From the IMG/VR virus record IMGVR_UViG_3300017917_002765, positions 1 to 64,000 of that record: a stretch of 64,000 nt of DNA; one strand, 5' to 3'. The position numbers were made by a program, and so were the translations under genes. Below are positions 1 to 64,000 of this stretch, in pieces (within the stretch, counting starts at the first letter, position 1; every line of letters begins with the position of its first letter). This stretch comes from a virus. The notes under the pieces are model-generated. The model had not been told where the DNA came from, did no database searches, and worked only from the letters and a program-made list of their open reading frames with translations.

Positions 1-111
1 ATTTTTGTTTACAAATTTCGTAATAATTAGTTTTTTCCATGTTCTAAAACATTGATAATTAATTAGTTTTGAAAAGGTGTGTCTATATACTAGTTATAAA
101 CAATAAATAAA

Positions 112-387
112 TTAAGAGTCAGGAAGTATTGAATCCTTTATCATATTTTTTGGTAAAGCCAAAAACATAAAGATACCACAAAACATAGCACTACCATACA
201 TCAATACCTCACCCAATAATTGAAAATCAGTCAATCTACCTCTCTTATATGTAATTGGTGATGTAGTATCAAGTGATTCTATATTATGTTTTCTCACATA
301 CCATCTGATTTTCAATGACCAAAAAATAAGATAAAGGTATATAGGTAGCCAATAAATCACCATTCCAATTATAATCAAGTTTTCCAT
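112..387 (-). CDS. Cassette-borne small membrane protein
   Basis: 91 aa ORF with two hydrophobic segments, between attC-like cores. Confidence 0.7.
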   Translation of the reverse strand: MENLIIIGMVIYWLPIYLYLIFWSLKIRWYVRKHNIESLDTTSPITYKRGRLTDFQLLGEVLMYGSAMFCGIFMFLALPKNMIKDSILPDS

Positions 388-405
388 TTTTAATTTATTT
401 ACAGT

Positions 406-491
406 TTATAACAGCAAATATAAGAAATAAATTTTGATTTATCTTTTTTTTTATAGGAAAAATTTACTTCTCATATTTGCAACCGTTATAA
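406..491. repeat. attC-like site 1
   Basis: ttataac-a-gcaaatataagaaataaatttt ... aaaatttacttctcatatttgc-aacc-gttataa. Confidence 0.8.
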
Positions 492-710
492 TTAATTTGA
501 AAGTCTTTTCATATAACCGCCTTTAATTCCGTTTATTATTGCTTGTTCAGTCATAGAATTTTTCCATTTTTCATATAACTTACCTTTAAATATAACATTC
601 TCAGCTTCTATATAATACCATTCAAAATTCTCTTCCTTTATTATATCTGATATAATAAACTCTTTATTGTTTTTTACATCTAAAAATCTATCACCCTTGT
701 TAATTTCCAT
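492..710 (-). CDS. Cassette-borne hypothetical protein
   Basis: 72 aa ORF filling the space between sites 1 and 2. Confidence 0.75.
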   Translation of the reverse strand: MEINKGDRFLDVKNNKEFIISDIIKEENFEWYYIEAENVIFKGKLYEKWKNSMTEQAIINGIKGGYMKRLSN

Positions 711-720
711 ATCAAACTAA

Positions 721-840
721 TTATAACAACAAATATAAAACATTTTATTCATATTTCAAAATAAAGTTTATACTAATTGTTGAGTTATTTATTCTATTTA
801 AGTTCCGTGTTAAAACGTTTTATATTTGCAACCGTTATAT
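721..840. repeat. attC-like site 2
   Basis: ttataac-aa-caaatataaaacatttta ... taaaacgttttatatttg-caacc-gttatat. Confidence 0.8.
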
Positions 841-926
841 GCAATGCTACGTTTATCCTTCGTATTAAGTTTCGTGGTTATAATCTTTTTGTTTTATTTT
901 TTCACCCACCGCACAAATATAAAAAA

Positions 927-1985
927 TTAATATTCAAAATTAAGGTAATTATTAATAATATTTTTAAAACCACTACCAAACAAATATTTTAATATTGAAT
1001 ATGGATTAGCGAAATTTTCATTAGACATATTGTATATTGGGTGTTCATCTTCATTATCTTCATCATACTCAATAAAATCGCCATATTCATCCGTTAATGG
1101 TTTTATTAAAACGTGCATAAATTTTTCCGAATCAGATTTTTCTCTAAAATCAATTAAAACATATACCATATCATTATGACTATAATTATTCCATTGCCTA
1201 TATGCGTTATCAAAACCCGAACCGTATGTGAAACACCATAATGAATTACACCCTATTGCTTTTATCCCGTCTGGAGAATCTACTCTAACAATCATTATGT
1301 TACCCTTTTCATAAATAATTTCAAAATCCTCACTTTCAGATAATTTTTTAATATCATCTCTCGTAAATTCAACACCACCAATAAAATTTTCTTTTTCATC
1401 AACAAAACGCATTAATTGTTCTAATGTCGTATTACCTTTAAACATTTTCCTTAATATTTTTATTTGTGTATCTTTATCACGATTACCCAATAATGAATAA
1501 TGACTCATAAAATATTCCAAATCATTTAAATACTTACTTAATTCTGAACTTGTCCTATCTTTACGAATATCCTCTTTTAAATTTCTCGTTGCAATTGATG
1601 GGAGTTTTTTTATTTCGGCTATAATATTTCTTCTTTTTTCTAATCCCACTATAATATTATATATGTTTGATGAATTATATACATCATATCCAATTATTGG
1701 ATATACATTTTTATTATAACTTAAAGCATCATTATACAATAATTTTAATCTTTTAATTAATTCAGTTTTATTATATGAATTCCCTTTCAAATTAAAATAA
1801 AAGTCAGAAATTAATTTTGTGTAATTATTTCCTTTGGTGATATTTAAAATTATATCTTTTTCTTCTTTAGATAATTTTCCCGTGTTAAAATAAATTTTAT
1901 CAGCTAATTGAACGTTCTCTTTCAATATTTGCTGTTCATTCAAATATTCACGTATAGTAGTTGCTATAAATTTTCTTAGTTCCAT
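927..1985 (-). CDS. Cassette-borne hypothetical phage protein
   Basis: 352 aa; N-terminus IATTIREYLNE; upstream ATATTTATA motif; GCNSLWC motif. Confidence 0.8.
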   Translation of the reverse strand: MELRKFIATTIREYLNEQQILKENVQLADKIYFNTGKLSKEEKDIILNITKGNNYTKLISDFYFNLKGNSYNKTELIKRLKLLYNDALSYNKNVYPIIGYDVYNSSNIYNIIVGLEKRRNIIAEIKKLPSIATRNLKEDIRKDRTSSELSKYLNDLEYFMSHYSLLGNRDKDTQIKILRKMFKGNTTLEQLMRFVDEKENFIGGVEFTRDDIKKLSESEDFEIIYEKGNIMIVRVDSPDGIKAIGCNSLWCFTYGSGFDNAYRQWNNYSHNDMVYVLIDFREKSDSEKFMHVLIKPLTDEYGDFIEYDEDNEDEHPIYNMSNENFANPYSILKYLFGSGFKNIINNYLNFEY

Positions 1986-2105
1986 AATAATAATAAATAG
2001 TTTTATTCTATATATAAATATTCAAATTTTAAATTTCCGCCCACAAAAAATAAAACAAAAAGGTTTATTTCTCGTATCAAGGTTTGTCTATTAAAACCGC
2101 ACTGC

Positions 2106-2233
2106 ATATAACAAGGTGTATATGTAATGTGAGGTTCAGTGGTATGTTCAAGTTCATCATTCTAATCAACATTTGAGGTTAGTCAAGTGTGATAGTTCTA
2201 ATCTCACACTACATATACACCCAACCGTTATAA
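2106..2233. repeat. attC-like site 3
   Basis: atataac-aa-ggtgtatatgtaatgtgag ... ctcacactacatatacacc-caacc-gttataa. Confidence 0.8.
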
Positions 2234-2249
2234 GCAATAAAAATTACTA

Positions 2250-2447
2250 TTAGCGTTCCTTCCCTGTCATATAATTTATTTCAATATCCTTTTTACCTGC
2301 AAGTGCGTTCTTTGCATATTCATACGCTTGTCTTACTTGTCTATCGTGGCAAGTAACACCCTTACTGCTTTCGTGGATGTTTGAAGTTATCCGTAACGCT
2401 TCAATTATCGTTTCTAATTGAAATTTGTAAATTGTAATTTCTTCCAT
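2250..2447 (-). CDS. Cassette-borne hypothetical protein
   Basis: 65 aa ORF between sites 3 and 4. Confidence 0.7.
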   Translation of the reverse strand: MEEITIYKFQLETIIEALRITSNIHESSKGVTCHDRQVRQAYEYAKNALAGKKDIEINYMTGKER

Positions 2448-2481
2448 TCTATTTAGTTTATCGTTAGTAATTTTTATCAGC

Positions 2482-2545
2482 GTATAACAGCACCTTAGCG
2501 TCAGCTTCGTTCCTCAGCCGAACGCCAAGCTGCAAAACGTTATAA
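2482..2545. repeat. attC-like site 4 (short, closest to a canonical attC)
   Basis: gtataac-a-gcaccttagcgtcagc ... gccgaacgccaagctgc-aaaac-gttataa. Confidence 0.75.
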
Positions 2546-2560
2546 CCAATACTACTTTGA

Positions 2561-2818
2561 TTAAGGATTCAAAACAATATAATTAGGTGTTGATGGTTCA
2601 AGATTAATACCTTTAACTTCATACAGTTCACCATAGTTATTTACAGTCTTAACTAAAACATTACCTTTCTTGGTTTTTCTATAAACACCAATTTTATCTT
2701 CTAAGTCATTGAAGTATAATTCACCAAATTTAACACTTGATAAAGGTAATGTAACCTCATTACCGAAAATAAACTGACTAACTCGTTCCATAATTTTATT
2801 GTTTAATTTGTTTAACAA
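2561..2818 (-). CDS. Cassette-borne hypothetical protein (start may be MERV)
   Basis: ORF between sites 4 and 5 with its own TACCTTTG promoter element at 2821-2828. Confidence 0.7.
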   Translation of the reverse strand: MLNKLNNKIMERVSQFIFGNEVTLPLSSVKFGELYFNDLEDKIGVYRKTKKGNVLVKTVNNYGELYEVKGINLEPSTPNYIVLNP

Positions 2819-2878
2819 TACAAAGGTAATAAAAATAAATGAGATAAAAAAATATTTAACAAAATAAATCCGTACTGG

Positions 2879-2973
2879 TTATAACAAGGTGTATAAGAAA
2901 GTTTGCTATCAGCATTTGTGGTTAATTTGAAAGTTCATCTAAGCAAACCTTCTCATACACCCAACCGTTATAT
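2879..2973. repeat. attC-like site 5
   Basis: ttataac-aa-ggtgtataagaaagtttgct ... agcaaaccttctcatacacc-caacc-gttatat. Confidence 0.8.
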
Positions 2974-2991
2974 TCAATATCAAAAATTTTA

Positions 2992-3201
2992 TTAATTTAC
3001 TTCACGTTTCTTAACAATGAAATGAAGACCACACCAACCACTTTTTCTCTCATCTTCTGTTGTCTGTTCCTTCCATAATTTATCTGCTTCTTTATCTGCC
3101 ATATCTTTATCAAAAAATAATAATCCTGTTGAATACTCTACATCAGGTGATTCAACTAAACCTAATCCCACTACTTTTACTATTTCAAATATATTTTTCA
3201 T
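2992..3201 (-). CDS. Cassette-borne hypothetical protein
   Basis: 69 aa ORF between sites 5 and 6. Confidence 0.7.
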   Translation of the reverse strand: MKNIFEIVKVVGLGLVESPDVEYSTGLLFFDKDMADKEADKLWKEQTTEDERKSGWCGLHFIVKKREVN

Positions 3202-3224
3202 TTGTATAAAATTTTTGATACTAA

Positions 3225-3309
3225 ATATAACAACAAATATAAGAAATAAATTTTGATTTATCTATTTTTTAATGAAAAGATTTACTTCTCATATTTGCAA
3301 ACGTTATGT
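3225..3309. repeat. attC-like site 6 (near copy of site 1)
   Basis: atataac..caaatataagaaataaa ... tttacttctcatatttgcaaac-gttatgt. Confidence 0.8.
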
Positions 3310-3313
3310 GCCA

Positions 3314-3430
3314 TTAAAGACTACCTATAATTCCAACGGCTACACCACATAAAAAGACCAGTAACCAAGCTAAGTTCCATTGCCAGTCTTTGTATTGAAA
3401 CTCTCCGTGTTTTGTTTTAATTGTTACCAT
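3314..3430 (-). CDS. Cassette-borne 38 aa membrane peptide (not in ORF track)
   Basis: Hand translation MVTIKTKHGEFQYKDWQWNLAWLLVFLCGVAVGIIGSL; fills the unit between sites 6 and 7. Confidence 0.6.
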   Translation of the reverse strand: MVTIKTKHGEFQYKDWQWNLAWLLVFLCGVAVGIIGSL

Positions 3431-3448
3431 TTTGATAAGATTAACGGC

Positions 3449-3544
3449 ACATAACAAGGGTTTTGCGTAATAGCCCTATCAAGTGTCGTGGTTAATTTTA
3501 AGTTTATACTAAGGGCTACTACGCAAAGCCCCGAACCGTTAGAC
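3449..3544. repeat. attC-like site 7
   Basis: acataac-aa-gggttttgcgtaatagccct ... agggctactacgcaaagccc-cgaacc-gttagac. Confidence 0.8.
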
Positions 3545-3787
3545 AACATTTAGAATATCTTCCAGTTCCTTAATTAACTTATCACAAGTATATTCGTAAA
3601 AATTTCTTGTTTCTGAACTTATGCTCATTCTAATCGGTGAGTTCTTATTCTTTTCAATTTCACCATAGAAATTTTTACGTTGTTCTTTCAATTGAACAAT
3701 TCGAGTAATTAAACGTTGTCTAACATCAGATATATGTAATTTTTTATCTATGTTATCAACTTCTGTGTTCTTATTATCTTTATTCAT
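3539..3787 (-). CDS. Cassette-borne hypothetical protein starting inside site 8
   Basis: LHISDV is encoded by the repeat arm; the stop codon lies in the core of site 7. Confidence 0.7.
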   Translation of the reverse strand: MNKDNKNTEVDNIDKKLHISDVRQRLITRIVQLKEQRKNFYGEIEKNKNSPIRMSISSETRNFYEYTCDKLIKELEDILNVV

Positions 3788-3848
3788 ATTTTTAAAGTTT
3801 TGTATTTCAATTTAAGAAAAAACTACATATATCTGAGTATCGTTAGAA
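3718..3848. repeat. attC-like site 8; its loop holds the start of ORF 3539..3787
   Basis: gtctaac-a-tcagatatatgtaattttt ... aaaaactacatatatctga-gtatc-gttagaa. Confidence 0.75.
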
Positions 3849-3857
3849 GTAATGAAA

Positions 3858-4088
3858 CTATTTCATAAACCCAGCATTCACCAAGTCATTAATTATCTCA
3901 TTCGCTAAATCAGCGTGATAATTCATTTCTTCAACTTCTGTTAAGTTATACATCTTTAAGCAGTTTATTACTATCTTACGAGCATCAATAGTTTCACTAC
4001 TTCTAACATCAGATATATTGGAGTTTTCTGATTCAGTTAGTCTGAACTTGTTAAATTTGTCTATGTGTTGTCTCATTTCTTTGCTCAT
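3858..4088 (-). CDS. Cassette-borne hypothetical protein starting inside site 9
   Basis: NISDV is encoded by the repeat arm. Confidence 0.7.
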   Translation of the reverse strand: MSKEMRQHIDKFNKFRLTESENSNISDVRSSETIDARKIVINCLKMYNLTEVEEMNYHADLANEIINDLVNAGFMK

Positions 4089-4144
4089 AATTTTATTTTA
4101 TATATAAATATCAGAAAACCTAAATATATCTGTAACCGTTATAT
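4001..4144. repeat. attC-like site 9; its loop holds a promoter motif and the start of ORF 3858..4088
   Basis: ttctaac-at-cagatatattggagttttctga ... tcagaaaacctaaatatatctg-taacc-gttatat. Confidence 0.75.
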
Positions 4145-4150
4145 GCAATG

Positions 4151-4411
4151 TTATTTTTGTTTTGATTTTATTAAATATTCTATTGAACTTTGATAGAAAT
4201 CATCTTTAAAAAATTTCAGTGATTCAATGATTCTACTTTCCAATTCATCGGAATTTTCTATTAGATTACTGTTATCATCCTTCGGCATACCATCATATAA
4301 TCTACCTTCTGTTGTAGTTCTTATTCTATGGTCAAAACAGAAAATTCCTTCGTCTGTGGTTATTTTTATAGTTCCACCATCGAGGAACATTTCAAATTCT
4401 TTAATTTCCAT
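4151..4411 (-). CDS. Cassette-borne hypothetical protein
   Basis: 86 aa ORF (LDGGT motif) between sites 9 and 10. Confidence 0.7.
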   Translation of the reverse strand: MEIKEFEMFLDGGTIKITTDEGIFCFDHRIRTTTEGRLYDGMPKDDNSNLIENSDELESRIIESLKFFKDDFYQSSIEYLIKSKQK

Positions 4412-4451
4412 AATTTATATTTTTTACAAGGTAAAACAAAAATAACACATC

Positions 4452-4505
4452 ATATAACAAATGATAAACAACATTAAAACGATTGTTTATCATCAGACGT
4501 TAGTT
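4452..4505. repeat. attC-like site 10
   Basis: atataac-aa-atgataaacaa ... ttgtttatcat-cagac-gttagtt. Confidence 0.75.
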
Positions 4506-4509
4506 GTAA

Positions 4510-4668
4510 TTATTCTAACCCATTACGTTCAGCCCATTCTCTATCTTTTTCTCGTTTAATTAAAGCTACATCACCTATTAAATCAATATAACTACAACTA
4601 ACATCAGATATATGTAATTTTTCATTACTCTTATCCAAGTTTTGTTCTAAATTTTTACTTTCTTCCAT
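4510..4668 (-). CDS. Cassette-borne 52 aa protein (not in ORF track)
   Basis: Hand translation MEESKNLEQNLDKSNEKLHISDVSCSYIDLIGDVALIKREKDREWAERNGLE. Confidence 0.55.
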   Translation of the reverse strand: MEESKNLEQNLDKSNEKLHISDVSCSYIDLIGDVALIKREKDREWAERNGLE

Positions 4669-4690
4669 TTTATTAAATTTTGTGTTATGT
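4596..4690. repeat. Degenerate attC-like site 11 (one arm missing)
   Basis: Left arm aactaacatcagatatatgtaatttt matches site 8. Only gttatgt remains on the right. Confidence 0.55.
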
Positions 4691-4694
4691 GCAA

Positions 4695-4904
4695 TTAATC
4701 AAACGTAACCTCTTGACTATCGGATTTATTAACGAACTTGCAAAGTTTCTTTAAATCTTCACTTGGATTTTCAAATCCTAATTGTAGGTTTTTAAGAATT
4801 GTAATCAAATCCTCTTGGGTTTTAACCTTATCCCAATCAATAACGTAATGTTTTAAGAAATACATAATTTTAAGTTTTAACTGCCTATAACAGCGTATAT
4901 ACAA
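4695..4904 (-). CDS. Cassette-borne hypothetical protein (start may be MYFLK)
   Basis: ORF between sites 11 and 12. Confidence 0.6.
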   Translation of the reverse strand: MYIRCYRQLKLKIMYFLKHYVIDWDKVKTQEDLITILKNLQLGFENPSEDLKKLCKFVNKSDSQEVTFD

Positions 4905-4979
4905 GATACACCTACAAGCATTTGTTTATAATTTGAAATTTATCGTTTGGCGTACCTCGTATATACCAAACCGTTACAC
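4885..4979. repeat. attC-like site 12
   Basis: ctataac-agc-gtatatacaagatacacc ... ggcgtacctcgtatatac-caaacc-gttacac. Confidence 0.75.
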
Positions 4980-5201
4980 AATCTGCTTGTTACAAACAGA
5001 ACAAACGCACTTACCGTTCATAATGGGAGTACCTCTAACAACACTACATGTACAAAAATTATTATCTGAACCCATTTGTAATTCCATAAATTTTTCATAC
5101 GCTTTACAAAAAGCCCAATGTTCTCTTTGTAAATCCTTATCTTCTAAGCAACGCTCAATTTGTCGCTCAAGCCAATTTACGTAAGTGTTCATTGGGTTCA
5201 A
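4974..5201 (-). CDS. Small protein with a C-terminal Cys cluster
   Basis: CTC..KCVCSVC; the stop codon overlaps the core of site 12. Confidence 0.6.
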   Translation of the reverse strand: MNPMNTYVNWLERQIERCLEDKDLQREHWAFCKAYEKFMELQMGSDNNFCTCSVVRGTPIMNGKCVCSVCNKQIV

Positions 5202-5227
5202 AGTTTAAAACAATTCGTATTTTGTTG

Positions 5228-5614
5228 TTATTTCAATTTAACAATCCACTCAACAGCTAATTCATTTGGATTCACAAGCTTGGTTGATACGTCAAACTTA
5301 CAGAAGATGTGTTTGTAGGCTTCCAATACCTTTGGTTTTAAATCGGTTGAACCAAAACCAATAACGCTTAGATTTGCTTTATAATGGCTTGAATTTGTTG
5401 TAAAAACTACCACACTCTTTGCACCAGCTTTTTTAGCATCAGAAATATTTTGTAGGATTCCATCAAGAACCTTATTTCCAGTTGATTTGGTAGGAGTTGT
5501 CTTTTTAGCAACAGTTTTGGTTGCTGTAGGTTTTACTGTTTTAGTAGCTTTGGTAGCTGTTGACTTTGTGGTTTTGCTAGCTTTGGTTGCTGTCTTTTTA
5601 GTAGATTTACTCAT
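5228..5614 (-). CDS. Protein with a histone-H1-like K/T/A-rich N-terminus
   Basis: Low-complexity TKKTATKASK repeats. Confidence 0.65.
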   Translation of the reverse strand: MSKSTKKTATKASKTTKSTATKATKTVKPTATKTVAKKTTPTKSTGNKVLDGILQNISDAKKAGAKSVVVFTTNSSHYKANLSVIGFGSTDLKPKVLEAYKHIFCKFDVSTKLVNPNELAVEWIVKLK

Positions 5615-5673
5615 TTTGTTTTTTGTTTAGAATACAAATGTATGAAATTTATTTTAGTTTTCCAAGTTTTATA

Positions 5674-6288
5674 TTACTTTTTTTTTAGAACATGCTTTAA
5701 TCGGTTATTCAACAACGTAATAGTTGCCCTAATATCCCTATAATCTTCATCAGTAAGAATTGGTTTATCTGTAAGCATATCATTAATAAGCCTCTTATTA
5801 AGATTAACATATGTGTTTTTGAGGTCATTGATTGCTAATGCAGTTAATTGAGCATTGGTGGCTTTTCCACCTTGATTCTGAACATCTTTTTCAATTAATT
5901 CTTTTCCATATCTCCTTGGCAGCTTAACTTCTTTTTTAGATTTCCTAGTTTTTTTAACTGGCTCCATGGGTTCTTCTATGGCTTCAACCACTGGTTCTTC
6001 TACCTTTACAGATACTTCACTGGTGTTGGTCAGACGTAAATATTTGTCAATTAGATTTGGCTTTGTAAGGATGATTTTGTCGAAGATGCTTCTGAGGTTT
6101 TCTTTGGTTGTATCGGACAATTTGTTTTCCTTTGAAAGTGTCCTTAGCATGTTAAAAGACATATTCGTATCATCCATTAATATAAATGTCAAATCAGAAT
6201 CTTGTTCAATAACACCAAGTGTTGCCAATTCATTATAATCCAATTCAGTTATCTTTTCTACAATTTTTGCCATTTCTTTTTTTTTCAA
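5674..6288 (-). CDS. Hypothetical protein
   Basis: 204 aa ORF. Confidence 0.7.
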   Translation of the reverse strand: MKKKEMAKIVEKITELDYNELATLGVIEQDSDLTFILMDDTNMSFNMLRTLSKENKLSDTTKENLRSIFDKIILTKPNLIDKYLRLTNTSEVSVKVEEPVVEAIEEPMEPVKKTRKSKKEVKLPRRYGKELIEKDVQNQGGKATNAQLTALAINDLKNTYVNLNKRLINDMLTDKPILTDEDYRDIRATITLLNNRLKHVLKKK

Positions 6289-6455
6289 ATGTACAAATAG
6301 TTTTTTAAATTTGCAAATAATTTTTACCTAAAAATAATTTGTAATTGAGAAATCTTTTGCTTACCTTTGTATCACTACAATACGTGTGGACCTACCACAC
6401 ATACCAGTCATGTATCTCAATGTCTAACTGACAATTGGGAAGATTCTATTACAAC

Positions 6456-6481
6456 AAAAATCCCCGTCTAAGCGGGGATTT
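6456..6481 (-). terminator. Intrinsic terminator
   Basis: AAATCCCCGC-TTA-GACGGGGATTTTT hairpin with U tract right after the stop of ORF 6485..6808. Confidence 0.7.
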
Positions 6482-6484
6482 GGA

Positions 6485-6808
6485 TTATTTTTTAGCAGTG
6501 TTGATGGCTTTTAGAACTGAAGCCCTCTCTTTATTATCAAACACGTACAAACTACCTGTTTCTTTGTTCTTTTTTCTATATAATTTTTTGCTAAATAAAG
6601 ATTCTGCTGTCTTATCACCTTTTTGTCCCAATCCAGACAATTGCATGATGTCCGCTTGGCTGGGAGAACCTAAACCTTTAAAAGCGTTTAGGATTTCGGC
6701 ATATTCAGCATCTAAACGTTTAGCACCTTTCTTTTCATCTGTTTCAGCCTCATTAATCAGAGGCATCAAAGACTCTCTTAGTTTGTCTTTTATAGTTGAT
6801 TTTTCCAT
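6485..6808 (-). CDS. Hypothetical protein, IKxxLRE N-terminal family
   Basis: IKDKLRESL; upstream GATATTTAT. Confidence 0.7.
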   Translation of the reverse strand: MEKSTIKDKLRESLMPLINEAETDEKKGAKRLDAEYAEILNAFKGLGSPSQADIMQLSGLGQKGDKTAESLFSKKLYRKKNKETGSLYVFDNKERASVLKAINTAKK

Positions 6809-6877
6809 TTATTTTCCTTTATCAAATAAATATCTGAAAGTATTGAAAAATATTAACTTTATCCTTTTATGTACACT

Positions 6878-7228
6878 TTAGTGTACATGAAGTGGTGTAT
6901 AATCATAAGTATTAAAAAACGTCTGGTTGTTCTCTAGTAACTCATTCATTTGAGTTGCGCTGAGTTCTATGTCAATGCCTTGTTTGTAAAGTATTTCTTT
7001 AATAACCACAATTCGATTATTAAGTAAAATATCTTGTTGCTCACACCAAATGTCAAATATTGATAATGCTTCAGTTTCTGATATATCAAAAATCTCGTAT
7101 ATGGACTTAATTACATCTGACAATTTCTCATCATTATCATAAATCCTATCTCTAATCAAAAAATCATTATACGTTGTTACTTTAAACCTATAGTTTTTAT
7201 TGAGATATTTCAACACGATTTCTTTCAT
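6878..7228 (-). CDS. Hypothetical protein
   Basis: 116 aa; N-terminus resembles 11527..11970 (KYLxKxY). Confidence 0.65.
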   Translation of the reverse strand: MKEIVLKYLNKNYRFKVTTYNDFLIRDRIYDNDEKLSDVIKSIYEIFDISETEALSIFDIWCEQQDILLNNRIVVIKEILYKQGIDIELSATQMNELLENNQTFFNTYDYTPLHVH

Positions 7229-7231
7229 ATA

Positions 7232-8137
7232 TTAGTTGTAATCTATGTTTGATTTCTCTAACACTTTACGAAGCTTAACAAGACTTTTCTGACGAACTTG
7301 TCTCACCATTTCACGAGTGATACCTACTTCATCACTAACATCTTTTAGGGTTCTAGGTAAATCTCCATCTAACCCAAACAAACCAACCATAATTTTACGG
7401 TCTCTTGGTTTAAGCATGTTTAAAACTTTATTCAATTCGTTCTTAACATCTTGTGTTATCAATTCGTGGTCAACAGACTTGAATGTAGAGTCGTCTGATA
7501 GCGTTTCTGACAATAAAGTACCGTCACCTTCATCTCCGCTAATATCACGGTCTAATGAATCCATATTGTAGTTGTTAAGAACATCCAAAAATTCATATTC
7601 AGAAGTTACTTTTTGAATTGAAGTTTTTTCATCAAGAGCCAAGTCTTTTCCGTATTCATTTATTACTTCTTCTATTGAAACCTTTCTACCAAGCTTTTGC
7701 TCAAGTTGATGAATTTGCTTATCCAATTTTGACAAACTATTTATTTTGTTTGCAGGTATGCGAACCAAACGACCATGTTTTGACAGGTGCTCCATGATAA
7801 CTTTACGAATCCACCAAATAGCATAAGAAATAAACTTAAAACCCATTTCTGGTTTAAAGCGTTCAGCAGCCATAATCAATCCAATATTACCCTCATTAAC
7901 AAGGTCTTCTAATGGGTTTAGTGGCGTTGCGTATTGTTTTGCAACAGAAATAACAAAACGCAAATTTCTACGAACCAATTCATTTATAGCTTCTTGGTCA
8001 CCAGCGCTAGCTTTTTGTGTATAGATAGCTTCTTCTTGTGGTGTCAATACACTGATTTCAGCAACCTCTTTAAGGTATTGGTTGAAAGAGCCATTTGCTC
8101 TATTGGTTACTTTACCTGTAATTACAAATTGTTTCAT
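7232..8137 (-). CDS. RNA polymerase sigma-70 family factor (RpoD/RpoH-like)
   Basis: NLRFVISVAKQY, DLVNEGNIGL, KFISYAIWWIR, and region 4 TLKDVS..GITREMVRQ. Confidence 0.95.
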   Translation of the reverse strand: MKQFVITGKVTNRANGSFNQYLKEVAEISVLTPQEEAIYTQKASAGDQEAINELVRRNLRFVISVAKQYATPLNPLEDLVNEGNIGLIMAAERFKPEMGFKFISYAIWWIRKVIMEHLSKHGRLVRIPANKINSLSKLDKQIHQLEQKLGRKVSIEEVINEYGKDLALDEKTSIQKVTSEYEFLDVLNNYNMDSLDRDISGDEGDGTLLSETLSDDSTFKSVDHELITQDVKNELNKVLNMLKPRDRKIMVGLFGLDGDLPRTLKDVSDEVGITREMVRQVRQKSLVKLRKVLEKSNIDYN

Positions 8138-8162
8138 TAATACTTGTTTTATAGTTAAAAAA

Positions 8163-8606
8163 TTAAGAATTCCTCTTTAAGTCTCGCTCGATGTCCTTTT
8201 CTTTAATCGAAGCTTTTTTGTCGTAGTGGTTCTTGCCCTTGGCAAGTCCAATTTCAAGTTTAATAAAACCAGTATCTGACAATATAATTGATAAGGGAAC
8301 AATAGTCAACCCTTTTTGTTTTACCTTATCATGCAATCCTGTTATTTCCTTTTTCTTTAAAAGTAATTTACGGTCTCTTAATGGTTCGTGATTGTTGTGC
8401 TGACCACCTTGTTTGTGTTCAGAAACATGCATGTTCTTGATAAATATATCTCCATCAGCAATTAGACAATATGATTCACTCATATTCACATTGTTAGCCC
8501 TGATTGACTTAACCTCAGAGCCTTTTAGTTGAATACCTGCTGTTAATTGTTCAAGTATTTGGTATTCAAAAAAGGCTCTTTTATTCTTCGTTATTAGTTT
8601 GCTCAT
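8163..8606 (-). CDS. smpB: SsrA-binding protein
   Basis: NKRAFFEY, AGIQLKGSEVKSIR, RDRKLLLKKKEI, GKNHYDKK. Confidence 0.97.
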   Translation of the reverse strand: MSKLITKNKRAFFEYQILEQLTAGIQLKGSEVKSIRANNVNMSESYCLIADGDIFIKNMHVSEHKQGGQHNNHEPLRDRKLLLKKKEITGLHDKVKQKGLTIVPLSIILSDTGFIKLEIGLAKGKNHYDKKASIKEKDIERDLKRNS

Positions 8607-8608
8607 TA

Positions 8609-8881
8609 TTATTGGTTAACTTTTACTATTTTAACATCTATTGAATCACCCACTTTATAAACCTCATTGCTTGAGGTAATAGTTGGTCCATACTTTGTGT
8701 AGAATGTCCATGTTTTATCAAGCGAAACACTATGTGAATTGCTAACTGATATTGAATCGATTCTGACTCTTTCGACTCTATATTTTAACGGAGGTGTATT
8801 TATAGAGAAATATATTAAACTAGAAAAAAAAGCTATTATTATTACTGTTAGAACATATTCTTTAATGTTGGAGAGTTTCAT
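8609..8881 (-). CDS. Membrane-anchored hypothetical protein
   Basis: N-terminal TM segment. Confidence 0.6.
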   Translation of the reverse strand: MKLSNIKEYVLTVIIIAFFSSLIYFSINTPPLKYRVERVRIDSISVSNSHSVSLDKTWTFYTKYGPTITSSNEVYKVGDSIDVKIVKVNQ

Positions 8882-8977
8882 AATTACAAAGGTAATAAAT
8901 CAATTTGATATAACCAAATATTTTTAAAACTTTTTTTGCAAAGTCTTAAAAATTATGGTTAAAACAAATCATTTCTA

Positions 8978-9700
8978 TTATACTTTACCTATTTTTGGTT
9001 GTCCATCCTCAATGATAAGATATTGTCTTTCATCTAGACAGTCTATTAATATTAAGTTTTCTTTATCAAGTATTGTCAGTTCTCTCACAGAAGTATGACC
9101 AACAACACAAACAATTTCTTCAACCATATTCTTAACCAAAGATTGTGGCCTAACCCATATCGGTCCTTGAGTAATATCATTACCACTTTGACTGAAGTTA
9201 TTACCCATAGAAAACCCAAATACTCTTGGTTGAAACTTCAAATAGTCATTAAGAATTTGTATCATCACTTCGTCAACCAACGGGTTTATGTTGTTTGGTG
9301 CCAATACCGTTTTAACCCATGTCTTGGTTAACCCAGCATGGCTAAAGAAAAACTTATCGTGCTTATAACAGATTTGAAGATGACCGTCTTGTATTGCCTT
9401 TTCCACATGTTGCCCTATGTCTATGGCATAACCAGCTTGATAACCAGAATAGGTTTCTCCAATACCACGTATATAATGGTAATCGTGATTACCAATCAAT
9501 GTAACCACTTTATCAGGATTGGCTTCTTTAAAAGCAATTATCTCTTTAAAGTTTTCAATCTGTCTGTTTCCGCTATATCCTTTATTGTGAGAGTCAAAAT
9601 AATCACCTACAAAAATAAAAAGGTCAACGTCTTTTTCCGCTTCAACAATCTCTTTCCATATAGACCTACCATGAATGTCACCCAAGCAAACTAATTTCAT
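8978..9700 (-). CDS. Calcineurin-like metallophosphoesterase
   Basis: GDIHG, GDYFD, GNHD, SHAG, GHT. Confidence 0.9.
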   Translation of the reverse strand: MKLVCLGDIHGRSIWKEIVEAEKDVDLFIFVGDYFDSHNKGYSGNRQIENFKEIIAFKEANPDKVVTLIGNHDYHYIRGIGETYSGYQAGYAIDIGQHVEKAIQDGHLQICYKHDKFFFSHAGLTKTWVKTVLAPNNINPLVDEVMIQILNDYLKFQPRVFGFSMGNNFSQSGNDITQGPIWVRPQSLVKNMVEEIVCVVGHTSVRELTILDKENLILIDCLDERQYLIIEDGQPKIGKV

Positions 9701-9709
9701 ACTTTTATT

Positions 9710-9979
9710 TTAACAACGATATAATACACCATCCTCATCTCTCCCTAATCCATTAAACGGTGGTTTGGTATAATCTGGTAACCATTCATGAACAGTAAAT
9801 CCATGTTGTTGACCAAGTGCTTGAAGAGTTGGCTTGTTATCAATTTTAGCTGCTTCATGGTCAAACAAATTATGAAGCTTATTCATAATAACATTTGTCT
9901 TGGATATATTAAACCCATCTTCACCAATAGCGTCAATGTAACCATCAAGCCAAATTACGAAAGTTTGTAATTTATCCAT
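9710..9979 (-). CDS. Hypothetical protein (paralog of 9983..10261)
   Basis: FVIWLDGY ... ends RC. Confidence 0.65.
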   Translation of the reverse strand: MDKLQTFVIWLDGYIDAIGEDGFNISKTNVIMNKLHNLFDHEAAKIDNKPTLQALGQQHGFTVHEWLPDYTKPPFNGLGRDEDGVLYRC

Positions 9980-9982
9980 AGC

Positions 9983-10261
9983 TTAACATCTTATTAAATC
10001 TTTATCGCTTGAGCTAGGTTTTACCGAGCTAGTAGGTTTGTGTGTTATGTTTAGACCATTTAAAGGGTCTTTGCCATCATAAATATTCTGTAAGATTGCT
10101 TGAACAATCTTATTATCAGAATATGATGGGTCAATCTCATGTAAGAATACCAACTTTAAATGGTTCTTAATGGTTTTTACCTGCTCAGGTGTCAATGCTT
10201 TATTGGGTTCTGATAATTCAAAAAACCCTTGAAGCCAGTATACAAATTGGTCGCTCCGCAT
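9983..10261 (-). CDS. Hypothetical phage protein
   Basis: FVYWLQGFFE..IKNHLKLVF ... ends RC. Confidence 0.7.
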   Translation of the reverse strand: MRSDQFVYWLQGFFELSEPNKALTPEQVKTIKNHLKLVFLHEIDPSYSDNKIVQAILQNIYDGKDPLNGLNITHKPTSSVKPSSSDKDLIRC

Positions 10262-10404
10262 CTTAATTAATTTTATTTGTTATTATATTTTTTATTTAAA
10301 ACCACCAGCTGATTTACTCAAACCAGTTAAACAATTACTAATATTTGTTTTTTTTTATAGTTATAATTTAGGTTTACCAAGAAAAAAATCAAAATATTTA
10401 GAAA

Positions 10405-11061
10405 TTATAAATTAATAATAATAGGTGGGTTAATCATAACATAATTATCATTTAATAAACTAGCGTTGACTAATTTTACACCATTTTCAGTTTCAAATAA
10501 CCCATAAGCCTCATGTATATGTCCGCACACATGCAATTTCAATTCCTTTAATTCAGATACCTTATTTCTAAGTATTGGACAACCAGTGGCTTCACCTCTT
10601 GATGTTAAATCCAAATAGCCTCTTATTGGTCCGTGTGTTATCAGAATATTTGTGTCCAATGGAATCTTGTCCCAATGGGCACCAATTTTTTCTGACGTTC
10701 TATTAAAAGCCCAATTAAAAAAGTATGGTTGGATTGGACTACCCCATATCTTAATCCCATCAATTTCTACACCACTATCATTCAGATATGTTACGCTTGG
10801 ATATCTGTTTAGTAATTCTTCAATCAGTTCTGGACTAGTACGTTCAAAATAGAAATCGTGGTTACCAGCAATTAACAGCTTATGCTTAAATGGCAACTTT
10901 GAATACCATTCCATAAAGTCAATAATTTCACGTTCTTCCCCTCTACTTGAAACGTCACCTGAATGGATACACATATCAATGTCACCATCAGCGTTTTCAA
11001 CAAACCTGCTAGGAATTTCTTTGTGTTTAGTATGCGTATCGCTTATACAAATTATCTTCAT
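10405..11061 (-). CDS. Metallophosphoesterase (MPPED/239FB-like)
   Basis: SDTH, HSGD, AGNHD, THGP, GHIHE. Confidence 0.9.
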   Translation of the reverse strand: MKIICISDTHTKHKEIPSRFVENADGDIDMCIHSGDVSSRGEEREIIDFMEWYSKLPFKHKLLIAGNHDFYFERTSPELIEELLNRYPSVTYLNDSGVEIDGIKIWGSPIQPYFFNWAFNRTSEKIGAHWDKIPLDTNILITHGPIRGYLDLTSRGEATGCPILRNKVSELKELKLHVCGHIHEAYGLFETENGVKLVNASLLNDNYVMINPPIIINL

Positions 11062-11498
11062 TGATTAATAAATTTTCTTCCATTCTTCAACAGCTCTTCA
11101 AGCTCCCAAGAACGATAGTCATCATAATAAGTTTTAATTGCCATTCGTTTGAAATCGTCCTCAAGAGTGGTTCCGAACATGCCTTTTAGTTCACCAAGTT
11201 CAACTTCTAATTCTTCTTTATAACGCTCCAAATCTTGGATTTCATCTCGAAGTTCTTCCAATTCGTATTCTTTATCATCACAATTTGGGAAGTCTCCATC
11301 CAAAGCTAAGAATAGTTCTTCGCTATACAATTTAAGTGTTGTATTTAATTCACGTTCTGAAGTTGTTGTACTTATTGCTCCAACAACAGGGCCGCTATCC
11401 CTAAAGTTATTCTTTAAAAATGTCATGAACAATTCCTTAAATTGTTCAAATGGAAATTCTTGTGTGTCTGCCATTTTATATTTTTTACAAAAGTACAA
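11058..11498 (-). CDS. Hypothetical coiled-coil protein
   Basis: 146 aa ORF. Confidence 0.65.
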   Translation of the reverse strand: MYFCKKYKMADTQEFPFEQFKELFMTFLKNNFRDSGPVVGAISTTTSERELNTTLKLYSEELFLALDGDFPNCDDKEYELEELRDEIQDLERYKEELEVELGELKGMFGTTLEDDFKRMAIKTYYDDYRSWELEELLKNGRKFINQ

Positions 11499-11526
11499 TA
11501 AATTTTCTAAACCAACAAGCTTTTGG

Positions 11527-11970
11527 TTAAAAATTTTTCATCATTCTTTCAGTAACTTCAATTACTTTTTCATCATACCATTTATCAAAAAAGTATTTTA
11601 ACGTATGTAAGTTAGTGCGTTTGTCATTAGAATACATTGTTAACAAAGTAGGGTCTATATCTCCATATAATTTATGACGCACCACCCAACTAGTCGGCCC
11701 CAATTTTAATTCACAATCATTTAAGAATTTATCAAAATTATTAGAAAATGATTTTAATTTTTTATCAAACCAAGTGTCAAAATATTTAGTAACTTCGCTA
11801 ACACCACTAAACACTGTATTAACTTCTTTTTCTATATCAATACGGTTATACATATCTGGTTTACCCAAAGCAGCTATTTTAAATTCGGCTTCTTTTTTAG
11901 AATAAGTATGTACAATAACTGTATAGTATTTGTCTAAGTATTTATTTACCAAATATTCATCATCCGTCAT
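11527..11970 (-). CDS. Hypothetical protein
   Basis: 147 aa ORF. Confidence 0.65.
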   Translation of the reverse strand: MTDDEYLVNKYLDKYYTVIVHTYSKKEAEFKIAALGKPDMYNRIDIEKEVNTVFSGVSEVTKYFDTWFDKKLKSFSNNFDKFLNDCELKLGPTSWVVRHKLYGDIDPTLLTMYSNDKRTNLHTLKYFFDKWYDEKVIEVTERMMKNF

Positions 11971-13949
11971 ATTCTAAGTAACGTTAAATTGATGTTTTTC
12001 TTTTCAACATCAACTGACTTAACAACTACCATAACTTCGTCACCAAGCCTTATTTTTTCTCCAGTGTTCATTCCTTTTACGCAATAGTTATTCACATCGG
12101 CAGTAAATGAATCTCCACCAATGTCCACTAATCTCACAAGACCTTCACACTTGTTTTCTTGTATCTCAACAAATAACCCATATTCAGCAACAGAGGTTAC
12201 CAATCCTCTATATATCTTACCCACATTGTTATTCATGTAGATACATTGCATATACTTGATTGAATCCCTCTCAGCTTTCTGCGCTTTCTTTTCCCTCTCA
12301 GAAAGGTAATTACACTTGGTTTCCAACTTTTCTAATTTAGGTTCTGGTTTACTTTCAAGGTATCTAGCCAATAACCTATGAACCATAACGTCAGGATAAC
12401 GTCTGATTGGGCTTGTAAAGTGAGCATAGTCTTTGAACCCTAATCCATAGTGACCTATGTTTTGTGTTCTGTAATCAGCTTTCTGCATGGTTCTAACCAC
12501 AAGGTTATTAATCATGTTTTCTTCTGGCTTACCCTTTACATCTTCTAGCAATTGGTTTAGCGTTCTGGTTATTTCAACTGGGTCTTGTGTTTTAATCTCG
12601 TAACCAAATTGCTTGATGAACTCTTTAAGACTATTCAATTTATCTTCATCTGGTTTATCATGCGCACGGTTAACCATTGGTAACTTCTTATCATTGATGA
12701 ACTTTGCAACGTGCCTGTTGGCCAATAGCATGTATTCTTCAATCAATTTGTTAGCATCTTTGCTTTCCTTGAAAATGATGTCCACTGGTTTATTGTGTTC
12801 ATCCAACTTAAATCTTACTTCACTCTTGTCAAATGATATACTACCCTTTGATAAACGAACTTTACGCATCTTCTTCGCAATCTTATCCAAATGAATAATA
12901 GCGTTAGTTAAATTAGTAGCTTTAATTAAATTTTCATCTACTCTTTCATTGATACTAAAATCAACAAGACCAATTTTTTTATATAGTCTACTTAAACCAT
13001 TAAAATCTTTCCATTCAATTATTTCTTGAGCTTCCTCGTATGTAAATCTGTGGTCGGAGTGAATTATGGTTCTTCCAAACCATTCTTCAACTACATGTCC
13101 ATTGTGGTCCAATTTGAACACCGCTGAAAAGCATAGTTTATCTTCGTGTGGTCTAAGACTACATAAGCCATTAGAAAGCCTCTCAGGAAGCATTGGAACA
13201 CATCTGTCAACCAAATAGACAGAAGTACCTCTTCGGTATGCTTCCTTGTCTAATTCGGTGTCTGGACGCAAATAATGACTAACATCCGCTATGTGAACAC
13301 CAACCTCCATGAAACAATCAACCCATTGAACGCTAAGAGCGTCATCAAAGTCTTTTGCGTTTAATGGGTCAATGGTGAATGTCAATACATCACGCATATC
13401 CCTACGCTTATCAATCTCTGATTGTGGTATGGTTTCTGGTATTGCTTCTGATTCAGCTATTATATCAGCATCGAAATCATACGGTAAACCATATTCTTCA
13501 AGTATGGAATGAATCTCTGTTTCATGTTCACCAGAGTCACCAATGATACGAATTATTTCCCCATTAGGGTTTTTGGCATCATCTTTCCATTCAACCAACT
13601 TAGCAACAACTTTTTGACCATCTTTGGCTCCTAGTATTTTGCTTATCGGTATATAAAAGTCAATTGGCAGCTTATTACTATCTGGTATAAAGAAAGCGTA
13701 TCGTGGACTTATTTGAATTGTTCCTACAAATTCATCTCTGAATCTTTCGATGATTTCAATAACTTCACCTTCAATAGAACGGCCATTGCCTTCTATCACT
13801 CTTATCTTAACCGAATCAAGGTGTAATGCTTTATTTGTGTTGTTTTTGTGAATGTAAATGTCTTTTGGTAAATCCGTATTTACTAAGTAAGCGGAACCGC
13901 TTGCGTTCATGCTAAGTCTACCAGAAATTATATCACCTATATTAATCAT
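11967..13949 (-). CDS. rnr: Ribonuclease R
   Basis: TIDPLNAKDFDDA, HIADVSHY, HFTSPIRRYPD, C-terminal S1 domain. Confidence 0.95.
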   Translation of the reverse strand: MINIGDIISGRLSMNASGSAYLVNTDLPKDIYIHKNNTNKALHLDSVKIRVIEGNGRSIEGEVIEIIERFRDEFVGTIQISPRYAFFIPDSNKLPIDFYIPISKILGAKDGQKVVAKLVEWKDDAKNPNGEIIRIIGDSGEHETEIHSILEEYGLPYDFDADIIAESEAIPETIPQSEIDKRRDMRDVLTFTIDPLNAKDFDDALSVQWVDCFMEVGVHIADVSHYLRPDTELDKEAYRRGTSVYLVDRCVPMLPERLSNGLCSLRPHEDKLCFSAVFKLDHNGHVVEEWFGRTIIHSDHRFTYEEAQEIIEWKDFNGLSRLYKKIGLVDFSINERVDENLIKATNLTNAIIHLDKIAKKMRKVRLSKGSISFDKSEVRFKLDEHNKPVDIIFKESKDANKLIEEYMLLANRHVAKFINDKKLPMVNRAHDKPDEDKLNSLKEFIKQFGYEIKTQDPVEITRTLNQLLEDVKGKPEENMINNLVVRTMQKADYRTQNIGHYGLGFKDYAHFTSPIRRYPDVMVHRLLARYLESKPEPKLEKLETKCNYLSEREKKAQKAERDSIKYMQCIYMNNNVGKIYRGLVTSVAEYGLFVEIQENKCEGLVRLVDIGGDSFTADVNNYCVKGMNTGEKIRLGDEVMVVVKSVDVEKKNINLTLLRI

Positions 13950-13986
13950 AAAACAAAGATACTAAAATCTTTTCATTTTTACAAAT

Positions 13987-14014
13987 AATAAACCCACTTT
14001 TCAGTGGGTTTATT
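13987..14014. terminator. Terminator-like hairpin
   Basis: aataaacccact-tttc-agtgggtttatt. Confidence 0.6.
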
Positions 14015-14015
14015 T

Positions 14016-14534
14016 TTAGTCTTGTCCAGAAAATACAACATTAATTTTAAAATCAGTAATTTTACCTTCTAATGACATTTTTTTACCCCATTGTTCAAAT
14101 AAACCAACGTGTTCTAGTCTATCCTCCCACATTTCTATTTCACAATTTGGATACTTATCTACCAATGAGTTAAGTGTTTTAATCTTAAAATCATCAGTGC
14201 TACCACCAGTATTATAATGATATTCATCAAAAGTCAATCCATTTTCATCCAACACTTTTTTAACTGTATCACCTAATTTGACCATTCTACCTGTTAATAA
14301 AACCATAAGAGTATTTGGGTTTGATTTTTCTGTTTTATAATCACTCAACACACTCTGTATTACAGGCATCTCAAATATAGATGTGTCCAATGAATCAGCT
14401 TGTCCCCACCAACCTTTATGCGGCCACGGTTTACCAGTTTTTTTTTCGTAAGTTATTCGACCAGTTTCTGGGAGTGGGGTCATAATTAACGTACCATCAA
14501 AATCAAAAACACTTAATTTAGTAATTTTGTCCAT
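14016..14534 (-). CDS. HAD phosphatase, Swiss-Army-Knife RNA-repair-like
   Basis: FDFDGTL, GWW, LLTGR, FK, WEDR..H. Confidence 0.8.
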   Translation of the reverse strand: MDKITKLSVFDFDGTLIMTPLPETGRITYEKKTGKPWPHKGWWGQADSLDTSIFEMPVIQSVLSDYKTEKSNPNTLMVLLTGRMVKLGDTVKKVLDENGLTFDEYHYNTGGSTDDFKIKTLNSLVDKYPNCEIEMWEDRLEHVGLFEQWGKKMSLEGKITDFKINVVFSGQD

Positions 14535-14549
14535 AATTTTAAATCTAAT

Positions 14550-15041
14550 TTATTTCTTTTTAGGTCTAATAGTAACAAACATACGTTTGTTTTCAAGAAT
14601 TGGTAATGATTCAGCTAAACCATGTTCTTCAACAGCATTAACCATATTTAACATTATTAATTCTCCTTTTGTTATATAAGTCATTTCACGACCTTTAAAC
14701 TGCATAGTAATCTTAACTTTATGACCCTTATCTAAAAAATCAATCATGTGTTTTATACGATAACTTAAGTCGTTTTCTGAAGTATTTGGACCCACTTTAA
14801 TTTCTTTTAGTTCAGGTGTTTTTTGTTTCTCCTTTTTACTTTGTTCGTATAAAAACTTTTCATAATTCATAAGTTTGCAAACTGGTGGAGTTGCATTGCT
14901 CGACATTAAAACCAAGTCTAAACTTTGTTCGTTAGATAATTTTAAAGCATCGCTGATAGACATGATTCCAAAATCAACTACTCTGACTTCACGAGCCTTA
15001 ATTTCTTCGTTAATGTAGTGTTGTTTTTTGTTTTTATTCAT
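14550..15041 (-). CDS. infC: Translation initiation factor IF-3
   Basis: INEEIKAREVRVV, LDLV..PPVCKLMNY, KEIK, FKGRE. Confidence 0.95.
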   Translation of the reverse strand: MNKNKKQHYINEEIKAREVRVVDFGIMSISDALKLSNEQSLDLVLMSSNATPPVCKLMNYEKFLYEQSKKEKQKTPELKEIKVGPNTSENDLSYRIKHMIDFLDKGHKVKITMQFKGREMTYITKGELIMLNMVNAVEEHGLAESLPILENKRMFVTIRPKKK

Positions 15042-15045
15042 TATT

Positions 15046-15234
15046 TTAATTTAAGCTAGGGTTTGTAATGGAATTATTATCAATATCATCATTGTCCTCA
15101 TCATTAGTTATATTAATCATTTCTATAACACCATCAAGTTCGTCTAAAACTGTAACTTCTAACGAACCAGTTATATCATCATATACAGCTACTATTAAAT
15201 ATTCACCAAAATTTATATTTTTTGTTAATTTCAT
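15046..15234 (-). CDS. Small acidic hypothetical protein
   Basis: 62 aa ORF in operon context. Confidence 0.55.
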   Translation of the reverse strand: MKLTKNINFGEYLIVAVYDDITGSLEVTVLDELDGVIEMINITNDEDNDDIDNNSITNPSLN

Positions 15235-15245
15235 GATAGTTTATC

Positions 15246-15698
15246 TTAATATACTTTTTTTAATTTGGAAAAAATTTCATCAATCAAATAAGATTGTGTT
15301 TCGTGTAACATCTCTTTAGCTTCATTTAAGCTAACCCATTTAAAATCATCCATCTCAAAAAAACTATCACCATCATTTGATACCATTGACATACATTTTA
15401 TTTCAAAACTTTTCAAATTAACAGAAGGATTTTCTTCTTCTAAAAATAAAAAAGATGCAAGTGCTTTATTACCATGTTTATAATCAACCATAGGTAAAGC
15501 TATAAAATTTAAATCTTTTGTTAATAAAATGTTAGTTTCTTCATATGTTTCACGAATAGCAGCATCCAAAAGGCTCTCATCACTCTCCACCCTACCCTTT
15601 GGTATACTCCAAAAGTTTGGGTTATGATTTGTGGGATGACAAACCAACAATTCATTATTATTGTTAATTAAAAAGATACCTGACGATATTGTTTTCAT
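15246..15698 (-). CDS. NUDIX hydrolase
   Basis: Nudix box PKGRVESDESLLDAAIRETYEETN. Confidence 0.9.
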   Translation of the reverse strand: MKTISSGIFLINNNNELLVCHPTNHNPNFWSIPKGRVESDESLLDAAIRETYEETNILLTKDLNFIALPMVDYKHGNKALASFLFLEEENPSVNLKSFEIKCMSMVSNDGDSFFEMDDFKWVSLNEAKEMLHETQSYLIDEIFSKLKKVY

Positions 15699-15741
15699 TA
15701 TGTTACAAATGTACTAAATGTTTTTTATATTTTACAACTTT

Positions 15742-17331
15742 TTAATTTAAAGTTGTAAATTCTCCATTAATAAAAGTAATATGTTGAGCACGGCCATCCT
15801 CATGTATGATAACATGTGATTGTAACCAAGTGCTTGGTCCTAAGTTATATCCAACACGCATGTTGGTTGATGTTCCCACAGCCAATGCACCATCTTTACG
15901 ACCTGGTGTGTGATAATGACCAACAACAATTTTTGTATTCAGCCTTCTAAATTGTAAAAGTGAACCACGACTACCATTAGAACCAATGTCACCATGCTGA
16001 CCTAATTCCCATCCACCCTTAACCTTGTAAGAGTCGGTTCTGCTTAATGTGATAAACTTAGGATATTTCTGTTTAATCAAGGCTGGAATAACACCATCAA
16101 CAGATGTAGGATTGCTTGCATGTTGCTCAAGCAATATGTCTGATAATTGCATATATAATCTTGAGTTTTTGAATGTTGGTTGTTTCTTCCAATCCTCATT
16201 CTTTAACCATCTATCCAAGAAATCATCATGATTACTACGTACAATAACCACATTCTTATATTTCTCAAATGGTTTTAAGGAATTCATCATAATATCAAGC
16301 TCTTTATTCAAATCATTGGTTCCGTTTACTTCTTTACCATACTGAACGAAAGGGTCTTTCATTTGATGATGCGATATTGAATCACCATCAAAAACATCGT
16401 GTAATACAACATGATTAGGTTTAACTTTATCCATAAGTTTTAACGTGGAATTAATCACGTTTTGGTCGTGATGACCGAAATGCACATCCCCAAGGATAAT
16501 AGCTTCAATTGAATTTATTTTACTAACTTTTCCACCATCAACTCGATAATACAAATCTGTAAAAGCACCAGTCTTATCATCAGCTGTAACTTGGCGGACA
16601 AAGAATACATCTTTGTCTTTTATTTCAACGACAACAAAACCTAATGTGTGGTGAAACTCACCTTTCTTACCAGCCTTTGAATCAGTGTAATTCTTTACAG
16701 TAACAGCACCAGTGGTGAGCATCATCTTTGGCTTAGAACTTTCAAGCACTGGTATCATTTCTAATTGAACCTTGGGACTGCCAAATATACAAGAGTTTAT
16801 ACCACTCATACCTTGCATACCACTCATAGGATTGGTTGCCGTTGGTTGAATCTTAACATCAGACATAATCGACACATACTTGTGAATGTCATGTCGGTTA
16901 GCATCAGCATATTTGATGATTTCTTCTACCCAATTTTCTTCACTTTGCTGACCAGCCGTGAAGATAGAAGTAGGGTTTTTGTAGCGACCAAGTATGATGT
17001 GAATATCAGCATCAATCTCTTTGGCATAAGCTTCTATGTTCTCATAAAGTCCTTTATGGACCCTAGTGTTGTTTTGACCCCAAGTGATTATGAATCGTTT
17101 TTTGGTTTTGTCAAACTTACGTTGCTTAGCAATTGTATATTGCTCAGGCTCAGCATCAGTTTTTTCTTTAAGACCAAGTCTTTCACTAACCCATTTTCTT
17201 ATTGTTCTTTCAGTAACACCCATTTCTTCTGAAAGCATAAAAGCTCTTTTTTCCCATGAGATGTTTGATTTCTCAGAGTAAACTTTTTTAATCCTGTCTA
17301 CTTGTTCATCTGTTAATTTATTAAAATTCAT
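15742..17331 (-). CDS. HTH plus metallophosphoesterase phage protein
   Basis: N-terminal HTH (GVTERTIRKW); GDVH, HDVFD, SNHD, HGD, GHYH. Confidence 0.8.
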   Translation of the reverse strand: MNFNKLTDEQVDRIKKVYSEKSNISWEKRAFMLSEEMGVTERTIRKWVSERLGLKEKTDAEPEQYTIAKQRKFDKTKKRFIITWGQNNTRVHKGLYENIEAYAKEIDADIHIILGRYKNPTSIFTAGQQSEENWVEEIIKYADANRHDIHKYVSIMSDVKIQPTATNPMSGMQGMSGINSCIFGSPKVQLEMIPVLESSKPKMMLTTGAVTVKNYTDSKAGKKGEFHHTLGFVVVEIKDKDVFFVRQVTADDKTGAFTDLYYRVDGGKVSKINSIEAIILGDVHFGHHDQNVINSTLKLMDKVKPNHVVLHDVFDGDSISHHQMKDPFVQYGKEVNGTNDLNKELDIMMNSLKPFEKYKNVVIVRSNHDDFLDRWLKNEDWKKQPTFKNSRLYMQLSDILLEQHASNPTSVDGVIPALIKQKYPKFITLSRTDSYKVKGGWELGQHGDIGSNGSRGSLLQFRRLNTKIVVGHYHTPGRKDGALAVGTSTNMRVGYNLGPSTWLQSHVIIHEDGRAQHITFINGEFTTLN

Positions 17332-18332
17332 TTTGAATTTTTAAGACGATTGTTATTTTTTAAAGTTTCATAACTGTAAAGTCTATCAGTCGCATAAATG
17401 GCTGTGGATATTCTTTCAGCAATGCTTATTGTTTTAATCTTTTTCATAGCATCGATTTCTTTCTCATTAAGACTTGTTTTTAAACCTAGTGAGTTACTCA
17501 ATACCAATTCAGTCAATTTTGAGTTGGCTATATTCTCATACGCCTTTCCAGACAACACACCGTGACTTATAATCGCTCTAACACTTTTGGCTCCATTGTC
17601 CAACAAAACTTCAGCAGCTTTACAAAGAGTCCCAGCTGTATCAACCATGTCATCAAGGATGACAACGTCTTTACCTTTAACATCACCTATGATAACCATC
17701 TTATCAACTTCATTGGCTTTGCTTCTGGTTTTATCCATCATGACAATGTTAAGTTCGTGACCTAGTTTAGCTACTTGGTCTCTGACACCCTTAACTCGTT
17801 TACCAGACCCAGCGTCTGGACCACATAGAATAGTGTCTTCTGTAACGATTGAGCCAATATAATCATCGAACACATTTTTACCCTCAATGTGTGTCACAGG
17901 TATTTCAAAAAAACCTTGAATCTGGTTGGCATGTAAATCATATGTTATGATTGATGTGGCACCGCAAGCTTCCAACATCTTTGCCATTACCTTTGCACCT
18001 ATTGGACCTCTAACTTGGTCTTTTTTGTCTTGACGGGCATATGGGAAATAAGGTAATATCGGGATGATTTCGCTAGCGGATGCTCTTTTTGCTGCATCAA
18101 TAGATAATTGAAGCTCAATTATTTTGTCACTGGTATCTGGACTTGTTAGTAAATAAACTCTGCGACCACGAATGGTATTTGGGAAATCAATACACAATTC
18201 ACCATCTGAAAACTTTTGTTCATTTAACAAACCTAAGCTAATGCTTAAAAGATTTTTACCAGTCTGACATTTGGTAATGATTTCATTGGCCAAATCCAAA
18301 CGATTATCAATTGAAAATAGAATAGACTCCAT
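17328..18332 (-). CDS. prs: Ribose-phosphate pyrophosphokinase
   Basis: FSDGE, PYFPYARQDK, DLHANQIQGFF, DDMVDTAGTL. Confidence 0.92.
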   Translation of the reverse strand: MESILFSIDNRLDLANEIITKCQTGKNLLSISLGLLNEQKFSDGELCIDFPNTIRGRRVYLLTSPDTSDKIIELQLSIDAAKRASASEIIPILPYFPYARQDKKDQVRGPIGAKVMAKMLEACGATSIITYDLHANQIQGFFEIPVTHIEGKNVFDDYIGSIVTEDTILCGPDAGSGKRVKGVRDQVAKLGHELNIVMMDKTRSKANEVDKMVIIGDVKGKDVVILDDMVDTAGTLCKAAEVLLDNGAKSVRAIISHGVLSGKAYENIANSKLTELVLSNSLGLKTSLNEKEIDAMKKIKTISIAERISTAIYATDRLYSYETLKNNNRLKNSK

Positions 18333-18335
18333 ATT

Positions 18336-18530
18336 TTATTTTGAAGTTCTTACAAAATATATCCAACCAGAATCTGAATTCTTGGTTAATATATCTGCAA
18401 TTTCTTGAGCCTTCTCTTTGTTATCTAATTCCCATACTTCTGAATGTGAGTCAATTAAAACAACTTCAACCGTTTGACCTTGTTCAATCATTCTCTTAAC
18501 AATCATGTAGCTTTCTAATCTTTCTTGCAT
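18336..18530 (-). CDS. Hypothetical phage protein
   Basis: 64 aa; NSDSGWIY motif. Confidence 0.6.
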   Translation of the reverse strand: MQERLESYMIVKRMIEQGQTVEVVLIDSHSEVWELDNKEKAQEIADILTKNSDSGWIYFVRTSK

Positions 18531-18580
18531 TTTATTTTTTGTTTAAAGCAAATGTACGATAAAAAATTGAATTAACCAAA

Positions 18581-18946
18581 TTAACCTTTAATTTTTTTCC
18601 AGTCACGGAGGTGCCAACGAGTCTTATATTTCCCTAATTCAAAATGACCATTATATAAAATGACATCCAGAGCCATTGGTAACTCAGAATATAGTTTATC
18701 CCAAGCAGCTTTCTGTTCATCTGTATAATCAACAAAATCTTCTTGAGAAAAAGGGTCGATATTTTTTGATTTACCGTTTAATATTAAATCAATGGCTTCA
18801 TATATTGTATCAAAACCAAATGGTGGAGCTATTTCATCACCGTCATCACCTTTATTTACTATGATTTTATTATCATCAATACTCCAACGTAAATGTTTTA
18901 ATAACTTTACGTGTTCTTCTTTTAATTCAAATATTATTGCACTCAT
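18581..18946 (-). CDS. Hypothetical protein
   Basis: 121 aa ORF. Confidence 0.65.
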   Translation of the reverse strand: MSAIIFELKEEHVKLLKHLRWSIDDNKIIVNKGDDGDEIAPPFGFDTIYEAIDLILNGKSKNIDPFSQEDFVDYTDEQKAAWDKLYSELPMALDVILYNGHFELGKYKTRWHLRDWKKIKG

Positions 18947-18952
18947 ATTATA

Positions 18953-19135
18953 TTATTTTCCGTTGTAAATTTTATCAAAATCATTTCTTTTCATAGAATA
19001 ATAAACCTTATCGTGCTTAAAGTATACAGTATCACCAAAATAATTCACATTCTTTGGTGTCCAAGTTTTTAAATCTTCAATCTTTAGATTTTTTTCCGTT
19101 TCGTTAGCAACGCCTACTTTAACTGTTATGTCCAT
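18953..19135 (-). CDS. Hypothetical protein
   Basis: 60 aa ORF. Confidence 0.55.
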   Translation of the reverse strand: MDITVKVGVANETEKNLKIEDLKTWTPKNVNYFGDTVYFKHDKVYYSMKRNDFDKIYNGK

Positions 19136-19400
19136 AGTTAATTATTAAAACTTTTTTATTATTTTTTTTAGCTTTATTTATAGAATCCAATGTTCCACTG
19201 CTAATACCGTCCCAAAAGGCAACTATTAACTCTGATTCATTTACTATATCTGTATTTCTAATCATACCAGCTGATTTACCATATTTATCCCAGTCAGGTA
19301 TAAATATCTTAGTTGGTATATTATTTTCTTTAGCATATTCTTCACCTAAAGAATCAGCACCCTTAGCACCACCAATTTTTAACTTTTTATAAGTTTCCAT
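19119..19400 (-). pseudogene. SLOG/YspA-like (DUF2493) protein, C-terminal fragment
   Basis: GGAKGAD, DWDKYGKSAGMIRN, AFWDG..SGT; the N-terminal GSR motif is missing. Confidence 0.75.
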
Positions 19401-19449
19401 ATATTTATATCACAAAGGTACTAATAAATTTTTAAATAAACAAAAAAAA

Positions 19450-20139
19450 ATGGAAAAAGTTAAAATTTATGGGTTAAAAGACCCAAACACAAACGAAATT
19501 AGATATGTCGGTAAAACAGAATTACCATTAGAAAAAAGATTATATTATCATATATGGGATTTAAAAAGATGTACTAATAAACACAAAATCAATTGGTTTA
19601 ATAAATTATTAAGTAATAACGAAAAACCAATAATATTTTTAATCGAAGAAGTAGATTTTAATGTTTGGAAACAAAAAGAAAAATATTGGATTAATGAAAT
19701 GAGAAAAAATGGATGTGATTTAGTAAACTACACTGATGGTGGTGATGGGTATACATCTGAGTGGTTAAAAAAACTTTGGCAAAATAAAGAATACCGTGAT
19801 TTTCATACAAATAGAGTTACTGGTGATAAAAACCCTTTTTTTGGAAAAACACACTCAGAAGAAACTAAAAATATTCTAAGAGTTAAATGCCCTAAAAGAG
19901 GAAAAGAACATGGTTGTTTTGGTAAATCTAAAACAGAAAAAGAAAAAATTAATTTAAGAAATAAACAACCAAATTTAAAAAAAGTTAAACGAATGACGTT
20001 AACTGGTGAAGTTATCGATGTTTGGATTGGTCTTAGATTTATGTGTAAGGAATTAAACTTGGATGATGCTGCTGTTATAAGGGTTATTAAAGGTAAAAAT
20101 AAGCACCACAAAAAATTTATATTTGCTTATGTTGAGTAG
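19450..20139 (+). CDS. GIY-YIG homing endonuclease with NUMOD3
   Basis: KIYGLKDP..IRYVGKT, LVNYTDGGDG, NPFFGKTHSEETK. Confidence 0.88.
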   Translation: MEKVKIYGLKDPNTNEIRYVGKTELPLEKRLYYHIWDLKRCTNKHKINWFNKLLSNNEKPIIFLIEEVDFNVWKQKEKYWINEMRKNGCDLVNYTDGGDGYTSEWLKKLWQNKEYRDFHTNRVTGDKNPFFGKTHSEETKNILRVKCPKRGKEHGCFGKSKTEKEKINLRNKQPNLKKVKRMTLTGEVIDVWIGLRFMCKELNLDDAAVIRVIKGKNKHHKKFIFAYVE

Positions 20140-20227
20140 CAACCAGACTTATTTCTATTTTTGATAGAGTTTCTTTTAATAGTGTGTAATCACTAAAACC
20201 ACGACTACCTATTACAGCTACTTTCAT
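20117..20227 (-). pseudogene. SLOG/YspA-like protein, N-terminal fragment (not in ORF track)
   Basis: Hand translation MKVAVIGSRGFSDYTLLKETLSKIEISLV-ATQHKQI; completes the fragment at 19119..19400. Confidence 0.75.
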
Positions 20228-20230
20228 TTT

Positions 20231-21553
20231 CTATTTTACGTTGAACCCTAACGATTTTCTGTCTTTTTCTACTTGGCTAGCGTAGAAACCTTTATACGAT
20301 TCACTTATGAGACTAATCGTATCTTCTATACCCCAATTCTCATCATCATCAGACATTTCTTTTATGTTGTCAGCCAAATTTGCAATAAATGCACCTGTGA
20401 TGTTAACCTTTCTTCCATTAATCGTACCAGTTAAAGCATCATATACTTCTTGTATACGCCATTTTTCTGGTAAATGAATATTACAAACTTTGATGATTTG
20501 TTCTTCATTCAAGAAGCTGTAATCCAAAGTGAAATTAAATCTACCTGGTCTTTCAGCAGCCTTATCAACAAGACCTTTGTCATTAGTAGATGCCAACAAG
20601 CTAATCTTACGCTTCTTAACACCATCGAAGAATGATAAGAACTGACCCAATAGTCTGGTGTAGCTTCCGTTATCACGTGAACCTAAGTAAAGGTCAATAT
20701 CGTCCATGATGATTACACCATTCTCAAATACTTCACACGCTTCAAGAATTGACGCTAAGTCATCTGATGTATCGAAGTCTGGAATAATGAAAGTTGCGTT
20801 AGGTATTAGTCTTCTGGCAATCTCACGGATTGATTCAGTTTTTCCAGTGCCTGGTTCTCCATTCAACAAGTAACGAGCAGTCCCACCCTTCAATACTCTT
20901 GAAATAAAGTGGTCGATAAATTTCTTCTGAACATCATTTAAAATAAGTTCATTACTAGATTCTTTGATGTCGATTATTTCAATACCTTTGAATCGGTTTT
21001 CACGCAATTTAACCTTGATACACTTACCTTTGTATTCGGAATTATTAAAAGCCAAGGCAATTACCTTTTTGAAGCGCTCGTCAAACTCTTTGTGGCTGAT
21101 ACCTTTTTTAACACTCATGTTAAACTGAATGTTTAATTCATTTCGGTTATCAATATACATCTTTGTTTGGAAAATGTATTCATTGTCATCACCTTCTATT
21201 TTGCCCATGAACCAAAAAGAACCTGTGATTTCAAATACACCACCAAATAAAACTCTATTGACATTTTCTACCTGACCATAAGAGGTAATGGTTATTTCTT
21301 TATGTTTACCTTTATAACACGAATGCAGATAAGAGTTAAGCATTGCGAATTCGATGAATGTAATTTCTTCTGTTTGTGATTGCGCAGTATAATCATCCTC
21401 ATCCTCATCCACATCTTCATCATCAATAGGTTCATCCTCTAAAGATGCGATAAATCTTTCTGCATCTTCTTCACTATTTATTACGACTCTTTCAACATTT
21501 CTATTGGCTATGCTTGCCAATATGTCTTGAACTGATTTTGTTTTTTTTGCCAT
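20231..21553 (-). CDS. AAA+ ATPase
   Basis: GEPGTGKT, IIMDDID, STN, RPGRF. Confidence 0.9.
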   Translation of the reverse strand: MAKKTKSVQDILASIANRNVERVVINSEEDAERFIASLEDEPIDDEDVDEDEDDYTAQSQTEEITFIEFAMLNSYLHSCYKGKHKEITITSYGQVENVNRVLFGGVFEITGSFWFMGKIEGDDNEYIFQTKMYIDNRNELNIQFNMSVKKGISHKEFDERFKKVIALAFNNSEYKGKCIKVKLRENRFKGIEIIDIKESSNELILNDVQKKFIDHFISRVLKGGTARYLLNGEPGTGKTESIREIARRLIPNATFIIPDFDTSDDLASILEACEVFENGVIIMDDIDLYLGSRDNGSYTRLLGQFLSFFDGVKKRKISLLASTNDKGLVDKAAERPGRFNFTLDYSFLNEEQIIKVCNIHLPEKWRIQEVYDALTGTINGRKVNITGAFIANLADNIKEMSDDDENWGIEDTISLISESYKGFYASQVEKDRKSLGFNVK

Positions 21554-21598
21554 ATTTTTGTTCTATTGTTTTAGTTAATTTATGTAATATATTTTGGC

Positions 21599-22186
21599 TC
21601 ATTCACCATTCTCCATTTTAGCTTTTAGTTTTGCTAAAATATCACTTGACTCACCCAAAGAAAATGTCGTAACATTCTTTGGCTTGGCTATCTTCCTAAC
21701 TTTTTCTTGTACTTGAGAATCCTGAATCTCTTGCACTCTCTCCACAAAAGATGACCTGCGAATACCATATAAAAGCCAATTGATATGCTTGTCACCTTTT
21801 AAAGATTTAGTGATAACCCAATTGTAAAACTCTTGTGCTACACCATAAGACATAAATGTTGTAGTGTCTTTTCCAGTTACACCCAAAGCTCGTTCTCCTA
21901 TTAACTTTGACACTGGAGATTCAACCTTATCCTCAGAAAACATTGATTTCATATGAGCCATTATGTCATCTTTAAATTCATCTGTGTTGATTCCTTGTAT
22001 AATATCTTGCACTGAAACCAATTGTTTATTGGTTATAGCACATTTGAAATTATCCTTGGGTTTTTCAAACACTTTAACAATGTTGGTGACTGGTAAATAA
22101 GACCTGACCAAATGATTGATGAAATTTTTGGATTTAGGGTTAGATAACATAGCATCTAAACTACTATGAATTTGTTCTTTAGTCAT
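21599..22186 (-). CDS. Hypothetical protein
   Basis: 195 aa ORF. Confidence 0.7.
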   Translation of the reverse strand: MTKEQIHSSLDAMLSNPKSKNFINHLVRSYLPVTNIVKVFEKPKDNFKCAITNKQLVSVQDIIQGINTDEFKDDIMAHMKSMFSEDKVESPVSKLIGERALGVTGKDTTTFMSYGVAQEFYNWVITKSLKGDKHINWLLYGIRRSSFVERVQEIQDSQVQEKVRKIAKPKNVTTFSLGESSDILAKLKAKMENGE

Positions 22187-22196
22187 GTGTTACTTA

Positions 22197-22562
22197 TTAA
22201 GATAATAATTGAAAAGTTAAAAATAATTGTATGTAGTGTAGAACTTGGTCAAAACCAACGCTAACAAAAAAATTATGATAATCACCCTTGGCCCACAATT
22301 TACTATTAAGTCTACTAGTAAAATAATCTGTCACCCAATGACAAATAAATGTAATAGGCATGAAAAGAGCTAACATGAGATAATTACCAGTTAAAATTGC
22401 GTATATATTTGAGACTATCAACCATACAGTACTATAAGACAAAACATGCTCAGTTAAAGCTTCATTGCTTTTGCTTTTATTAACAGCTTGCCAATGTGTT
22501 TGCAAGACAAAATCAGAAAACCAATGGATTAAAATAATCAAAAAAATTATAGTTAAACTCAT
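22197..22562 (-). CDS. DUF3307-like membrane protein
   Basis: HWFSDFVLQ, HWVTD, DQVLH. Confidence 0.8.
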   Translation of the reverse strand: MSLTIIFLIILIHWFSDFVLQTHWQAVNKSKSNEALTEHVLSYSTVWLIVSNIYAILTGNYLMLALFMPITFICHWVTDYFTSRLNSKLWAKGDYHNFFVSVGFDQVLHYIQLFLTFQLLS

Positions 22563-22993
22563 ACCGCTATCTTTTCAAGAATTATCCTATTTACTACCTT
22601 ATTATCAAAAGATTTACCCTTTTGTTCTTTATTAAACACACCCATCAAAAACCCTTGGTTTTTATTTATACCATCTCTACTAACTAATTCATCAACAATA
22701 ACTCTAATCTCATCTTCACTCATCAATGTAGGTAGATATGCTTGCAAATATGAAAGTTCAGCTGTTTGTTCTGTAACATCTTGACCAAGTTTTTTCTTAG
22801 CTTCAATAGTTTCATTAATTCCTTTTTCAAAAGACTTAACAACCTTAAGAACATTTTCATCAGTAGAGGGGATAAGTTTACCTTCTTGTGTTTGAATCGC
22901 TCCTTTCAAGACACCTAAAAAATTCTTTTTTTCGAAGTTTTTGGTTTTGTATGCTTCCATAAAGTCAGCATTGATTTTTTCTTTTAAACTCAT
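22559..22993 (-). CDS. GatB/YqeY domain protein
   Basis: LKEKINADF.EA.K ... EL..LQAYLP.LMSEDEI. Confidence 0.85.
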   Translation of the reverse strand: MSLKEKINADFMEAYKTKNFEKKNFLGVLKGAIQTQEGKLIPSTDENVLKVVKSFEKGINETIEAKKKLGQDVTEQTAELSYLQAYLPTLMSEDEIRVIVDELVSRDGINKNQGFLMGVFNKEQKGKSFDNKVVNRIILEKIAV

Positions 22994-23068
22994 TGTTTTT
23001 GTTTTCCCAATTAAGTAATTGATTACGCTACAAAGGTACTACATTTTTCAATCAAATGCAAGTCTATC

Positions 23069-23572
23069 TCAAGAATATTTTTCATAGTATTCAAAAACAA
23101 ACTTGTATCCGTTTTCTTCCATTACATCACTAGAATTAACAAGTTTCCACTTGGTTCTGTCAAAACCTTCAAGATATACATCACCATCAATTTCAGCCAA
23201 TATTCTAGTCAAATAAAGTTTGTTAGCATATGGAAAAGATTTCTTATATATTTCACCACCACCAATAACAAAAACATCATCGTTATTTTTAGCAGAAATA
23301 AACAAATTCAATAAATAATATAAGTCAGTATAGACTGCACAAGTATCATTGTAGAACTCTTTGTTTCTAGTAACAACCATGTTTAATCTGTTAGGCAAAG
23401 GTCTGAACCTTGGAGGAAGACTATCCCAACATTTACGACCCATAATAACAATGGACCCATCTGTAATTCGCTTAAAATTTTTTAAATCAGTTGGGAGCCT
23501 CCAAGGAATATCATTTCCTTTGCCAATTATATTGTTGCTTGACACAGCAACTATTATGTTAATGTTTGACAT
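23069..23572 (-). CDS. folA: Dihydrofolate reductase
   Basis: IGKGNDIPWRLPTDL, IMGRK, RPLPNR, VIGGGEIY. Confidence 0.95.
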   Translation of the reverse strand: MSNINIIVAVSSNNIIGKGNDIPWRLPTDLKNFKRITDGSIVIMGRKCWDSLPPRFRPLPNRLNMVVTRNKEFYNDTCAVYTDLYYLLNLFISAKNNDDVFVIGGGEIYKKSFPYANKLYLTRILAEIDGDVYLEGFDRTKWKLVNSSDVMEENGYKFVFEYYEKYS

Positions 23573-23780
23573 TTCTTTTTATTAATATTTCACCATTTTC
23601 TTCCGTAATTGATTCTAATGTGTCTTTACCATATGTGGCAACATCAAAAACGACTGAACGATTTTGGTTTATCCAACGCTTAAAAATGAGTTCACCCTTA
23701 GCATTGAATAAATAAAGTTCATTTCCATGTATTTCTTTTCTAAAAGTTCCTCTTGTAAATTCTGAATTAAACATTTTCAA
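23559..23780 (-). CDS. Hypothetical protein
   Basis: 73 aa ORF. Confidence 0.6.
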   Translation of the reverse strand: MKMFNSEFTRGTFRKEIHGNELYLFNAKGELIFKRWINQNRSVVFDVATYGKDTLESITEENGEILIKRNVKH

Positions 23781-23955
23781 GTTCTGACTTTTTTAAATTA
23801 ATAAGAGTTAATAAATGTGTATAAAATGAATAATCACAATACTTTTTTAAATAAAGCAAAACATATTTTTCCGCAGATTTTAATTGTTCTTGCGTCTTAC
23901 AAGATGAGATTACTTTTATTGTTTTGTCCTCTGTTTTTAATTTCATGTTATTCAT
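23767..23955 (-). CDS. Hypothetical phage protein
   Basis: KVISSC.T..QL..A..Y motif. Confidence 0.6.
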   Translation of the reverse strand: MNNMKLKTEDKTIKVISSCKTQEQLKSAEKYVLLYLKKYCDYSFYTHLLTLINLKKSELENV

Positions 23956-23959
23956 TTAA

Positions 23960-24184
23960 CTAATTTTTAACACACTTATCACAATATAATGGAGGTGCTT
24001 GACCTATCGGAGTGGATATGTAATCTTCATCACCTACGCCACGTCTTTCTATCACCACACAATTACCATCAGAGTCTAAATCACTCTCTTTACATGAAAC
24101 ATAACACATCATACAAGAACATCTATTACAAAGAGCAACTGGATTTCCACCATTAAATTTTATAATTGGTTTTAGTACATCCAT
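23960..24184 (-). CDS. Small Cys-rich protein
   Basis: KFNGG..ALCNRC ... YCDKC. Confidence 0.6.
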   Translation of the reverse strand: MDVLKPIIKFNGGNPVALCNRCSCMMCYVSCKESDLDSDGNCVVIERRGVGDEDYISTPIGQAPPLYCDKCVKN

Positions 24185-24203
24185 AAAAACGTATTAATAA
24201 ATA

Positions 24204-24491
24204 TTACTCCTGTTCACCTTGTTTTGTCATCAAGGTGTTTAAGTGGTCAATAGCTGTTTTTAACATGTCATCCTTTTTACCATAACCATTTTGGTCCACA
24301 ACCATAACCAAAGAACAAAAGGCTTCAAAAGCACACGAAACGTCCTGTAAAATCATTGTTTTAGCATCTTCTGGTGTTTGCGGTAAAGGAATGTCATTTG
24401 GTTTTTTAAACATCATAACCTTTTCTCTAGTAGTATCGACATCAATAATCAATATATTCTTCATAAAGTTTAATTTTAAACAAAAATACAC
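24204..24491 (-). CDS. Hypothetical protein
   Basis: 95 aa ORF. Confidence 0.6.
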   Translation of the reverse strand: MYFCLKLNFMKNILIIDVDTTREKVMMFKKPNDIPLPQTPEDAKTMILQDVSCAFEAFCSLVMVVDQNGYGKKDDMLKTAIDHLNTLMTKQGEQE

Positions 24492-24536
24492 ATTTTTTTT
24501 TAGACTATCAAGTATTTATAACAAAAAGATAAAAAC

Positions 24537-24686
24537 ATGGCAAAAAAAGAAAAAAAAGCCGAAGTTTCAGTAGGTTTAAAAAAAGTTAAAGTAAACAGAA
24601 AAGGTATTCACGCTAAGAAAAAAGCTTCTTATAGCAAACATTCAAAGAATTACTTGAAGAGATACAAAGGTCAGGGTAGAGGTTAA
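24537..24686 (+). CDS. Small basic phage protein ending YxGQGR (not in ORF track)
   Basis: MAKKEKKAEVSVGLKKVKVNRKGIHAKKKASYSKHSKNYLKRYKGQGRG; upstream GTATTTATA motif. Confidence 0.7.
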   Translation: MAKKEKKAEVSVGLKKVKVNRKGIHAKKKASYSKHSKNYLKRYKGQGRG

Positions 24687-24774
24687 CCTTAATTAATATG
24701 TGTAAGGTTCTTTAACTTTAAAATTAAAGCTTTTGTTGTTTTAATTATAAGAGTTATTAACATTATTGTTACCA

Positions 24775-25992
24775 TTAGTGTTGTAATAAGTAGCTTATTT
24801 TTACATCTTTTCTTTGCGCACCTATATCACTATCACCAGTAGGTAAAACAATCAAATTATATTGAAACTTGTCCCCTTCTTTCGTAGGTAATTCGTCTGT
24901 GAACACTAAACTTTCTCTTGTAACATTATCTTTTTTACCGTAAATTTTAAAAATAATGTCTTTTAAACGTTCACCAGAATCTTCCGTTTTAAATATTGGT
25001 AACCCATCATCAGCTTTAACATAATGAGCTCCCTTTTTTAAGAAAATATCTTTATCTGCCCAAATATTTTTAGGGACATTAGTTGCTCTTTTTACTGTAT
25101 CACCTAATGTTTTATCAACCAATTGCTTTTCATCAGAATAAGCATCAGTAGAAAAATTAATAACAAAATCTTTATTATCATTTAATTCTATAACATATTT
25201 ACCTTTTTTTGTATAGGCATATGATTTGACATTATAACCTTTTTCTAAAAGTTCTTTAGTGGCTTCTTTTGCAATCTGTAAATACTTGTCACCAAAGAAA
25301 TCACCAGCGTCATTCCATCTAATTAAAAGCTGTCGTTTAACGCTTCTACCAATAGAAGCTTGTTTATTTCTTTCAGCAAAAACAGATAATTCTTGTATAA
25401 CCCTTTCTTTATATCTTTCTGGATTATTTAACATCAAATTTATTCTCCTAGTCAATTTCATTGTTTTTGAATCATCCATACCATAAAAACCTTTTCTTGC
25501 ATAACAAAGAGCAACACAAGCACCAGCACCAGGACAAGAATTTACCGCAACGAATCTTTTATGCTCAATGTCATAAACAATAGCTATTAAAGCTGGTAAA
25601 CCAGTGTTTACAGTAAGTTGTGGTCTACCTATATCACTCTTTTCCATTTTTGGATTATGGTCAAATATGGTTTCTGGTTCAGCAGTTAAATTTTCAATGA
25701 ACTTATCTAAATTTATATTACCGCTTTTATCAATAACACCTTCAATTGAACCTCTGGTTACAATAACATCTTCAATATCCGTAGTTTTAGGTTTAGCCTT
25801 TCTACGTTTTACTTTATCTTTTTCTGATTTTTCTTTATTCGCATTTAAACGATTTAATTCGTCAGTTAACCATTCAGCAACTTTTTCTGGTCTTAAACAA
25901 GCATGTCTAACATCACCAAAAACACCTTCGAAATCTATTTCATCTAGTTTTTGTTTAAATTCCAATGATTCTCTAAGTAATTTCTTAATCAT
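24775..25992 (-). CDS. Gp88-like protein (Cys-cluster)
   Basis: SCPGAGACVALCYARKG, RWNDAGDF, YAYTK; IKKLLRE N-terminus. Confidence 0.75.
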   Translation of the reverse strand: MIKKLLRESLEFKQKLDEIDFEGVFGDVRHACLRPEKVAEWLTDELNRLNANKEKSEKDKVKRRKAKPKTTDIEDVIVTRGSIEGVIDKSGNINLDKFIENLTAEPETIFDHNPKMEKSDIGRPQLTVNTGLPALIAIVYDIEHKRFVAVNSCPGAGACVALCYARKGFYGMDDSKTMKLTRRINLMLNNPERYKERVIQELSVFAERNKQASIGRSVKRQLLIRWNDAGDFFGDKYLQIAKEATKELLEKGYNVKSYAYTKKGKYVIELNDNKDFVINFSTDAYSDEKQLVDKTLGDTVKRATNVPKNIWADKDIFLKKGAHYVKADDGLPIFKTEDSGERLKDIIFKIYGKKDNVTRESLVFTDELPTKEGDKFQYNLIVLPTGDSDIGAQRKDVKISYLLQH

Positions 25993-26029
25993 ATTTACTT
26001 TTTAATATAAATATCCAATCAAATTTCAA

Positions 26030-26629
26030 TTATTGAAAATCATAAGTTTTTTTTGTTCCATCAACTTTTGAGTAAACAATATCACTAACAGTAGATTTTA
26101 TATCTTTCAACTCATTCAATTTCTTAATGTATTTGTCAGCCATATTAGGTTTAACATACGCTATTGTACAGTGTGGGTGATAATTTGGATAACTTGTCGT
26201 ATGAGGAAACTTCCTGAACTCTTTGTTTAATTTATGCATATCTTCACTTTCAACATCAAACTTTAATACTTCAAATAGTTCATTTTTGAAAGCTGAAATA
26301 CCCTTAAAAGACAACTCTGGTTTTTTCATTTTGGCTATTTGCTTTTCAATATCAGCATCAGGTATATCACCATGTAAACCAAATAAAACCGTTACGTGAG
26401 GCTCCGTTTCTCTACCATATGTTGGGTCATCTTCTGGTTGATATAAGTCTTCATCCTTGATTATACTAGATAATTTATCCCAATCTTTTTGGTCAATTTC
26501 TAAATTAACCATCAAACAACCATATTCGTTTTTATGCGTTGTTTTTTTGTGTTTACCTTCTAGTAAAGCTTTTCTAAGCGTTTGTTTAATGTCCATAATT
26601 AAAAATATCTCATTTCTACAAAAAGGCAA
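26030..26629 (-). CDS. 2H phosphoesterase (Acb1/T4 57B-like candidate); likely start MDIK
   Basis: Two HxT motifs, PHVTV and PHCTI. Confidence 0.75.
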   Translation of the reverse strand: MPFCRNEIFLIMDIKQTLRKALLEGKHKKTTHKNEYGCLMVNLEIDQKDWDKLSSIIKDEDLYQPEDDPTYGRETEPHVTVLFGLHGDIPDADIEKQIAKMKKPELSFKGISAFKNELFEVLKFDVESEDMHKLNKEFRKFPHTTSYPNYHPHCTIAYVKPNMADKYIKKLNELKDIKSTVSDIVYSKVDGTKKTYDFQ

Positions 26630-26702
26630 TAAAAAAAGCCGACATAATATCGGCTTAATTTATCACTTGGAGCAAATCAGAGATGAGTCCTCGGTCTTGT
26701 TA

Positions 26703-26948
26703 TTATTTTCCAAATTCTACTAAAGCTAAATTAATATCTGCTTCAGATAGTTCAAAAACATCAGTTGACCATTTCCCACCCCAAGCTATAATAAACTTGT
26801 CTTTTTCGTGTCTGTTTTTTAACGCATCTAATTTTTGAGATGTGCTTGAATAGAAGCTAATGTTTCTATCACAATCAATTTTAACTAATGGGTTTAGTTT
26901 GCTTTCAAAGCAATACGTAATAGGCGATATTTCAGTAAAATGTCTCAT
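26703..26948 (-). CDS. Hypothetical protein
   Basis: W.GKW.TDVF motif. Confidence 0.6.
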   Translation of the reverse strand: MRHFTEISPITYCFESKLNPLVKIDCDRNISFYSSTSQKLDALKNRHEKDKFIIAWGGKWSTDVFELSEADINLALVEFGK

Positions 26949-26958
26949 ATTTTATGTT

Positions 26959-27189
26959 TTAGGATACAAAGGTATAAAATTTATTTGACATTTCCAAATC
27001 TTGTTGAATTATTTCACTAATATTATCAAATGTTATTTGATTTAGAATACCAAATACCATGTGATATTGACCATTGCCTTGTGGAAATAAAGTAATACAA
27101 ACACGATAACCTCGATGGTTTGAATACTGAACCCAGATTCTTCTGAATTGAGGATAAGCGACTTCTAATTGCAATTCTAATTCTCTCAT
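26959..27189 (-). CDS. Hypothetical protein
   Basis: 76 aa ORF. Confidence 0.55.
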   Translation of the reverse strand: MRELELQLEVAYPQFRRIWVQYSNHRGYRVCITLFPQGNGQYHMVFGILNQITFDNISEIIQQDLEMSNKFYTFVS

Positions 27190-27202
27190 TATTTTAGTAT
27201 TT

Positions 27203-27293
27203 TGGTGTCTCTGGAGGGATTCGAACCCACGATGGTGCTTTCACACGTCAGCTTAAAAGGCTGTTCCGTTCGGCCAGCTACGGGAACAGAGAC
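27203..27293 (-). tRNA. tRNA-Lys(UUU), long variable arm, encoded CCA
   Basis: Acceptor gtctctg/cagagac; loop ctTTTaa; T-loop ttcgaat. Confidence 0.8.
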
Positions 27294-27298
27294 ATTTG

Positions 27299-27372
27299 TT
27301 GACGTGATGGGAGTTGAACCCACATAAATCTCCTTAAGAGGGAGTTCCGAATGCCTTTACGGGTACACGTCA
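27299..27372 (-). tRNA. tRNA-Lys(CUU)
   Basis: Acceptor tgacgtg/cacgtca; ctcc-ctCTTaa-ggag. Confidence 0.75.
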
Positions 27373-27380
27373 GTGTTTAG

Positions 27381-27453
27381 TGTCCCCGACAGGGTTCGAA
27401 CCTGTGACCTACTGGTTAAAATCCAGTTGCTCTACCTACTAAGCTACGGAGAC
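27381..27453 (-). tRNA. tRNA-Lys(UUU)
   Basis: ctgg-atTTTaa-ccag; canonical T arm. Confidence 0.85.
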
Positions 27454-27575
27454 ATAATATTCCTATTAAGCACCCGTAGCTATTTAACCACAGATGCCTT
27501 TAACGTTTGGATTTTCGTTTAGATTTGAAGGTCATCTTTTTCATAATGTGTTTTTTTTTGTTGTTAATAATTTTG

Positions 27576-27647
27576 AGCATCATACAGAAATCGAATCTGC
27601 GTCCCCACATTGGCAATGTGGTATAATAGCCACTATACGAATGATGC
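27576..27647 (-). tRNA. tRNA-Gly(GCC)
   Basis: ccaca-ttGCCaa-tgtgg; U73. Confidence 0.9.
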
Positions 27648-27750
27648 ATGGAGCAACCTCAGATAACAAATTTCCTATTGCTAGTTTTTGGAGTTATCCT
27701 CTGGTTGCGTGTTAAGTTTTAATTTTCACCAGTCTTAACAACTGGCTGAG

Positions 27751-27822
27751 AGCAGACAACGGGTCTCGAACCCGCCCCCGAACTTTGGAAGACTCCCGTG
27801 CCACCAACAACACCTTGTCTGC
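27751..27822 (-). tRNA. tRNA-Gly(UCC), weak anticodon stem
   Basis: Acceptor gcagaca/tgtctgc; U73; loop ctTCCaa. Confidence 0.75.
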
Positions 27823-27869
27823 ATTTGACTTTCTGACCTCCTTCATACGGAGTTCAAAGTCTAATACCA

Positions 27870-27955
27870 TGGAGCCGAAGGAGGGACTCGAACCCCCGAT
27901 GTTCTTTCGATGGCTGATTACAAATCAGCTGCTGTCGCCACTGAGCCACTTCGGC
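27870..27955 (-). tRNA. tRNA-Thr(UGU), long variable region, encoded CCA
   Basis: gctga-ttTGTaa-tcagc. Confidence 0.88.
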
Positions 27956-28014
27956 ATTAATGACTTTCTATGCTACGGTTGTTCACCGTCTATGAAAATC
28001 TAACAGTCTAGAAG

Positions 28015-28100
28015 TGGGGGAGGAGGGATTCGAACCCCCTGAGTTTCTTATGTGCCAGATTTACAGTCTGGTGCCCATCCGCCATCTGAGCAGCTCCCCC
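28015..28100 (-). tRNA. tRNA-Tyr(GUA)
   Basis: ccaga-ctGTAaa-tctgg; long variable arm. Confidence 0.9.
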
Positions 28101-28172
28101 AAAAACAGAGTGATGTTTTCGATTCAAAATAAAAGTTTGATGATTGTTAATTTGCTGAAATCACTCTTCTTG

Positions 28173-28259
28173 TTGCGCCAATAGGATTTTAACCTATACC
28201 TAGGGTTTTTCAACCACCAAGTTCAAAGGGTAATACCCTGCCAGTTAGGCGATAGCGCA
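28173..28259 (-). tRNA. Atypical tRNA-Gln(UUG)-like RNA
   Basis: Acceptor tgcgcta/tggcgca; ctTTGaa within an enlarged loop; extra GAAA hairpin; T-loop ttaaaat. Confidence 0.55.
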
Positions 28260-28265
28260 GTGTTG

Positions 28266-28336
28266 TTGTCCCGACACGATTCGAACGTATATCAAAGGCT
28301 TCAAAGACCCTTATTCTGCCATTAAACTACAGGACA
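28266..28336 (-). tRNA. tRNA-Gln(UUG)
   Basis: agggt-ctTTGaa-gcctt. Confidence 0.85.
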
Positions 28337-28344
28337 ATATTTTG

Positions 28345-28417
28345 TAGAGTAGAGAGGACTCGAACCTCCAACCTTACGGTCCCAAACCGTATAATCTACC
28401 AATTGATATACTACTCT
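28345..28417 (-). tRNA. tRNA-Pro(UGG)
   Basis: tacgg-ttTGGga-ccgta. Confidence 0.88.
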
Positions 28418-28473
28418 ATGAAAATCCAACATTTCAAATAACACTCGGTCAATATTTTACTTGGTGACCAACC

Positions 28474-28516
28474 AAAAACAAAAAACCCTAGTCTGGTTTT
28501 ATTTAGACTAGGGTTT
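28474..28516 (-). terminator. Attenuator terminator of the Pro/Gln/Tyr/Thr/Gly/Lys tRNA operon
   Basis: AAACCCTAGTCT-loop-AGACTAGGGTTTTTTGTTTTT. Confidence 0.85.
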
Positions 28517-28539
28517 GCGTTTTCTTTCTTTTACTTGGT

Positions 28540-28641
28540 TTAACTCCAACTTTTATGAAGAGACATGCATACACCTAGTCCTACTCGGCCTTGTTTGCCT
28601 TGCGGATACTGTTTACCTGTATATGTGGTTGTCGTTTTCAT
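28540..28641 (-). CDS. Leader peptide sensing K/T/Y/G/Q/P (33 aa, not in ORF track)
   Basis: MKTTTTYTGKQYPQGKQGRVGLGVCMSLHKSWS; contains GGACTAGG, complementary to the terminator 5' arm. Confidence 0.85.
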   Translation of the reverse strand: MKTTTTYTGKQYPQGKQGRVGLGVCMSLHKSWS

Positions 28642-28696
28642 AAGATTTTTTTATCTTTGTTTTTAAATAAATATGCTTTTGTTTATAAAAGTAATG

Positions 28697-28727
28697 CAAA
28701 GGTACTAAACTTTTTTCAATTTGTCAA
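28697..28727 (-). promoter_or_regulatory. Promoter TTGACA-N17-TACCTTTG
   Basis: Bacteroidota -7 element TAnnTTTG; the same architecture precedes all four leaders. Confidence 0.75.
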
Positions 28728-28731
28728 GTTT

Positions 28732-29199
28732 TTAATCAGATTTTTTTTCTGATTTTTTTGGACGACCTCTTTTTTTCTTTGGAGGATTTAATTTATCACG
28801 AAGCTCAGCAGCTTTCAAATAATCTTCATTCGCTAGTGCTTCTTCTAATTGTTCTTGTAGTAATTTTTGGTTAACAACTTTTTTCCCTTTTGGTGAATTT
28901 GTAAATGGTTTATCACTTACAACAAGTTTAACAATATCACCTTCTGGTGTATGCCAAATTTTTTTCTCATAAAAAACAACCCCATCAGAATATGTTTCAA
29001 TCTTATCTGGTTCACCAAGACTATCATCCATTTGTTTTTCTAAATTTTCATCAATATTAGGTATATTTTGGAAATTCATCAGCATATCCATCATTTTTCT
29101 AATCTCTTCCTTCATATTACCTATTTCAATAAATGGGTTTATGGAATTATTTCTTTTTCTGAAAAATTCATTAAATAAATCGTCAAAATTTTTATCCAT
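28732..29199 (-). CDS. UvrB/UvrC-motif protein with AT-hook-like tail
   Basis: LEEALANEDYLKAAELRD; KRGRPKK. Confidence 0.75.
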   Translation of the reverse strand: MDKNFDDLFNEFFRKRNNSINPFIEIGNMKEEIRKMMDMLMNFQNIPNIDENLEKQMDDSLGEPDKIETYSDGVVFYEKKIWHTPEGDIVKLVVSDKPFTNSPKGKKVVNQKLLQEQLEEALANEDYLKAAELRDKLNPPKKKRGRPKKSEKKSD

Positions 29200-29632
29200 G
29201 TTTTTTTAGTTTTGATTTTATGTTATTATGTGTGGTTTTTAAATTAAACGAAAAAACTTTTAAAATATTTATATTATAAAAATACATAAACATAGCAAAA
29301 AATATACCAGCCAATACGTACATAAAACTCATCGTCATCCAATAGTCATGTGTTATACAATTAATACCATAAACTACCAAATCATAACCAAACGGGTTTA
29401 AAAACAAAGCAATTGTTATTAGCCAATTCCCAAGGTTTGTTTTATCCACCTTGAAGGAAAGATAAGACAGCCCAAAGAATAGGGCCGCAAACGCATATAA
29501 CACGCACATTGTATACCAATAGTCGTTGGTTAATTGTGTCAGTTTGTACACCAAAATATCGAACCCAAATGGGTTGAGAAAAGTTGCTATCGTTAAGCAA
29601 ACTGTCCCCATCATCTTTCTGTTTATCACCAT
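29192..29632 (-). CDS. Membrane protein with internal duplication
   Basis: Two copies of FLNPFG[FY]D..VY..T.DYW.TM. Confidence 0.75.
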   Translation of the reverse strand: MVINRKMMGTVCLTIATFLNPFGFDILVYKLTQLTNDYWYTMCVLYAFAALFFGLSYLSFKVDKTNLGNWLITIALFLNPFGYDLVVYGINCITHDYWMTMSFMYVLAGIFFAMFMYFYNINILKVFSFNLKTTHNNIKSKLKKHG

Positions 29633-29736
29633 CCATTCGTTTATATTTTAGTTCAATAGGATTAAATTATTTAGCCCTACTTTTATCGGTTTTACCTAGT
29701 ATAAGCGAAACAACTCAATGCTTCACTTACAAATGA

Positions 29737-29913
29737 TTACATAACTACAGTTGTATCGGTAGTAACACATGTGTCAACCGCTGGTAGGCTAGTAGTGTCA
29801 ACACAAACTTCAGTGCTATCTGTTGTTGAAACCTCTGCCTCAGAACCAACTGGACTGCACGATGCTAATACCAAAACAAACACTGCAATGATTGCGAAGA
29901 ATACTTTTTTCAT
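29737..29913 (-). CDS. Small lipoprotein (not in ORF track)
   Basis: MKKVFFAIIAVFVLVLASC lipobox followed by a D/T/S-rich tail. Confidence 0.65.
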   Translation of the reverse strand: MKKVFFAIIAVFVLVLASCSPVGSEAEVSTTDSTEVCVDTTSLPAVDTCVTTDTTVVM

Positions 29914-29994
29914 TGTTCTTGTTTTTTGTTTTTAGTTATCGCTTTTGGCGTTTATAAATATTATTTTAATACAAATTTACTAATAAATATTGAT

Positions 29995-30246
29995 TTAGTC
30001 AAGAAAATCACCAACATTATTTTGATAAACCCATAAATGGTTGTACATATTTAAAATGGTTATTTCCAATTGAAATGCTGGTGTATGTTCACTTTTAAAT
30101 CGGTCTAAATTAATCTTAAACTCAAAAAATGTTAGCCCATCTTTAAAGTCTCTGATAAAGGAAAAAAGTTGAACTTCATAGTTCCATTTTTTCCATAATT
30201 GGCCGTAAAAAACTAATCCTATATTCATATGTTTTTTAGTTAACAA
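29995..30246 (-). CDS. Hypothetical protein
   Basis: 83 aa ORF. Confidence 0.55.
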   Translation of the reverse strand: MLTKKHMNIGLVFYGQLWKKWNYEVQLFSFIRDFKDGLTFFEFKINLDRFKSEHTPAFQLEITILNMYNHLWVYQNNVGDFLD

Positions 30247-30416
30247 GAACAGAGGCTTGTGGGAATCTCACCTTGGTCCTAGGACCTTTACACTATTTCA
30301 CCCCCTGTACATGGATTATTTAGACCCATTGGATGCCCGTGGTCAGCCACAGCTCTTTTTGGTTATATCCCAAATGAGGGAAAGGGAGCCACCCTAGTGC
30401 TACACAAGCTTGTTCT
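30246..30416 (-). ncRNA. Candidate structured RNA
   Basis: GC-richer intergenic block with terminal pairing agaac-agcttgtg / cacaagc-gttct. Confidence 0.45.
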
Positions 30417-30423
30417 ATTATAG

Positions 30424-30508
30424 TGGGCAGGGGTGGACTCGAACCACCAATCAATTTAACCAATTGTAGACCCGATTAAACTGGCTTTTTCCCGCTAGCT
30501 ACCCGCCC
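30424..30508 (-). tRNA. tRNA-like RNA with a 12-bp extended anticodon arm
   Basis: Acceptor gggcggg/cctgccc; T arm ggtgg-ttcgagt-ccacc; arm cagtttaatcgg-gtctacaa-ttggttaaattg. Confidence 0.65.
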
Positions 30509-30509
30509 A

Positions 30510-30609
30510 TTTCAGATGCTTTACACCATGTTAACCCAGTGTTTAGCTTAGCCACCTTTGACATGTGTGACCTTCGTCTTGTCATCGACATTTCCGATAC
30601 GTTCTGAAA
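30510..30609 (-). ncRNA. Candidate structured RNA
   Basis: Closing stem tttcaga/tctgaaa between two tRNA-like genes. Confidence 0.3.
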
Positions 30610-30626
30610 CACACCGCACAAATATG

Positions 30627-30699
30627 TGGGACGGGATGGAGTCGAACCACCGACACGTGCCTCTTCAGGGCACTGCTCTACCAACTGAGCTACCGTCCC
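30627..30699 (-). tRNA. tRNA-Phe(GAA)
   Basis: gtgcc-ctGAAga-ggcac. Confidence 0.92.
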
Positions 30700-30702
30700 A
30701 AA

Positions 30703-30832
30703 AACCGAGGATAGCTTTTCGGAATCTAATATGGTTACCCATACTTAACACACCATTAGAGAGCTGAGCATTACTGCTTATCCTTAGTGTGTACCTCTAG
30801 AAGCGTCTCTCCACGCTTGCTATCCCACTGGT
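30703..30832 (-). ncRNA. Candidate structured RNA
   Basis: Closing ggatagc/gctatcc; internal hairpin aagcgt-ggagag-acgctt. Confidence 0.45.
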
Positions 30833-30847
30833 TCTTTCGGTCTAGGA

Positions 30848-31063
30848 TTAGTTAGTCGTTACTGAACGATTTCTACGAGTCCTTGTTGAAGCTTCAACAT
30901 CACTTCTAAGATAATCGTTAGGAAGTTCACCATTCCTTTTCATTGCGGCCAATACACCAGCAAATGTCATACGTGGCACACCAAGTCTTTCAGCCATATA
31001 AGCATTTGTACGCTTGTGGCCACATTGTAGGATGTACGCTCTGATTTGTTTTGAAGTTTTCAT
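30848..31063 (-). CDS. Small HTH-like protein
   Basis: NAYMAERLGVPRMT. Confidence 0.6.
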   Translation of the reverse strand: MKTSKQIRAYILQCGHKRTNAYMAERLGVPRMTFAGVLAAMKRNGELPNDYLRSDVEASTRTRRNRSVTTN

Positions 31064-31387
31064 AAAATTTGTTTTTTGTTTATGTTGTTATTTATTATGA
31101 TGCAAAGGTACGATTTAGTTTTTTATTGTGCAAGTTTTCTTAAAAATTTTTTTTAGTCTAAATAAACACCAAAGTAATAGATACACATTAAATCATAGGA
31201 AACACCAAAATCATAAATCTTTTTAAATGTGACCATATCATCAGCACCCAATGCTTTTTTAGCAGCATTAAGTATTACATCACCAATCGCTTGTAGAATA
31301 ATTTTCTTCATAACGCAAAGGTACTAAAAAGATTTTGAAGATGCAAGCTTTAAAACAAAAAAAAAAACCCCTAATTAGGGGCTTTTG

Positions 31388-31509
31388 CGGACGTAAGCCG
31401 ATTCGAACGGCTACCTCTTGCGGGACAGGCAAAAATAAAGATTGGGTTGCTGAAATCATCTTTGTCAAGATGACCTTTTTAAATTATGCTACCATTACAC
31501 CATACGTCC
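31388..31509 (-). tRNA. tRNA-Asp(GUC) with an insertion of about 51 nt between the D arm and anticodon arm
   Basis: Acceptor ggacgta/tacgtcc; G73; D arm gtgt-aatggta-gcat; ttgc-ctGTCcc-gcaa; T arm agccg-ttcgaat-cggct. Confidence 0.7.
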
Positions 31510-31511
31510 AT

Positions 31512-31808
31512 TTATTCTTCTTCAATAGGAAAACAAAAGTCTTCCATTTCTTCATCACTAAATTGTTGTAGGTACAAATTAAGATTTGTTTTAAAATCAT
31601 AATCAAAGTCAATCAATTCATTTGTTAATTCTTCCCATTCACCAAACTTCAAAGCAAATTCTTTTAAATTTTTATCAATCTTAGCCACGTATTCATAAAA
31701 AGACCAAAAAGATATTTCAATAAATGTATTATCAATTAGAAAACACCTAAAATAACTTTCTTCTTTTTCTGTGAATACGAATTCATAATTTCGAATTAGG
31801 TTTATCAT
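31512..31808 (-). CDS. Acidic hypothetical protein
   Basis: 98 aa ORF. Confidence 0.6.
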   Translation of the reverse strand: MINLIRNYEFVFTEKEESYFRCFLIDNTFIEISFWSFYEYVAKIDKNLKEFALKFGEWEELTNELIDFDYDFKTNLNLYLQQFSDEEMEDFCFPIEEE

Positions 31809-31874
31809 ACTTTTTTAATACAAAAATACTAAAAAATTTTATACCAAACAACTATATTTTATCCAAATAATTAG

Positions 31875-31948
31875 TGGAGAGTTGGGGAATTGAACCCCAC
31901 ACACGATGATTGCAAATCATTGTCGCCAGCCTTGGTACATGACTCCCC
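31875..31948 (-). tRNA. tRNA-Ala(UGC)
   Basis: G3:U70 pair; loop ttTGCaa. Confidence 0.9.
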
Positions 31949-31951
31949 GTT

Positions 31952-32056
31952 AAAAACTAAATAGGTCTTCGTCTCTCCTAGCTGGCCCACAAAGCCCGAC
32001 TCGAACGGGAATGCTAGCAACCCAATCCAGCTTGCCCAAAAGGGTATTTAGTTTTT
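31952..32056 (-). ncRNA. Candidate structured RNA containing a tRNA-type T loop
   Basis: 12-bp closing stem aaaaactaaata/tatttagttttt; agctgg/ccagct; cccg-ttcgagt-cggg. Confidence 0.55.
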
Positions 32057-32057
32057 G

Positions 32058-32129
32058 CGGTCTATAAGGGAATCGAACCCTTACCACATCATAGACAGTG
32101 ATGTATCCTAGCCATTGGACCAATAGACC
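32058..32129 (-). tRNA. tRNA-Asp(GUC)
   Basis: catca-ctGTCta-tgatg; G73. Confidence 0.9.
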
Positions 32130-32139
32130 GTATTAAAAG

Positions 32140-32211
32140 TAGCCCCAACGGGAATCGAACCCGTCTTTTTAGGTTGAAAACCTAACGTCCTAACCGATAG
32201 ACGATAGGGCC
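32140..32211 (-). tRNA. tRNA-Glu(UUC)
   Basis: ttagg-ttTTCaa-cctaa. Confidence 0.9.
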
Positions 32212-32217
32212 ATTTTG

Positions 32218-32290
32218 TGGTGAGAAAGGGTGTCGAACCCTTATCTCTGGTTTTTCAGACCAGCGCATAGACCACCTTTGCTATCTCACC
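32218..32290 (-). tRNA. tRNA-Phe(GAA)
   Basis: ctggt-ctGAAaa-accag. Confidence 0.9.
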
Positions 32291-32302
32291 ATATTTTAAA
32301 AC

Positions 32303-32334
32303 AAAAAAGCTTGGTCATTTCTGGCCAAGCTTTT
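32303..32334 (-). terminator. Attenuator terminator of the Phe/Glu/Asp/Ala tRNA operon
   Basis: AAAAGCTTGGCCA-GAAA-TGACCAAGCTTTTTT. Confidence 0.85.
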
Positions 32335-32357
32335 CATCTATTTATTAAACTTTGAGT

Positions 32358-32450
32358 TTACTTTTTAGACAATAGTTGACCACCTAGGCTTTTATCAGCC
32401 TCGGCTGCGAATTCAAACGCAAAATCAAATATGTTAGCAAAAGTTCTCAT
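32358..32450 (-). CDS. Leader peptide sensing F/A/D/E (30 aa, not in ORF track)
   Basis: MRTFANIFDFAFEFAAEADKSLGGQLLSKK; TGGTCAA can pair with TTGGCCA in the terminator. Confidence 0.85.
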   Translation of the reverse strand: MRTFANIFDFAFEFAAEADKSLGGQLLSKK

Positions 32451-32496
32451 TGTTTTTGTTTTTAATTAAATATCTACTTGTTTTAAAAAGTTATTG

Positions 32497-32527
32497 CAAA
32501 TGTACTAAGTATTTTTGAATTTGTCAA
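32497..32527 (-). promoter_or_regulatory. Promoter TTGACA-N17-TACATTTG
   Basis: Same architecture as the other leader promoters. Confidence 0.75.
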
Positions 32528-32540
32528 GTTTTTTGTAAAA

Positions 32541-33572
32541 TTATTTTAATATACCAACTAGAGTTGCAATCGAATTAACTAATTTTATATAAACACCACT
32601 AGGTTGTGTATCAATATCTTCTATACTTTGACCAGCTAAATTATAATAATAAACTCTTTTAATATAATCATCAAACTTTACAGATACCACATTTGAATAT
32701 ACAAAATTACCGTCAAAATCAACTTGTTTTAAACGATAATAATAAGTATTACCTTTTATAACTTCAAAATCATCAAAAGAATATGATTTTAAAGTACTAG
32801 AGTTCCCATGACCATTAACCCATCCAACTAATTCAAAATAAGATGAATTCAAACTTCTTTGGATTTCAAAACCATTATTATTGACCTCAGAATTTGTTTT
32901 CCAAGTTAAATGTGAATATTTATTTTCTATATTTTCAGCATTGAAAGATGAAAGACTTACAGGTAATGCTGTTCCTGAATTAATTAAAGTCCATTTACGA
33001 TTAGAAGCAAAACCTATGGTGTCTGTGGAAGAACCAATACTATATAAAGCTGTCGATGAATTTACCCAAACACTTGATGGATTATAATAATTTAAAACCA
33101 AATCATTGTAGTTATATGGTATATCATTTATATCATAAGTTAAAGTTACGGTAGCAACTGGTTTGGTTGTAAAATTTGATAAATCTATTGTCCAATATCT
33201 ATTAATACTACTAGAATTATAATACGAAGTATTTGATGTAACAGCTGTATCAACGTTAGAAAATTTTATTGAGCTTCCATCACCAGCATTTGTAATGTTT
33301 AAATAAATTGGTAAATAAACGCTTGAATATGATATAAATGGTACAATATATGTTCCTTTATTATTTTGTATATTCCATTCAACAAAACCACCCATTGTAT
33401 CTGGCACATAAAACCCACCACCAGATGAATAAATTGATGACACGCTTGTATCACAAACATAAACGTTACCACCAGATTTTAAAGTAATATAAGATTGGTT
33501 ATCTATAAAAATTGATTGTGCATTGATGAAAGCACAAATCAAAACAAACATAAATGTGATTAACTTTTTCAT
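32541..33572 (-). CDS. Secreted Bacteroidota-type protein with T9SS-substrate-like C-terminus
   Basis: Signal peptide; LPVSLSSF..W.T.SE.NN.GFEIQRS..YYYRLKQVDFDG; YNLAGQ..GVYI. Confidence 0.75.
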   Translation of the reverse strand: MKKLITFMFVLICAFINAQSIFIDNQSYITLKSGGNVYVCDTSVSSIYSSGGGFYVPDTMGGFVEWNIQNNKGTYIVPFISYSSVYLPIYLNITNAGDGSSIKFSNVDTAVTSNTSYYNSSSINRYWTIDLSNFTTKPVATVTLTYDINDIPYNYNDLVLNYYNPSSVWVNSSTALYSIGSSTDTIGFASNRKWTLINSGTALPVSLSSFNAENIENKYSHLTWKTNSEVNNNGFEIQRSLNSSYFELVGWVNGHGNSSTLKSYSFDDFEVIKGNTYYYRLKQVDFDGNFVYSNVVSVKFDDYIKRVYYYNLAGQSIEDIDTQPSGVYIKLVNSIATLVGILK

Positions 33573-33574
33573 AA

Positions 33575-34921
33575 TTAATTCCTAATAATTAATACGTGTA
33601 AGCTACCTTGTCTAGCAGCTGTATTAGCTGATGAAACGTTAGCACTAACACCAGCAGTATAAACGGTTCTAACGTCAATTGTGTGTGAACCAGCACTTAA
33701 AGCTTGAAATGATGTTAATGTCCATTGATTACCTGTATTTGTAACATTTGAGCCAGAACCTGAATTAGCCGCAGTAACTCTTGTATAACTACCATTTGTT
33801 GGATATGAGCCATCAATGAATATTGCAAAATCTAATGTAGAATACCCAGTACTAGATGTGCTGTTTGTATTAAATGTACCATCAGTATAAATCATAACAA
33901 AACAATTTGAAGGTATCGTAAGTGTTGTTGTTAGACCTGGTATTGTGGTAAATGTTGTTGTAGATGTTGTAACCAATAATGTAGAACTACCGTAAACTGA
34001 TGTTACTGAATTTCCAAGTGCAGACCATGATAAACCACCAGAACCATCATTTCTAAGAAAAGTATTTGCTGTGCCTTGAGCTGTTGGTAGCGTCATTGAA
34101 TATGAAGTTGTAGTTGTGCCACCGTTAATCGTTACGGTATTGCTATTGGTTGAATTAGCGAATCTTAAACTTCCATCAATAGCACTGGCATTATTACCTA
34201 ATATAAAACCTGTATAGTTAGGTGAAGCAGTAGAGGAAAATCTACCTAATTCTTTATTGGCCACCACAAAACCAAATGAATTGGTCCCAGACCTATAAAT
34301 GCCAGAGTTAGCGTCATTATTAAATCTAATAGCTGGTGTTCCTGTACCACCGTCATTAACTATAACCCCACTATTTGTTTTTATGGCTCCAACAACATCC
34401 AATTTAACACTTGGTGAAGTGGTGCCTATACCAACTGAAGTCCCATCATTATAAATGTTTGAATTGTTTAACACCCACTGAGTCCCATCCCAATATGTTG
34501 TATTACCAGTTGCAGCACCAGAACCTATTAAACCAGTAGCTCCTTGGTTACCCTGTGCACCAGTAGCTCCTTGATTACCCTGTGGGCCAGTAGGACCTTG
34601 ATTACCTGTGGGACCTTGTGGACCTGTAGGCCCCTGTGCACCTGTAGGACCTTGATTACCTGTAGGACCCTGTACACCTGTAGGACCTTGATTACCTGTG
34701 GGACCTTGTGCCCCAACATTTCCATTTATTATTGGTAATCTGATTACTTTTCCAGTATTTGTAACCCCAATGTATTGGGAGTCTAGACCACTTACACCTC
34801 TTATTGTTAAGTCTCCATTAATATCAAGTGTTGTTTGTGGTGAATTTGTGTTTATACCCACATTTTGAGCAAAAACATTAATCGTTAATAAAACGAAAAG
34901 GATTGATAAAATTTTTTTCAT
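33575..34921 (-). CDS. Secreted collagen-repeat / fibre-like protein
   Basis: Signal peptide, [12 protein letters not shown] repeats, VGIGTTSP motif. Confidence 0.8.
34526..34715 (-). repeat. Collagen G-X-Y coding tandem repeat
   Basis: Repeated GPTGNQ/GAQ/GAT units. Confidence 0.9.
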
Positions 34922-34962
34922 GTCTGATTTTTATCATAAGTATATTAAATAATTCAACTAAG

Positions 34963-35301
34963 TCAAATATTTGATATATTTTTATTAATAATTTTTTTTA
35001 ATTTTTTTTGAGTTAACAATTCTAATAAGACATCCCCATGACATGGTTTTGGTTTACAAAAACATCCAAGGGTTTTCCCTTCAAGTTCATCCAAAGAGTC
35101 CATTAACTCTGGTGTATTTAAAATGTATTCTTTATATTTTGAAATTGCCTCTTCTGATGTTTCTACAATTTCAGAAGCTAGTGTTTCTTTATCTCGTATT
35201 GTCGTGTATGGATTCCCCCATTTTGACCCCCTTCCAATATATACATCATATGATTGTTTGTTTATATTAACAACCTTTGTAACAGAATTTGTATTAACCA
35301 C
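34963..35301 (-). CDS. DUF4326-like protein
   Basis: YIGRGSKWGNPY, LGCFCKPKPCHGDVL. Confidence 0.85.
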   Translation of the reverse strand: MVNTNSVTKVVNINKQSYDVYIGRGSKWGNPYTTIRDKETLASEIVETSEEAISKYKEYILNTPELMDSLDELEGKTLGCFCKPKPCHGDVLLELLTQKKLKKIINKNISNI

Positions 35302-35307
35302 TAAAAA

Positions 35308-35682
35308 TTATTTGTTTTTAGAAAATATCCAAGTGAAAAAAATATGAAAAATAAACGTAAATACTGGATAACACAATAATAACCATGGGTTTAATGTAGC
35401 AATCGTTAAAGATATTATTAAAGAAAATTCTCTAATTAATCCAAATAAATGCCAAGCATCTGTTAATGAAACAAAAATTGTTGTGCTTCCAATGAAAGCT
35501 TCACCCTGTTTTGGGTCCCCGTTTTTATATTTTCTTTTCCAAGAAGTTTTAGGATTCCAAAAATCACCTAAATCCTTAAAAATACTTTTTGAAAAATGAA
35601 ATTGTATTTTATCTTGAATTGCTTTACATATACCAGAAACAATTACAAAAAAGAATACCAAAATATATTGCCAAATTTCCAC
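35308..35682 (-). CDS. Membrane protein (Bacteroidota-phage type)
   Basis: SWKRKYK.GD...F..STT.FV..TDAWHL. Confidence 0.7.
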   Translation of the reverse strand: MEIWQYILVFFFVIVSGICKAIQDKIQFHFSKSIFKDLGDFWNPKTSWKRKYKNGDPKQGEAFIGSTTIFVSLTDAWHLFGLIREFSLIISLTIATLNPWLLLCYPVFTFIFHIFFTWIFSKNK

Positions 35683-35688
35683 AATATT

Positions 35689-35964
35689 TTATTTTTTTAG
35701 ATATTCATTATATAATGTCCTTACAATCAAACCAATAAAACAAATCGCAAAGATGCAAATTGGCCAAATCCATGACATATTTTCTAACCATTGAAAATCT
35801 CCAGAATTTCTTTTTTCAATTGGTATAGAAATAAAAATTAACCATGGTGTCATCATCAATAAAAATATAGGTATCATTATTGATAAACCAATAAATGTTA
35901 CATTTGAACTTTTCTCACTAAAGAAAAAATATATAGATTCAATAAATTTTTTTTTAATTTTCAT
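35689..35964 (-). CDS. Membrane protein
   Basis: Two TM segments. Confidence 0.6.
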   Translation of the reverse strand: MKIKKKFIESIYFFFSEKSSNVTFIGLSIMIPIFLLMMTPWLIFISIPIEKRNSGDFQWLENMSWIWPICIFAICFIGLIVRTLYNEYLKK

Positions 35965-36011
35965 AACGTATTTTTATAATAAATATTTTGATTAATAAAG
36001 AAAGTCTAAAG

Positions 36012-36093
36012 TAGGGATAGAGGGACTCGAACCCCCACGCCTTTCGGCACTACATCCTAAGTGTAGCGTGTCTACCAATTCCACCATATCCCC
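36012..36093 (-). tRNA. tRNA-Leu(UAG)
   Basis: ctaca-ctTAGga-tgtag; long variable arm. Confidence 0.92.
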
Positions 36094-36149
36094 ATAGAGT
36101 GTAGTAGCTGGTACCTAGCTTGTGGTTACTACACATTTTATCCACTTTG

Positions 36150-36233
36150 TAGCCAAGGAGGGAATCGAACCCCCACGCCCTTTCGAGCACCAGATTTTGA
36201 GTCTGGCGTGTCTACCTGTTCCACCACTTGGCC
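36150..36233 (-). tRNA. tRNA-Leu(CAA)
   Basis: ccaga-ctCAAaa-tctgg. Confidence 0.92.
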
Positions 36234-36237
36234 ATTT

Positions 36238-36305
36238 CGGAAGGCGTACTCATTAGAGATACTTCCGTCAGTTACGTTGCTTTCGCAAGAGGCTTTACTG
36301 AGCAC
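36238..36305 (-). ncRNA. Candidate compact pseudoknotted RNA between Leu tRNAs
   Basis: gtgctca/tgagtac, cggaag/cttccg, ttgc-gaaa-gcaa. Confidence 0.4.
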
Positions 36306-36309
36306 CATG

Positions 36310-36395
36310 TACCGAGAGTGGGACTCGAACCCACACGACCTTTTAGGGTCACAGCATTTTAAGTGCTGCGTGTCTACCTGTTCCACCATCTCGGC
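36310..36395 (-). tRNA. tRNA-Leu(UAA)
   Basis: cagca-ctTAAaa-tgctg. Confidence 0.92.
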
Positions 36396-36455
36396 ATTAC
36401 GTTACAAAGGTACAAATAATTATCTTATTTTGCAAATCCTATGCAACTTTTTTTG

Positions 36456-36540
36456 TAGGTCCACCCAGATTCGAACTGGGATTATACTTCTCGTCTCCAC
36501 TTTGTAAGAGTGGGATGTTTAGCCATTACACCATGGACCT
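36456..36540 (-). tRNA. tRNA-Val(UAC), long variable region
   Basis: ccact-ctTACaa-agtgg; 16-nt variable segment. Confidence 0.85.
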
Positions 36541-36549
36541 ATTTTATTG

Positions 36550-36621
36550 AGTCCCCAATTGGATTTGAACCAATGTAAGAGATTTTGCAGACCTCTGCCT
36601 AAGCCACTCGACCATAGGGAC
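36550..36621 (-). tRNA. tRNA-Cys(GCA)
   Basis: gaggt-ctGCAaa-atctc; U73. Confidence 0.9.
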
Positions 36622-36623
36622 AT

Positions 36624-36654
36624 AAAAAAAGCCTATCTTTTTAGGATAGGCTTT
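36624..36654 (-). terminator. Attenuator terminator of the Cys/Val/Leu tRNA operon
   Basis: AAAGCCTATC-loop-GATAGGCTTTTTTT. Confidence 0.85.
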
Positions 36655-36682
36655 CTAGTATTTTCAGTTTATGATTACTTAC

Positions 36683-36757
36683 TTAACAAGCAAAGCCCAC
36701 CCAGTCTGCTACTAGCAAACATAAGACAAGGACTAAATTTGTTAATGACGTTTTCAT
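36683..36757 (-). CDS. Leader peptide sensing L/V/C (24 aa, not in ORF track)
   Basis: MKTSLTNLVLVLCLLVADWVGFAC; GGGTGGGCTTT pairs with AAAGCCTATCC. Confidence 0.85.
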   Translation of the reverse strand: MKTSLTNLVLVLCLLVADWVGFAC

Positions 36758-36786
36758 TGTTTTTTGTCGTTTTTAATAAATATACA

Positions 36787-36817
36787 CAAAGGTACAAAAA
36801 GTTTTTCAATTTGTCAA
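36787..36817 (-). promoter_or_regulatory. Promoter TTGACA-N17-TACCTTTG
   Basis: Same architecture as the other leader promoters. Confidence 0.75.
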
Positions 36818-36857
36818 GTTTTTTAAAAGAAAAAATGTATTTATAGATAAAAAGTGT

Positions 36858-37601
36858 ATGAAAATACTTGAAACCTATAATACCATTTTAAAAGAAGCTG
36901 AAATAGAAGCTTGTGTTAAAAAGTTTGGTTATGAGCTTTTTGGTGATGAATTAGGCGGCAAGGAAAAAAATACTGGAATTGAAAATAAGTATCTTGATGA
37001 CATACGAGATTTTACTGATAATAAATATGGTCAAGAAATAGACCCAGATTTTGTAAAAGCTATCAAAACATTAAAATCTTGCGCTCAACAATATCCAGAA
37101 ATTCTTATTCCAGACAAAACAAAAGTATATCGTGGTTTAACAATACCAATTAAAACATTTGTTGAAAAAAAGACATTCATAGATTTGAATAAACCCTTTC
37201 CTTACACATACACAGCCAAAAGTAAAATTCAAAGTTGGTCTACAAACTTTGATGCCGCTTCAATTTTTGGTAACCATGATATGCTAAATGAATATGCAGC
37301 TACTTTAAACATAGCTGATTATCAAACACCAGAAGCTAGAAAAAAATTATTGGGGGATGTAATTGATAATAATTTAAGAGCAGCTTTTGTTCTTGAGTAC
37401 CAAACCAATTCAAGCGAATTTATCTTTAAAGCTAATTACTTTAGAATTCTATCAAGAGCTTATCATGAAGACGAAGTTATTAGGTTGACAAACAAACCTA
37501 TTAATGTTTTGGCCAAATTTAATGACCATACAGATGTATTTTTAACTTACAAAAGCATTCAGCTTATACGTATTATTAATAAAGCAATATCTGAGCTTTA
37601 A
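36858..37601 (+). CDS. Putative ADP-ribosyltransferase-fold protein
   Basis: R-S-E-like motifs VYRG, SWST, EDEV. Confidence 0.55.
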   Translation: MKILETYNTILKEAEIEACVKKFGYELFGDELGGKEKNTGIENKYLDDIRDFTDNKYGQEIDPDFVKAIKTLKSCAQQYPEILIPDKTKVYRGLTIPIKTFVEKKTFIDLNKPFPYTYTAKSKIQSWSTNFDAASIFGNHDMLNEYAATLNIADYQTPEARKKLLGDVIDNNLRAAFVLEYQTNSSEFIFKANYFRILSRAYHEDEVIRLTNKPINVLAKFNDHTDVFLTYKSIQLIRIINKAISEL

Positions 37602-37638
37602 ACTTTACTTATCTAAACCCTTAGAATAATTTGTTACT

Positions 37639-37965
37639 ATGGGATACGTATACCTTTTACTAGAAGTAGACAAAGATGGGAATGAACGCCATAAAATTGG
37701 TTTCTCTAAAAACCATCCAGATAAAAGAGTAAAACAGTTAGCTACTGGTAACTCTAATGTTATTAGTGTCTTGAACTACTATGAAACCAAAAACTACAGG
37801 AAAATAGAAAAATGGTTACATAGTGATTTTAGACAACAAAAAACAGAATCAGACAATGAATGGTTTACACTTACAAATGACCAAGTTTTTGGTTTCTTAG
37901 ATAGGTGCAAATGGATAGACGAAACAGTTACAATGCTTTTGGAACAGAACCCTTTTTATAAATGA
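37639..37965 (+). CDS. GIY-YIG / T5orf172-like protein
   Basis: GYVYL..HKIG.S..P..R..QL.TGN..IE..LH..EWF. Confidence 0.85.
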   Translation: MGYVYLLLEVDKDGNERHKIGFSKNHPDKRVKQLATGNSNVISVLNYYETKNYRKIEKWLHSDFRQQKTESDNEWFTLTNDQVFGFLDRCKWIDETVTMLLEQNPFYK

Positions 37966-37967
37966 GT

Positions 37968-38486
37968 TTAATTAAACAATTCCTTATATAGTTTCAAAAA
38001 CTCTTTCTTAGCCTTATTGGGGTTCCAACATTCAAATTCTTTGTTGTCATTAACCGCCAAATTTTCCCATTCAATCAATAGCATTTTTCTATCAATCCTT
38101 TTAACATTGGTATTCAACGGCCATTCCAAATCATACTTTTCAAAGATAACTGTCATCAGCTTATTTTCATAAGCCTTGTATTCACCCATTCTGGCTTTGA
38201 TTGGTGTCGGCATGTCTAAAAGATATGCTTCACTTGCGTCATGTAACAAAGCCTTCTTTTTGTCTTTCTTTGACTTCGCTAGTCTAGCACATAATACACT
38301 GTGTTGCGCAACAGAGTAATGGCGATTTAGATGACCACCAAATCTAGGCAGTCTTGACAGAGCATGTGCGATGTCTTCAATTTTAATCGTGTCTGGGTTT
38401 GTATCAAATACGTTTACAAATGCTCCAGAGCTTGTTCTAATGCTACCTTCTGGAGCACCATCAATATTAGTATTATTTTTTTTCAT
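37968..38486 (-). CDS. HD-domain nucleotidase (YfbR/YfdR-like)
   Basis: DIAHALS..RFGGH..YSVAQHS..LLHDASEAY. Confidence 0.88.
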   Translation of the reverse strand: MKKNNTNIDGAPEGSIRTSSGAFVNVFDTNPDTIKIEDIAHALSRLPRFGGHLNRHYSVAQHSVLCARLAKSKKDKKKALLHDASEAYLLDMPTPIKARMGEYKAYENKLMTVIFEKYDLEWPLNTNVKRIDRKMLLIEWENLAVNDNKEFECWNPNKAKKEFLKLYKELFN

Positions 38487-38607
38487 TTTATCTGTTTTAT
38501 CTTTTTAAATAAACTTCAAAATCACTGTATATGTGTTTTTAAGTGCTCTACCTCCCATTATTATGTTATTTAAACAAAGGTACGTAAAAGAAATCTAATT
38601 TCCAAAT

Positions 38608-39660
38608 TTAAACGTTTAAATTTGCTTTTTCAATGATTTCACTGGCAGAATACTTACCTTTTAAAGAGTCAGCGAAGTAAATTTTATCAATAGTCATACC
38701 TTTTGTTAATTTAGCAAGTTCTTCATCGCCAAGGATAGATAGTCTTGTCTCATAAGAAGGTGGTGTTATTTCCCTAACAAATTTAAACCTAGATGAGCGT
38801 AATTTAATTGAATCGTCAATCTTGTTTATATCATTAGCTGTCATGATAAATACAACTTGTTTGTAATCATTGTAAATGCCATCTAATGCATTTATTACAG
38901 CATCAAATGTAAACTTTACGTTTTCATTTTTTAAAATGCACTCTCTCTTGTTAAAATAGTTATCAAAATCTTCAAATAAAACGATACATTTTTCTGGTAT
39001 TGAACTGAACATCAATAATATGTCTAGGTTGCTAAAATCAGGGCTAAAATAAATGGTATAAATAGGTAACGAAAACTTTTGAGATAAATACTTTACAAGC
39101 CTTGTCTTGCCTGTACCTGGTTTACCATACAATAAACAACCAGTCTTTGATTTCTTATGCGATAACATATCTTGTATATCAGCTTCAATGTCTTCATACA
39201 AATGTTTATCAATAGTTATATTAGGTTCAGCGACAACTATCTCACCTAATTTATCAGAACCATAAGGCTGTAGCAACATGACATTGATGCTATCATTCAC
39301 TTTTGAAGCCTCTATGATATAGTCTTTTACCTTCTGTTTTTGCCATCTAAAAAAATAAATTTCAGATACTATATCTTTGCTTTGCCATCCAGCATTTAAA
39401 AGTCTTTCGTTTCTTTTAAAAAAAATAAAACACCCATCCAAAACGCAAAACACTTCATAAATTGAGGGGTACTTCTTGTTTAGTGAGATTTCGTTATTCA
39501 ATTCAAACTTTAATTTTGATTCTTCTCTAATTTTTTCAATTAGTATTTTGCTTAAGTTATCATCTAACCTACAACTTTGAGAAATTATAAACTTAAAGAA
39601 AGCCCAAATAGAAAAAAGCGTAGATGCTACTACACCAATAATAGATAGAAATGTTGTCAT
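38608..39660 (-). CDS. Membrane-anchored BCS1-like AAA ATPase
   Basis: N-terminal TM, GKPGTGKT, FEDFD, INALDG. Confidence 0.85.
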   Translation of the reverse strand: MTTFLSIIGVVASTLFSIWAFFKFIISQSCRLDDNLSKILIEKIREESKLKFELNNEISLNKKYPSIYEVFCVLDGCFIFFKRNERLLNAGWQSKDIVSEIYFFRWQKQKVKDYIIEASKVNDSINVMLLQPYGSDKLGEIVVAEPNITIDKHLYEDIEADIQDMLSHKKSKTGCLLYGKPGTGKTRLVKYLSQKFSLPIYTIYFSPDFSNLDILLMFSSIPEKCIVLFEDFDNYFNKRECILKNENVKFTFDAVINALDGIYNDYKQVVFIMTANDINKIDDSIKLRSSRFKFVREITPPSYETRLSILGDEELAKLTKGMTIDKIYFADSLKGKYSASEIIEKANLNV

Positions 39661-40175
39661 ATAAATCCTTTTTTTACTAATCTGTGTATGTATTGAGAAT
39701 GGAACAAATTCTTATCATTCGCATAACCAATTGTTAAATGCAGTCCCCAGAATGGCTTTCCTAAACCCAATTCAGCTCTTATACCGTGTAGTTCGTGACG
39801 GCTTTCCTCAGCAACCCTTAACCACCAGTGTTTATCATCTGTTTTAGGTGTCAATTCTACGGTTATTGGAACCGTTTGATTATCCCACTTAGCCTTTACC
39901 TTATTCCACATGTCATCAACTTCTTTTACAGATTTTTTACCGTTTTGAGTCAAGTCTCTAAGACTATCGTTGATGAATGAAATGTGACCACCACGCAATG
40001 GTTTATTAAGTTCAAGATTGAATCTCTTTTTAATAAACCAAGCGTAATAATCGGTTATATCCCCATTAAAATTAATCATGGCGATTCTTTTCCACGAGGC
40101 TTGATTACGGTGCTTTTTGGTTCTATCTTCTGGTTCAAACTTAATCTTACCACAAATAGTTACTTTGTCTTGCAT
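39657..40175 (-). CDS. 2H phosphoesterase-like protein
   Basis: HISF and HLTI motifs. Confidence 0.6.
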   Translation of the reverse strand: MQDKVTICGKIKFEPEDRTKKHRNQASWKRIAMINFNGDITDYYAWFIKKRFNLELNKPLRGGHISFINDSLRDLTQNGKKSVKEVDDMWNKVKAKWDNQTVPITVELTPKTDDKHWWLRVAEESRHELHGIRAELGLGKPFWGLHLTIGYANDKNLFHSQYIHRLVKKGFI

Positions 40176-40900
40176 TACGCTAATCTAAATGGTTTTAAGT
40201 ATTCTCTTAAAAAAGCATTTTTTTCTCCACCTATCTTATCTAACCAATGTTTATAATTTTGAGAATTTCTATTTTCCAATTCTTCCAATTGTTTTTCACT
40301 TGGTTTTCTTCTGCTATAAGGAAGTGTTTCTGGTACGAAATCTGGATAAATAGTTTTGTTGAAAACTCTCTCATCAACCAAAAACACAAATGCAGTCAAT
40401 TGATTACCCAAATCTGGTTCATAAAAAGTAGCAACTAATATGCCAGCATCGTAAAAAGATTTTAGATGTTTATTTAGCGTACCAGCACAAGTTTCAGAGT
40501 TGTTTGTGGTACCACCATTAAGGATAATAAATGTTTTGTCTTTTTGCGCCCACTTATCATATATTTTTTCTATTGAACCAGCACCCTTAACATTTTGTCC
40601 AAACTCAACAACAGCATGTCCAAATTGAATACCAGCGTGTATTGTACCACATAATTGATATGCGACTAAACCATACATACGATACTCTAAATATTTATCT
40701 GTTTTTCGTTGTAAAGAATTTGGTTTAACTTTACATTTACTTAAATGTTTAATAAACTCATCTTTAGTTATTTTTTTCTCAAAAAAATATTCTTCGGGAG
40801 TTAATTGTGAATCTGAATACCATTCACCCACATCTAAAACTCTAATATTACTATTTATACACCAATTATACGAAGTATTTATATTGTTATCATTTTCCAT
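40175..40900 (-). CDS. Peptidyl-tRNA hydrolase PTH2-like phage protein
   Basis: GIQFGHAVVE, W...KTFIILNGG, FYEPDLGNQLTA. Confidence 0.65.
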   Translation of the reverse strand: MENDNNINTSYNWCINSNIRVLDVGEWYSDSQLTPEEYFFEKKITKDEFIKHLSKCKVKPNSLQRKTDKYLEYRMYGLVAYQLCGTIHAGIQFGHAVVEFGQNVKGAGSIEKIYDKWAQKDKTFIILNGGTTNNSETCAGTLNKHLKSFYDAGILVATFYEPDLGNQLTAFVFLVDERVFNKTIYPDFVPETLPYSRRKPSEKQLEELENRNSQNYKHWLDKIGGEKNAFLREYLKPFRLA

Positions 40901-41640
40901 CCTATTGTATTTTTTGCGTTTATTCTTTTACCAATTATTTCTTTATAAGTTATAAAAACATTTTGATTGTTTTTTAATACATGGTATTGTAATTTATTAA
41001 TCTTACAAAATTCTTGTAATTTTTTAGCACCTAATATTTTATATTCATCTTTGTTAGGTGAGATTAATAAATAAGTTTTAACATCAGACCTAATTACTGA
41101 ATTGTTTGAACCTTTTCTTTTTTTACCATTTTCAATTATTTTTTTACGACCCTCATCTGTTAACTTTATTAAACCATTTTTATGTAAATTTTTAACAGAT
41201 TCTTTTTGTTTTAAACTTGTTGTTTTTCCATACATTGGGTTCTTTTCACCTTTTTTAGCTTCGCTTAATTTTTTTCTTGATTGTTCGGTTCTTTTATAAC
41301 CCACTTCACCTCCTTCAGTCATATTACACAACGTACCAGTTTCAATGTCAATTCTACCAATTAAATCGATTAATATTTTTTCATAAACTAAAGATTCATT
41401 TTCTGTTATTGATTCGATTAGTTTATATCTAATAGGTTCAAAACCATCGTTTAAAATTTTTCTTAATTTATTATAAAATAAACTATTTTTATTAACATTA
41501 ATTAAATGATGATTTATCCTATTTCTAGTTCCTTTACCAATGTACATTGGTTCATAATTAAACTTATATTTACCATACACGTATTCACCCTTTTTTCTTG
41601 GGTCTAAATAAACATAAACATAATATTTTTTTTCGTCCAT
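40879..41640 (-). CDS. GIY-YIG homing endonuclease with NUMOD3
   Basis: YYVYVYLDP..YIGKG..R, LCNMTEGGE, NPMYGK. Confidence 0.88.
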   Translation of the reverse strand: MDEKKYYVYVYLDPRKKGEYVYGKYKFNYEPMYIGKGTRNRINHHLINVNKNSLFYNKLRKILNDGFEPIRYKLIESITENESLVYEKILIDLIGRIDIETGTLCNMTEGGEVGYKRTEQSRKKLSEAKKGEKNPMYGKTTSLKQKESVKNLHKNGLIKLTDEGRKKIIENGKKRKGSNNSVIRSDVKTYLLISPNKDEYKILGAKKLQEFCKINKLQYHVLKNNQNVFITYKEIIGKRINAKNTIGWKMITI

Positions 41641-41681
41641 AATATTCTTTTATTATAAATATCATGGTTTTGGTAAAAAGT

Positions 41682-41954
41682 TTAAATAATACAAAAAAAT
41701 TGTTGAATAGGGCTTAAGTTATAAGGTACTAAACCATACATTCGATATTCTAAATACATTTCAGTTTTACGTGGTTGTGAGTTTGGTTTTACTTTGCATT
41801 TGCTCAACGCTTCCAAAAATTCATTTTTTGGCATTCTTGGGAATTCAAAAAAGTGCTTTTCCTTTGAGCCAAACCATTCCAATGGCCATTCATTGAGGAC
41901 AAGTATTCTTACGTTAGCTTCCGAGCACCATTCATAAGGTGTTTTTAAAATCAT
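41682..41954 (-). pseudogene. Orphaned N-terminal half of the PTH2-like gene
   Basis: LSKCKVKPNS..RKT..YLEYRMYGLV is shared with 40175..40900; the ORF breaks off after SPIQQ. Confidence 0.8.
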
Positions 41955-42027
41955 ACTATTTTATTTTAGTAACACAAAAATACTAAATAAAATTGAAACT
42001 AACAAATAAAAGTTTAAATATCTAAAC

Positions 42028-42483
42028 TTAATGGGTATTGTCAATGTGTTTCTTTAGCCAAGTTCTATATTTGCTCCTTAATCTATCTTTAAACAAAAAC
42101 CATTTCAAATCTATACTCCACCACAATTTAGTGAAAAAAGTTGGTATATCAAACCCATCCTCATCATACTCATACTCAACACAAGGATATGGTCGACCAC
42201 GTTCATCTATATAAATCCAATAACCTTCTTATTTGGTAATAGGGTCCATATATTCATCACCTTCAAATTCTACCCATCGCCAATCTTTGCCTTCAACGCC
42301 TTCTGGCATATCAGTAGGTAAATGTTCTTGTGGTTTGGCATAGTTCCAATTACACGAACACCCTATTTTGTTTTCTACGGAAATTACACAATCATCGCAT
42401 GAAAATGGGTTTGAATCTTTAGCGTAACCAGATAAGTAATACCATACAGCCATTTTACCGCAATCACATTTATACTTTGCCAT
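42028..42483 (-). pseudogene. Cys-rich hypothetical protein with an in-frame TAA at 42229-42231
   Basis: The frame continues past the stop as EGYWIYIDERGRPYPCVEY... to 42028. Confidence 0.6.
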
Positions 42484-42931
42484 TTTTTTGTTTTTCAGTT
42501 TGTAATTCTTCAAAGCTTAAAAGACCTTTTCCATATTTTTCCATTCTATCGGTATATCTATTTTTAACTCTTTGAGAAATAGGAATTGGGTTCCCTTCTT
42601 CGTCTATGTGCACAAATTTAATATTTGTATGCACAACAACGTCTTGTTTACCAGTATAAACATTATGTTTACGAACTTCAACGTAAAGTGTTATTGACGT
42701 GTTACCGAACTCTTTCACCGTGGCATAACATTTAATAATGTTGCCAACTTTAACAGGGTTTTTAAACACCAATTCGTCAATTTTTACTGTCACCATTCTT
42801 GGTGAATCACATATCTGAGCAGCATAAGCTGCTGATGCCAAATCAATTATTGACATCATTTCACCACCAAACATATTTGAATGGACACCCAACTGATTAG
42901 CTGTGCAAATATTTGTTGTTACCAATTCCAT
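42470..42931 (-). CDS. Acyl-CoA thioesterase (hotdog fold)
   Basis: NMFGG..D, VT..D...F..PV.VG, G.TS, FV.ID..G.P. Confidence 0.88.
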   Translation of the reverse strand: MELVTTNICTANQLGVHSNMFGGEMMSIIDLASAAYAAQICDSPRMVTVKIDELVFKNPVKVGNIIKCYATVKEFGNTSITLYVEVRKHNVYTGKQDVVVHTNIKFVHIDEEGNPIPISQRVKNRYTDRMEKYGKGLLSFEELQTEKQKNGKV

Positions 42932-42932
42932 T

Positions 42933-43136
42933 TTACCACTGTCTCGTGTCGTCCTTAAATAAATTTGGATTGTTCTTTAACCAAGCCATAAAAGTTGGTT
43001 GAAGATTTGGTGGCAACGGATAGCCATTCATATAAACAACATCCATTACCACTTCAATCTCCTGACCAGCCTGTAGATTGACACCTTTCATTACTTCGGT
43101 GTCTTGTTTCAATTTGTATACTTTATTTGTCATCAT
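42933..43136 (-). CDS. Hypothetical protein
   Basis: 67 aa ORF. Confidence 0.6.
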   Translation of the reverse strand: MMTNKVYKLKQDTEVMKGVNLQAGQEIEVVMDVVYMNGYPLPPNLQPTFMAWLKNNPNLFKDDTRQW

Positions 43137-43171
43137 GATGCAATTATACTACTTGTTTTAATAAAAATCAA

Positions 43172-44221
43172 CTATGAAACAGGTAATTTGAAAAACATTT
43201 CTCTTACCTTGGTTGAAACATACTTGTTTACGTCCTTTGGTTCAAGATTATTTTTTACAAGAGTATCCGTTTCTTCCTTGATGATGTCCTCGTTAATCCA
43301 TCGCATAACTTCACCCATTTTCTTAACATCAACTGGTTCGTTATTAGGAAACACCTTTTCAATTGCTTGGTTGAAACGGCTTTCAGTTACAGCATAATCA
43401 ACAAATTCTCTAATTGAATTAATTTTTTCAACATCGACTTCAGCCAATTTCTTCACCTTACTTGAAGAGTGCTTGTCACCCTTTAGCTTGAAACGGTGAA
43501 CTACATTCTTATCAATACATGACCACACAATACCTTCACCGATACCTGAGAAACCAAACGCCTTGGCAACTGGGCATTCTTCCTCAACAGCTAGTGTCAA
43601 CTCACCCAACTTATTTTGAACCAATTCTGGACGGTTAAAATCGATATCAATGCTGTATGTAGGGAAATCATCAATATTATAAATACGGGCTTCTGGTGCT
43701 CTCAAATAAGTGTAATCAACCCAGTATGCTGATGGTTGAATTTCGGAACCTTCAATTGGGGACGGAGAAATCTTTACACCAAAGATAAAAAATGATTTTG
43801 GAAGATTGGTTATTCCAACACCCTTTTGGATATTGCCACCGCACCATTCACCGTAAATACTGATAGTGTTTTGAGTTGGGTCCACATAAGGGATTGTTTT
43901 ATCAATAACTTGTGCGAACAACTCTTGAAACACTGCTTTATTTGACTCAGCGAAAAACGCAAAACCAGCGTTGTCTTGTTCTGGTGTAATGATGTTTTCA
44001 CGTGACTGATACCACATACCGTCATTCTGATTGTAGCAAACACCAGCATTGGTCCCGTGGAGCTTTACCGTACCCTTAAAGGTAAGTGTAGGCTTTGTTC
44101 GTGTTGTGTCATAAACAGGTTCACCATTTTCAAGTAAACCAACAAAGTTGTATTGACGATTAATACCAGCAATTACGTTTCTGAATTGTTCAATACTAGG
44201 AAAAGAAATGTGTTTTTTCAT
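43172..44221 (-). CDS. RNA ligase, Rnl2 family
   Basis: Motif I KLHGTN, YGEW.G..IQKGV, GEGIV, FKLK. Confidence 0.85.
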   Translation of the reverse strand: MKKHISFPSIEQFRNVIAGINRQYNFVGLLENGEPVYDTTRTKPTLTFKGTVKLHGTNAGVCYNQNDGMWYQSRENIITPEQDNAGFAFFAESNKAVFQELFAQVIDKTIPYVDPTQNTISIYGEWCGGNIQKGVGITNLPKSFFIFGVKISPSPIEGSEIQPSAYWVDYTYLRAPEARIYNIDDFPTYSIDIDFNRPELVQNKLGELTLAVEEECPVAKAFGFSGIGEGIVWSCIDKNVVHRFKLKGDKHSSSKVKKLAEVDVEKINSIREFVDYAVTESRFNQAIEKVFPNNEPVDVKKMGEVMRWINEDIIKEETDTLVKNNLEPKDVNKYVSTKVREMFFKLPVS

Positions 44222-44231
44222 TTTTATATTT

Positions 44232-45647
44232 TTAATTAGTTGCTAATTGTTTAACCATGTCTTCGATATTCTTTATGTTATCTAAAGAATCTGCTTCTGT
44301 TTTATCATCACGAATTTCCATAAATGCTGGGTATAATAGAGAGTAATTACCATCTTTGTCTTTTGACAAACCATTACATTTAACCTTAACAATCTTACCC
44401 ATAAGTTCTGGTTGATTTTCAGTAATATAAATCATCATATCTTCTTTGATACCTTGAGGGCGAGTTTTAACCAACCCATCTGATGATTCGCAATTAAGAC
44501 TTGAAATAACATCTTCGTTTTTTGTTCCTTTGGCACCATAGTTGAAACCAACAATTTTAAGGTCCAAATCCATTTCAAGTTTCATTTTGATTTGCCAATT
44601 AGGTTTACCATCTTTCCACTCACCATCGTAAGCTTTCAATATTGTTCCTTCTTGTGGCACCCCATCAATTTCAGTGGCCAATACTTCTTGAAAGTGTTCC
44701 ATCGCTTCACCATATGTCTTAACAAACTTGGAGTTAATTAAACTAACCATTGTTGAGCTTGACAGACTAATAAGACTAGAAGCATTGTTCAAACGAATGT
44801 AATAGGGGTTCTTTGATTTTTTTTCAAAGTATTCATCAACAGTTATCATATCCCATACGGTGTAACGAACATTATTAAGCGCTGTTTTAAAACTACCGTG
44901 TTTCTTCTCAAATGTAGCGATTTTCTTTTGCGTTTCAGATTCTGTGCGCTCATTACGTTTACCTTGAATATCAATCAAAGAAGCAATGATACCGTTGCTC
45001 TCATAACGAGGAACACCATCCATGGTTAATTCACCGTTTAATACACAATCTTGAAATAAAGCTAATTCAGAAACAAATTTAGCACCAGTTAACACGGTTG
45101 GTTCTCCACTACGACTCTCAAGTTCAACTTCACCGCTACGAATAATAGCATTGCAATAACGGCCATCCATTTTTATTTGAGAAAAGCCGCCTTTCCCTTT
45201 TTTAAAGACTTCACGAGCCTTTTTCTCATCGAATGAAATCGCACCCATATATTTGGTTTCTTCGATAAGGTCTTTGAAAACCTTATTGATAAACGTAGTT
45301 CCCATTCCAATCTTGCAATCCTTTTCAATAATACGCTCAATGATGTATGCATCTTCAGAAGACACCCCACTTAAAAGCGTTATAAGCCAATTAATAGCTT
45401 CACTACCAGTGTAAGTTCTATCAGTAATAAATTTCAACCCATCTAATGCCCATTCTAAGCTTTCACCACCATTGTTGTCTGGAGTATAGTCTGGAAGTTG
45501 CTTTATAAAGAACTTTACCCTCTTTGAATCAGCCATATAAAGCACACGCTTTAACAGTTCGTTATCTTTATACTTTTTAAGGATTTCCATTTTTTGGTTT
45601 GTGCTGGAAACTCCTGCAATTTCGTCAAAAATGTTTTTTATGGTCAT
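44232..45647 (-). CDS. ATP-dependent DNA ligase
   Basis: KMDGRY, LNGEL, WD, EGTILK, KMK, C-terminal OB domain (SLLYP.F...R.DK). Confidence 0.92.
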   Translation of the reverse strand: MTIKNIFDEIAGVSSTNQKMEILKKYKDNELLKRVLYMADSKRVKFFIKQLPDYTPDNNGGESLEWALDGLKFITDRTYTGSEAINWLITLLSGVSSEDAYIIERIIEKDCKIGMGTTFINKVFKDLIEETKYMGAISFDEKKAREVFKKGKGGFSQIKMDGRYCNAIIRSGEVELESRSGEPTVLTGAKFVSELALFQDCVLNGELTMDGVPRYESNGIIASLIDIQGKRNERTESETQKKIATFEKKHGSFKTALNNVRYTVWDMITVDEYFEKKSKNPYYIRLNNASSLISLSSSTMVSLINSKFVKTYGEAMEHFQEVLATEIDGVPQEGTILKAYDGEWKDGKPNWQIKMKLEMDLDLKIVGFNYGAKGTKNEDVISSLNCESSDGLVKTRPQGIKEDMMIYITENQPELMGKIVKVKCNGLSKDKDGNYSLLYPAFMEIRDDKTEADSLDNIKNIEDMVKQLATN

Positions 45648-45734
45648 GTTTTTGTTTTGTGATTACAAATGTAAATAATTTTTTTGAAACTACAAAATTT
45701 TTATTTGATATAAATAATAAACTACCTAAGAATC

Positions 45735-46691
45735 TTATAGCATTTTGTATAACGTTTTGTCGTCATAATTAAAGATGAAGTCTTGAACCGAAGCAATCTT
45801 ACCATCATTTAAACCGAAGTATAAACCAGTAAAATTCTTAACACCATACTTACCACACACATTAAATACAGCCTCAGCAAATCTCTTCTTCTCTTGTGGT
45901 GTGATGTTCTTTGGGCGTTTATCTTGTAACTCAACCCAAACATTATTCAACTTATCAACCAACACGTCATAGTTAACCTTTAACTTATACAACTCATCCT
46001 TACGGTCTGGGAATGTAGCAGCAAATTCTTCTATTTCGTTGGTTTTAACGATAGCTATGATGTTGTGTTCAGCTGTCTTTCCTTTCAAGTGGTGAACCGC
46101 AACATAAGCTGGGTTCTTTATCTTTACTCGGTTATGGTTAGCATCAACCACAACATAACCTTCATCGTGCCAAACCATGTTCTCAAACGTCTTCAATAGC
46201 GCACCAACGTTCTTGATGTTCAAGTCATATGCCTTAACTCGTGGAACACCCAAAGACTCAGCTATCGCTGTTAATTCGTCAAATGACACTTCTTCAAGTG
46301 TTTCAAGGTTACGAACTGTCAACAAAGACGCTGATGATTCACCGTGTGGTTTAACAACGATGTTATATGGGGTAGTCAATTCAAATACGTAAGTATAACC
46401 TTTAGTAAACTTAGATGCATCTAAACCATACTTATCCTTAACAGTTGTCCAGAATAGTTGGTTGAAGGTTGTACCCAACTTGTTGTTTACTTCACCTTCA
46501 CCTTCGGCAGTACCAGTGGTACCAGCATACCAAACGTTTTTATTCCAGTCGAAATAAACTTGTATACAAGAATTATGCACCAATATGTTATTAGCAAAAA
46601 AATTATTATGTGTTTTTGTTTGTATATCGTATCGTTTTGAATTGGAGTCAATCTTTTTAATTGATTTTATTTTAACCAGCTTATTTTCCAT
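45735..46691 (-). CDS. Split intein C-part (aa 1-40) fused to the C-terminal part of a Rnl1-type RNA ligase
   Basis: YDIQT..HNNFFANNILVHN|S; then FEL.TP.N.VV, EGYVV, RVKIKNP.Y. Confidence 0.9.
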   Translation of the reverse strand: MENKLVKIKSIKKIDSNSKRYDIQTKTHNNFFANNILVHNSCIQVYFDWNKNVWYAGTTGTAEGEGEVNNKLGTTFNQLFWTTVKDKYGLDASKFTKGYTYVFELTTPYNIVVKPHGESSASLLTVRNLETLEEVSFDELTAIAESLGVPRVKAYDLNIKNVGALLKTFENMVWHDEGYVVVDANHNRVKIKNPAYVAVHHLKGKTAEHNIIAIVKTNEIEEFAATFPDRKDELYKLKVNYDVLVDKLNNVWVELQDKRPKNITPQEKKRFAEAVFNVCGKYGVKNFTGLYFGLNDGKIASVQDFIFNYDDKTLYKML

Positions 46692-47628
46692 TTTTTATTT
46701 CATTTATTTTGTTCAAAATAATAATACCTAATTCAACATCAGTTAATTTGTTTATATCATTTTCCCACAAAGGTAAAACAAAATATCCGTGTTTCAAAGC
46801 ATTTAACCTTTTTTTTTCATCTTTTTTCCAAACATCCTTAGCTGTTATTTGTTTTTTACACCCTTTTTTATTTGGAAAAGGTATTATATCTGCTGGTTTA
46901 TATTTTTTTGGGTTGGCGTGCCAAAAATCACCATTAACTTCTATTATTAATTTAACTCCATCGATTTTATAATCATAAAATTTGTTTTTAATCTCAAATT
47001 GTGGTGTGTAAATAATACCTAAATTAAATAGAACATCACCTATTCTTTTTTCTATCGAACTTAATTTACCTCGTTGACTATTTAATTTCCTAACCCATTC
47101 AGCCTTACCAACATTGTCTAAGTAATCCCAACCACTAAGACGTTTTTTACCGTATATTTTTTCGTTTATCGTTGAAAATAACTTAATTGTTTCTGGGTCT
47201 TTAAAAACATTATCAACACCATAATGTTTAAGAAACGTTTCTTTTTTCTTTTCCTTTATTTTTAAACTACTAGATACATTATCTACACCATATTTTTCCT
47301 TACAAGTTTTTACATATTTATCCCTAACACTTTTTTGTTGTGCAATCTCTGATATTTTCTTTAGTTTGACCCCGTTCAATCTTAACAATAATGTTAGACT
47401 TTTATTAGGTATCTTATATTTATTAACCAAAGAAAATACAGAACCATCATTTTCATAATCTTTAATTATGTTTTTAATTTTATTTTCGTCAAGTTTAAAC
47501 CTTACTTTTAAAACAAAAAACTCTAACTCATCGTTAGAGTTGAAAGAATTAGAATGAGAGTTTTTAATATGTAATTTAAACATTTTACTATCAAACTCCG
47601 TATTACATTTATCACATTTAATCTTCAT
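46681..47628 (-). CDS. Free-standing Vsr/DUF559-like PD-(D/E)xK homing endonuclease
   Basis: KYGVDNV repeats; SSIE..YD..IEVNGDFWH..D..K...A...GY....WE. Confidence 0.85.
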   Translation of the reverse strand: MKIKCDKCNTEFDSKMFKLHIKNSHSNSFNSNDELEFFVLKVRFKLDENKIKNIIKDYENDGSVFSLVNKYKIPNKSLTLLLRLNGVKLKKISEIAQQKSVRDKYVKTCKEKYGVDNVSSSLKIKEKKKETFLKHYGVDNVFKDPETIKLFSTINEKIYGKKRLSGWDYLDNVGKAEWVRKLNSQRGKLSSIEKRIGDVLFNLGIIYTPQFEIKNKFYDYKIDGVKLIIEVNGDFWHANPKKYKPADIIPFPNKKGCKKQITAKDVWKKDEKKRLNALKHGYFVLPLWENDINKLTDVELGIIILNKINEIKNGK

Positions 47629-47685
47629 AATATTTATTTTATTATAAATATATGAAATCTTAGAAAAATTTGAATATCGTCAAAT

Positions 47686-48276
47686 TTATTTAGTAGTTAT
47701 TAAAACTTCATCACCCTCAGATAAATCCTCAACTTTACGATAACAAGATAACTTTGGTAACCAAACTCTGTGGTTTCCAGTTAATTTTATTGTTTCACCA
47801 TTTTCCATTTCTATTTCATACCAGTTGTTAATATTATTTTTAACAGAATGTGCCAGTATTTCATCAAAAACGATTTCGTTTTTTTCTATATCGTAAGATA
47901 ATACTTTACCAGAATATTTAGTATCACAAATTTCTTTAATACTTTTTTCACCAACTTCTGTTATTAGGATAGTTGTCTCATCAAGACAACCGTCCAATTT
48001 TTCAAGAACATGAGCAGTGTTCCAATCTATCTTGTGTGCGTTGCCTTCTTCTGAATTGAAAAATTTGGTGAACGCCAATGACATTACCTTCCAAGTATCT
48101 TTTTCAAGGACAAGTCCACGACATTCTTGAACTTCTGGCTTAGCCATAAGTGTTGGACTACATAATTGGTCATATTTCAACAATACTTTTGTATCATAAA
48201 CCCTAGTTTTAAGGTCAAATGCAAGTATGGTTTTAGCCAATCCGTTCTCTTTGATGTATTTTTGTATTGCTAACAT
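47686..48276 (-). CDS. Rnl1-type RNA ligase N-part (aa 1-96) fused to a split intein N-part (aa 97-196)
   Basis: ECRGLV, KFFN, EKLDG|CLDETT; intein block B LTGNHRVW; ends L.EGDEV. Confidence 0.9.
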   Translation of the reverse strand: MLAIQKYIKENGLAKTILAFDLKTRVYDTKVLLKYDQLCSPTLMAKPEVQECRGLVLEKDTWKVMSLAFTKFFNSEEGNAHKIDWNTAHVLEKLDGCLDETTILITEVGEKSIKEICDTKYSGKVLSYDIEKNEIVFDEILAHSVKNNINNWYEIEMENGETIKLTGNHRVWLPKLSCYRKVEDLSEGDEVLITTK

Positions 48277-48325
48277 AATTCGTATTTAGAATACAAATGT
48301 AATAATTTTTTTTGTAAATTACAAA

Positions 48326-48583
48326 CTATTGATTAAGAATAAATTTTCCAGTTGTTTTGTATATATATGTATCTCTTAGTGAATTACCAACTATTAATAT
48401 CGAAGTGTCTTTTTTATCTTCAGAAAGATACATATAGCCACCAATTGGTAATTCTAAATCAAAAAAACAAGATGAAAATTTTTTATCAGGACACTCTAAT
48501 TTATATTGAAAATTATTTTCATAGTGTGTAAGCGTACCAGCTTGACAAAAAAAACTAATAATTGTTGCAATAACTATTTTCAT
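48326..48583 (-). CDS. Hypothetical secreted protein
   Basis: 85 aa; hydrophobic N-terminus. Confidence 0.5.
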   Translation of the reverse strand: MKIVIATIISFFCQAGTLTHYENNFQYKLECPDKKFSSCFFDLELPIGGYMYLSEDKKDTSILIVGNSLRDTYIYKTTGKFILNQ

Positions 48584-48597
48584 GGTTAAAAATTTAG

Positions 48598-48670
48598 TAG
48601 TCCCAGAGGGATTCGAACCCCCATAAAGAGCTTAGAAGGCTCTTGTCCTAATCCATTGAACGATGGGACC
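48598..48670 (-). tRNA. tRNA-Arg(UCU)
   Basis: agagc-ctTCTaa-gctct; near copy of 54201..54271. Confidence 0.9.
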
Positions 48671-48678
48671 GTAAAAAA

Positions 48679-49023
48679 TTAACCTAATGGTGCTTCACCT
48701 TTATCTCCTCGAAGCTTGTTTATCTGTTTAATGATTTCATCATATGAAACACTATTAGCTTTTTTCTTTAAATATTCGGTTATATCACTTTTGTTCTCTT
48801 CTAACCCATCTAAAAGTTTTTTTGCAGTGTACATACTTGTTAATTGACCTAACTCATATGTTTCATCTTCAGTCATAATTGTACCAGCTAGCAAAATCAT
48901 AAAATTACCAGATTGGCTGATACAAAAATCTTTTCTTTCCATTCCTTCATCAACCAAAACCTTACCCATTTCTAGAAACATAGCACTAAGCTCTAAACGT
49001 CTATTTATATTTTCTTTTTCCAT
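48679..49023 (-). CDS. Hypothetical protein
   Basis: 114 aa ORF. Confidence 0.65.
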   Translation of the reverse strand: MEKENINRRLELSAMFLEMGKVLVDEGMERKDFCISQSGNFMILLAGTIMTEDETYELGQLTSMYTAKKLLDGLEENKSDITEYLKKKANSVSYDEIIKQINKLRGDKGEAPLG

Positions 49024-49060
49024 TAAGCAAATATACTACTATTTTTAATAATATGCAAGT

Positions 49061-49990
49061 TTACTTCACAATTTCTGTTACAAAACCAGTAATAAAAAAT
49101 GGTTTAACATCTTGCCATTTGGTGATATCATTCGACAACACTGGTTTACCGCCATCTGGGTTTACAGCAATCGTAACGTGAGGAATAGCGTTTTTAGATG
49201 GATACCCTTCAACTTGTACTGCCATAGCCATATCAGACAGACCAACTTTTGTCACCTTCAAAATGACTTCCTTGCCAATGTCAGTCTTATCCTTTAACTC
49301 ACCCATTGTTATTGTCATGTGGTGGGCATAAGTCTTCCAACCATCTGGAATTTCCAATACAAATCGCTCAAGCAATTTATTGTGTGAAGCCTTATCCAGA
49401 AGAACACAAGAATACAGTACGTTTGATTTATTATACATGTCTTTAGAATCCAAAACACTTTTAAGGGTAAGAGGTCCTTGTGCTGTGTGACTAGCAATCA
49501 TAGCTTCAATCCTTTCTAACGGAACGCCATGAGTGTTTCTAGCAGCCAATTGTGTAGCCTCAAGTCCAGCGGTACCAACATCAACAAATTTTATGTTGTT
49601 ATCAGCAAAACCCATTTCAAGAGCCGCTACAACATATGCTTTTGGTTCGTTTTGCTTAATGTTTGTGTTGTCAACAATAACTGGTGTAATCCCAGCTTTC
49701 ATCGAAGTAATTGCATCTTTTAAATTTTGTGAGTGAACCTTGCTTAGAGCACTAAAATCACCAGTAGCAATCATCTTAGCAAAAAACTCAAGATAATCAC
49801 CAGATTTCTCAATAACATCGTCTGTTGAATGAATTTTACCTTGACCTACAAGTGATTTAGCCTTGGTTGATTTTCCAGCTCCAGGTATCCCACGCATAAC
49901 AATAAGCTCTTGGTTAGGTCTGGTTACAGACACGCCCAATGAGTTTTTTTCTGAACCCTCACGCAGTATTTCTTTGATTTTTTCTTTCAT
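49061..49990 (-). CDS. Polynucleotide kinase plus cyclic phosphodiesterase (Trl1-like healing enzyme)
   Basis: RGIPGAGKST, STDD, VDNTN, RNTHGVP; C-terminal 2H motifs HMTI and HVTI. Confidence 0.85.
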   Translation of the reverse strand: MKEKIKEILREGSEKNSLGVSVTRPNQELIVMRGIPGAGKSTKAKSLVGQGKIHSTDDVIEKSGDYLEFFAKMIATGDFSALSKVHSQNLKDAITSMKAGITPVIVDNTNIKQNEPKAYVVAALEMGFADNNIKFVDVGTAGLEATQLAARNTHGVPLERIEAMIASHTAQGPLTLKSVLDSKDMYNKSNVLYSCVLLDKASHNKLLERFVLEIPDGWKTYAHHMTITMGELKDKTDIGKEVILKVTKVGLSDMAMAVQVEGYPSKNAIPHVTIAVNPDGGKPVLSNDITKWQDVKPFFITGFVTEIVK

Positions 49991-50036
49991 ATTTGCAAAG
50001 GTACAAAAAATTTATGGGGTTTCCAAATTAATTTTA

Positions 50037-50354
50037 CTATTTCTTTCGATTCAAAAATATATAAGAAACCAAAGTGATTAAGCCAATTACAATAAAAGAT
50101 TTAGCAAAAAATAACGGAATGTCATATAATTCATGAAGCATCCAAAAAATATTCATCATAACCCAAGAAGAGAAAATTCCAGTCGAGGAAATGAATTTTT
50201 TTGTTTTGAATAATATGTATACTGTTAATAAAAAAGTCGGAATCACCATTATGGTTGCCAATAATTTCCATTTTAAAAGCCAACAAATATCTTTTAACAA
50301 CCAGAAACTAAAGTGAAGAAAATCTAGCTTATTTTCCTCTTGAACCATTTTCAA
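50037..50354 (-). CDS. Membrane protein
   Basis: H..FWLLKDICW; several TM segments. Confidence 0.65.
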   Translation of the reverse strand: MKMVQEENKLDFLHFSFWLLKDICWLLKWKLLATIMVIPTFLLTVYILFKTKKFISSTGIFSSWVMMNIFWMLHELYDIPLFFAKSFIVIGLITLVSYIFLNRKK

Positions 50355-50721
50355 TTATTTCCATTTTTTCACCATTTCTATCTATTAATATGTATTCACA
50401 CTTTATTAAACCAAACTTATCTAAATGGTCTAACACTTCATTGGCCGTAAAGCATGAGCAAGAGTAAATATCAAATTGAAACATTGGAGGAGAGTATTTT
50501 TCCCAAATGTGTATTGAGGCATGTGAAGTGGCTAACGTTACCGTTCCAGTTAAACCCTCATTTCCTTCCTCAGAAACATAAACTGAGGTTGGCCCAGCCA
50601 CAACAACCATTCTAACTTTTTCAACTAACTCTGTAAACCATTTATTTAAAACATCAACTTCTGATGGCGGATTTTTAACGTATCCTTTAACGATTAAGTG
50701 AAGGTGATTTGGAACAAACAT
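50329..50721 (-). CDS. S-adenosylmethionine decarboxylase proenzyme-like
   Basis: G.T....LATSHASIHIW..D.YSC. Confidence 0.8.
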   Translation of the reverse strand: MFVPNHLHLIVKGYVKNPPSEVDVLNKWFTELVEKVRMVVVAGPTSVYVSEEGNEGLTGTVTLATSHASIHIWEKYSPPMFQFDIYSCSCFTANEVLDHLDKFGLIKCEYILIDRNGEKMEIIENGSRGK

Positions 50722-50766
50722 TCTGAATTTTACAAATAAATATGTTGTTTATTAGAAAAATAATTA

Positions 50767-51366
50767 TTAATTATCTTCAACACTTACAAGTTCTATTATG
50801 TTAGGATTGTAAACAATAATGTGGTTACCCTCACCTTGATGTCTTGGTACGATTATACCATCTATACCCATCTTAACCATATTTCTAACATATTCAACTG
50901 GTTCGTATCGATAAAATTCAATCCATATTTGTTGAGCCAAATCTTTTTCAGTATCATTATAATCTATTGAACTATCTACAGCCATTGTTAGCCCTTTATA
51001 TGGGTTTATATCAAAATTTTGAGCAGTAGCTTTCCAATCTGGTGCCATACGCATCACTTTGGTTGTGAATGCTTTCCATTTCGATGGAACCAATGGTGTC
51101 ATATCCATCAACTTTCTTGGGGAGAGTTTTACAGTGTATATTTTATTGCCGTAAACTTCAGCTTCTTCTTTAACCGTTGTAAAATAAATTCCAGGTCCTT
51201 CTTGGTCCATAGCTTCAGCTCCACCTACAAACTCATCTGAAAAACGTTTAATTTCAGCTTTGGTTCCGTGGAATACAGTATAAGAGCCACCTTTGGTGAT
51301 TTCATGAATAAGTGATTCTCGAAGTCTTTTAGTTATTAAGTCTTTCATTTTAATATACGTCATCAC
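50767..51366 (-). CDS. ADP-ribosyltransferase-fold (ART-PolyVal-like) protein
   Basis: VFHGT, GPGIYFT....A..YG, GIDGII; LRESL N-terminus. Confidence 0.65.
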   Translation of the reverse strand: MMTYIKMKDLITKRLRESLIHEITKGGSYTVFHGTKAEIKRFSDEFVGGAEAMDQEGPGIYFTTVKEEAEVYGNKIYTVKLSPRKLMDMTPLVPSKWKAFTTKVMRMAPDWKATAQNFDINPYKGLTMAVDSSIDYNDTEKDLAQQIWIEFYRYEPVEYVRNMVKMGIDGIIVPRHQGEGNHIIVYNPNIIELVSVEDN

Positions 51367-52516
51367 TAATATTATTGTATTCTTTTTTTTCCTCTGGTGT
51401 TAATTCTCTATTTATGTTGTTCAATAGCTTTTCTTTAATATCATCACTTAACCTCCAAGATATACTAATAGCGTACTCCAAGAAAGTCATATCATCAATT
51501 TTGTTTTTTGGGTTATATATAATGTTTAAATACCCATCTTCAATCATTTGTTCTAATTCACCTCTTTCTGGAAAATTTTCTAATGTTTCATTCTGAATCC
51601 TTCTCTGTATTGATGAATAGTATAATTGTTTTATTTTGTTATCGAGTTTATCCAAATGAAATCTATTAAAATAAAAATTACTTCTGTTTAACACTAATAA
51701 TTTCAAATTATTCGGTAATGATAAAAATTCATCAACAGATATTTTTTCACCTCTTAATATACTAGTTTCAATGTCTTTATAATCTAAACCTATAACACTT
51801 TTTTTAATATGACAAAACGTATCTGGATTTTTAACTGGAATTGGTTTATCAGAAACTTTTGACATGTCATATATAACAGAGCCATGGATAGTATTATCAA
51901 ACATTGATATTCCACTTACATTAACACCGTTAAATCCATTGTATTCCATAATTCTAGTTGACATAGAAGCTAAGTTGCTTTTATCCTTCATGTCTTTAGC
52001 CGCTAATTTAACCATTTCAATATAATCACGGTAATTTGGAATTTTTAAACCAAGTTTGTTTATATTGTGTTTAATTTTTAAATAAAGGTTACTAAAATAT
52101 TTGTCCATTTCAAACTTAGAATCATGAATTGAAACAACAAGGTGAAAGCTTTGGTTAATTAATTTTAATGTTTCATATAACATCTCACCATGTTCATTAG
52201 ATTTGACTCTGAATAAATTTTTGTATATATCAAAATCAACACGATATGCTTTTTGGAATTCGGTTAATTCTTTTTTATGAACATCAACATTACCATATTC
52301 TTTATCAAACTCCCTAAAATCCCTATGTTTACAATTATAAGTAGAAAAATAAACACCAGAACCAAAATGACCTGTATGCCTACCACTCATCATAACTATA
52401 TTATCAGAACCATATGGTTTTATGTTCTTTAAATCAGAACCTAATTGGCCAATATGATAATTAAACTCGGCTTCATTTAATTCTTTCCTTAAAAGTTGTT
52501 TGATAAAATCTTTCAT
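51350..52516 (-). CDS. Putative ART-fold protein
   Basis: YH..., FGSGVYFS, GFNGV; IKQLLR N-terminus. Confidence 0.5.
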   Translation of the reverse strand: MKDFIKQLLRKELNEAEFNYHIGQLGSDLKNIKPYGSDNIVMMSGRHTGHFGSGVYFSTYNCKHRDFREFDKEYGNVDVHKKELTEFQKAYRVDFDIYKNLFRVKSNEHGEMLYETLKLINQSFHLVVSIHDSKFEMDKYFSNLYLKIKHNINKLGLKIPNYRDYIEMVKLAAKDMKDKSNLASMSTRIMEYNGFNGVNVSGISMFDNTIHGSVIYDMSKVSDKPIPVKNPDTFCHIKKSVIGLDYKDIETSILRGEKISVDEFLSLPNNLKLLVLNRSNFYFNRFHLDKLDNKIKQLYYSSIQRRIQNETLENFPERGELEQMIEDGYLNIIYNPKNKIDDMTFLEYAISISWRLSDDIKEKLLNNINRELTPEEKKEYNNISDDVY

Positions 52517-54042
52517 TAGATTAAATTAAGTTTCCTTCTAAGCCTTTCTTTTAACTCTTCTTTAGATAACTCATTAAATTCTTTTTCAAGACCTAATACT
52601 TTTGCAATATCGTTTGGTGTTACACGTGAACCATGAGAATGGCTTCCCATTCCTTCATCAATAGTCTTCATTTTCTGATTAACATAATCAATAAGATAAT
52701 TTGTAACCTTTGAAACCTCCTCAAATACCTTAATCATATTTTTTTCATCAGCACCCCATAAGACGGTATAATTTAAGGATGTTGTTTTTAAATCAAAACC
52801 AAAAGCATACATAAACATCCAAGCACTTAATTCTGCTTGTTGTTCAACAACATCTCTAGAATTTTTTCCAATGAAGAAAGAACCAGAAGCTCCACCTTTG
52901 GAAGACAGGTATGACTGATGTAACAATTCATGAGTTATTTCGTGAGCAAGTGTTTTGGTTAAACCAACATCATTCCCTTCATTTTTCAATATCTTTATCA
53001 ATCCATTTGCACTAACACCTCTAGAACCACCTAAGTCATCAACCAATTCTGTTTTAATACCATTATCATTACAAAATTCTAATAAGGATTTATATATTGG
53101 TCTTACATCATCAGAAATCATATTTTCTTCAAACCATTTAATGTTTTTTGAAGCTTCTTCTGCGGACTTAATATAATCTGTTTTCCCTTCTATTTGTGTT
53201 GTATCAGAAACATCATAAACCGCAACTAACTTAAATTTATTAGCCTGTACGCTACCTTTTGTTATTGCGTCCAACTTAAATTTTTCATTTGGCGTTAAAT
53301 CGTCCCTTTTTATTTTTCCTACCTTTTTAAAAAAGTCTTGTTTTTCTTTTTCAACTTGTTCTTTTGATTTATATAGTTTCTTACCTTCAGGTGCCCAAAT
53401 TGCAATAGGTTTTGCATTAGGATTAACATTTCTATTATATTTGTCTAACCAATCTAGTTTCCCATAAACCTTTTTGGCATTTGGTTTTTGTAAATAAATC
53501 AAAAGCGTATTAGCTAATGAGAATCCTCTTCCTTGTGCGGCTCTAATATCAATTAGCTTTCTCATTATATCCTTAAATTGCTCATCATCTTTGATATTTA
53601 CAAGCATATTTCTAAAGTTATTTAACTTCGTTTTAATCGCTTCTTCATCTTCCTTGGTGAAATTTAATTCTGGGATTTGAGTTAAGTCTTCTGTTTCAAT
53701 TGTTTGAATTAATCTGTCAATGTCGGTGATTAATTTTTTAGCATCTTCACCACTAACACTTAAATAATCGTTTAGATGGTTTATTGCGGATTTTATATCA
53801 TCTATAGTAGTTTTGTTTTCAAACCAAAAATAAGTTTTAATTAATTTATTATATTTTCCGCCATTATTACCAAGAATAGATTTTCCAGCATCACTAAATA
53901 TTAAAGCATTTTCTTCTTCTGTACTAGCTTTTAACATAATAATTGGAATTTCTCTTCCGTCTTTTGTTTTAAATAAGCTTTTTACTAATTTAAAATCTTC
54001 AAAAATTAACTTTTTCATATTTTTTTTTATAATAAATATCAC
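52516..54042 (-). CDS. ArdC-like ssDNA-binding domain plus zincin (HExxH) protein
   Basis: FS..NTLLI..Q.PNA, AIWAP, VYDVSDT, AHEITHELLH, EQQAE. Confidence 0.8.
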   Translation of the reverse strand: MIFIIKKNMKKLIFEDFKLVKSLFKTKDGREIPIIMLKASTEEENALIFSDAGKSILGNNGGKYNKLIKTYFWFENKTTIDDIKSAINHLNDYLSVSGEDAKKLITDIDRLIQTIETEDLTQIPELNFTKEDEEAIKTKLNNFRNMLVNIKDDEQFKDIMRKLIDIRAAQGRGFSLANTLLIYLQKPNAKKVYGKLDWLDKYNRNVNPNAKPIAIWAPEGKKLYKSKEQVEKEKQDFFKKVGKIKRDDLTPNEKFKLDAITKGSVQANKFKLVAVYDVSDTTQIEGKTDYIKSAEEASKNIKWFEENMISDDVRPIYKSLLEFCNDNGIKTELVDDLGGSRGVSANGLIKILKNEGNDVGLTKTLAHEITHELLHQSYLSSKGGASGSFFIGKNSRDVVEQQAELSAWMFMYAFGFDLKTTSLNYTVLWGADEKNMIKVFEEVSKVTNYLIDYVNQKMKTIDEGMGSHSHGSRVTPNDIAKVLGLEKEFNELSKEELKERLRRKLNLI

Positions 54043-54105
54043 AATTTATTTAGTTAATTCATTTATGTATGCAATTAAATGTGGAAACATATTGGTTATT
54101 TAAAG

Positions 54106-54194
54106 CGGAGAATTGGTTAATCGAAAACCATGCGGTTTTTGGCCGCACCCATTGTTTAGCAAACAAGTCTGGGACCCTGCCCAGTTAATTCTCC
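54106..54194 (-). tRNA. tRNA-Ser(GCU)
   Basis: ttgt-ttGCTaa-acaa; long variable arm; G73. Confidence 0.88.
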
Positions 54195-54200
54195 ATATTG

Positions 54201-54271
54201 TAGTCCCAGAGGGACTCGAACCCCCATAAAGAGCTTAGAAGGCTCTTGTCCTTCCGTTGAACGATGGGACT
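54201..54271 (-). tRNA. tRNA-Arg(UCU)
   Basis: agagc-ctTCTaa-gctct. Confidence 0.9.
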
Positions 54272-54278
54272 ATTATAG

Positions 54279-54358
54279 TACAGACGGAGGGACTCGAACC
54301 CCCATTTACAACTCCATTTACGGTTACTAAGTTCGTAGCTTAGCTCGGTTACGTCTGC
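54279..54358 (-). tRNA. Atypical tRNA-Arg(ACG) lacking a normal D arm
   Basis: Acceptor gcagacg/cgtctgt; only 8 nt before ctaag-ctACGaa-cttag; long variable region. Confidence 0.7.
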
Positions 54359-54363
54359 ATTTG

Positions 54364-54433
54364 TTGCGTGGAACGGAGCCGAACCGTCTTACTCTGCCTT
54401 ATGAGAGCTGAGCCTTTTCCAATAAGCCACGCA
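54364..54433 (-). tRNA. Atypical tRNA-Met(CAU)
   Basis: Acceptor tgcgtgg/ccacgca; loop ctCATaa; irregular D and anticodon stems. Confidence 0.65.
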
Positions 54434-54438
54434 ATGTG

Positions 54439-54509
54439 CTCAGATGTAGGGAATCGAACCCTATTCCTACGAGTTAACAGCTCGTTGCTCGCCATTGAGC
54501 TTCATCTGA
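54439..54509 (-). tRNA. tRNA-Asn(GUU)
   Basis: acgag-ctGTTaa-ctcgt; G73. Confidence 0.9.
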
Positions 54510-54515
54510 ATGTTG

Positions 54516-54600
54516 CGGATTGGATAGGATTCGAACCTATGTGAACCTTACGGCCTTCGTGTTAACAGCACGCTGCTCTGACCAACTGAGCTACCAATCC
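54516..54600 (-). tRNA. tRNA-Asn(GUU), long variable arm
   Basis: cgtg-ctGTTaa-cacg; ggcc-gtaa-ggtt arm. Confidence 0.85.
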
Positions 54601-54608
54601 ATATTTTG

Positions 54609-54684
54609 TCTTGAGGGTGGGACTCGAACCCACACGTGCGAAGATATAAGCTTCCCAGTCTGACCAGTTGACTATTACCTCAAG
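54609..54684 (-). tRNA. tRNA-Ile(UAU)
   Basis: gaag-ctTATat-cttc; A73. Confidence 0.8.
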
Positions 54685-54693
54685 AATTTAAAG

Positions 54694-54777
54694 TTGTGAG
54701 GGTGGGAGTCGAACCCACCTATAGAAATTAATCTCCAGTGTATCAGACTGGTGCCCAAACCGCTAGACCACCTCACA
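54694..54777 (-). tRNA. tRNA-Ile(GAU), long variable region
   Basis: ccagt-ctGATac-actgg. Confidence 0.85.
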
Positions 54778-54890
54778 ATAATTTATTTTAATTTCCTAAA
54801 CCATAAACCGCCCCAGTTTATTATTATATTCACTAGCATCCATCTCTGTGGAGACCAAACAATTGTTTGGTGACGGTTAAAGTTTAAAAG

Positions 54891-54963
54891 GGTGCTATAG
54901 GAGTTTCGAAATCCCGACCTCTGGTTCCACAAACCAGCGCTCTGCCTCTGAGCTAATAGCACC
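54891..54963 (-). tRNA. tRNA-His(GUG)
   Basis: G-1:C73; ctggt-ttGTGga-accag. Confidence 0.9.
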
Positions 54964-55054
54964 ATGTTTGAAAGTGTAATTTACTGCACTTTTCATGTTA
55001 AATAAGCTTTTTATATCAGTTATTTAGTCTGATAGTGTAATTTATTACACTTTG

Positions 55055-55128
55055 GGTGTAGGACGATAGTCGAACTCGCAACTACAAGGCTCACAACCTA
55101 GCGTTATACCGTTAAATCTACCTACACC
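55055..55128 (-). tRNA. tRNA-His(GUG), atypical T arm
   Basis: G-1:C73; loop ttGTGag. Confidence 0.75.
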
Positions 55129-55205
55129 ATATAAGACCACCCCGTAAGTGGTCAGGACAAACACGTCTTTGTCTGGACAGCGATATTTCCCTTTGGGAAT
55201 ACTAG

Positions 55206-55292
55206 AGGAAGGTGGAGGACCCGACCCCCTGACGGCTCATCACCGCCACCCTAATTTTCAAGACTAGTTTTGCTCCATGCAAGGCACCTTCC
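55206..55292 (-). tRNA. tRNA-Ser(UGA), atypical T loop
   Basis: ctagt-ctTGAaa-attag; long variable arm; T loop gtcgggt. Confidence 0.75.
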
Positions 55293-55297
55293 ATTAG

Positions 55298-55380
55298 CAC
55301 ACTCGGTAGAAGTCGAATCTACAACCATTTAATCCTAAGAACAGATTTGGAGTCTGTTGGTCACGCCCATGAGCGAGTGT
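55298..55380 (-). tRNA. Atypical tRNA-Trp(CCA)
   Basis: aacaga-ctCCAaa-tctgtt; small D loop; long variable region. Confidence 0.7.
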
Positions 55381-55385
55381 ATATG

Positions 55386-55456
55386 CACACCTGCTTCGAC
55401 TTGAACGAAGAACGTCCGTTTTGGAGACGGAAATTTTACCATTAAACTACAGATGT
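55386..55456 (-). tRNA. tRNA-Trp(CCA)
   Basis: tccgt-ctCCAaa-acgga; G73. Confidence 0.88.
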
Positions 55457-55517
55457 ATAATAACCAATATGTCAAATAACGTCTGACCAATATTTTATTT
55501 GGTGGTCAACCAAAAAT

Positions 55518-55553
55518 AAAAAACCCGACCTAGATTTTTATCTGAGTCGGGTT
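55518..55553 (-). terminator. Attenuator terminator of the Trp/Ser/His/Ile/Asn/Met/Arg tRNA operon
   Basis: AACCCGACTCAGAT-loop-ATCTAGGTCGGGTTTTTT. Confidence 0.85.
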
Positions 55554-55576
55554 CTTCTTTTTTATTTGTTTGTTTC

Positions 55577-55678
55577 TTAAAAATCACATAAGAAACTTAC
55601 AGACATAGCCGACTCAAATGGATTGCTATTGCGTCTCCACATGCTAATCGAATTAATATGTATGTTTATGTTTCTCAT
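55577..55678 (-). CDS. Leader peptide sensing R/N/I/H/S/M/W (33 aa, not in ORF track)
   Basis: MRNINIHINSISMWRRNSNPFESAMSVSFLCDF; TGAGTCGG is perfectly complementary to CCGACTCA in the terminator. Confidence 0.87.
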   Translation of the reverse strand: MRNINIHINSISMWRRNSNPFESAMSVSFLCDF

Positions 55679-55742
55679 TGTTTTTGTTTTGTGGGTTTCC
55701 CCTGTTTTTTATTAAATATGTGCTTTTTCTTAAAAGTTAATG

Positions 55743-55773
55743 CAAATGTACTAACTATTTTTCAATTTGTCAA
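55743..55773 (-). promoter_or_regulatory. Promoter TTGACA-N17-TACATTTG
   Basis: Same architecture as the other leader promoters. Confidence 0.75.
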
Positions 55774-55791
55774 GTTTTTTGCAAAATATTT

Positions 55792-57072
55792 TTATGAAAC
55801 GTCAAATTCGTCCAAATATACTGTAACTTCTGGGTGATTAGTTTCAAGATAAGAAACAACTTGCCTAGGGTCCTTGGTTAATGGAATATCCGTTCCGAAT
55901 TTTTGATTGAATTCTTCTACTGTACGTATTTTTTGTTGTTCGCCATTTTTATAAATGATATATATACCATATATGGTATTAGTTACGGCACCCATATATT
56001 CTGGTCTAGAAACCAATATTCTATCTACTCCATCGAATAATGATTGTTCTTCCTCATATGGGTTTATACCATACTGTACTTCTCTAGAAGCTTTTTCATA
56101 GTCTTCACCATCATACTCATTAATTTGATTTTTAATCCAATAGTTCAATCCTTTCCAATATATTGCATCAAAACTATCTTTATGCTCTTCACCATCAAAA
56201 ACTACTGTAACATAAATTTTATTCCACTTATGTTTTGAAATTAAATCTTCAACTATTGACATGGTATCGTCAAAATCAAAATTAGACTCAATAGTGTCTA
56301 TTTCATAATCAATTGAACCATCTGGACCATTATGATAATGTTTATCTTCTATTTTTGTCATATCATTATCATAATCTAAGGTTACTAACATATCTGAAAC
56401 ACCAGTTGATGTTCCTTCATCCATTTTCATCATTGAAGTCTCATCTATATCATATTTAACACCATCATCATATACTTCACCTAAACTATTCGGGTCTAAC
56501 TTGGTTAAATACATATTTAATTCATAGGTACCAGAATCCATTCTATATATTTGTATTGCTAAAAATCTATTTTTGGTTGGCTGACCTTTGTGGTTAAGGT
56601 GTATATTATCTTTTTTATTTTCACCATATTTAACACCACCAAACGTAAATTTATTAAAACCATTTTCAGGGATTTCAAAATAATTGTTTTCAACATATTT
56701 TTGAGCTTCATCTAAAGCTGATGCTAATGTTTTATGATATACCTCGTAATCTTTTGATTTTAAAACAGAACCAACACTTCTTGATTCTTCATCAATACCT
56801 AAACCAAAACTAGCTACTGTTGTGTCAGCATCATAAAAATCAGAAACAATGTATTTATCAGAGCCAATTTGGTTTATGTGTTTAGCAACACCACCTTCTT
56901 CGTCAGAAATTCTTTTGGCTTCAGCTTTTGCTTCTTCAAAAGACATTCCATAGCTTTCATCTAATCTTTTTATTTTGTTAAAATTTTTTGAAAATGATTC
57001 AACAATTGCTTTTTCTCTATCAGCCAATATAGCTTTCTTTTTAGCTTCAGTTAAAAATTCTTTCTTTTTCAT
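55792..57072 (-). CDS. Hypothetical modular phage protein
   Basis: 426 aa; IQIYRMDSGTYELNMY motif; upstream GATATTTAT. Confidence 0.7.
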   Translation of the reverse strand: MKKKEFLTEAKKKAILADREKAIVESFSKNFNKIKRLDESYGMSFEEAKAEAKRISDEEGGVAKHINQIGSDKYIVSDFYDADTTVASFGLGIDEESRSVGSVLKSKDYEVYHKTLASALDEAQKYVENNYFEIPENGFNKFTFGGVKYGENKKDNIHLNHKGQPTKNRFLAIQIYRMDSGTYELNMYLTKLDPNSLGEVYDDGVKYDIDETSMMKMDEGTSTGVSDMLVTLDYDNDMTKIEDKHYHNGPDGSIDYEIDTIESNFDFDDTMSIVEDLISKHKWNKIYVTVVFDGEEHKDSFDAIYWKGLNYWIKNQINEYDGEDYEKASREVQYGINPYEEEQSLFDGVDRILVSRPEYMGAVTNTIYGIYIIYKNGEQQKIRTVEEFNQKFGTDIPLTKDPRQVVSYLETNHPEVTVYLDEFDVS

Positions 57073-57213
57073 AGCAGTATTTTAAGATAAATATCTAAAA
57101 CCCCAATAAAAGTTATGTGTTCTTTCTTTTCACAAAACTTCTTTTAACATTAACTGTCTTTCTTTTGTTTGTGCTGCCTTCACGAACAGTTATTGTTCTT
57201 TTGTGTGTTGCCA

Positions 57214-57594
57214 TTAGTAATCTTCGTCTTCAAATTCATCGTTATCATTATCATCGTAATATCCATCTTCTTCATCATCAAGAAGTTCTTCTTCCTCATC
57301 TTCTACAAGCCCTTCAAGATGTTCCACATGAATGAATATACCAAAACCTTCATTAAATGTCTTGTTGATTGCTTTGTATTCTTCGTTAGATATTTCTTTG
57401 AAGTCAAGCCTTGATAAATAATCATCACCGTCAGCGAATTCTAATGAATAATTTGTTAGTGGATAATCAAATGACCATTTGATACTTTGTGCTATCGATT
57501 CTAAGTATTCTACTTCTTTATCGGTCATTGCTTTGAAGCCAGATATCTCTACATCGTTAATCTGGTCGTTAAAAGTAACTAGATATTTTGCCAT
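57214..57594 (-). CDS. Hypothetical protein with acidic tail
   Basis: 126 aa ORF. Confidence 0.65.
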   Translation of the reverse strand: MAKYLVTFNDQINDVEISGFKAMTDKEVEYLESIAQSIKWSFDYPLTNYSLEFADGDDYLSRLDFKEISNEEYKAINKTFNEGFGIFIHVEHLEGLVEDEEEELLDDEEDGYYDDNDNDEFEDEDY

Positions 57595-57632
57595 ATGACA
57601 TAAATATATGGTATCACAAAAAAGAATAAATA

Positions 57633-57827
57633 CTACAATAATTTTTTGAAATTGTCCGTCTCCATTTGTTGAATCGCTTTACCAACTTCTGGACCACTAA
57701 CAGTTAGTCTAAACTTTTGAAAAGCTGTCATTAGCTTTTCATCAATTCCCTCAGCCTTAGCAAATGCAAGCAACTTATCTGGTAATACACCATCATTTTG
57801 CTCCGCTCTTTTAATGCGTATTCCATG
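57633..57827 (-). pseudogene. Start-less remnant, possibly a tRNA nucleotidyltransferase C-terminus
   Basis: Open frame ...FRLTVSGPEVGKAIQQMETDNFKKLL* directly after the purA stop. Confidence 0.3.
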
Positions 57828-58832
57828 TTAAATGTCGTATGGTGTTGTACTAAATGTTATTCTTTTTATTGTCGAACAAGCTGTGGATATTTTATCAGCA
57901 ATGTAAGTTTGAAATTCTTCACTAGTTTTGAAAACTAAAATCTCATGGTTTTCATACATCTTAAATTCACCAACTTGTTCTAAAATGTCCAATTTATTTA
58001 TTACTAAATCCGTAACACCATTAATTGTTATCGCTTTAATAATGTCATCTAAATTGAACCAATTGACTTGCCGTTTTCTACCAGTTGTCGCACCAAACTC
58101 TTGGCCAAATTCTCTAATTTTTTCAAAAACTTCTGAAGGCTCCTCAAATTTTTTGGCACCAACATATGTTCTATATGCTTTGGCTACGCCATATATATTT
58201 CTAATTGTTTGGGGCGGGAATCCATTCAATATTGTTGAACCAACAGTGCAATGTGAACTAGTCACATACGGATAATCACCCCAATCAATGTCCAATTCAA
58301 ACCCCTGAGCGCCTTCAAATAGAATCTTAACATTTTCATTTGAAACATGAAGGTCATACAAATCAAATATAAATGATTTCAAACTATCTTCACTTTCAGC
58401 TCTCTTCCCAATTCTAGCATACTTGTCACGATAAGCTGGACCTATACCTTGTTTTGTGGTTCCTATTCTTGAATCTTTCCCGTCTTCTTCCAAGTGTTCA
58501 TCAGTTATTATATGAACTCTCTTATCAATCATTAAATTAGATTTTACATCAAACCCAAGCTGTTCTAAGTCTTCAATTTCTTTGAACAGCTTATCAACGT
58601 TTACAACACAACCAAGACCAATTATAGACTTAATACCATATAACACACCACATGGTATAAAATGTGTAACCACTTTTTGTCCATTGTGATAAATAGTATG
58701 TCCAGCGTTTCCACCACCATTATATCTAATAACATGCGTGAATTCTCCTTTGCTCAATAAAGAATGTGTTACTTTACCTTTGCCAGTATCACCAGCTTGT
58801 AAGTCAACAACTACATCAGCGTATTTAACCAT
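57828..58832 (-). CDS. purA: Adenylosuccinate synthetase
   Basis: GDTGKGK, GGGNAGHT, GTT..GIGPAY.DK, EGAQG, GATTGRKR. Confidence 0.9.
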   Translation of the reverse strand: MVKYADVVVDLQAGDTGKGKVTHSLLSKGEFTHVIRYNGGGNAGHTIYHNGQKVVTHFIPCGVLYGIKSIIGLGCVVNVDKLFKEIEDLEQLGFDVKSNLMIDKRVHIITDEHLEEDGKDSRIGTTKQGIGPAYRDKYARIGKRAESEDSLKSFIFDLYDLHVSNENVKILFEGAQGFELDIDWGDYPYVTSSHCTVGSTILNGFPPQTIRNIYGVAKAYRTYVGAKKFEEPSEVFEKIREFGQEFGATTGRKRQVNWFNLDDIIKAITINGVTDLVINKLDILEQVGEFKMYENHEILVFKTSEEFQTYIADKISTACSTIKRITFSTTPYDI

Positions 58833-58835
58833 AAA

Positions 58836-59042
58836 TCAATTTTTAAAAATAATTGAACCCAACCGTAACACCTTCTCCTTAAACTCTTCAAAGGTTCCGT
58901 TATTTTCAAGAATAACATCGGCACAAGATTTATCGATATTAAAAGAACTTGCTGGTTCTTCTGGTAATCTTCCAGTTGCATCAACCCATATGATTAGGTC
59001 AAACAACCCTTGACGCATACACTCACTTATTTCCTCTCTATC
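58836..59042 (-). pseudogene. C-terminal remnant of a P-loop nucleotide kinase-like phage gene
   Basis: DREEI..C...GLFDLIIWVDA..RLP.E..SS..ADVILENNGT; no Walker A or N-terminus. Confidence 0.55.
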
Positions 59043-59652
59043 ACAAACTAAATTCACTAATCGTTTCATCGACAGATTTATATAAATTATTAATACCATT
59101 ATTATTATTAATTATTTTATTAAATTTTTGATAATTGTCTAATTCAATTTCAGAAATATGATTTAAGTTTCTTGTTGAATTTTCTCTAACACACATTGGG
59201 TCACCTTCTAGCCTAATCATAATACCACCATGTTCTAAAATATAATTAGCTTCATTTATAAATCTAACATCTGGTATAATAATTATTATTCCATTATTCA
59301 ACTTACCATTTAATTCCTCATCAAAAAGCGATTTAACCCATATATCTTCGTCAAATTTAAACCTGAATAATTCGGTACCTAGTAATTGTAAAATTTCACC
59401 AACAGTTTTATTATATTGTGGAAGAAATATATTTTTTTGTTCTTGTGTGTAATTTCTAATTTCATTACAAAATGGCTGACCCTTTTCATGTGTTATAGTC
59501 ATTTTAACACCAGTTATAGTTTCAGTTATCAACCTTAATTTATCAGCCATAGCATGTCGTTCTACTTTAGAATTTAATTTTTTGGCTAATATTTCAGCAA
59601 AAGTATCTTTACCACTTCCAATTTTTCCAGAAATACCTATAATTTTTTTCAT
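59041..59652 (-). CDS. Deoxynucleoside monophosphate kinase
   Basis: GISGKIGSGKDT, LQLLGTE, DVRFINE, HISE. Confidence 0.9.
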   Translation of the reverse strand: MKKIIGISGKIGSGKDTFAEILAKKLNSKVERHAMADKLRLITETITGVKMTITHEKGQPFCNEIRNYTQEQKNIFLPQYNKTVGEILQLLGTELFRFKFDEDIWVKSLFDEELNGKLNNGIIIIIPDVRFINEANYILEHGGIMIRLEGDPMCVRENSTRNLNHISEIELDNYQKFNKIINNNNGINNLYKSVDETISEFSL

Positions 59653-59932
59653 ATCATTTATATTTTATCTAAGTTAGATACAAAAATACTATTTATTTGT
59701 CAATTAAACAACTATTGACAATAAAATAATTAACTCTATATTTTAAACATGAAAGATTATAAAATCATCACCATCTCGTTATCACCAGACATCATAAAAA
59801 AACTGGATGAAGGCAATTTCAATAAGTCTAAATTAATTGATTCACTTTTAACAAAATATTTCTCTAAAAAGTAATAATTTTATTACTTTTATATATTTTC
59901 TAGATATTTATTAGTATAAAACACATACTAAT

Positions 59933-60106
59933 ATGGGAAGAAAAACAAAAACACTTGATGAGAAGAAAGGTAAACTAAGCATCACCGTTTCAACAACTAA
60001 CTATCAAAAAATGATAGAAGAAAAAGGTATTAACAAATCCAAACTAATTAATTGGTTATTGGAAGAATATTTTAATTCAATTTACGATGGAGACAAAAAT
60101 ATGTAA
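59933..60106 (+). CDS. Small ribbon-helix-helix-like protein (not in ORF track)
   Basis: MGRK..KGKLSITVS..INKSKLINWLLEEYF; overlaps the start of the HNH gene. Confidence 0.6.
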   Translation: MGRKTKTLDEKKGKLSITVSTTNYQKMIEEKGINKSKLINWLLEEYFNSIYDGDKNM

Positions 60107-60737
60107 ATCTTGTAACCTTACTCTAACTCTGGATAAATTTAGTAAAGATAATGGTAATAACGATAAACTAAAAAATACCTGTAAACAATGTTGTTCTTTA
60201 AAGAATGCTGAATGGTGTAAAAATAATAAAGAAAAGAGAACTTGTTACCAAAAAGAATATAAAATTAAAAATAGCGAACATTTAAAAGAATACAATAAAA
60301 AAATTAACAACGAGTTTAAATTAAAACACGGTGTTTCTAGACATACTTTATGGGACAGAAATAATAAAGATAAGCGTAAAAAATCGCTAAAAGCTAGATT
60401 AAAAAATCCAGTAGAAGCTTTAAAATACAAGTTAAGAAGTTCTTTTAATTCAATCTTTAGGTATAAAGGATATACCAAAAAACATAAATCACATCATATA
60501 CTTGGCTGTACATTTGAAGAATTTAAAACATACTTGGAATCAAAATTCGACCCTTGGATGAACTGGGATAATCGTGGTTTATATAATGGTGAGCCAAATT
60601 ATGGTTGGGATATTGACCATATAATACCAATATCATCAGCGGTAACTGAAGAAGATGTGATAAGATTAAATCATTATTCTAATCTTCAACCGCTATGTAG
60701 CAAAATTAATAGAGATATTAAGAAAAATAATTTTTGA
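60087..60737 (+). CDS. HNH-type homing endonuclease
   Basis: CKSC..CKQC; LGC....K.YLE, WDIDHIIP, NHYSNLQPL. Confidence 0.85.
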   Translation: METKICKSCNLTLTLDKFSKDNGNNDKLKNTCKQCCSLKNAEWCKNNKEKRTCYQKEYKIKNSEHLKEYNKKINNEFKLKHGVSRHTLWDRNNKDKRKKSLKARLKNPVEALKYKLRSSFNSIFRYKGYTKKHKSHHILGCTFEEFKTYLESKFDPWMNWDNRGLYNGEPNYGWDIDHIIPISSAVTEEDVIRLNHYSNLQPLCSKINRDIKKNNF

Positions 60738-60861
60738 AATAAACAAGTGGAACAAGATAAAAAAGCAAACCCCACCGAAGTGGGGCTTGTATTAGTTCAG
60801 AATAGGTTTTGTTAACTGTTTTGCTTAATAGTTTTTTTTAATTGCTGAATCTATTCTTTAG

Positions 60862-60930
60862 AACCCCTGATAGGATTTGAACCTATATCTCCCCCTAATA
60901 TTGGGGCTCTAGCAATTGAGCTACAGAGGT
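60862..60930 (-). tRNA. tRNA-like RNA with a shortened anticodon arm (loop aaTATta)
   Basis: Intact acceptor, D and T arms; anticodon stem only 3-4 bp; no U33. Confidence 0.55.
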
Positions 60931-60974
60931 ATAATAAAGAAAAACCTGTTTTTCAGGAATTACATTCTTTTTAG

Positions 60975-61046
60975 TAGCGGGGGATGGAATCGAACCACCG
61001 ACCTCTAGGTTATGAGCCTAGCGAGCTACCACTGCTCCACCCCGCA
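60975..61046 (-). tRNA. Initiator-type tRNA-Met(CAU)
   Basis: 1:72 mismatch; gcggggtggagcag 5' end; ctagg-ctCATaa-cctag. Confidence 0.88.
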
Positions 61047-61052
61047 ATATTG

Positions 61053-61121
61053 TAGAAGAGAAAGGCCTTGAACCTTTATTTCCGCCCCCATGGGCGTTGT
61101 CTTTCCTTAGACGACTCCTCT
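61053..61121 (-). tRNA. tRNA-like RNA with an aberrant anticodon loop (Pro-like)
   Basis: Acceptor agaggag/ctcttct; cgcc-catggg-ggcg; T arm aaagg-ttcaagg-ccttt. Confidence 0.5.
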
Positions 61122-61130
61122 ATGTATCCC

Positions 61131-61308
61131 AAGATAGTTGTTCGTATTTATTTTACATGACTCCCGTTTACATGGTGATAATTTATTACTCGACTCCACA
61201 TCGAGGCAGATTTGGTTACTATGGTGCCGCTCTTTCGAGTTAGACCATAATGAGAGTCTAGCTTACTCCCTTTTTCCACTGTAGTTTTGTTTTTGCAGAA
61301 CCTATCTT
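61131..61308 (-). ncRNA. Candidate structured RNA
   Basis: Closing aagatag/ctatctt; internal tatgg/ccata and ctc-gaaa-gag hairpins. Confidence 0.45.
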
Positions 61309-61354
61309 TTTTGGATATTTTAGATTAACAAAGAACGTTGTGTTAATATATATG

Positions 61355-61385
61355 CAAAGGTACGAAGAAAAATTGTATTTGTCAA
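61355..61385 (-). promoter_or_regulatory. Promoter TTGACA-N17-TACCTTTG for the fMet cluster
   Basis: Same motif, followed by boxA-like GTTCTTTG. Confidence 0.7.
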
Positions 61386-61408
61386 GTTTTTTTAAAAAAA
61401 AATTTTTG

Positions 61409-61678
61409 TTATTGATTTTTTTCTATTTTAAAATTCCTAACCAATGGTTTGTTTGTCAATGGATTTACAATTACAAAAATTGATTGTTTTTTGTCAATTT
61501 GATGAACAAGATTAATAACTTCAAAATATTGGTCATCTAACCATATGAATTCATCTTTTCTAGGTATAATTTCAAAAGGAAGGTTTCTTTTTAGAATTTC
61601 CCATTTACTATTTAGTAGTGTTACAGTATATTTTTTTCTAAACATACTATAATATAATACAAGATTTGGTAAAATCAA
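61409..61678 (-). CDS. Hypothetical protein (likely start MFRKK)
   Basis: PR..E.I..YFEV..VH. Confidence 0.6.
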   Translation of the reverse strand: MILPNLVLYYSMFRKKYTVTLLNSKWEILKRNLPFEIIPRKDEFIWLDDQYFEVINLVHQIDKKQSIFVIVNPLTNKPLVRNFKIEKNQ

Positions 61679-61720
61679 GTATTTATAGGAAACAATAACA
61701 AATATAAAAATTCAAAGAAC

Positions 61721-61810
61721 ATGTACACAGTAACTAACGGTTGCGGTTGTGGTAAACCAAAACAAACAACAGTTGTTAAACCAGTTGCACCTCCAAAACC
61801 TAACTCATGA
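61721..61810 (+). CDS. 29 aa peptide with a GCGCG motif (not in ORF track)
   Basis: MYTVTNGCGCGKPKQTTVVKPVAPPKPNS; upstream GTATTTATA; downstream terminator. Confidence 0.45.
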   Translation: MYTVTNGCGCGKPKQTTVVKPVAPPKPNS

Positions 61811-61826
61811 TTTTAGAGGTTTATTA

Positions 61827-61847
61827 AAGGGGCGAAAGCCCCTTTTT
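61827..61847. terminator. Bidirectional intrinsic terminator
   Basis: aaaggggc-gaaa-gccccttttt. Confidence 0.8.
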
Positions 61848-61885
61848 GTTTTGACTAACCTTAGATAAGCAACAAAAGTCAAGTG

Positions 61886-62241
61886 TGGAGCATATGGGAG
61901 TCGAACCCATGTCTTGAATACTCTTCAAAAGCTTTCTACATGTTTATCACAGAATTTTCTAATTCTTCGAAATAGGTCGATGTGTCAACGATTAACGACC
62001 AAAACCGAATGGACTACCATTATGTCGTGGAACATACCACGATGAAGCGATTTATCGCTATCAGCTATATTAGGCTACAGCAAGCTCTCCAGCGAAACTG
62101 CAAGCAGCTTCGTCAAGGAAATTTTCAGATACAACAAAATCGTTGCCATTTAAAAAGTTCAATAGCCAGTTTAAAGTGCTTCCATCTAGCACTACATGCT
62201 TACTAATTACGACTATATTCAGTCAATACCTTTAATGCCCC
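61886..62241 (-). ncRNA. ssrA: tmRNA
   Basis: 5' GGGGCAT pairs with 3' ATGCTCC-A with G3:U70; T loop ttcgact; tag ORF 62147..62070 GNDFVVSENFLDEAACSFAGELAVA*. Confidence 0.92.
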
Positions 62242-62416
62242 ATAAATAAAGAACGTGTGTAGGTTATAAATATGTGGTTATTTTAAAAAGACCACATGTT
62301 TTCCTCAACAATACAAAGGTACTAAATCTTTTTTGATTATGCAAATATTTTTTTTATTTATTTTTATTAGTCTCCACGATATTTACTAATACAAATAGCC
62401 AAATTAAACTATTACT

Positions 62417-63310
62417 ATGAAATCAAAAACATTTATTTATGGATTAAAAGAAGCTAATTCAGATGAAATAAAATACATCGGAAAAGCAGATAACCCAAAA
62501 AACAGATTGATTCGCCATAAATCTGACGCTAAAAGAAATAATAAAACAAAAAAAGAAAAATGGATTGTAAAATGTATCAAAAATAATATTAAAATAGATA
62601 TTGTCATATTAGAAGAGGTTGAATATTCAAAATGGCCAAAATCTGAAATGTACTGGATTGAAAAATATGGTTTAAAAAAATTAAAAAATCATTCAAATGG
62701 TGGTAAAGGTGGGAATATTAAAAAATATAAAATTACTTATGATAGTACAAAAGAATGGATATCCATAAATTTACCACAAATAGATAGTCAAACAAAATGG
62801 AATAAAAATAAAAAATATTTACCAAATTTTATACCTAAAAAACCAGATTTAGTTTTTAAAAACAACGGATGGGTTTCTTGGGGTGACTTCCTAACGACTA
62901 ATAATATTAGTAATAATAAAAAAATATTTTTATCATACGAAGAATGTAAATTATTTGCGAAAGAAAATAACATTAATAGTCAAAGTAATTGGGCTGAATT
63001 TATTAAAGTAAATAAAAAAACAATACCAACCAACGTCCCAAAATCACCAGAACATGTTTATAAAAATAAAGGGTGGGTTTCTTGGTCTGAATTTTTAGAT
63101 AACAACTTTATTCATCATTCTAAAATATCTTATGTTGATTTTAAAACATTAAAAGAAGAAGTAAAAAAGTATGGTGTTAAAACAAAAAATAATTTTTATA
63201 TTTTTAAAAAAACTTTAAAAAAAATAAATGGGTGTGATATTCCATCACACCCAGAAAGAGTATATAAAAATAATTGGTTGTCTTGGACAGATTTTTTAAC
63301 TGAAAATTAA
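62417..63310 (+). CDS. GIY-YIG homing endonuclease with C-terminal repeats
   Basis: FIYGL..KYIGK...R; three P..V[YF]KN.GW.SW..FL repeats. Confidence 0.85.
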   Translation: MKSKTFIYGLKEANSDEIKYIGKADNPKNRLIRHKSDAKRNNKTKKEKWIVKCIKNNIKIDIVILEEVEYSKWPKSEMYWIEKYGLKKLKNHSNGGKGGNIKKYKITYDSTKEWISINLPQIDSQTKWNKNKKYLPNFIPKKPDLVFKNNGWVSWGDFLTTNNISNNKKIFLSYEECKLFAKENNINSQSNWAEFIKVNKKTIPTNVPKSPEHVYKNKGWVSWSEFLDNNFIHHSKISYVDFKTLKEEVKKYGVKTKNNFYIFKKTLKKINGCDIPSHPERVYKNNWLSWTDFLTEN

Positions 63311-63314
63311 AACT

Positions 63315-63977
63315 CTATTTTTTGTTTAATTTTGTTTTACTAATAATAATTTCATCAATTAAACCGTATTCTTTAGCTTCTAAAGAATCTAACCAATAAT
63401 CTCTGTCTGAATCAATCAATATTGTCTCTTTATCTTTACCAGTTGTATTAGATAATATTTCAAACAATACGTTATTATATTTTTCAGCTTCTCTGAGAGA
63501 AATTCTCATGTCTTGAACCTTACCCTCAGCTCCGCTACTAACGGTGTGTAACATAACCCTACTATTTTTTAATGAATACCGCTTACCTTTAGTACCAGAT
63601 GATAAAATAACAGATGCCATACTAGCACATAACCCCATATTTATTGTTTTAACATCAGAACTGATATAATTCATCACATCAATAATACCTAGACCACTTA
63701 AAACACTACCCCCAGGTGAAGATATATGTAATGTTATATCATTCTTTTCAAGATTGTCTAAAAACAATAATTGAGCTTGTGTTATCGATGCCATAGAATC
63801 ATTAACAGGCCCGTATAAATGTAATATACGGTCCATCATCATTCTTGAAAAGATATCCATTTGCGTTACACGCATTTCTCTTTCTTCAAGAATGTATGGT
63901 GTCAAAGAAGCATTTGCACCGTAAAGCTTTTCTTGTAATTGTTCCCATTGATAAAACTCAATAGGGCTGATACCCAT
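63315..63977 (-). CDS. clpP: ATP-dependent Clp protease proteolytic subunit (start may lie beyond the window edge)
   Basis: DIFSR...RI, SPGGSV, ASMAS, MLH, DRD.WL...EA..YGLID. Confidence 0.95.
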   Translation of the reverse strand: MGISPIEFYQWEQLQEKLYGANASLTPYILEEREMRVTQMDIFSRMMMDRILHLYGPVNDSMASITQAQLLFLDNLEKNDITLHISSPGGSVLSGLGIIDVMNYISSDVKTINMGLCASMASVILSSGTKGKRYSLKNSRVMLHTVSSGAEGKVQDMRISLREAEKYNNVLFEILSNTTGKDKETILIDSDRDYWLDSLEAKEYGLIDEIIISKTKLNKK

Positions 63978-64000
63978 ATGCTTTATGGCGTAGTCTCTAA

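Follow-up and report, generated by a model that had tools for sequence, protein, structure and literature searches.

Integrons of the type recognised by IntegronFinder encode IntI, a tyrosine recombinase with an IntI-specific additional domain, and this insertion is thought to be needed for reading the folded attC site. The attC sites are imperfect palindromes (R''-L''...L'-R') with conserved AAC and GTT and bear extrahelical bases, and integron cassettes are mostly promoterless, with each ORF upstream of its own attC and a common promoter. A cluster of at least two attC sites with no integrase nearby is termed a CALIN. Xer enzymes act on double-stranded dif sites in chromosome dimer resolution. 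PeSL units are defined by a strong sigma70-type early promoter and a terminator stem-loop, and are exchanged by homology of these motifs.

As excerpted, Qi et al. 2023 (PMC9892861) reported attC-type sites and cassettes in phage genomes, often without an integrase, and obtained 17 CALINs of at least two sites via IntegronFinder/HattCI. Arbiol et al. 2010 (PMC2839356) described, in the excerpted text, the PeSL promoter/stem-loop cassettes of T4-type phages. Our literature search found no paper describing the family of cassettes with a Xer-type recombinase that is analyzed here.

Hairpin sites and cassettes of the window

The window (the whole stretch under analysis, 64,000 nt of the 136,575-base IMG/VR record IMGVR_UViG_3300017917_002765) comes from a large freshwater phage contig, the first ~5 kb of which are occupied by the array. 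Twelve cassettes lay at 93-4979, with eleven clean hairpin sites and one degenerate site between them, and the geometry of the sites was xTAAC, a left spacer of 1-2 nt, a stem-loop, a right spacer of 3-6 nt, and GTTAx. The features are as follows.

2..40, minus strand: recombinase gene stump, first 13 codons, MEKTNYYEICKQK, cut by the contig end; start codon at 40..38
76..96, plus strand: attI-like site, GGTGTGTCTATATACTA directly followed by GTTA; cassette 1 starts at GTTA 93-96
93..488, minus strand: cassette 1, ORF 112..387 (91 aa) and upstream hairpin 409-488; end extension pair GTTATAAAC / GTTTATAAC; TATATTTG, a TAnnTTTG match, 35 nt before the ATG within the 3' arm of the hairpin
485..837, minus strand: cassette 2, ORF 492..710 (72 aa) and hairpin 724-837; extension pairing 7/8; TAnnTTTG match 27 nt before the ATG
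834..2230, minus strand: cassette 3, ORF 927..1985 (352 aa), leader block 1932-2122, hairpin 2109-2230
2227..2542, minus strand: cassette 4, ORF 2250..2447 (65 aa) and short G+C-rich hairpin 2485-2542; extension pairing only 4/8
2539..2970, minus strand: cassette 5, ORF 2561..2791 (76 aa from ATG) and hairpin 2882-2970; TACCTTTG 37 nt before the ATG
2967..3306, minus strand: cassette 6, ORF 2992..3201 (69 aa) and hairpin 3228-3306, 93.8% identical to one in LR756500.1
3303..3541, minus strand: cassette 7, ORF 3314..3430 (38 aa from ATG) and hairpin 3452-3541
3538..3845, minus strand: cassette 8, ORF 3539..3787 (82 aa), its start and first ~22 codons within hairpin 3721-3845, the arm/core of which encodes ..KLHISDV..
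3842..4141, minus strand: cassette 9, ORF 3858..4088 (76 aa), start within hairpin 4004-4141; 21-nt end complementarity, 3842-3862 / 3987-4007 (95%)
4138..4502, minus strand: cassette 10, ORF 4151..4411 (86 aa) and small hairpin 4455-4502
4499..4687, minus strand: cassette 11, ORF 4510..4668 (52 aa) and degenerate hairpin 4599-4687, of which only the left arm is present, the right arm being lost
4684..4976, minus strand: cassette 12, ORF 4695..4865 (56 aa from ATG) and hairpin 4888-4976, the last site of the array, with conserved phage genes next

A scan of the complete 136,575-base record, unconstrained and with no asymmetry imposed, gave 19 TAAC...GTTA hairpins that had 10 or more stem matches: eleven made up the array, and the remaining eight were scattered and weak (10-13 matches), without shared geometry. 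The sequence-only reading had listed twelve palindromes of 54-144 bp with an asymmetric spacer; the number twelve held, the lengths were corrected to 48-138 nt from TAAC to GTTA, and the asymmetry was found in 11 of 11 elements, with 0-3 nt on the left and 3-6 nt on the right. A covariance model, R1, was trained on 42 hairpins, 5 of them from the window. As a check that the same reading had proposed, it proved specific to the array: its 10 matches to the 64-kb window fell within 406-4979 on the minus strand, half of them being outside the training set, and it matched zero sites outside the array across the 136-kb record. The hairpin 2485-2542 of cassette 4 was missed by R1, and Rfam families gave no match to the hairpin sites at E <= 1. 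These results confirmed that the integron-like cassette array in the window is real.

The conserved leader block of cassette 3 (~190 nt) recurred in at least 13 loci, and the N-terminal 18 residues of its protein were common to otherwise unrelated cassette proteins. TAnnTTTG matches lay 27-40 nt before the ATG in 5 of the 12 window cassettes, three of them in the 3' arm of the hairpin, and the phage cassettes seem to carry their own promoters.

Array start and the recombinase in relatives

It had been thought that the array runs off the left edge of the window. This was not the case, because the array begins at the attI-like site at 76-96, beside the recombinase start codon at 40..38. The 13-codon stump resembled the N-termini of intact recombinases (..STLKICEQKL..) when compared by eye, the short piece being misplaced by MAFFT, and is probably a dead stub. 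The closest relative at the left end, L172, was 98.1% identical over window positions 1-107 and had a dead 30-codon recombinase stub only; tblastn found no recombinase in L172. The stubs of L014, L038, and L159 diverged at one shared point, which is the start of the window's contig. PF00589 gave no match in the 136-kb record (CheckV completeness 39%), and the earlier statement that no integrase lies in the window was thus accurate except for the stump at the contig edge. Counting the window, 11 sequences had a conserved attI-like motif (..TATATATAATA followed by GTTA) next to the recombinase gene or its stub. In L004, L020, L028, L044, L046, and L065 the motif preceded the recombinase ATG by 40-55 nt; it adjoined the stubs in L014, L038, L159, and L172, and lay 3' of the recombinase gene in Flavobacterium cheonanense L239.

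The search for a tyrosine recombinase, also proposed earlier, found one adjoining such arrays in relatives. Of the related loci, 20 had a left flank longer than 1.5 kb; in 9 of these a Xer-type tyrosine recombinase of 264-271 aa and the conserved attI-like site abutted the array, and the recombinase was missing from the other 11. In eight loci the gene shared the strand of the ORFs and lay to the left of the first detected site, at a distance of 162-846 bp, and the ninth, L141, had a partial copy ~1.2 kb from the array. There were two recombinase subtypes, each with its own attI-like site, and the distance between gene and site was fixed at one array end. The proteins contained the Pfam domains PF00589 (1e-32 to 1e-38) and PF13495, consistent with a SAM_4 N-domain followed by a catalytic domain. 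They scored under the curated cut-offs of every NCBIfam model: 172-195 bits versus 220 for the top model, XerA_Arch (NF040815); 143-156 bits versus 330-335 for XerC and XerD; and 138-171 bits versus 265 for the integron integrase model TIGR02249. The best sequence match was archaeal XerA (PDB 4a8e, E = 1e-37, full length). The alignment to VchIntIA (2a3v) was in two pieces, the array recombinase having 29 residues in place of the 77 of VchIntIA, and the IntI-specific insertion was lacking. The 462-kb LR756500.1, which bears a 9-site array, had no recombinase gene.

End pairing and the folded strand

The site family comprised 186 sites at 36 loci with at least three sites each, the window being included and some records overlapping or duplicated. 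In the 42-sequence alignment TAAC and GTTA were invariant, and compensatory changes were present in 16 of 23 predicted pairs. Across the ORF, the bases that follow one GTTA were complementary to those that precede the next TAAC. In the window, 72 of 96 extension positions paired across ORFs, which is a lower bound since one coordinate, c11, is 3 nt off, compared with a mean of 46.2 and a maximum of 63 for shuffled partners (2000 shuffles) and with 42 of 96 within the physical element. All five core pairs quoted earlier as reverse complements within one unit were correct. Family-wide, the mean pairing across the ORF was 4.36 of 6 positions, with at least 5 of 6 in 90 of 144 cassettes, versus 2.41 both within the site and for shuffled partners (maximum 2.78, 200 shuffles). 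Related IMG/VR contigs supplied 124 distinct cassettes in which the pairing extended at least 11 nt past the core, and at position 7 the plus strand had A in all 124 opposite C in 89, which is G.T on the folded strand.

Stem mismatches, read on the plus strand of 164 distinct sites, were A.C or C.A in 277 instances versus G.T or T.G in 21, and R1 gave 94.4, 63.5, and 76.8 bits on the minus strand versus 32.8, 23.7, and 21.8 bits on the plus strand. The mismatch bias indicated that the folding strand is the coding strand, and hence that the ORFs are inverted relative to those of bacterial relatives. Of 136 distinct cassettes, 131 had their longest ORF on the folded strand and downstream of the hairpin, whereas the bacterial relatives L239 and L213 had the same site geometry, attI-like motif, and pairing rule with ORFs on the other, canonical strand; the suggestion that the phage ORFs are antisense to the usual orientation was thereby borne out. 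In bacterial relatives the A.C bias followed the site (18 versus 3; 15 sites, 6 loci). The choice of strand appears to be written into the site by the 3-nt one-sided bulge and the conserved G.T wobbles.

Cassette borders

Identical or nearly identical cassettes occurred in unrelated contexts, with ends precisely at GTTA cores. L027 3313-3627 and L055 2999-3313 were 100% identical between unrelated flanks, bordered on the left between C and GTTAGG and on the right by ..CCGTTAT. Window positions 2539-2970 (cassette 5) were found with one mismatch in a 2005-nt contig of the unrelated run X4, in which unlike flanks began exactly at 2539 and 2970. Further contigs began at 2539 (X3), at 93 (X2 and X4 contigs holding cassette 1), at 4138 (X2), and at 4967 (X2 backbone contig, 4967-5592); a loose end in X2 lay at 4687, where the homology of L038 with the window also stopped. 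Since short-read assemblies break at repeats, some borders of the X-run contigs may merely reflect the repeated hairpins. The common part was the body with the right-hand hairpin in L080/L162 (83%) and L055/L136 (72%), and the body alone, with neither hairpin, in L018/L106 (95% identity); the latter suggested that crossovers are not confined to one core or that homologous recombination also contributes. What moves is the ORF together with its upstream hairpin.

The cassette order in relatives, which the sequence-only reading had wished to see compared, differed by whole cassettes cut exactly at GTT(A) cores. Past GTTATAA, L172 had cassettes different from those of the window, and all 6 of these followed the pairing rule. 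The cultured Polaribacter phages Freya_9 and Freya_10, with a recombinase 37% identical to that of the array family, differed by one single-ORF unit of ~300 bp, inserted exactly between ..CCAAC and ACCCC.., ~50 nt before the recombinase ATG. First-cassette differences located exactly at the attI-like site are those expected if this site is the entry point for new cassettes.

Proposed mechanism and alternative explanations

The integron-like reading is supported, and we consider it probable that the window array is an integron-type gene-cassette platform belonging to a family found in Bacteroidota phages and bacterial chromosomes. The mobile unit would consist, in the coding direction, of the hairpin site, a leader or promoter belonging to the gene itself, and a single small ORF. 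The family enzyme would be the short Xer-type tyrosine recombinase encoded directly beside the fixed attI-like site. It would bind the hairpin as folded single-stranded DNA, the minus strand of the window, cut the AAC/GTT core located at the hairpin's 5' foot, and exchange the cut strand with the attI-like site or another hairpin, so that cassettes could be inserted beside the recombinase gene, excised as circles, and shuffled. The phage itself seems to have lost this enzyme. Because the window shows only an attI-like site and a 13-codon recombinase stump, recombination may depend on an enzyme acting in trans, from a co-infecting relative or a homologue in the host; otherwise the array may now be frozen. 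Several results count against the proposal: the missing recombinase gene in the 136-kb record, in LR756500.1, and in 11 of the 20 related arrays, the scores below every NCBIfam cut-off, the lack of the IntI insertion, and the body-only sharing of L018/L106.

The hairpins might instead be regulatory promoter and stem-loop units of the PeSL kind, the genes being shuffled by homologous recombination with no dedicated site-specific enzyme. The hairpins do fall into a few repeated sequence classes, 80-95% alike, every ORF and hairpin fold is on the transcribed strand, and the TAnnTTTG matches and the body-only sharing of L018/L106 point the same way, as does the PeSL-mediated shuffling with mini-circles documented in the excerpted text of PMC2839356. 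This explanation is nevertheless unlikely: in the X4 contig and the 100%-identical pair the borders fall precisely within the 4-5-nt GTTA core, insertions differ at the attI-like site, a site without hairpin homology, the tyrosine recombinase and fixed site abut the arrays, and the cassette-specific end pairing of at least 11 nt with its conserved wobble is not predicted.

Alternatively, the structures could act only in RNA, each mRNA carrying pairing ends and a 5' hairpin as signals for its processing, stability, or termination, while the recombinase next to the array could be a lysogeny integrase. The folded strand of the phage arrays is the sense strand and therefore the transcript, in which the wobbles would be G.U, each ORF is enclosed by the end pairing, and the authors of the Freya/Ingeline genomes interpreted the recombinase as pointing to a temperate lifestyle in the excerpted part of PMC8776804. 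We regard this as very unlikely, because in the bacterial relatives L213 and L239 the same asymmetric sites lie antisense to the cassette ORFs and the site bias is retained, which indicates that the fold is not a property of mRNA. Cassettes moving as units with core-precise borders, the fixed distance of the recombinase gene from its conserved, subtype-specific site, and the absence of Rfam matches also argue against it. Least credible is that an ORF and its inverted ends together form a miniature transposon-like element (GTTAnnnnn...nnnnnTAAC), moved by a transposase or a hairpin-recognising HUH enzyme and not by a tyrosine recombinase. Inverted repeats of 9-21 nt do border every body, and one pair, again L018/L106, shares the body alone; but only the pairing of the repeats is conserved, their sequence changing between cassettes, units in new contexts include one hairpin, and among the recurrent array neighbours there was no transposase, the tyrosine recombinase being the sole gene common to the 9 loci.

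Comparison with known systems

The arrays resemble integrons, especially sedentary chromosomal ones with homogeneous attC sites, in having a tyrosine recombinase gene beside a fixed site, single-gene cassettes parted by imperfect palindromes with AAC...GTT outer cores, a crossover within the GTT core of one palindrome end, complementary ends for each cassette, one strand favoured for folding, and new cassettes that differ at the recombinase-proximal position. Borders were at the G/TT step of the R' core and the cassette ends were complementary, as in integrons, whereas neither an IntI integrase nor promoterless cassettes with the ORF upstream of attC were found. The overall anatomy and the cores, with strong covariation, were attC-like; the spacers and unpaired features differed, the family sites having an asymmetric bulge of 1-2 / 4-5 nt and conserved G.T wobbles instead of extrahelical bases, and the earlier view that these sites are unlike canonical attC was upheld. 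Also unlike integrons, the family has end pairing at least 11 nt past the core and a recombinase of 264-271 aa transcribed in the same direction as the cassettes, and the phage ORFs lie on the folded strand downstream of the hairpin, apparently with their own promoters.

Like the phage CALINs of PMC9892861, the window array has no intact recombinase gene, whereas the sites in the excerpted part of that paper are canonical attC recombined by IntI1; its section 3.4 does not mention a Xer-type recombinase, huge-phage arrays, or inverted ORFs. The PeSL cassettes, as excerpted from PMC2839356, share with our arrays small non-essential phage genes, repeated hairpin-containing motifs, a hyperplastic region, and modular gain, loss, and replacement between close relatives; they differ in recombining between homologous motifs, with no dedicated recombinase, AAC/GTT core, or cassette-specific end pairing in the text excerpted. 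Membership of the window array in the PeSL group was rejected because its borders are core-precise, not motif-wide, and exchange occurs also where hairpin homology is absent. The Xer enzymes (XerA, XerC/D) provide the best sequence match of the array recombinase, which differs from them in being tied to arrays of single-strand-type hairpins and not to double-stranded dif. In structure only, the window, with its 12 sites and 13-codon stump, fits a CALIN.

Hairpin sites of the array

The window comprises the initial 64 kb of an IMG/VR virus record of 136,575 bases, which is classed as linear, with a CheckV completeness of 39%. The G+C content was approximately 30%. All credible ORFs in the first 8 kb of the window were carried by the minus strand. 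The features of the array and of its left end were as follows.

Window 40..2, minus strand: recombinase start, encoding MEKTNYYEICKQK
Window 76–96: attI-like motif
Window 406–4979, minus strand: 10 sites detected by a covariance model
Window 409–4976: 11 clean hairpin elements and one degenerate element, spread between minus-strand ORFs

On the plus strand, the elements consisted of xxTAAC, a spacer of 0–3 nt, a stem of 12–23 bp, a loop of 20–80 nt, a second spacer of 3–6 nt, most commonly (C)AACC, and GTTAxx. An unconstrained scan of the whole 136-kb record found no comparable hairpin outside 409–4976. The covariance model, trained on 42 related hairpins, likewise placed no site elsewhere in the 136 kb, and five of its 10 window sites were absent from training. 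The scan and the model bore out the cassette-like array of hairpin-separated ORFs claimed in the sequence-only reading, which had proposed such a model as a check. A search of Rfam with window 1–6000 gave no match at E ≤ 1, and megablast of window 1–12000 against 50,697 phage records gave a sole match of 81 bp, which was a hairpin. Many hairpins of approximately 88 nt shared the loop motif AACTTT.AA.TTA on the folded strand (alignment A2, columns ~40–55).

Pairing of cassette ends and the folding strand

The bases after each GTTA were the reverse complement of those preceding the next TAAC, so that an ORF, rather than a hairpin, lies between the complementary stretches. Of the 96 extension positions in the window, 72 were paired across ORFs; with shuffled partners the mean was 46 and the maximum 63 (2000 shuffles), and 42 of 96 paired when both ends of a single physical element were compared. 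The complementary cassette ends noticed earlier were thus upheld. A model in which the hairpins are elements inserted between static bodies was rejected on the ground that an extension is complementary to the opposite end of its own body and not to that of a neighbor.

Two pattern scans of IMG/VR gave at least 163 loci. Among the listed loci and the window, at least 36 loci, some of them overlapping or duplicate, had three or more sites each, with 186 sites in total. Pairing extended at least 11 nt past the core in 124 distinct cassettes; at extension position 7 of the plus strand, A was fixed in all 124 and faced C in 89. Stem mismatches on the plus strand of 164 distinct sites were A.C or C.A in 277 cases versus G.T or T.G in 21, and therefore the minus-strand mismatches are wobble pairs. 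RNAalifold analysis of 42 diverse sites on the minus strand gave 23 pairs, 16 of them with compensatory changes, and G.U occurred at three positions, at one of these in 38 of the 42 sequences. The covariance-model score of the minus strand was two to three times that of the plus strand. The folded strand is also the coding strand: it carried the longest ORF in 131 of 136 distinct cassettes, in agreement with the antisense ORF orientation that had been claimed.

Mobility of single units

Relatives differed by units cut exactly at GTTA cores, in a comparison that the sequence-only reading had called for. A 315-bp unit was 100% identical between two IMG/VR contigs with unrelated flanks (L027, 3313–3627; L055, 2999–3313). 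The identity started at C|GTTAGG and ended at ..CCGTTAT; therefore, the unit consists of one ORF and the hairpin to its right, that is, upstream of the ORF. An ORF-plus-hairpin unit of this kind was likewise shared within each of two more diverged pairs (83% and 72%), and the body alone was common to one cassette pair of 95%. Logan contigs of four sequencing runs were compared with window 1–6000; one run (X1) is probably the source sample, hence not independent, and was left out of the independent evidence. A 2005-nt contig of run X4 matched window 2539–2970 with one mismatch and had flanks not matching the window. This shared stretch was cassette 5, GTTA to GTTA, and the 30 letters preceding it in the contig ended in ..GTATATATATGATA, as the attI-like site does. 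The start points of contigs from runs X3, X2, and X4 fell at window positions 2539, 93, and 4138, respectively, all of which are GTTA positions. A comparison of contig joints at 90% likeness with short sides was kept out of the evidence for deletion, and bins lacking coverage and runs X5–X23, whose shares were small, were given no weight in either direction.

Recombinase and attI-like site in relatives

Clustering of ORFs of at least 90 aa from the 36 loci gave one gene family common to nine loci. Its product was full-length in eight, 264–271 aa where the start was clear; the gene had the strand of the ORFs and lay left of the array, 162–846 bp from the first detected site. The copy in L141 was partial. 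Pfam matches to PF00589 and PF13495 identified the protein as a tyrosine recombinase. The search for such an enzyme was successful in relatives: the gene adjoined the array in nine of the 20 loci having more than 1.5 kb of left flank. Among NCBIfam models, archaeal XerA scored best and integron integrase next, and none reached its cut-off; the best solved relative was XerA (4a8e), which aligned over the full length. Compared with VchIntIA (2a3v), the recombinase had 29 residues where IntI has 77, indicating that it lacks the IntI-specific insertion. At 40–55 nt upstream of the recombinase ATG there was a conserved motif, ..(GGTGT)NTATATAATA|GTTA, and the first cassette started there. A second recombinase subtype (loci L128 and L136) had a different motif in the same place.

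Left end of the window

The array had been thought to run off the left edge of the window, but the attI-like motif and the recombinase start are encountered there. The claim that the window contains no integrase therefore held for an intact gene and not for its 13-residue N-terminal stump, which we assigned to recombinase N-termini by eye and by DNA alignment. A metagenome contig, L172, was 98.1% identical to window 1–107; its reading frame continued for only 30 codons and was followed by unrelated genes, and tblastn found no recombinase in L172. Similar stubs were present in three further arrays (L014, L038, and L159), and all four part from the intact sequences, and from one another, directly after ..CAAAAA(T), exactly where the window contig starts. 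With the attI-like site and a stump at the start of the window and dead stubs in relatives, nothing of the array is missing on its left side, and this phage has probably lost the recombinase gene. An intact integrase simply cut by the contig end was downgraded on account of the dead stubs that diverge where the contig begins; that an intact gene lies beyond the edge has a minor, although appreciable, probability. L172 and the window have the stub and the attI-like site in common and share no cassettes, and the six cassettes of L172 obey the pairing rule. This suggests that cassette exchange may have continued after gene loss, and hence that an enzyme would act in trans.

The four stubs, which stand in differing contexts, have break points no more than approximately 10 nt apart, after ..TGTAAACAAAAA(T), the base at which the window contig begins. 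The common break reflects a single old deletion with later rearrangement, or else a second recombination hot spot. Close to where the recombinase gene was lost, L172 contains a 206-aa ORF and a 445-aa ORF (3633–4970, plus strand); the latter, approximately 1 kb beyond the stub, has a KLDGVRC motif and by eye resembles an ATP-dependent DNA ligase.

Phage and bacterial relatives

Recombinases of 34–41% identity were found in cultured flavobacterial phages, namely Cellulophaga phage Ingeline and Polaribacter phages Freya, Leef, and Danklef. Ten Freya isolates varied in a cluster of small ORFs lying immediately upstream of this gene, and Freya_10 had one extra single-ORF unit of approximately 300 bp exactly between ..CCAAC and ACCCC.., approximately 50 nt before the ATG. 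In the paper on these phages (PMC8776804), the gene is taken as a sign of lysogeny and the word cassette is absent.

Among the best 80 cellular recombinase matches, 59 were from Bacteroidota by record title, and at least six of these cellular loci had hairpins with the geometry of the phage sites, located on the opposite side of the recombinase gene. Flavobacterium cheonanense (L239) and an Aequorivita MAG (L213) showed the attI-like motif together with the pairing rule and the A.C bias; their ORFs, like those of classical integrons, are carried by the complement of the folded strand. This orientation argues that the fold matters in DNA and not only in mRNA, and it reveals the phage arrays to be an inverted form of the bacterial arrangement. 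In a Firmicute, Desulfitobacterium sp., the chromosome had hairpins of the same geometry that partly obeyed the pairing rule and lay beside a homologous recombinase (L189, 7733–12161), and the recombinase/hairpin family may reach beyond Bacteroidota.

A proposed integron-like system with a Xer-type recombinase

Integrons are the classic example of recombination acting on folded single-stranded DNA, a process for which a domain found only in IntI is considered necessary. The logic of the array is that of an integron, but the array departs from the integron family in the defining integrase domain and in cassette orientation. With slightly less than even confidence, we propose a second, IntI-independent integron lineage that spans Bacteroidota chromosomes and their phages. 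A short Xer-type recombinase would act on folded single-stranded hairpins, the strand would be chosen by conserved G.T wobbles and a 3-nt bulge and not by the extrahelical bases read by IntI, and integrase-less arrays, including that of the window, would be serviced in trans. Shuffling by homology of the PeSL type (PeSLs are described by Arbiol et al. 2010, PMC2839356), a purely RNA-level role of the hairpins, and a transposon-like reading are each weaker than the integron-type reading of the array. Canonical parts of integrons, together with 17 CALINs, have been described in phages by Qi et al. 2023 (PMC9892861), with IntI1 as the recombining enzyme. A search of full-text literature, whose coverage lacks most subscription journals, gave no account of cassette arrays with a Xer-type enzyme in either phages or Bacteroidota.

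If the proposal is true, phages and hosts would draw on overlapping cassette pools, with the phage cassettes inverted and self-expressed. A widespread system of integron logic with a plain Xer-type enzyme would mean that the chemistry arose twice or predates IntI, and would give large lytic phages a dedicated machine to acquire and swap small accessory genes. For the screening of such genes, the arrays supply units that are already precisely delimited, and bench testing is feasible because distant versions of the system occur in cultured phages of Polaribacter and Cellulophaga.

Cassette genes

None of 10 cassette ORFs matched Pfam, and one of the 10 matched PHROGs, a family of unknown function (E = 2.7e-4). 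The cassette 1 protein gave 12 pattern matches in IMG/VR, none of which was confirmed. That the cassette genes are candidates for host takeover or anti-defence roles is only a guess.

A block of approximately 190 nt, comprising a leader and the first 18 codons (window 1932–2122), preceded unrelated cassette genes in at least 13 loci, including L024, L027, L046, L130, and L162. Seven proteins of 142–352 aa had the N-terminal tag MELRKFI(A/K)TTIREYLNEQ or a close variant in common and diverged completely thereafter. The IRE and LNE motifs of the tag resemble the (L/I)xE sites of prohead proteases and the capsid-targeting peptides of T4 internal proteins; because of this resemblance, the tagged proteins might be packaged and injected.

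Three cassette ORFs started inside a hairpin loop (minus strand, 3721–3745, 4004–4030, and 4599–4625) and continued across the arm of the hairpin and its TAAC core, which they read as ..(H/N)ISDV.., in one frame throughout (GAT GTT AGx). Since all three cross the core in the same frame, a crossover there would join a new body in frame to an N-terminal piece that stays constant. A 301-aa ORF that is sigma-70-family-like by eye (window 7232–8137, minus strand) lay 2 kb from the recombinase-distal end of the array, upstream in the direction of transcription, and promoters of this factor might drive the cassette genes without a TAnnTTTG motif.

Follow-up and report, generated by a model that had tools for sequence, protein, structure and literature searches.

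In enterobacteria, thrL is a multivalent leader for threonine and isoleucine, and the ilvGMEDA leader is one for isoleucine, valine and leucine. T-boxes act without translation, each binding one tRNA directly, and the genes under their control are synthetase or amino-acid genes. A literature search for leader-peptide attenuation of tRNA genes found no published description, in agreement with the first-pass annotation of the DNA studied here, which knew of none for tRNA genes or for phages. In Anabaena sp. PCC 7120, the trn operon provides a supernumerary tRNA set that is described as silent until translation is impaired (PMC8421152), and the array is reported to be controlled at its promoter, through direct repeats and by the repressor TrcR (PMC10272220). 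The terms 'leader peptide' and 'attenuat' have no occurrence in PMC8421152.

The units described here reside in a phage genome of 136,575 bp that, like coliphage T5, has T5-type genes, an A1-like DNA transfer protein and a nuclease. The host phylum of this phage is Bacteroidota. Within the window, i.e., the whole stretch of 64,000 nucleotides analysed, four units have the same layout: a near-identical promoter is followed by an ORF of 24-33 codons, an intrinsic terminator and a block of tRNA genes, and the 5' region is conserved among them. This common arrangement, already noticed in the first-pass annotation, was confirmed by a motif search. The motif AACTTGACAAATT[G/C]AAAAA occurs exactly four times in the window, always on the minus strand, versus a chance expectation of 0.71, and at least four copies were reached in 0 of 100 shuffles. 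All four copies fit TTGACA-N17-TAnnTTTG, and a search for the same motif in the remaining part of the genome, beyond the window, revealed no fifth copy. Parts, geometry, codon-to-tRNA match and co-variation are evident from the DNA and its comparison with other genomes, and they make it quite probable that ribosome-mediated (leader-peptide) attenuation controls transcription in all four units, with tRNA genes as the regulated genes. Promoters and tRNA blocks are located as follows:

28712-28730, 32512-32530, 36802-36820 and 55758-55776, minus strand: copies of the promoter motif (motif search of the window)
28697..28727, minus strand: promoter of unit 1, match to TTGACA-N17-TAnnTTTG
32497..32527, minus strand: promoter of unit 2, motif match
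36787..36817, minus strand: promoter of unit 3, motif match
55743..55773, minus strand: promoter of unit 4, motif match
27203..28417, minus strand: tRNA block 1 with Pro, Gln, an odd tRNA-like gene, Tyr, Thr, two Gly and three Lys
31874..32290, minus strand: tRNA block 2 with Phe, Glu, Asp and Ala
36011..36621, minus strand: tRNA block 3 with Cys, Val, Leu(UAA), Leu(CAA) and Leu(UAG)
54105..55456, minus strand: tRNA block 4 with Trp, Trp-like, Ser(UGA), two His, Ile(GAU), Ile(UAU), two Asn, Met, candidate Arg(ACG), Arg(UCU) and Ser(GCU)

Together, the four units cover all 20 amino acids, as had been claimed, when weak tRNA calls in block 4 are counted; the total depends on the evidence for Ser(UGA), Met, Ser(GCU) and Arg(ACG). 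Ser(UGA) and Met(CAU) were called by ARAGORN only at lowered thresholds and scored 28.1 bits against the Rfam tRNA-Sec model (gathering score 47) and 23 bits against the tRNA model (gathering score 29), respectively. Ser(GCU) at about 54105-54194 was called by ARAGORN only at -ps70, and 54278-54358, an atypical tRNA-like gene with 32.9 bits in Rfam, is Arg(ACG) according to our own reading. Met, Arg(ACG) and Ser(GCU) are present at the same places in relatives. The one extra odd tRNA-like gene of block 1 lies at 28172-28259, and block 3 contains a promoter-like site at 36435. Outside the four units, there are a Met cluster (60861-61121), Arg(UCU) at 48597, a tmRNA, and Phe together with an odd tRNA (30423-30699).

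The leader ORFs comprise 33, 30, 24 and 33 amino acids, with sequences exactly as first noted, and were characterized by their composition:

28540..28641, minus strand: leader ORF 1, 33 aa, codons 2-18 all Lys, Thr, Tyr, Gly, Gln or Pro
32358..32450, minus strand: leader ORF 2, 30 aa, 14 of the 16 codons 4-19 Phe, Ala, Asp or Glu
36683..36757, minus strand: leader ORF 3, 24 aa, codons 8-16 all Leu, Val or Cys
55577..55678, minus strand: leader ORF 4, 33 aa, codons 2-19 all Arg, Asn, Ile, His, Ser, Met or Trp

The observation that the first half of each ORF is built from the set of tRNAs behind it holds true. Residues of the own set account for 13/13, 11/13, 10/13 and 13/13 of codons 4-16 in leaders 1-4 (binomial P 2e-7 to 3e-6 each). 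Among 565 ATG ORFs of 20-45 aa, collected genome-wide in six frames, only the four leaders have at least 10/13 own-set residues and the other 561 stay at nine or below. Two non-cognate codons (Asn and Ile) interrupt leader 2, and leader 3, with a pure run of just nine codons, contains a few. The match extends to decoding. Own-block tRNAs read 16 of the 17 control codons of leader 1 by standard wobble and one more by extended U34 wobble, the control block of leader 3 holds at least one codon for all five anticodon species of its tRNA block, and all 18 control codons of leader 4 are decodable by its own block, with all ten anticodon species represented. In unit 4, codons also correspond to isoacceptors, ATA to Ile(UAU) and AGC to Ser(GCU).

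Conservation of the leaders extends to tens of contigs, and related uncultured viral contigs yielded 36 distinct homologous leaders (7, 4, 9 and 16 for classes 1-4). In these homologues, 100% of the residues in codons 7-18, 8-19, 10-15 and 5-18, respectively, are cognate, followed by a sharp fall. The proposal that leader composition follows tRNA content in relatives was borne out: the order of residues shifts, and composition is maintained. Set membership is retained by 22 of the 27 variant codons of class 4 (null 0.43, P = 4e-5) and by 13 of the 14 of class 2 (null 0.22, P = 3.5e-8). Ser alternates between AGC/AGT and TCG in one alignment column, and the ORF alignment of class 3 contains two indels, each with a length divisible by three. 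The RNA runs that were found contained nothing but short, conserved fragments of tRNAs. In the cultured Cellulophaga phage phi4:1, the tRNAs are split differently, into three leader units with promoters unlike those of the window and with the blocks Pro-Glu-Gln-His-Leu-Leu-Arg, Ala-Lys-Ile-Gly-Met-Asp-Thr-Val-Arg-Met-Tyr and Tyr-Ser-Ser-Asn-Trp-Phe. Its leaders follow this partition of their own, as own-set residues make up 11/13, 13/13 and 11/13 of codons 4-16 versus at most three for any other set. The Arg codons are CGT where the block has Arg(ACG) and AGA where it has Arg(UCU).

The pairing of leader and block is not kept in all relatives. A His tRNA is present in block 1 of one contig (L099) and Met in block 2 of another (L097), each with a leader lacking that residue, and block 2 of G005 lacks Ala, the leader still having Ala codons. 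In G008, the Phe/Glu/Asp/Ala block stands behind a plain promoter without a leader, and in L055 a promoter-like site lies inside the tRNA block. Because of such relatives, and because some tRNAs lie behind leaderless promoters, the original statement of monitoring across the whole code goes slightly too far.

Behind each leader ORF, a GC hairpin with a T run (-11.8 to -17.3 kcal/mol) precedes the tRNAs, and all four ORFs contain a segment of 9-11 nt (within nt 56-75) complementary to the 5' arm of their own terminator (-7.6 to -15.6 kcal/mol), in line with the 7-11 nt first noted:

28480..28515, minus strand: intrinsic terminator of unit 1 with T run
28572..28581, minus strand: antiterminator strand of unit 1 (ORF nt 61-70), -11.9 kcal/mol for the duplex with the terminator 5' arm
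32303..32332, minus strand: intrinsic terminator of unit 2, T run 12 nt short of tRNA-Phe
32376..32384, minus strand: candidate antiterminator strand of unit 2 (ORF nt 67-75), -7.6 kcal/mol, weakest of the four
36624..36654, minus strand: intrinsic terminator of unit 3, T run 2 nt short of tRNA-Cys
36692..36702, minus strand: antiterminator strand of unit 3 (ORF nt 56-66), -15.3 kcal/mol
55518..55551, minus strand: intrinsic terminator of unit 4
55609..55619, minus strand: antiterminator strand of unit 4 (ORF nt 60-70), -15.6 kcal/mol

The distance from the end of the T run to the first tRNA is 62, 12, 2 and 61 nt in units 1-4, so that the tRNAs of units 2 and 3 can be made solely via terminator read-through. 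In the homologues, each leader has a segment at ORF nt 55-73 complementary to the 5' arm of its own terminator; the best duplex is invariably found at ORF nt ~50-76, and in phi4:1 the antiterminators lie at nt 50-68 (-11.8 to -14.3 kcal/mol). Pairing of the ORF with the cognate terminator arm gives a mean of -12.7 kcal/mol for the best duplex versus -8.6 kcal/mol for non-cognate arms, a strength matched in 0 of 10,000 permutations, which take no account of relatedness among sequences. For classes 1 and 4, the combination of own antiterminator and own terminator dominates between terminator subfamilies, and the unit 1 antiterminator tracks its terminator across them. Compensatory changes, proposed as a further check, were found. 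The class 4 antiterminator helix has 92% of cells paired in 13 homologues and double changes at 5/8 pairs, its score being reached in 0 of 500 shuffles (slid controls 15-52%). The class 3 helix is paired in 87% of cells in 11 homologues (7 of 500 shuffles), and the class 3 terminator is 100% paired with four compensatory pairs. Unaided, RNAalifold placed the class 3 control codons in a hairpin with the antiterminator strand and also predicted the terminator. Co-variation of the class 2 antiterminator with the terminator was looked for across homologues and none was clear; in unit 2 an alternative pairing of ORF nt 45-55 reaches -10.7 kcal/mol, and in the class 2 leader L069 the antiterminator (-5.2 kcal/mol) is equalled or beaten by 35 of 35 non-cognate arms.

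Folding with and without a ribosome mask, as had been suggested, gave terminator and antiterminator as alternatives, with the balance set by ribosome position. In the transcript before the terminator 3' arm is made, an A site on codons 2-15 leaves the terminator 5' arm paired upstream with P = 0.80-1.00, and this drops to 0.05-0.27 (unit 2: 0.57-0.69) with the ribosome over the antiterminator segment. The control codons stop where, in this folding, stalling would cease to be productive. The thermodynamic model yields P(antiterminator) of 0.81-0.99 for the state with no ribosome, i.e., it is not separable from that with a stalled one, and full-length equilibrium folding of units 1, 2 and 4 favours the terminator in nearly every state. 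This implies, within the model, that the switch must be kinetic rather than an equilibrium one. All sequence tests proposed at the outset came out in favour of the architecture of ribosome-mediated attenuation.

Transcription from the strong promoter would yield an RNA that begins with an A-rich 5' UTR, followed by a short ORF whose codons ~4 to ~18 are those read by the tRNAs encoded downstream. When charged cognate tRNA is scarce, the ribosome would stall and leave ORF nt 55-73 free, which would pair with the emerging terminator 5' arm and allow RNA polymerase to read into the tRNA block. Upon fast decoding, the ribosome would cover the antiterminator segment, the terminator would form and the tRNAs would not be made. 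We infer that the leaders are translated, and likewise the sign of the switch and its physiological trigger. A leader consisting of codons for its own tRNAs, combined with a switchable stop before each block, suggests that the phage probably makes each block only when its codons are decoded slowly. Since the tRNA product is the sensed molecule, each unit would constitute a negative-feedback loop on decoding capacity.

The same attenuator hardware might instead sense amino-acid supply or charging, i.e., starvation, and not tRNA abundance, in which case the output would follow host nutrition and lost tRNAs would not be replaced. A stalled ribosome is blind to the difference between absent and uncharged tRNA, and the host phylum has the same layout on amino-acid operons: in Pedobacter chromosomes (L164, L177 and eight others) promoter, leader and terminator are found ahead of pheA, with a Phe/Tyr/Trp-rich leader of 20 aa upstream of the genes for prephenate dehydratase and DAHP synthase. 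Judged from these aromatic genes, the attenuation mechanism is native to the host phylum. However, an extra tRNA is no remedy for starvation, and the loop would be without pay-off; a match at the level of codons and isoacceptors (Arg in phi4:1, Ile and Ser in unit 4) is needless for amino-acid sensing; and G009, which has no tRNA over cut-off in 52 kb, lacks leaders 1-3 as well as the tRNA blocks. We consider sensing of amino acids improbable. Somewhat less credible still is a fixed leaky terminator or insulator, or a small RNA or peptide that originates here and has its own role, with the codon match as a by-product, for example of leaders that were duplicated and then drifted towards local codon supply. 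Such a role would fit G004 and G009, which retain the class 4 leader and terminator without tRNAs behind them, and the conserved class 4 peptide tail, but this tail overlaps RNA helices. Moreover, drift does not explain why near-100% set membership is confined to the stall-competent window, within-set substitutions are far above the null, the antiterminator co-varies, and leaders follow another partition in a second phage lineage, phi4:1. An untranslated, T-box-like RNA switch that binds tRNA directly would have tRNAs as its regulated genes and could use the existing terminator/antiterminator pair; it is very unlikely given 12-18 different 'specifier' codons, an open frame with ATG and conserved stop, indels in threes, Ser alternating between codon boxes, and no match to a T-box or other riboswitch in an Rfam search with E up to 1. 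That the leaders are chance ORFs, for which nothing speaks except that small ORFs are generally abundant in AT-rich DNA, is rejected by the small-ORF counts (none of the other 561 at 10/13 or above, and the P values given), the assignment of all four leaders to the correct block and their conservation.

Compared with known systems, the probable attenuators of tRNA genes set this phage apart. Coliphage T5 and Bacteroides phage crAss001 likewise possess large tRNA arrays interspersed with small ORFs and homing endonucleases; inspection of the T5 tRNA region and the crAss001 array revealed no tRNA-matched leaders, the promoters leading directly into tRNAs, and 25 inspected host tRNA loci have none either. 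The Anabaena trn array resembles the phage units in offering inducible extra tRNAs upon impaired translation; it has a single switch for the whole array, whereas the phage has one per tRNA subset. T-box riboswitches share the coupling of uncharged tRNA to a choice between terminator and antiterminator. The Pedobacter aromatic attenuator follows the same promoter pattern (CTTGACAAAT-N13-GTACMTTTG) and likewise has a leader after an A-rich 5' UTR, an intrinsic terminator and an in-ORF strand complementary to the terminator 5' arm, but its Phe/Tyr/Trp-rich leader governs biosynthetic enzymes, which is the classical use. The thrL and ilvGMEDA leaders are alike in having a short ORF in which regulatory codons of several amino acids follow one another, an intrinsic terminator and an antiterminator strand left free by a ribosome stalled on the control codons. 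Enzymes are regulated there and tRNAs here, where the product would be the sensed molecule itself, and the phage-encoded units handle up to seven amino acids and ten anticodon species per leader, with the whole code divided among four units.

The virus record comprises 136,575 bp (31% G+C), of which the window is the first 64 kb. By ARAGORN and by Rfam alike, the genome has 29 tRNA genes plus one tmRNA; every one of them lies in the window, on the - strand. A 19-mer, AACTTGACAAATT[G/C]AAAAA, is present in exactly four copies (28712-28730, 32512-32530, 36802-36820 and 55758-55776) against a chance expectation of 0.71; none of 100 shuffles contained four, and no further copy exists anywhere in the 136,575-bp genome. 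Every copy is part of a TTGACA-N17-TAnnTTTG promoter, the -7 box of which we take to be the Bacteroidota consensus. Downstream of each promoter, the 5' UTR is A-rich and 29-64 nt long and leads into an ATG ORF (33, 30, 24 and 33 codons in units 1-4). The ORF is followed by a GC-rich hairpin and its T run, behind which the tRNA genes begin. A-rich translation starts have reportedly been described for Flavobacterium. Alignment of the four upstream regions gives a mean column identity of 64%, and the stretch that runs from the promoter into the UTR is almost invariant, so the units are paralogues.

tRNA blocks of units 1-4
27203-28417, - strand, block 1: Pro, Gln, Tyr, Thr, Gly, Lys and one odd tRNA-like gene
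31874-32290, - strand, block 2: Phe, Glu, Asp, Ala
36011-36621, - strand, block 3: Cys, Val, Leu
54105-55456, - strand, block 4: Trp, Ser, His, Ile, Asn, Met, Arg

In block 4, the assignments of Ser(UGA), Met(CAU), Ser(GCU) (~54105-54194) and Arg(ACG) (54278-54358) rest on lowered thresholds or manual reading, the last being an atypical gene read by hand. Genes for Met, Arg(ACG) and Ser(GCU) were found at corresponding places in relatives. Between the end of the T run and the first tRNA there are 12 nt in unit 2 and 2 nt in unit 3, and the first tRNAs of these two units therefore need read-through of the terminator. Promoter-like sites are present inside some tRNA blocks, at 36435 in block 3 of the window and in L055. 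Units 1 and 4 share a conserved element of ~60 nt between terminator and first tRNA (28418-28479 and 55457-55517, - strand), which might act as a weak second promoter or mark a processing site, and a TTTGACATATTGG-like motif lies upstream of the first tRNA in relatives. Several ordinary tRNAs of the window (Thr, Lys, Val, Asn, Ile) measure 85-91 nt. Three tRNA-like genes are odd: 28172-28259 has an 8-nt anticodon loop, 30423-30508 is read as Asp(AUC), as Gln with an intron or as UAA-reading (UUA) depending on the ARAGORN setting, and 55297-55384, which is Trp-like, combines a poor acceptor stem with a long variable arm.

The first-pass annotation had proposed that the leaders are built from the amino acids of the tRNAs behind them, and counting bears this out. 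Over codons 4-16, 13, 11, 10 and 13 of 13 residues in leaders 1-4 belong to the leader's own set, while any other set contributes 0-2. With background frequencies of the sets between 0.15 and 0.32, binomial P values range from 2e-7 to 3e-6 per leader. At least ten own-set residues occur in only four of 565 ATG ORFs (20-45 aa, six frames, whole genome), and these are the four leaders. The agreement extends to codons: under standard plus extended U34 wobble, the tRNAs of the own block read 16+1 of 17, 11+3 of 16, 7+3 of 12 and 18 of 18 control codons in units 1-4, and all block anticodon species of units 2, 3 and 4 have a codon in their own leader, as do six of eight in unit 1. The match between leaders and tRNAs is real and far beyond chance.

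An intrinsic terminator, i.e., a hairpin with a T run, separates the leader ORF from the genes behind it in all 36 distinct leaders compared (-11.1 to -18.3 kcal/mol). Terminators were taken from RNAfold because the stem rule of a simple terminator scan consumes the T run; that scan gave the hairpins of units 1-3 on the + strand only and missed unit 4. A stretch of the ORF complementary to the 5' arm of its own terminator, also claimed at first pass, was recovered in all four leaders as 9-11 nt at ORF nt 56-75 (-11.9, -7.6, -15.3 and -15.6 kcal/mol for units 1-4), unit 2 being the weakest. In the minimum free energy (MFE) fold of each full leader the terminator is formed and the ORF is folded back on itself. 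When transcripts ending just before the terminator 3' arm were folded with the ribosome footprint masked, an A site at codons 2-15 left the terminator 5' arm paired upstream (P = 0.80-1.00), and a ribosome over the antiterminator segment lowered this to 0.05-0.27, with a smaller drop in unit 2 (0.57-0.69). The runs of cognate codons stop where a stall would, in this folding, no longer leave the antiterminator segment free. In the comparison of folds proposed at first pass, stall position thus shifts the pairing as expected. The model is limited in two respects: the antiterminator is likewise predicted without any ribosome (0.81-0.99), and for units 1, 2 and 4 almost every state at full-length equilibrium favors the terminator. 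As the terminator wins at equilibrium and the antiterminator forms without a ribosome, the decision of the switch would have to be kinetic. Each of the four leaders has in its MFE fold a candidate 1:2 (protector or pause) hairpin, which would hold the antiterminator strand when no ribosome is stalled, and so has the class 3 consensus; truncated transcripts, however, are predicted to favor the antiterminator even when ribosome-free. For class 3, RNAalifold predicts two structures, the terminator and a hairpin formed by control codons and part of the antiterminator strand.

Among GenBank phages, megablast with 27000-37000 found no relative and only four short tRNA-like matches, and blastn with leader 4 gave a single weak and partial match. 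A search for related loci with the protein encoded upstream of unit 2 found no relative. Relatives were instead gathered as IMG/VR viral contigs of 5 to 247 kb by pattern scans and a protein scan, followed by tRNA searches over their records; in the first promoter scan, four of 35 loci were true relatives. The 36 distinct leaders fall into class 1 (n=7), class 2 (n=4), class 3 (n=9) and class 4 (n=16), the homologues of leaders 1-4, and six later leaders entered the alignments only. Where contigs are long enough, the same kind of tRNA block stands behind each class, with exceptions in G004, G009, G008, L099, L097 and G005. Residues are 100% cognate at codons 7-18 (class 1), 8-19 (class 2), 10-15 (class 3) and 5-18 (class 4), with a sharp fall thereafter. 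The order of residues varies among relatives while composition stays constant, as in the class 1 leaders of the window, L055 and L099. Of the variant codons in the control columns, 22 of 27 in class 4 (null 0.43, P = 4e-5) and 13 of 14 in class 2 (null 0.22, P = 3.5e-8) remain within the set. One column holds AGC, AGT, TCG and AAT, so that serine is kept over both of its codon boxes, and both internal indels of the class 3 ORF alignment are multiples of three. Constant composition with varying order, within-set variants, the exchange between serine codon boxes and indels in threes point to selection on the tRNAs required to read the leader and not on the peptide sequence. The within-set and synonymous variants and the indels in threes are also indirect signs that the leaders may be translated.

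Across the 36 leaders, the best ORF duplex with the leader's own terminator arm averages -12.7 kcal/mol vs -8.6 for the arms of other leaders, and always lies at ORF nt ~50-76; none of 10,000 permutations was as good, a figure that is no true probability because the sequences are related. When terminator subfamilies are compared, the diagonal dominates in class 1 (-14.1, -14.2 and -10.7 vs -7.0 to -12.1) and in four of the five class 4 subfamilies (-13.1, -14.0, -17.1 and -11.9 vs -4.4 to -11.7). The fifth pairs less well with its own arm (-8.1) than with that of a sister subfamily (-11.9), the class 2 diagonal is not dominant, and class 3 is flat. Compensatory changes in these helices, suggested earlier as a check, were seen in classes 3 and 4. 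For the class 4 antiterminator helix (13 sequences), 92% of cells are paired and two-sided changes occur at five of eight pairs (10 cells); none of 500 shuffles matches the pairing or the covariation score, and slid controls reach 15-52%. The class 3 terminator (11 sequences) is 100% paired with four compensatory pairs (0/500 shuffles), and the class 3 antiterminator (11 sequences) gives a moderate signal (87% paired, two compensatory pairs, 7/500 and 19/500 shuffles). The class 2 antiterminator is weak. Contig L047 carries tandem class 4 leaders at 9015-9166 and 10575-10727, ~1.5 kb apart, with differing terminators, each with a matching antiterminator. Class 4 leaders before tRNAs also occur in L132 and L173, phage contigs in unrelated MAGs labeled Methanobacterium and Saccharibacteria; this binning is probably an error.

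The nearest cultured phages, judged by an A1-like protein (44% identity), are Cellulophaga phages phi4:1 and phi17:2 and a Maribacter phage, all with hosts among the Flavobacteriia; the Cellulophaga phages are said to be covered by a genome paper. Phage phi4:1 (NC_021788.1) has a single tRNA array (87196-90926) whose gene order is unlike that of the window and which contains three units with promoters other than the window's.

Leaders and tRNA blocks of Cellulophaga phage phi4:1
Unit A, leader MKIQRLHLQELEQP...: Pro, Glu, Gln, His, Leu(UAG), Leu(UAA), Arg(ACG)
Unit B, leader ...TKTGITVIDKTKGARAY...: Ala, Lys, Ile, Gly, Met, Asp, Thr, Val, Arg(UCU), Met
Unit C, leader MKTNYCTYNNSNWSFSY...: Tyr, Ser(UGA), Ser(GCU), Asn, Trp, Phe and one further, unassigned tRNA with GCA in the loop

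Leader B is annotated in part as gp075, and its start codon is uncertain, perhaps GTG. Own-set residues account for 11, 13 and 11 of 13 at codons 4-16 of leaders A, B and C vs 0-3 for other sets. Arginine is encoded as CGT in leader A, with Arg(ACG) in block A, and as AGA in leader B, with Arg(UCU) in block B; leader A uses the leucine codons TTA and CTA, and block A holds both Leu species. All three units possess a terminator, and the ORF of each contains a segment complementary to the 5' arm of that terminator (ORF nt 50-68, -11.8 to -14.3 kcal/mol). The expectation that leader composition co-varies with tRNA content thus holds at the level of blocks and codons, as the phi4:1 partition illustrates, but not for small differences within a class: gain or loss of a leader residue together with its tRNA was not found within any class, and the cases of L099 (His), L097 (Met) and G005 (Ala) go against it.

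Other exceptions concern the genes behind the leader. Contigs G004 and G009 retain a class 4 leader and terminator with protein genes and no tRNA behind them; in G009, no tRNA above the cut-off was found in 52 kb, and leaders 1-3 are absent. A plain promoter precedes the Phe/Glu/Asp/Ala block of G008. In many class 4 relatives, the space from the terminator to the first tRNA contains a conserved ORF of 63-67 aa or a gene for a homing endonuclease. As controls, 14 small ORFs of phage T5, translated and read by eye, included no tRNA-matched leader, and seven array gaps of crAss001, inspected likewise, contained no leader of this kind. No cognate leader precedes host tRNA genes at 25 distinct loci of three Bacteroidota genomes, a small sample from which other hosts may differ; the best small ORF there, of 13 aa, was 0.5 cognate. 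Three RNA runs, stored as contigs, contained 5-10% of the sampled words, and the pieces were short tRNA-like fragments mostly continuing into unlike sequence.

Genes with a possible bearing on tRNA integrity, together with further genes, lie in the tRNA-rich region.

RNA-repair-type genes and other neighbors
43172-44221, - strand, RNA ligase (PF09414), between blocks 3 and 4
47686-48276 and 45735-46691, - strand, T4 Rnl1-type RNA ligase, intein-split, with a DUF7487 ORF between the parts
49061-49990, - strand, two-domain protein (kinase; tRNA-ligase cyclic phosphodiesterase, CPD)
Between blocks 3 and 4, DNA ligase
48597-48670, - strand, lone tRNA-Arg(UCU)
40879-41640, 62417-63310, 50767-51366 and 57828-58832, GIY-YIG/NUMOD homing-endonuclease genes, an ART-PolyVal ADP-ribosyltransferase and adenylosuccinate synthetase

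In T4, polynucleotide kinase and Rnl1 mend tRNA cleaved by the host anticodon nuclease. By circumstantial analogy, the repair genes would fit a phage that expects attack on tRNA. A fifth promoter, of the TTGACAAAT type, lies upstream of a Met tRNA cluster (61385 to 60861, - strand); its spacer of ~270 nt holds no ORF conserved among relatives and may be a structured RNA. In contig L027, a TTGACAAAT-type promoter stands before ~600 nt of unassigned, G+C-richer sequence. The phage tmRNA (61885-62241, - strand) encodes a 25-residue tag, has its own promoter-like site at 62344 and is matched by similar tmRNAs in relatives. Relatives also carry tRNAs with a CUA anticodon, which read UAG, and one with UUA, which reads UAA (L036 5408-5481, L048 ~5955, L051 ~4477, L053 ~5295 and L036 10006-10096); these are hints of stop-codon suppression or recoding in this phage group.

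Taken as a reading of sequence, attenuation in units 1-4 is well supported by the anatomy, the kept composition, the co-varying antiterminator and the phi4:1 leaders, which follow a different partition. Apparently, the phage makes each tRNA block when it is required, with a test translation of the block's own codons as the gate. A more far-reaching proposal, which we put forward tentatively and hold to be rather unlikely in its full form, is that the units constitute a phage array sensing decoding capacity per isoacceptor. Through its codons, one at a time, a leader would probe the tRNA species that its own block encodes; attack on given tRNAs by anticodon nucleases, or their loss during infection, would switch on only the matching replacement block, and the repair genes between the blocks, i.e., the two RNA ligases and the kinase/phosphodiesterase, would act together with the replacement blocks. 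The findings bear on the reasons for tRNA genes in phages and on the control of such genes, a field in which phage tRNAs are reported to offset host tRNA loss or to evade tRNA-targeting defense. Relevance to such anti-phage defense is suggested because tRNA-repair genes adjoin the blocks. If true, attenuation of the trp/his type would be extended to a new class of regulated genes, and the units would provide a compact set of natural sensors that spans the 20 amino acids. Phage phi4:1 and its host are in culture and offer three such units, so the proposal is testable now.

Rfam placed the units in no known leader or riboswitch family. For a T-box riboswitch, with its specifier loop and T-box antiterminator bulge, Rfam gave no match at the gathering threshold or at E up to 1. 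Among Rfam leader families the only match is that of unit 3 to Phe_leader (RF01859), which at 28.9 bits against a gathering threshold of 55 (E = 0.16) does not indicate membership. Full-text literature searches found no account of tRNA genes, whether of phages or of cells, under the control of a leader peptide or of attenuation. As far as these searches reach, the mechanism is of a known kind and its use on tRNA genes is not in print. We know of no earlier case of tRNA genes controlled by the decoding rate of their own codons. The closest functional analogue is the trn operon of Anabaena, where control is exerted via promoter repeats and the repressor TrcR: the operon is induced under translational stress through these repeats (PMC8421152, in which 'leader peptide' and 'attenuat' occur 0 times), and TrcR is described as its repressor in PMC10272220.

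Classical leader-peptide attenuation of the same layout is, judged by sequence, in operation in the host phylum. A scan of prokaryote genomes with the promoter pattern returned 78 loci, of which 10, in Pedobacter and other Bacteroidota genomes, have a 20-aa leader rich in Phe, Tyr and Trp directly after the promoter. In the two that were read, L164 and L177 on Pedobacter chromosomes, the leader is followed by a terminator, the 5' arm of which can pair with the ORF end by complementarity, and Pfam identifies prephenate dehydratase and DAHP synthase/chorismate mutase behind the L164 leader. This shared layout, together with the biosynthetic genes, is the ground for the assignment, and amino-acid attenuators in Bacteroidetes/Chlorobi are said to have been the subject of a comparative study. 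The aromatic attenuator of Pedobacter has the promoter pattern in common with the phage units. To our knowledge, all described leader-peptide attenuators regulate enzymes of amino-acid biosynthesis or synthetases, whereas in units 1-4 the genes placed under such putative control are tRNAs.

Follow-up and report, generated by a model that had tools for sequence, protein, structure and literature searches.

It has long been asked why phages carry tRNA genes, and the locus analyzed here puts this question in a specific form: what does a short open reading frame (ORF) do that stands between a promoter and a group of tRNA genes and whose first codons specify the very amino acids of those tRNAs? The locus lies in a stretch of 64,000 nucleotides (hereafter designated the window), corresponding to positions 1 to 64,000 of the virus record IMGVR_UViG_3300017917_002765 (136,575 bp; estimated completeness, 39%). 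The window is AT-rich (G+C, 24–39% in 2-kb bins) and contains 29 tRNA genes and one tmRNA gene, all on the minus strand. Along this strand, a promoter is followed in order by an A-rich untranslated stretch, the leader ORF, a terminator, a small hairpin with a motif, and the tRNA genes. Judging from the sequence, we consider it likely that the leader is a ribosome-mediated (leader-peptide) transcription attenuator gating the phage tRNA operon; such a switch would probably restrict production of the tRNA set to times when these codons are decoded slowly by ribosomes.

The tRNA cluster under putative control spans 27203–28417 on the minus strand, as delimited by ARAGORN and Rfam. Within 28417–27203, ARAGORN detected nine tRNAs, for Pro, Gln, Tyr, Thr, Gly (two), and Lys (three), and Rfam gave a tenth match (37.7 bits), a tRNA-like element at 28173–28259. 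The genes are arranged as Pro(TGG), Gln(TTG), the tRNA-like element, Tyr(GTA), Thr(TGT), Gly(TCC), Gly(GCC), Lys(TTT), Lys(CTT), and Lys(TTT). The sequence-only reading had counted ten tRNA or tRNA-like genes for six amino acids, which is right with the proviso that the tenth has no assignable identity, because the loop of its folded 'anticodon' arm has just 3 nt; this element gave no blastn match (E ≤ 1e-3) in eight homologue loci. Thirty of the 30 Rfam matches at gathering level in the window were tRNA or tmRNA, and neither the Rfam leader families (Trp, His, Thr, Leu, and Phe) nor the T-box gave a match at gathering score there. The products of the operon are nine tRNAs and one tRNA-like element, not the biosynthetic enzymes or synthetases that are the classical targets of such control. 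RtcB was not found in the phage record, estimated to be 39% complete. Between the terminator and the first tRNA lies a conserved element (28426–28469, minus strand), consisting of a hairpin, GGTCA...TGACC, and the motif TTTGAAATGTTGG; the stem is compensated, reading GACCA/TGGTC in the window's other leader and CCTAT/ATAGG in relatives.

The leader ORF (28540–28641, minus strand; 33 codons and a stop codon), taken from the ORF list and its translation, encodes MKTTTTYTGKQYPQGKQGRVGLGVCMSLHKSWS. Its codons 2–18 (28588–28638, minus strand; hereafter designated the regulatory codons) had been described from the sequence as 17 consecutive codons for Lys, Thr, Tyr, Gly, Gln, and Pro (K/T/Y/G/Q/P) only, and both the list of codons and the count (17 of 17) proved to be exact. 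This alphabet is exactly that of the amino acids of the nine downstream tRNAs. In the six frames of the window, K/T/Y/G/Q/P account for 26.8% of 127,996 codons, and the longest run drawn from them is 17, the runners-up being 11, 11, and 9; under an i.i.d. model, 1.8e-5 runs of this length or longer are expected, and with the composition of the phage's proteins as the background (q = 0.314), the binomial tail amounts to 2.8e-9. A restricted alphabet at the start of an ORF is in itself no rarity, since 9 of 462 ATG ORFs use six or fewer residue types in positions 2–18; of these nine, the leader ORF is the one that matches an adjacent tRNA set, and the other eight do not match theirs.

The individual codons were also compared with the decoding capacity of the operon. 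By standard wobble, the operon's own anticodons read 16 of the 17 regulatory codons, the exception being ACC, and over codons 2–19 they read 16 of 18, the additional miss being the Arg codon CGA at codon 19. When ten homologous leaders (described below) were pooled, which are not independent of one another, Pro was encoded by CCG in 12 of 18 cases (5% in phage genes), Gly by GGC in 10 of 21 (6% in phage genes), and Thr by ACA or ACG in 39 of 44 (53% in phage genes). Such a codon choice fits a tuned sensor, but the demands of base pairing could also account for it.

Moreover, the design occurs four times. The promoter recurs ahead of three further tRNA clusters in the window, accompanied in each case by a short ORF and a hairpin with a T run: the leader MRTFANIFDFAFEFAAEAD... 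precedes the Phe, Glu, Asp, and Ala tRNAs, MKTSLTNLVLVLCLLV... precedes the Cys, Val, and three Leu tRNAs, and MRNINIHINSISMWRRNSN... precedes the Trp, two His, Ile, two Asn, and Arg tRNAs. In a 4 × 4 table of leaders against tRNA sets, the diagonal held 17, 13, 10, and 13 of 17 residues, and the off-diagonal cells held 0–3. If the leaders act as we suppose, one genome would possess four natural codon-specific sensors, orthogonal to one another. This table bears directly on an alternative in which the attenuator is real and not codon-specific, gauging translation overall (ribosome supply, elongation rate, or antibiotics), with the alphabet as a by-product of RNA structure or descent. We regard this alternative as unlikely: the rare G/C-ending codons could indeed serve pairing and not sensing, but four leaders carry four alphabets, each that of its own operon, with just 0–3 residues from the other three sets.

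The promoter (CTTGACAAA, 14 nt, GTACCTTTG; 28697–28728, minus strand) was recognized as a two-box pattern of 32 nt. Its layout, −33 TTG and −7 TAnnTTTG, is one that we take to be typical of Bacteroidota. The 136,575-bp record has five copies of the 32-nt pattern, each on the minus strand and each ahead of a tRNA operon, and the reversed-pattern control has no occurrence; the fifth copy precedes tRNA-Met and is without a leader of this kind. The element TANNTTTG is enriched in the window (153 sites versus 113.6 ± 10.5; none of 100 shuffles reached the observed number). On the minus strand from 28697 to 26974, including the region downstream of the terminator, no further TANNTTTG (a −7-type box) was found, so that, by this criterion, transcription of the tRNA genes would be possible only through the terminator hairpin.

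These data can be set against a reading of the locus in which nothing is regulated: the ORF would be a small phage gene like any other, ended by a terminator of its own, and the tRNAs would come from leaky read-through or from a promoter that escaped recognition. The nine low-complexity short ORFs among 462 in the window suit this reading, as does the position of the conserved element between the terminator and the first tRNA. It is countered by the lack of a promoter-type box downstream of the terminator, by an alphabet match with a tail of 2.8e-9, and by the fourfold recurrence of the design, and we give it little probability.

Homologues were sought with the 32-nt promoter pattern, which had 98 matches in viral contigs and at least 121 in metagenome contigs. 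A leader of any of the four classes was present in 37 and at least 11 matches, respectively, and one of the K/T/Y/G/Q/P class in 14 and at least 4, the class alphabets having been set from this window, with Ser and Met added to the Trp/His/Ile/Asn/Arg class after the relatives had been seen. Among the matches listed, the first five or fewer downstream tRNAs all fell within the six-letter alphabet in 15 of 15 tRNA-holding members of the K/T/Y/G/Q/P class. An earlier 21-mer promoter pattern had given 12 stretches, of which three were relatives, all of another leader class. More distant searches added little and brought up no cultured relative: BLAST of 26500–34000 against 50,697 phage records matched 466 records, none with a query coverage of 80% or more, and the best 20 rows each covered 2% of the query at most, with mostly tRNA genes as the annotated features beneath. 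The best named match, Flavobacterium phage immuto, has a small tRNA group of another kind, which lacks this design. With the 155-residue upstream protein as the query, no relative was found in viral contigs.

After removal of duplicates, ten distinct versions of the K/T/Y/G/Q/P leader remained among the matches listed (e.g., MKTTVTTYQPKQTQGGKP..., MKKTTTYQYTGKPQGQGKQGP..., and MKTTATYQTKQYQPKGGTP...), which form three closely knit groups. In codons 2–19, 14–18 of 18 residues belong to the alphabet and 0–4 lie outside it, while the order of the residues varies. In the nine homologues with tRNAs, the anticodons of the leader's own operon read 13–17 of 18 leader codons; one operon (L103) has a tRNA-His, and its leader is without a His codon. 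The reading frame, the start context ATGAAAAC, and the length of 29–35 codons are kept in all ten homologues, through indels, and the C-terminal halves of the peptides vary freely. Between the window and its closest relative among the matches listed (L121), 3 of 17 regulatory codons differ, and all three differences are synonymous third-position changes. A kept alphabet, a drifting order and C-terminus, and synonymous changes are together what one would expect if a translated stretch were selected for its composition and not for its peptide, and we infer that the leader ORF is translated. A leader gauging translation overall could tolerate the 0–4 residues outside the alphabet; it would need neither the drift of the order nor the retention of the alphabet.

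The terminator, situated past the leader ORF and ahead of the first tRNA gene, consists, on the minus strand, of a 5′ arm (region 3; AAACCCTAGTCT, 28505–28516), a 3′ arm (region 4; AGACTAGGGTTT, 28483–28494), both defined by folding, and a U tract of six T, one G, and five T read from the sequence (28474–28485). The hairpin has 12 base pairs and a 10-nt loop and is calculated at −16.7 kcal/mol. A consensus scan listed it on the plus strand only, because the loop limit of the scan is 8 nt. It is present in ten of ten homologues, the last 60 nt folding with −14.7 to −18.3 kcal/mol.

A strand within the ORF, GGACTAGG with the flank GUGUAUG (region 2; 28568–28582, minus strand), was identified by duplex search and covariation as the antiterminator strand. 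The sequence-only reading had paired GGACTAGG (28581–28574) with CCTAGTCT in the 5′ arm of the terminator, and this was indeed found to be the best partner in the whole leader: the duplex is calculated at −14.1 kcal/mol versus a dinucleotide-shuffle mean of −8.1 (z = −3.33), and none of 200 shuffles was as good. When the 5′ arm was extended by 2 nt into the loop, its best partner lay at ORF nucleotides 53–74 in all ten homologues; with the bare 5′ arm, the best partner in L121 lay elsewhere, at nucleotides 23–28. The duplex reached p ≤ 0.05 in five of ten homologues and was weak in L035 (p = 0.4) and L050 (p = 0.55). By the same duplex and shuffle test, antiterminator complementarity was found in none of five leaders of the Phe/Glu/Asp/Ala class. 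The predicted antiterminator fold also has an inner part, a small hairpin, UUGG...CCAA, whose loop contains the stop codon (28535–28549, minus strand; from folding). By eye, a hairpin is seen over or just past the stop codon in most of the homologues shown.

The two pairings of the 5′ arm change in step among the homologues. Three types of terminator stem occur, CCCTAGTC/GACTAGGG, CCCGAT/ATCGGG, and CCCAGT/ACTGGG, and the strand in the ORF varies with them as GGACTAGG, ATCGGGT, and GACTGGGY. In a register set by hand, which was fitted to the structure and is biased toward it, the position after CCC is T-A in three homologues, G-C in four, and A-T in three, in the terminator and the antiterminator alike, and 77 of 100 cells pair, compared with 20–48 in slid registers. 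Since this register had been fitted, the count was repeated on a plain MAFFT alignment of trimmed sequences, whose trimming was also structure-aware and in which the window and L121 sit one column out; there, 77.5% of cells pair versus 15–56% in slid registers, and at three pairs, both partners vary. The covariation score in the trimmed alignment is 0.233 against 0.112 ± 0.029 for 500 shuffles, none of which reaches it. The number of independent covariation events is small, because, by sequence homology, about three base-pair switches separate the three types. On the untrimmed MAFFT alignments, RNAalifold gave no pairs for the antiterminator stretch and none for the protector stretch described below; the first three rows of MAFFT output were visibly out of register, and the pairs were therefore counted on the trimmed alignment and in the register of our own.

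These results bear on three of the other explanations. For an unregulated small gene, it is hard to see why the C-terminal halves of the peptides vary freely, yet the pairing partners of the terminator within the ORF are either conserved or changed in a compensatory manner. A switch made of RNA only, such as a T-box-like leader binding tRNA or a processed small RNA, in which the reading frame is incidental, would account for a strongly structured leader with co-varying alternative pairings. We nevertheless hold it to be very improbable: among the 30 gathering-level matches of Rfam are only tRNA and tmRNA, the frame, start, and length survive indels in ten homologues, the three differences of the closest pair are all synonymous, and seventeen codons for six amino acids are unlike a single specifier. 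Finally, a mere coincidence of short ORF, hairpin, and tRNA genes could be invoked on the ground that the case was picked after being seen, and nothing else favors it; the run statistics, the homologues, the covariation, and the promoter-pattern counts all oppose it, and it is scarcely credible. Collectively, the proposal made from the sequence, that of an attenuator whose codons name the downstream tRNAs, is supported by composition, recurrence, homologues, and covariation; that read-through depends on stalling is the part we infer.

How region 2 might be kept from region 3 was examined by folding. The sequence-only reading had suggested a protector hairpin formed by GCAAACA (28598–28592) and TGTATGC (28573–28567). 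The complementarity stands, at six of seven positions, but the pairing contributes no more than −2.5 kcal/mol and does not appear in the predicted fold, and it was dropped. The predicted alternative pairs region 2 with 28625–28604, that is, with a segment containing Thr-Tyr-Thr, Gly, and Pro codons (region 1; 28604–28625, minus strand; from base-pair probabilities and the minimum free energy (MFE) structure). The pairing of regions 1 and 2 has base-pair probabilities of 0.58–0.99 and is part of the MFE structure of the untranslated leader; before region 3 exists, six of the eight bases of region 2 in the window are paired with 28625–28604 with P ≥ 0.82.

The folds at the decision point were calculated for a transcript cut just before the 3′ arm of the terminator, with the ribosome represented by a mask of 31 nt. 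When the A-site was placed at codon 10 or 14, the antiterminator was the MFE structure in ten of ten homologues. With no ribosome, the protector was the MFE structure in six of ten, and the antiterminator already won in the other four, namely, the window, L045, L050, and L121. That the untranslated leader folds into the protector in six of ten homologues suits a gauge of translation overall as well. For the full-length transcript of the window at equilibrium, the terminator was kept in the naked RNA and under 11 of 11 ribosome masks. The terminator being always the equilibrium fold, the choice between terminator and antiterminator must be kinetic; the same property would also be expected of a small gene that simply has its own terminator.

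The position of the stop codon was likewise considered. It ends 34 nt past region 2 in the window and 24–35 nt past it in the homologues, so that a terminating ribosome does not cover region 2, unlike in the trp leader. Of the nine homologues examined, a mask at the stop codon left the antiterminator in place in five, the window among them, and abolished it in four, and it removed the inner stop-codon hairpin of the antiterminator fold. Our best guess from this modeling is that refolding of the protector behind the ribosome and loss of the inner hairpin would jointly tip the balance to termination.

The following scheme of attenuation is thus proposed. Transcription would start from the dedicated promoter at 28728–28697, and the 33-codon leader would then be translated. 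When charged tRNA for Lys, Thr, Tyr, Gly, Gln, or Pro runs short, the ribosome would slow on codons 2–18 and cover region 1 (28625–28604), leaving region 2, GGACTAGG, free. Region 2 would then pair with the 5′ arm of the terminator as soon as the latter is made, the terminator hairpin would not form, and the polymerase would read through into the Pro-Gln-Tyr-Thr-Gly-Lys tRNA genes. If the leader is read smoothly or is left unread, region 1 would hold region 2, or a ribosome at the stop codon would melt the fold that supports the antiterminator; the 12-bp terminator would then form, and the transcript would end at about 28474. Stalling on the leader codons would be the cause of read-through. 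Since the output of tRNA feeds back on the speed of decoding, the unit would gauge the supply of its own tRNA set. It counts against the attenuator reading that additional tRNA would not relieve amino-acid starvation. On the same side stand the equilibrium preference of the full-length transcript for the terminator, the antiterminator fold already favored by the untranslated leader of the window, the distance of the stop codon from region 2, the empty RNAalifold predictions, the weak or missing antiterminator complementarity in L035, L050, and the Phe/Glu/Asp/Ala class, and the imperfect alphabet match in relatives.

A use for such a switch is conceivable that meets a shortage of tRNA itself. 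Phage tRNAs have recently been proposed to make up for host tRNAs that defence nucleases destroy (PMC10264068 and PMC11555353, in the portions of these papers available to us). Each tRNA operon of this phage lineage may, tentatively, be an autonomous codon-resolved alarm, in which the removal of particular tRNAs by host defence or by phage-induced shut-off would stall ribosomes on the matching leader, the replacement set being switched on in that event only; we think this possible but doubtful. A nuclease that cuts the tRNAs for Lys, Tyr, or Gln would be an example of a trigger. If the alarm reading is true, the virus would encode a sensor of the tRNA pool in which translation itself detects the immune attack. 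As regards the question of why phages carry tRNA genes, the attenuator, if real, would mean that a phage measures the decoding of exactly those codons and supplies the tRNAs on demand. It would also carry leader-peptide attenuation beyond amino-acid metabolism, into the decoding machinery, where one unit would cover six amino acids, and into viruses and hosts with Bacteroidota-type promoters.

Multivalent leader-peptide attenuators are known from enterobacterial amino-acid operons, where the ilvGMEDA leader responds to Ile, Leu, and Val and thrL to Thr and Ile. In the classical trp attenuator, the terminator is likewise the equilibrium fold, and antitermination is kinetic. The phage unit resembles ilvGMEDA and thrL in having a short, presumably translated leader in which codons for several amino acids form a run, together with an intrinsic terminator and a strand competing for its 5′ arm, and the terminator is the more stable fold in both, hence the kinetic choice. 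It differs from them in that its targets are tRNAs and not biosynthetic enzymes, that six amino acids would be sensed, that it belongs to a phage and has a Bacteroidota-type promoter, that its stop codon lies 34 nt beyond region 2, and that there is no kinship in sequence or Rfam family.

Leader peptides also control genes of the translation apparatus. In Escherichia coli, pheM-pheST is a leader-peptide attenuator of synthetase genes. A T-box binds uncharged tRNA directly via one specifier codon, and translation is not needed. The phage leader is like a T-box in being a transcription attenuator with competing terminator and antiterminator folds that would respond to the status of tRNA, and it differs in having no T-box match in Rfam. 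In bacilli, a histidine leader peptide is located upstream of hisS paralogues, according to the part of PMC2965389 at hand, and the general mechanism of leader-peptide attenuation is described in PMC1183508 (likewise available in part). The hisS and pheST systems share with the proposed phage unit that a leader peptide gauges the supply of charged tRNA and adjusts a decoding component for the same amino acid; they control a synthetase for one amino acid, whereas the phage unit would control tRNAs for six, in a virus.

With regard to tRNA genes as the target, no account of their leader-peptide attenuation was found in searches of the main texts of papers, and the nearest published case found is the long tRNA array (trn operon) of Anabaena sp. 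PCC 7120, which is not leader-peptide attenuated. This array is silent and is induced under translational stress (PMC8421152); the words 'leader peptide', 'attenuat', and 'terminator' do not occur in the text of that paper, and control is exerted via TrcR, a ribbon-helix-helix repressor (PMC10272220, in the part accessible to us). That this nearest case answers general translational stress, as stated in PMC8421152 and in the accessible part of PMC10272220, gives some weight to the view that the phage leader, too, gauges translation overall. For the codon-resolved attenuator that we prefer, the comparison is twofold: both systems keep an accessory tRNA operon off until translation is impaired, and they differ in that the Anabaena operon, so far as the accessible part of PMC10272220 describes it, is governed by a repressor protein answering general stress, without codon resolution, while the phage operon would be opened by the ribosome itself, stalled on the codons that the downstream tRNAs read.

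Complementarity between an antiterminator strand, that is, a segment within the leader ORF resembling the terminator 3' arm, and the terminator 5' arm was assessed for each leader class, in the window and in relatives, by comparing the duplex with those of shuffled sequences. Significant complementarity was found in 11 of the 13 leaders of the Trp/His/Ile/Asn/Arg class, in all six of the Cys/Val/Leu class and in none of the five leaders of the Phe/Glu/Asp/Ala class (32300-32528, minus strand, in the window, plus relatives), with z values of -0.13 to +0.7.

Viral and metagenome contigs also yielded L087 (6389-6650, plus strand) and L137 (minus strand), two loci having the same promoter type in another layout, with leaders of mixed composition. 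A single leader of this kind (e.g. MKQIFAHTNLLSVAGPYNIESTQKDITLFGVCES) lies upstream of a 17-tRNA array for 16 amino acids, and that of L137 upstream of 9 tRNAs. Near-copies of the terminator 3' arm are contained in the leader ORFs of both L087 (GTTCGGGGTTT) and L137 (GTTCAGGGTT). This layout suggests that leader alphabets follow array content. In two relatives, L008 (3796-4330, plus strand) and L009 (minus strand), a leader of the Trp/His/Ile/Asn/Arg type and its terminator are separated from the first tRNA by an ORF of about 50 or more codons (start MEEQRLKKLG...), and the predicted attenuator would therefore control a protein gene as well. The fifth copy of the promoter in the record, upstream of tRNA-Met (61046-61386, minus strand), is followed by an interval of about 300 nt with higher G+C and apparently structured RNA, in which no leader of any of the four classes was found; at the matching site, relatives carry short ORFs starting with MGSA....

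On the 3' side of the terminator of the K/T/Y/G/Q/P locus, a small hairpin is followed by the motif YTTTGAMRTRTKGG (28426-28469, minus strand), 10-25 nt upstream of the first tRNA, with a counterpart 3' of the Trp/His leader (about 55476-55520, minus strand). The hairpin stems are compensated (GGTCA/TGACC, GACCA/TGGTC in the counterpart and CCTAT/ATAGG in relatives). Among the matches listed, 202 distinct stretches lay downstream of the promoter; the motif occurred in 10 of them, each a tRNA leader, and could be a processing signal. Within the cluster, a tRNA-like element (28173-28259, minus strand; Rfam match, 37.7 bits) flanked by tRNA-Gln and tRNA-Tyr was not called by ARAGORN and had no blastn match in eight homologue loci; its fold (z, -4.5) has acceptor, T and long variable arms, and a 3-nt loop occupies the anticodon-loop position. 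The 86-nt tRNA-Asp (anticodon ATC; 30423-30508, minus strand) called by ARAGORN, for which RNAfold predicts a 12-bp arm at the anticodon position, is an odd tRNA or tRNA-like gene, preceded by a 71-aa ORF and not by a leader peptide.

Adjoining the far side of the cluster is a predicted 2H phosphoesterase gene (26030-26629, minus strand), whose product could act in RNA repair or cyclic-nucleotide degradation; it matches the 2'-5' RNA ligase superfamily (47.7 bits) and, just short of the 27-bit cut-off, the anti-CBASS protein Acb1 (26.9 bits).
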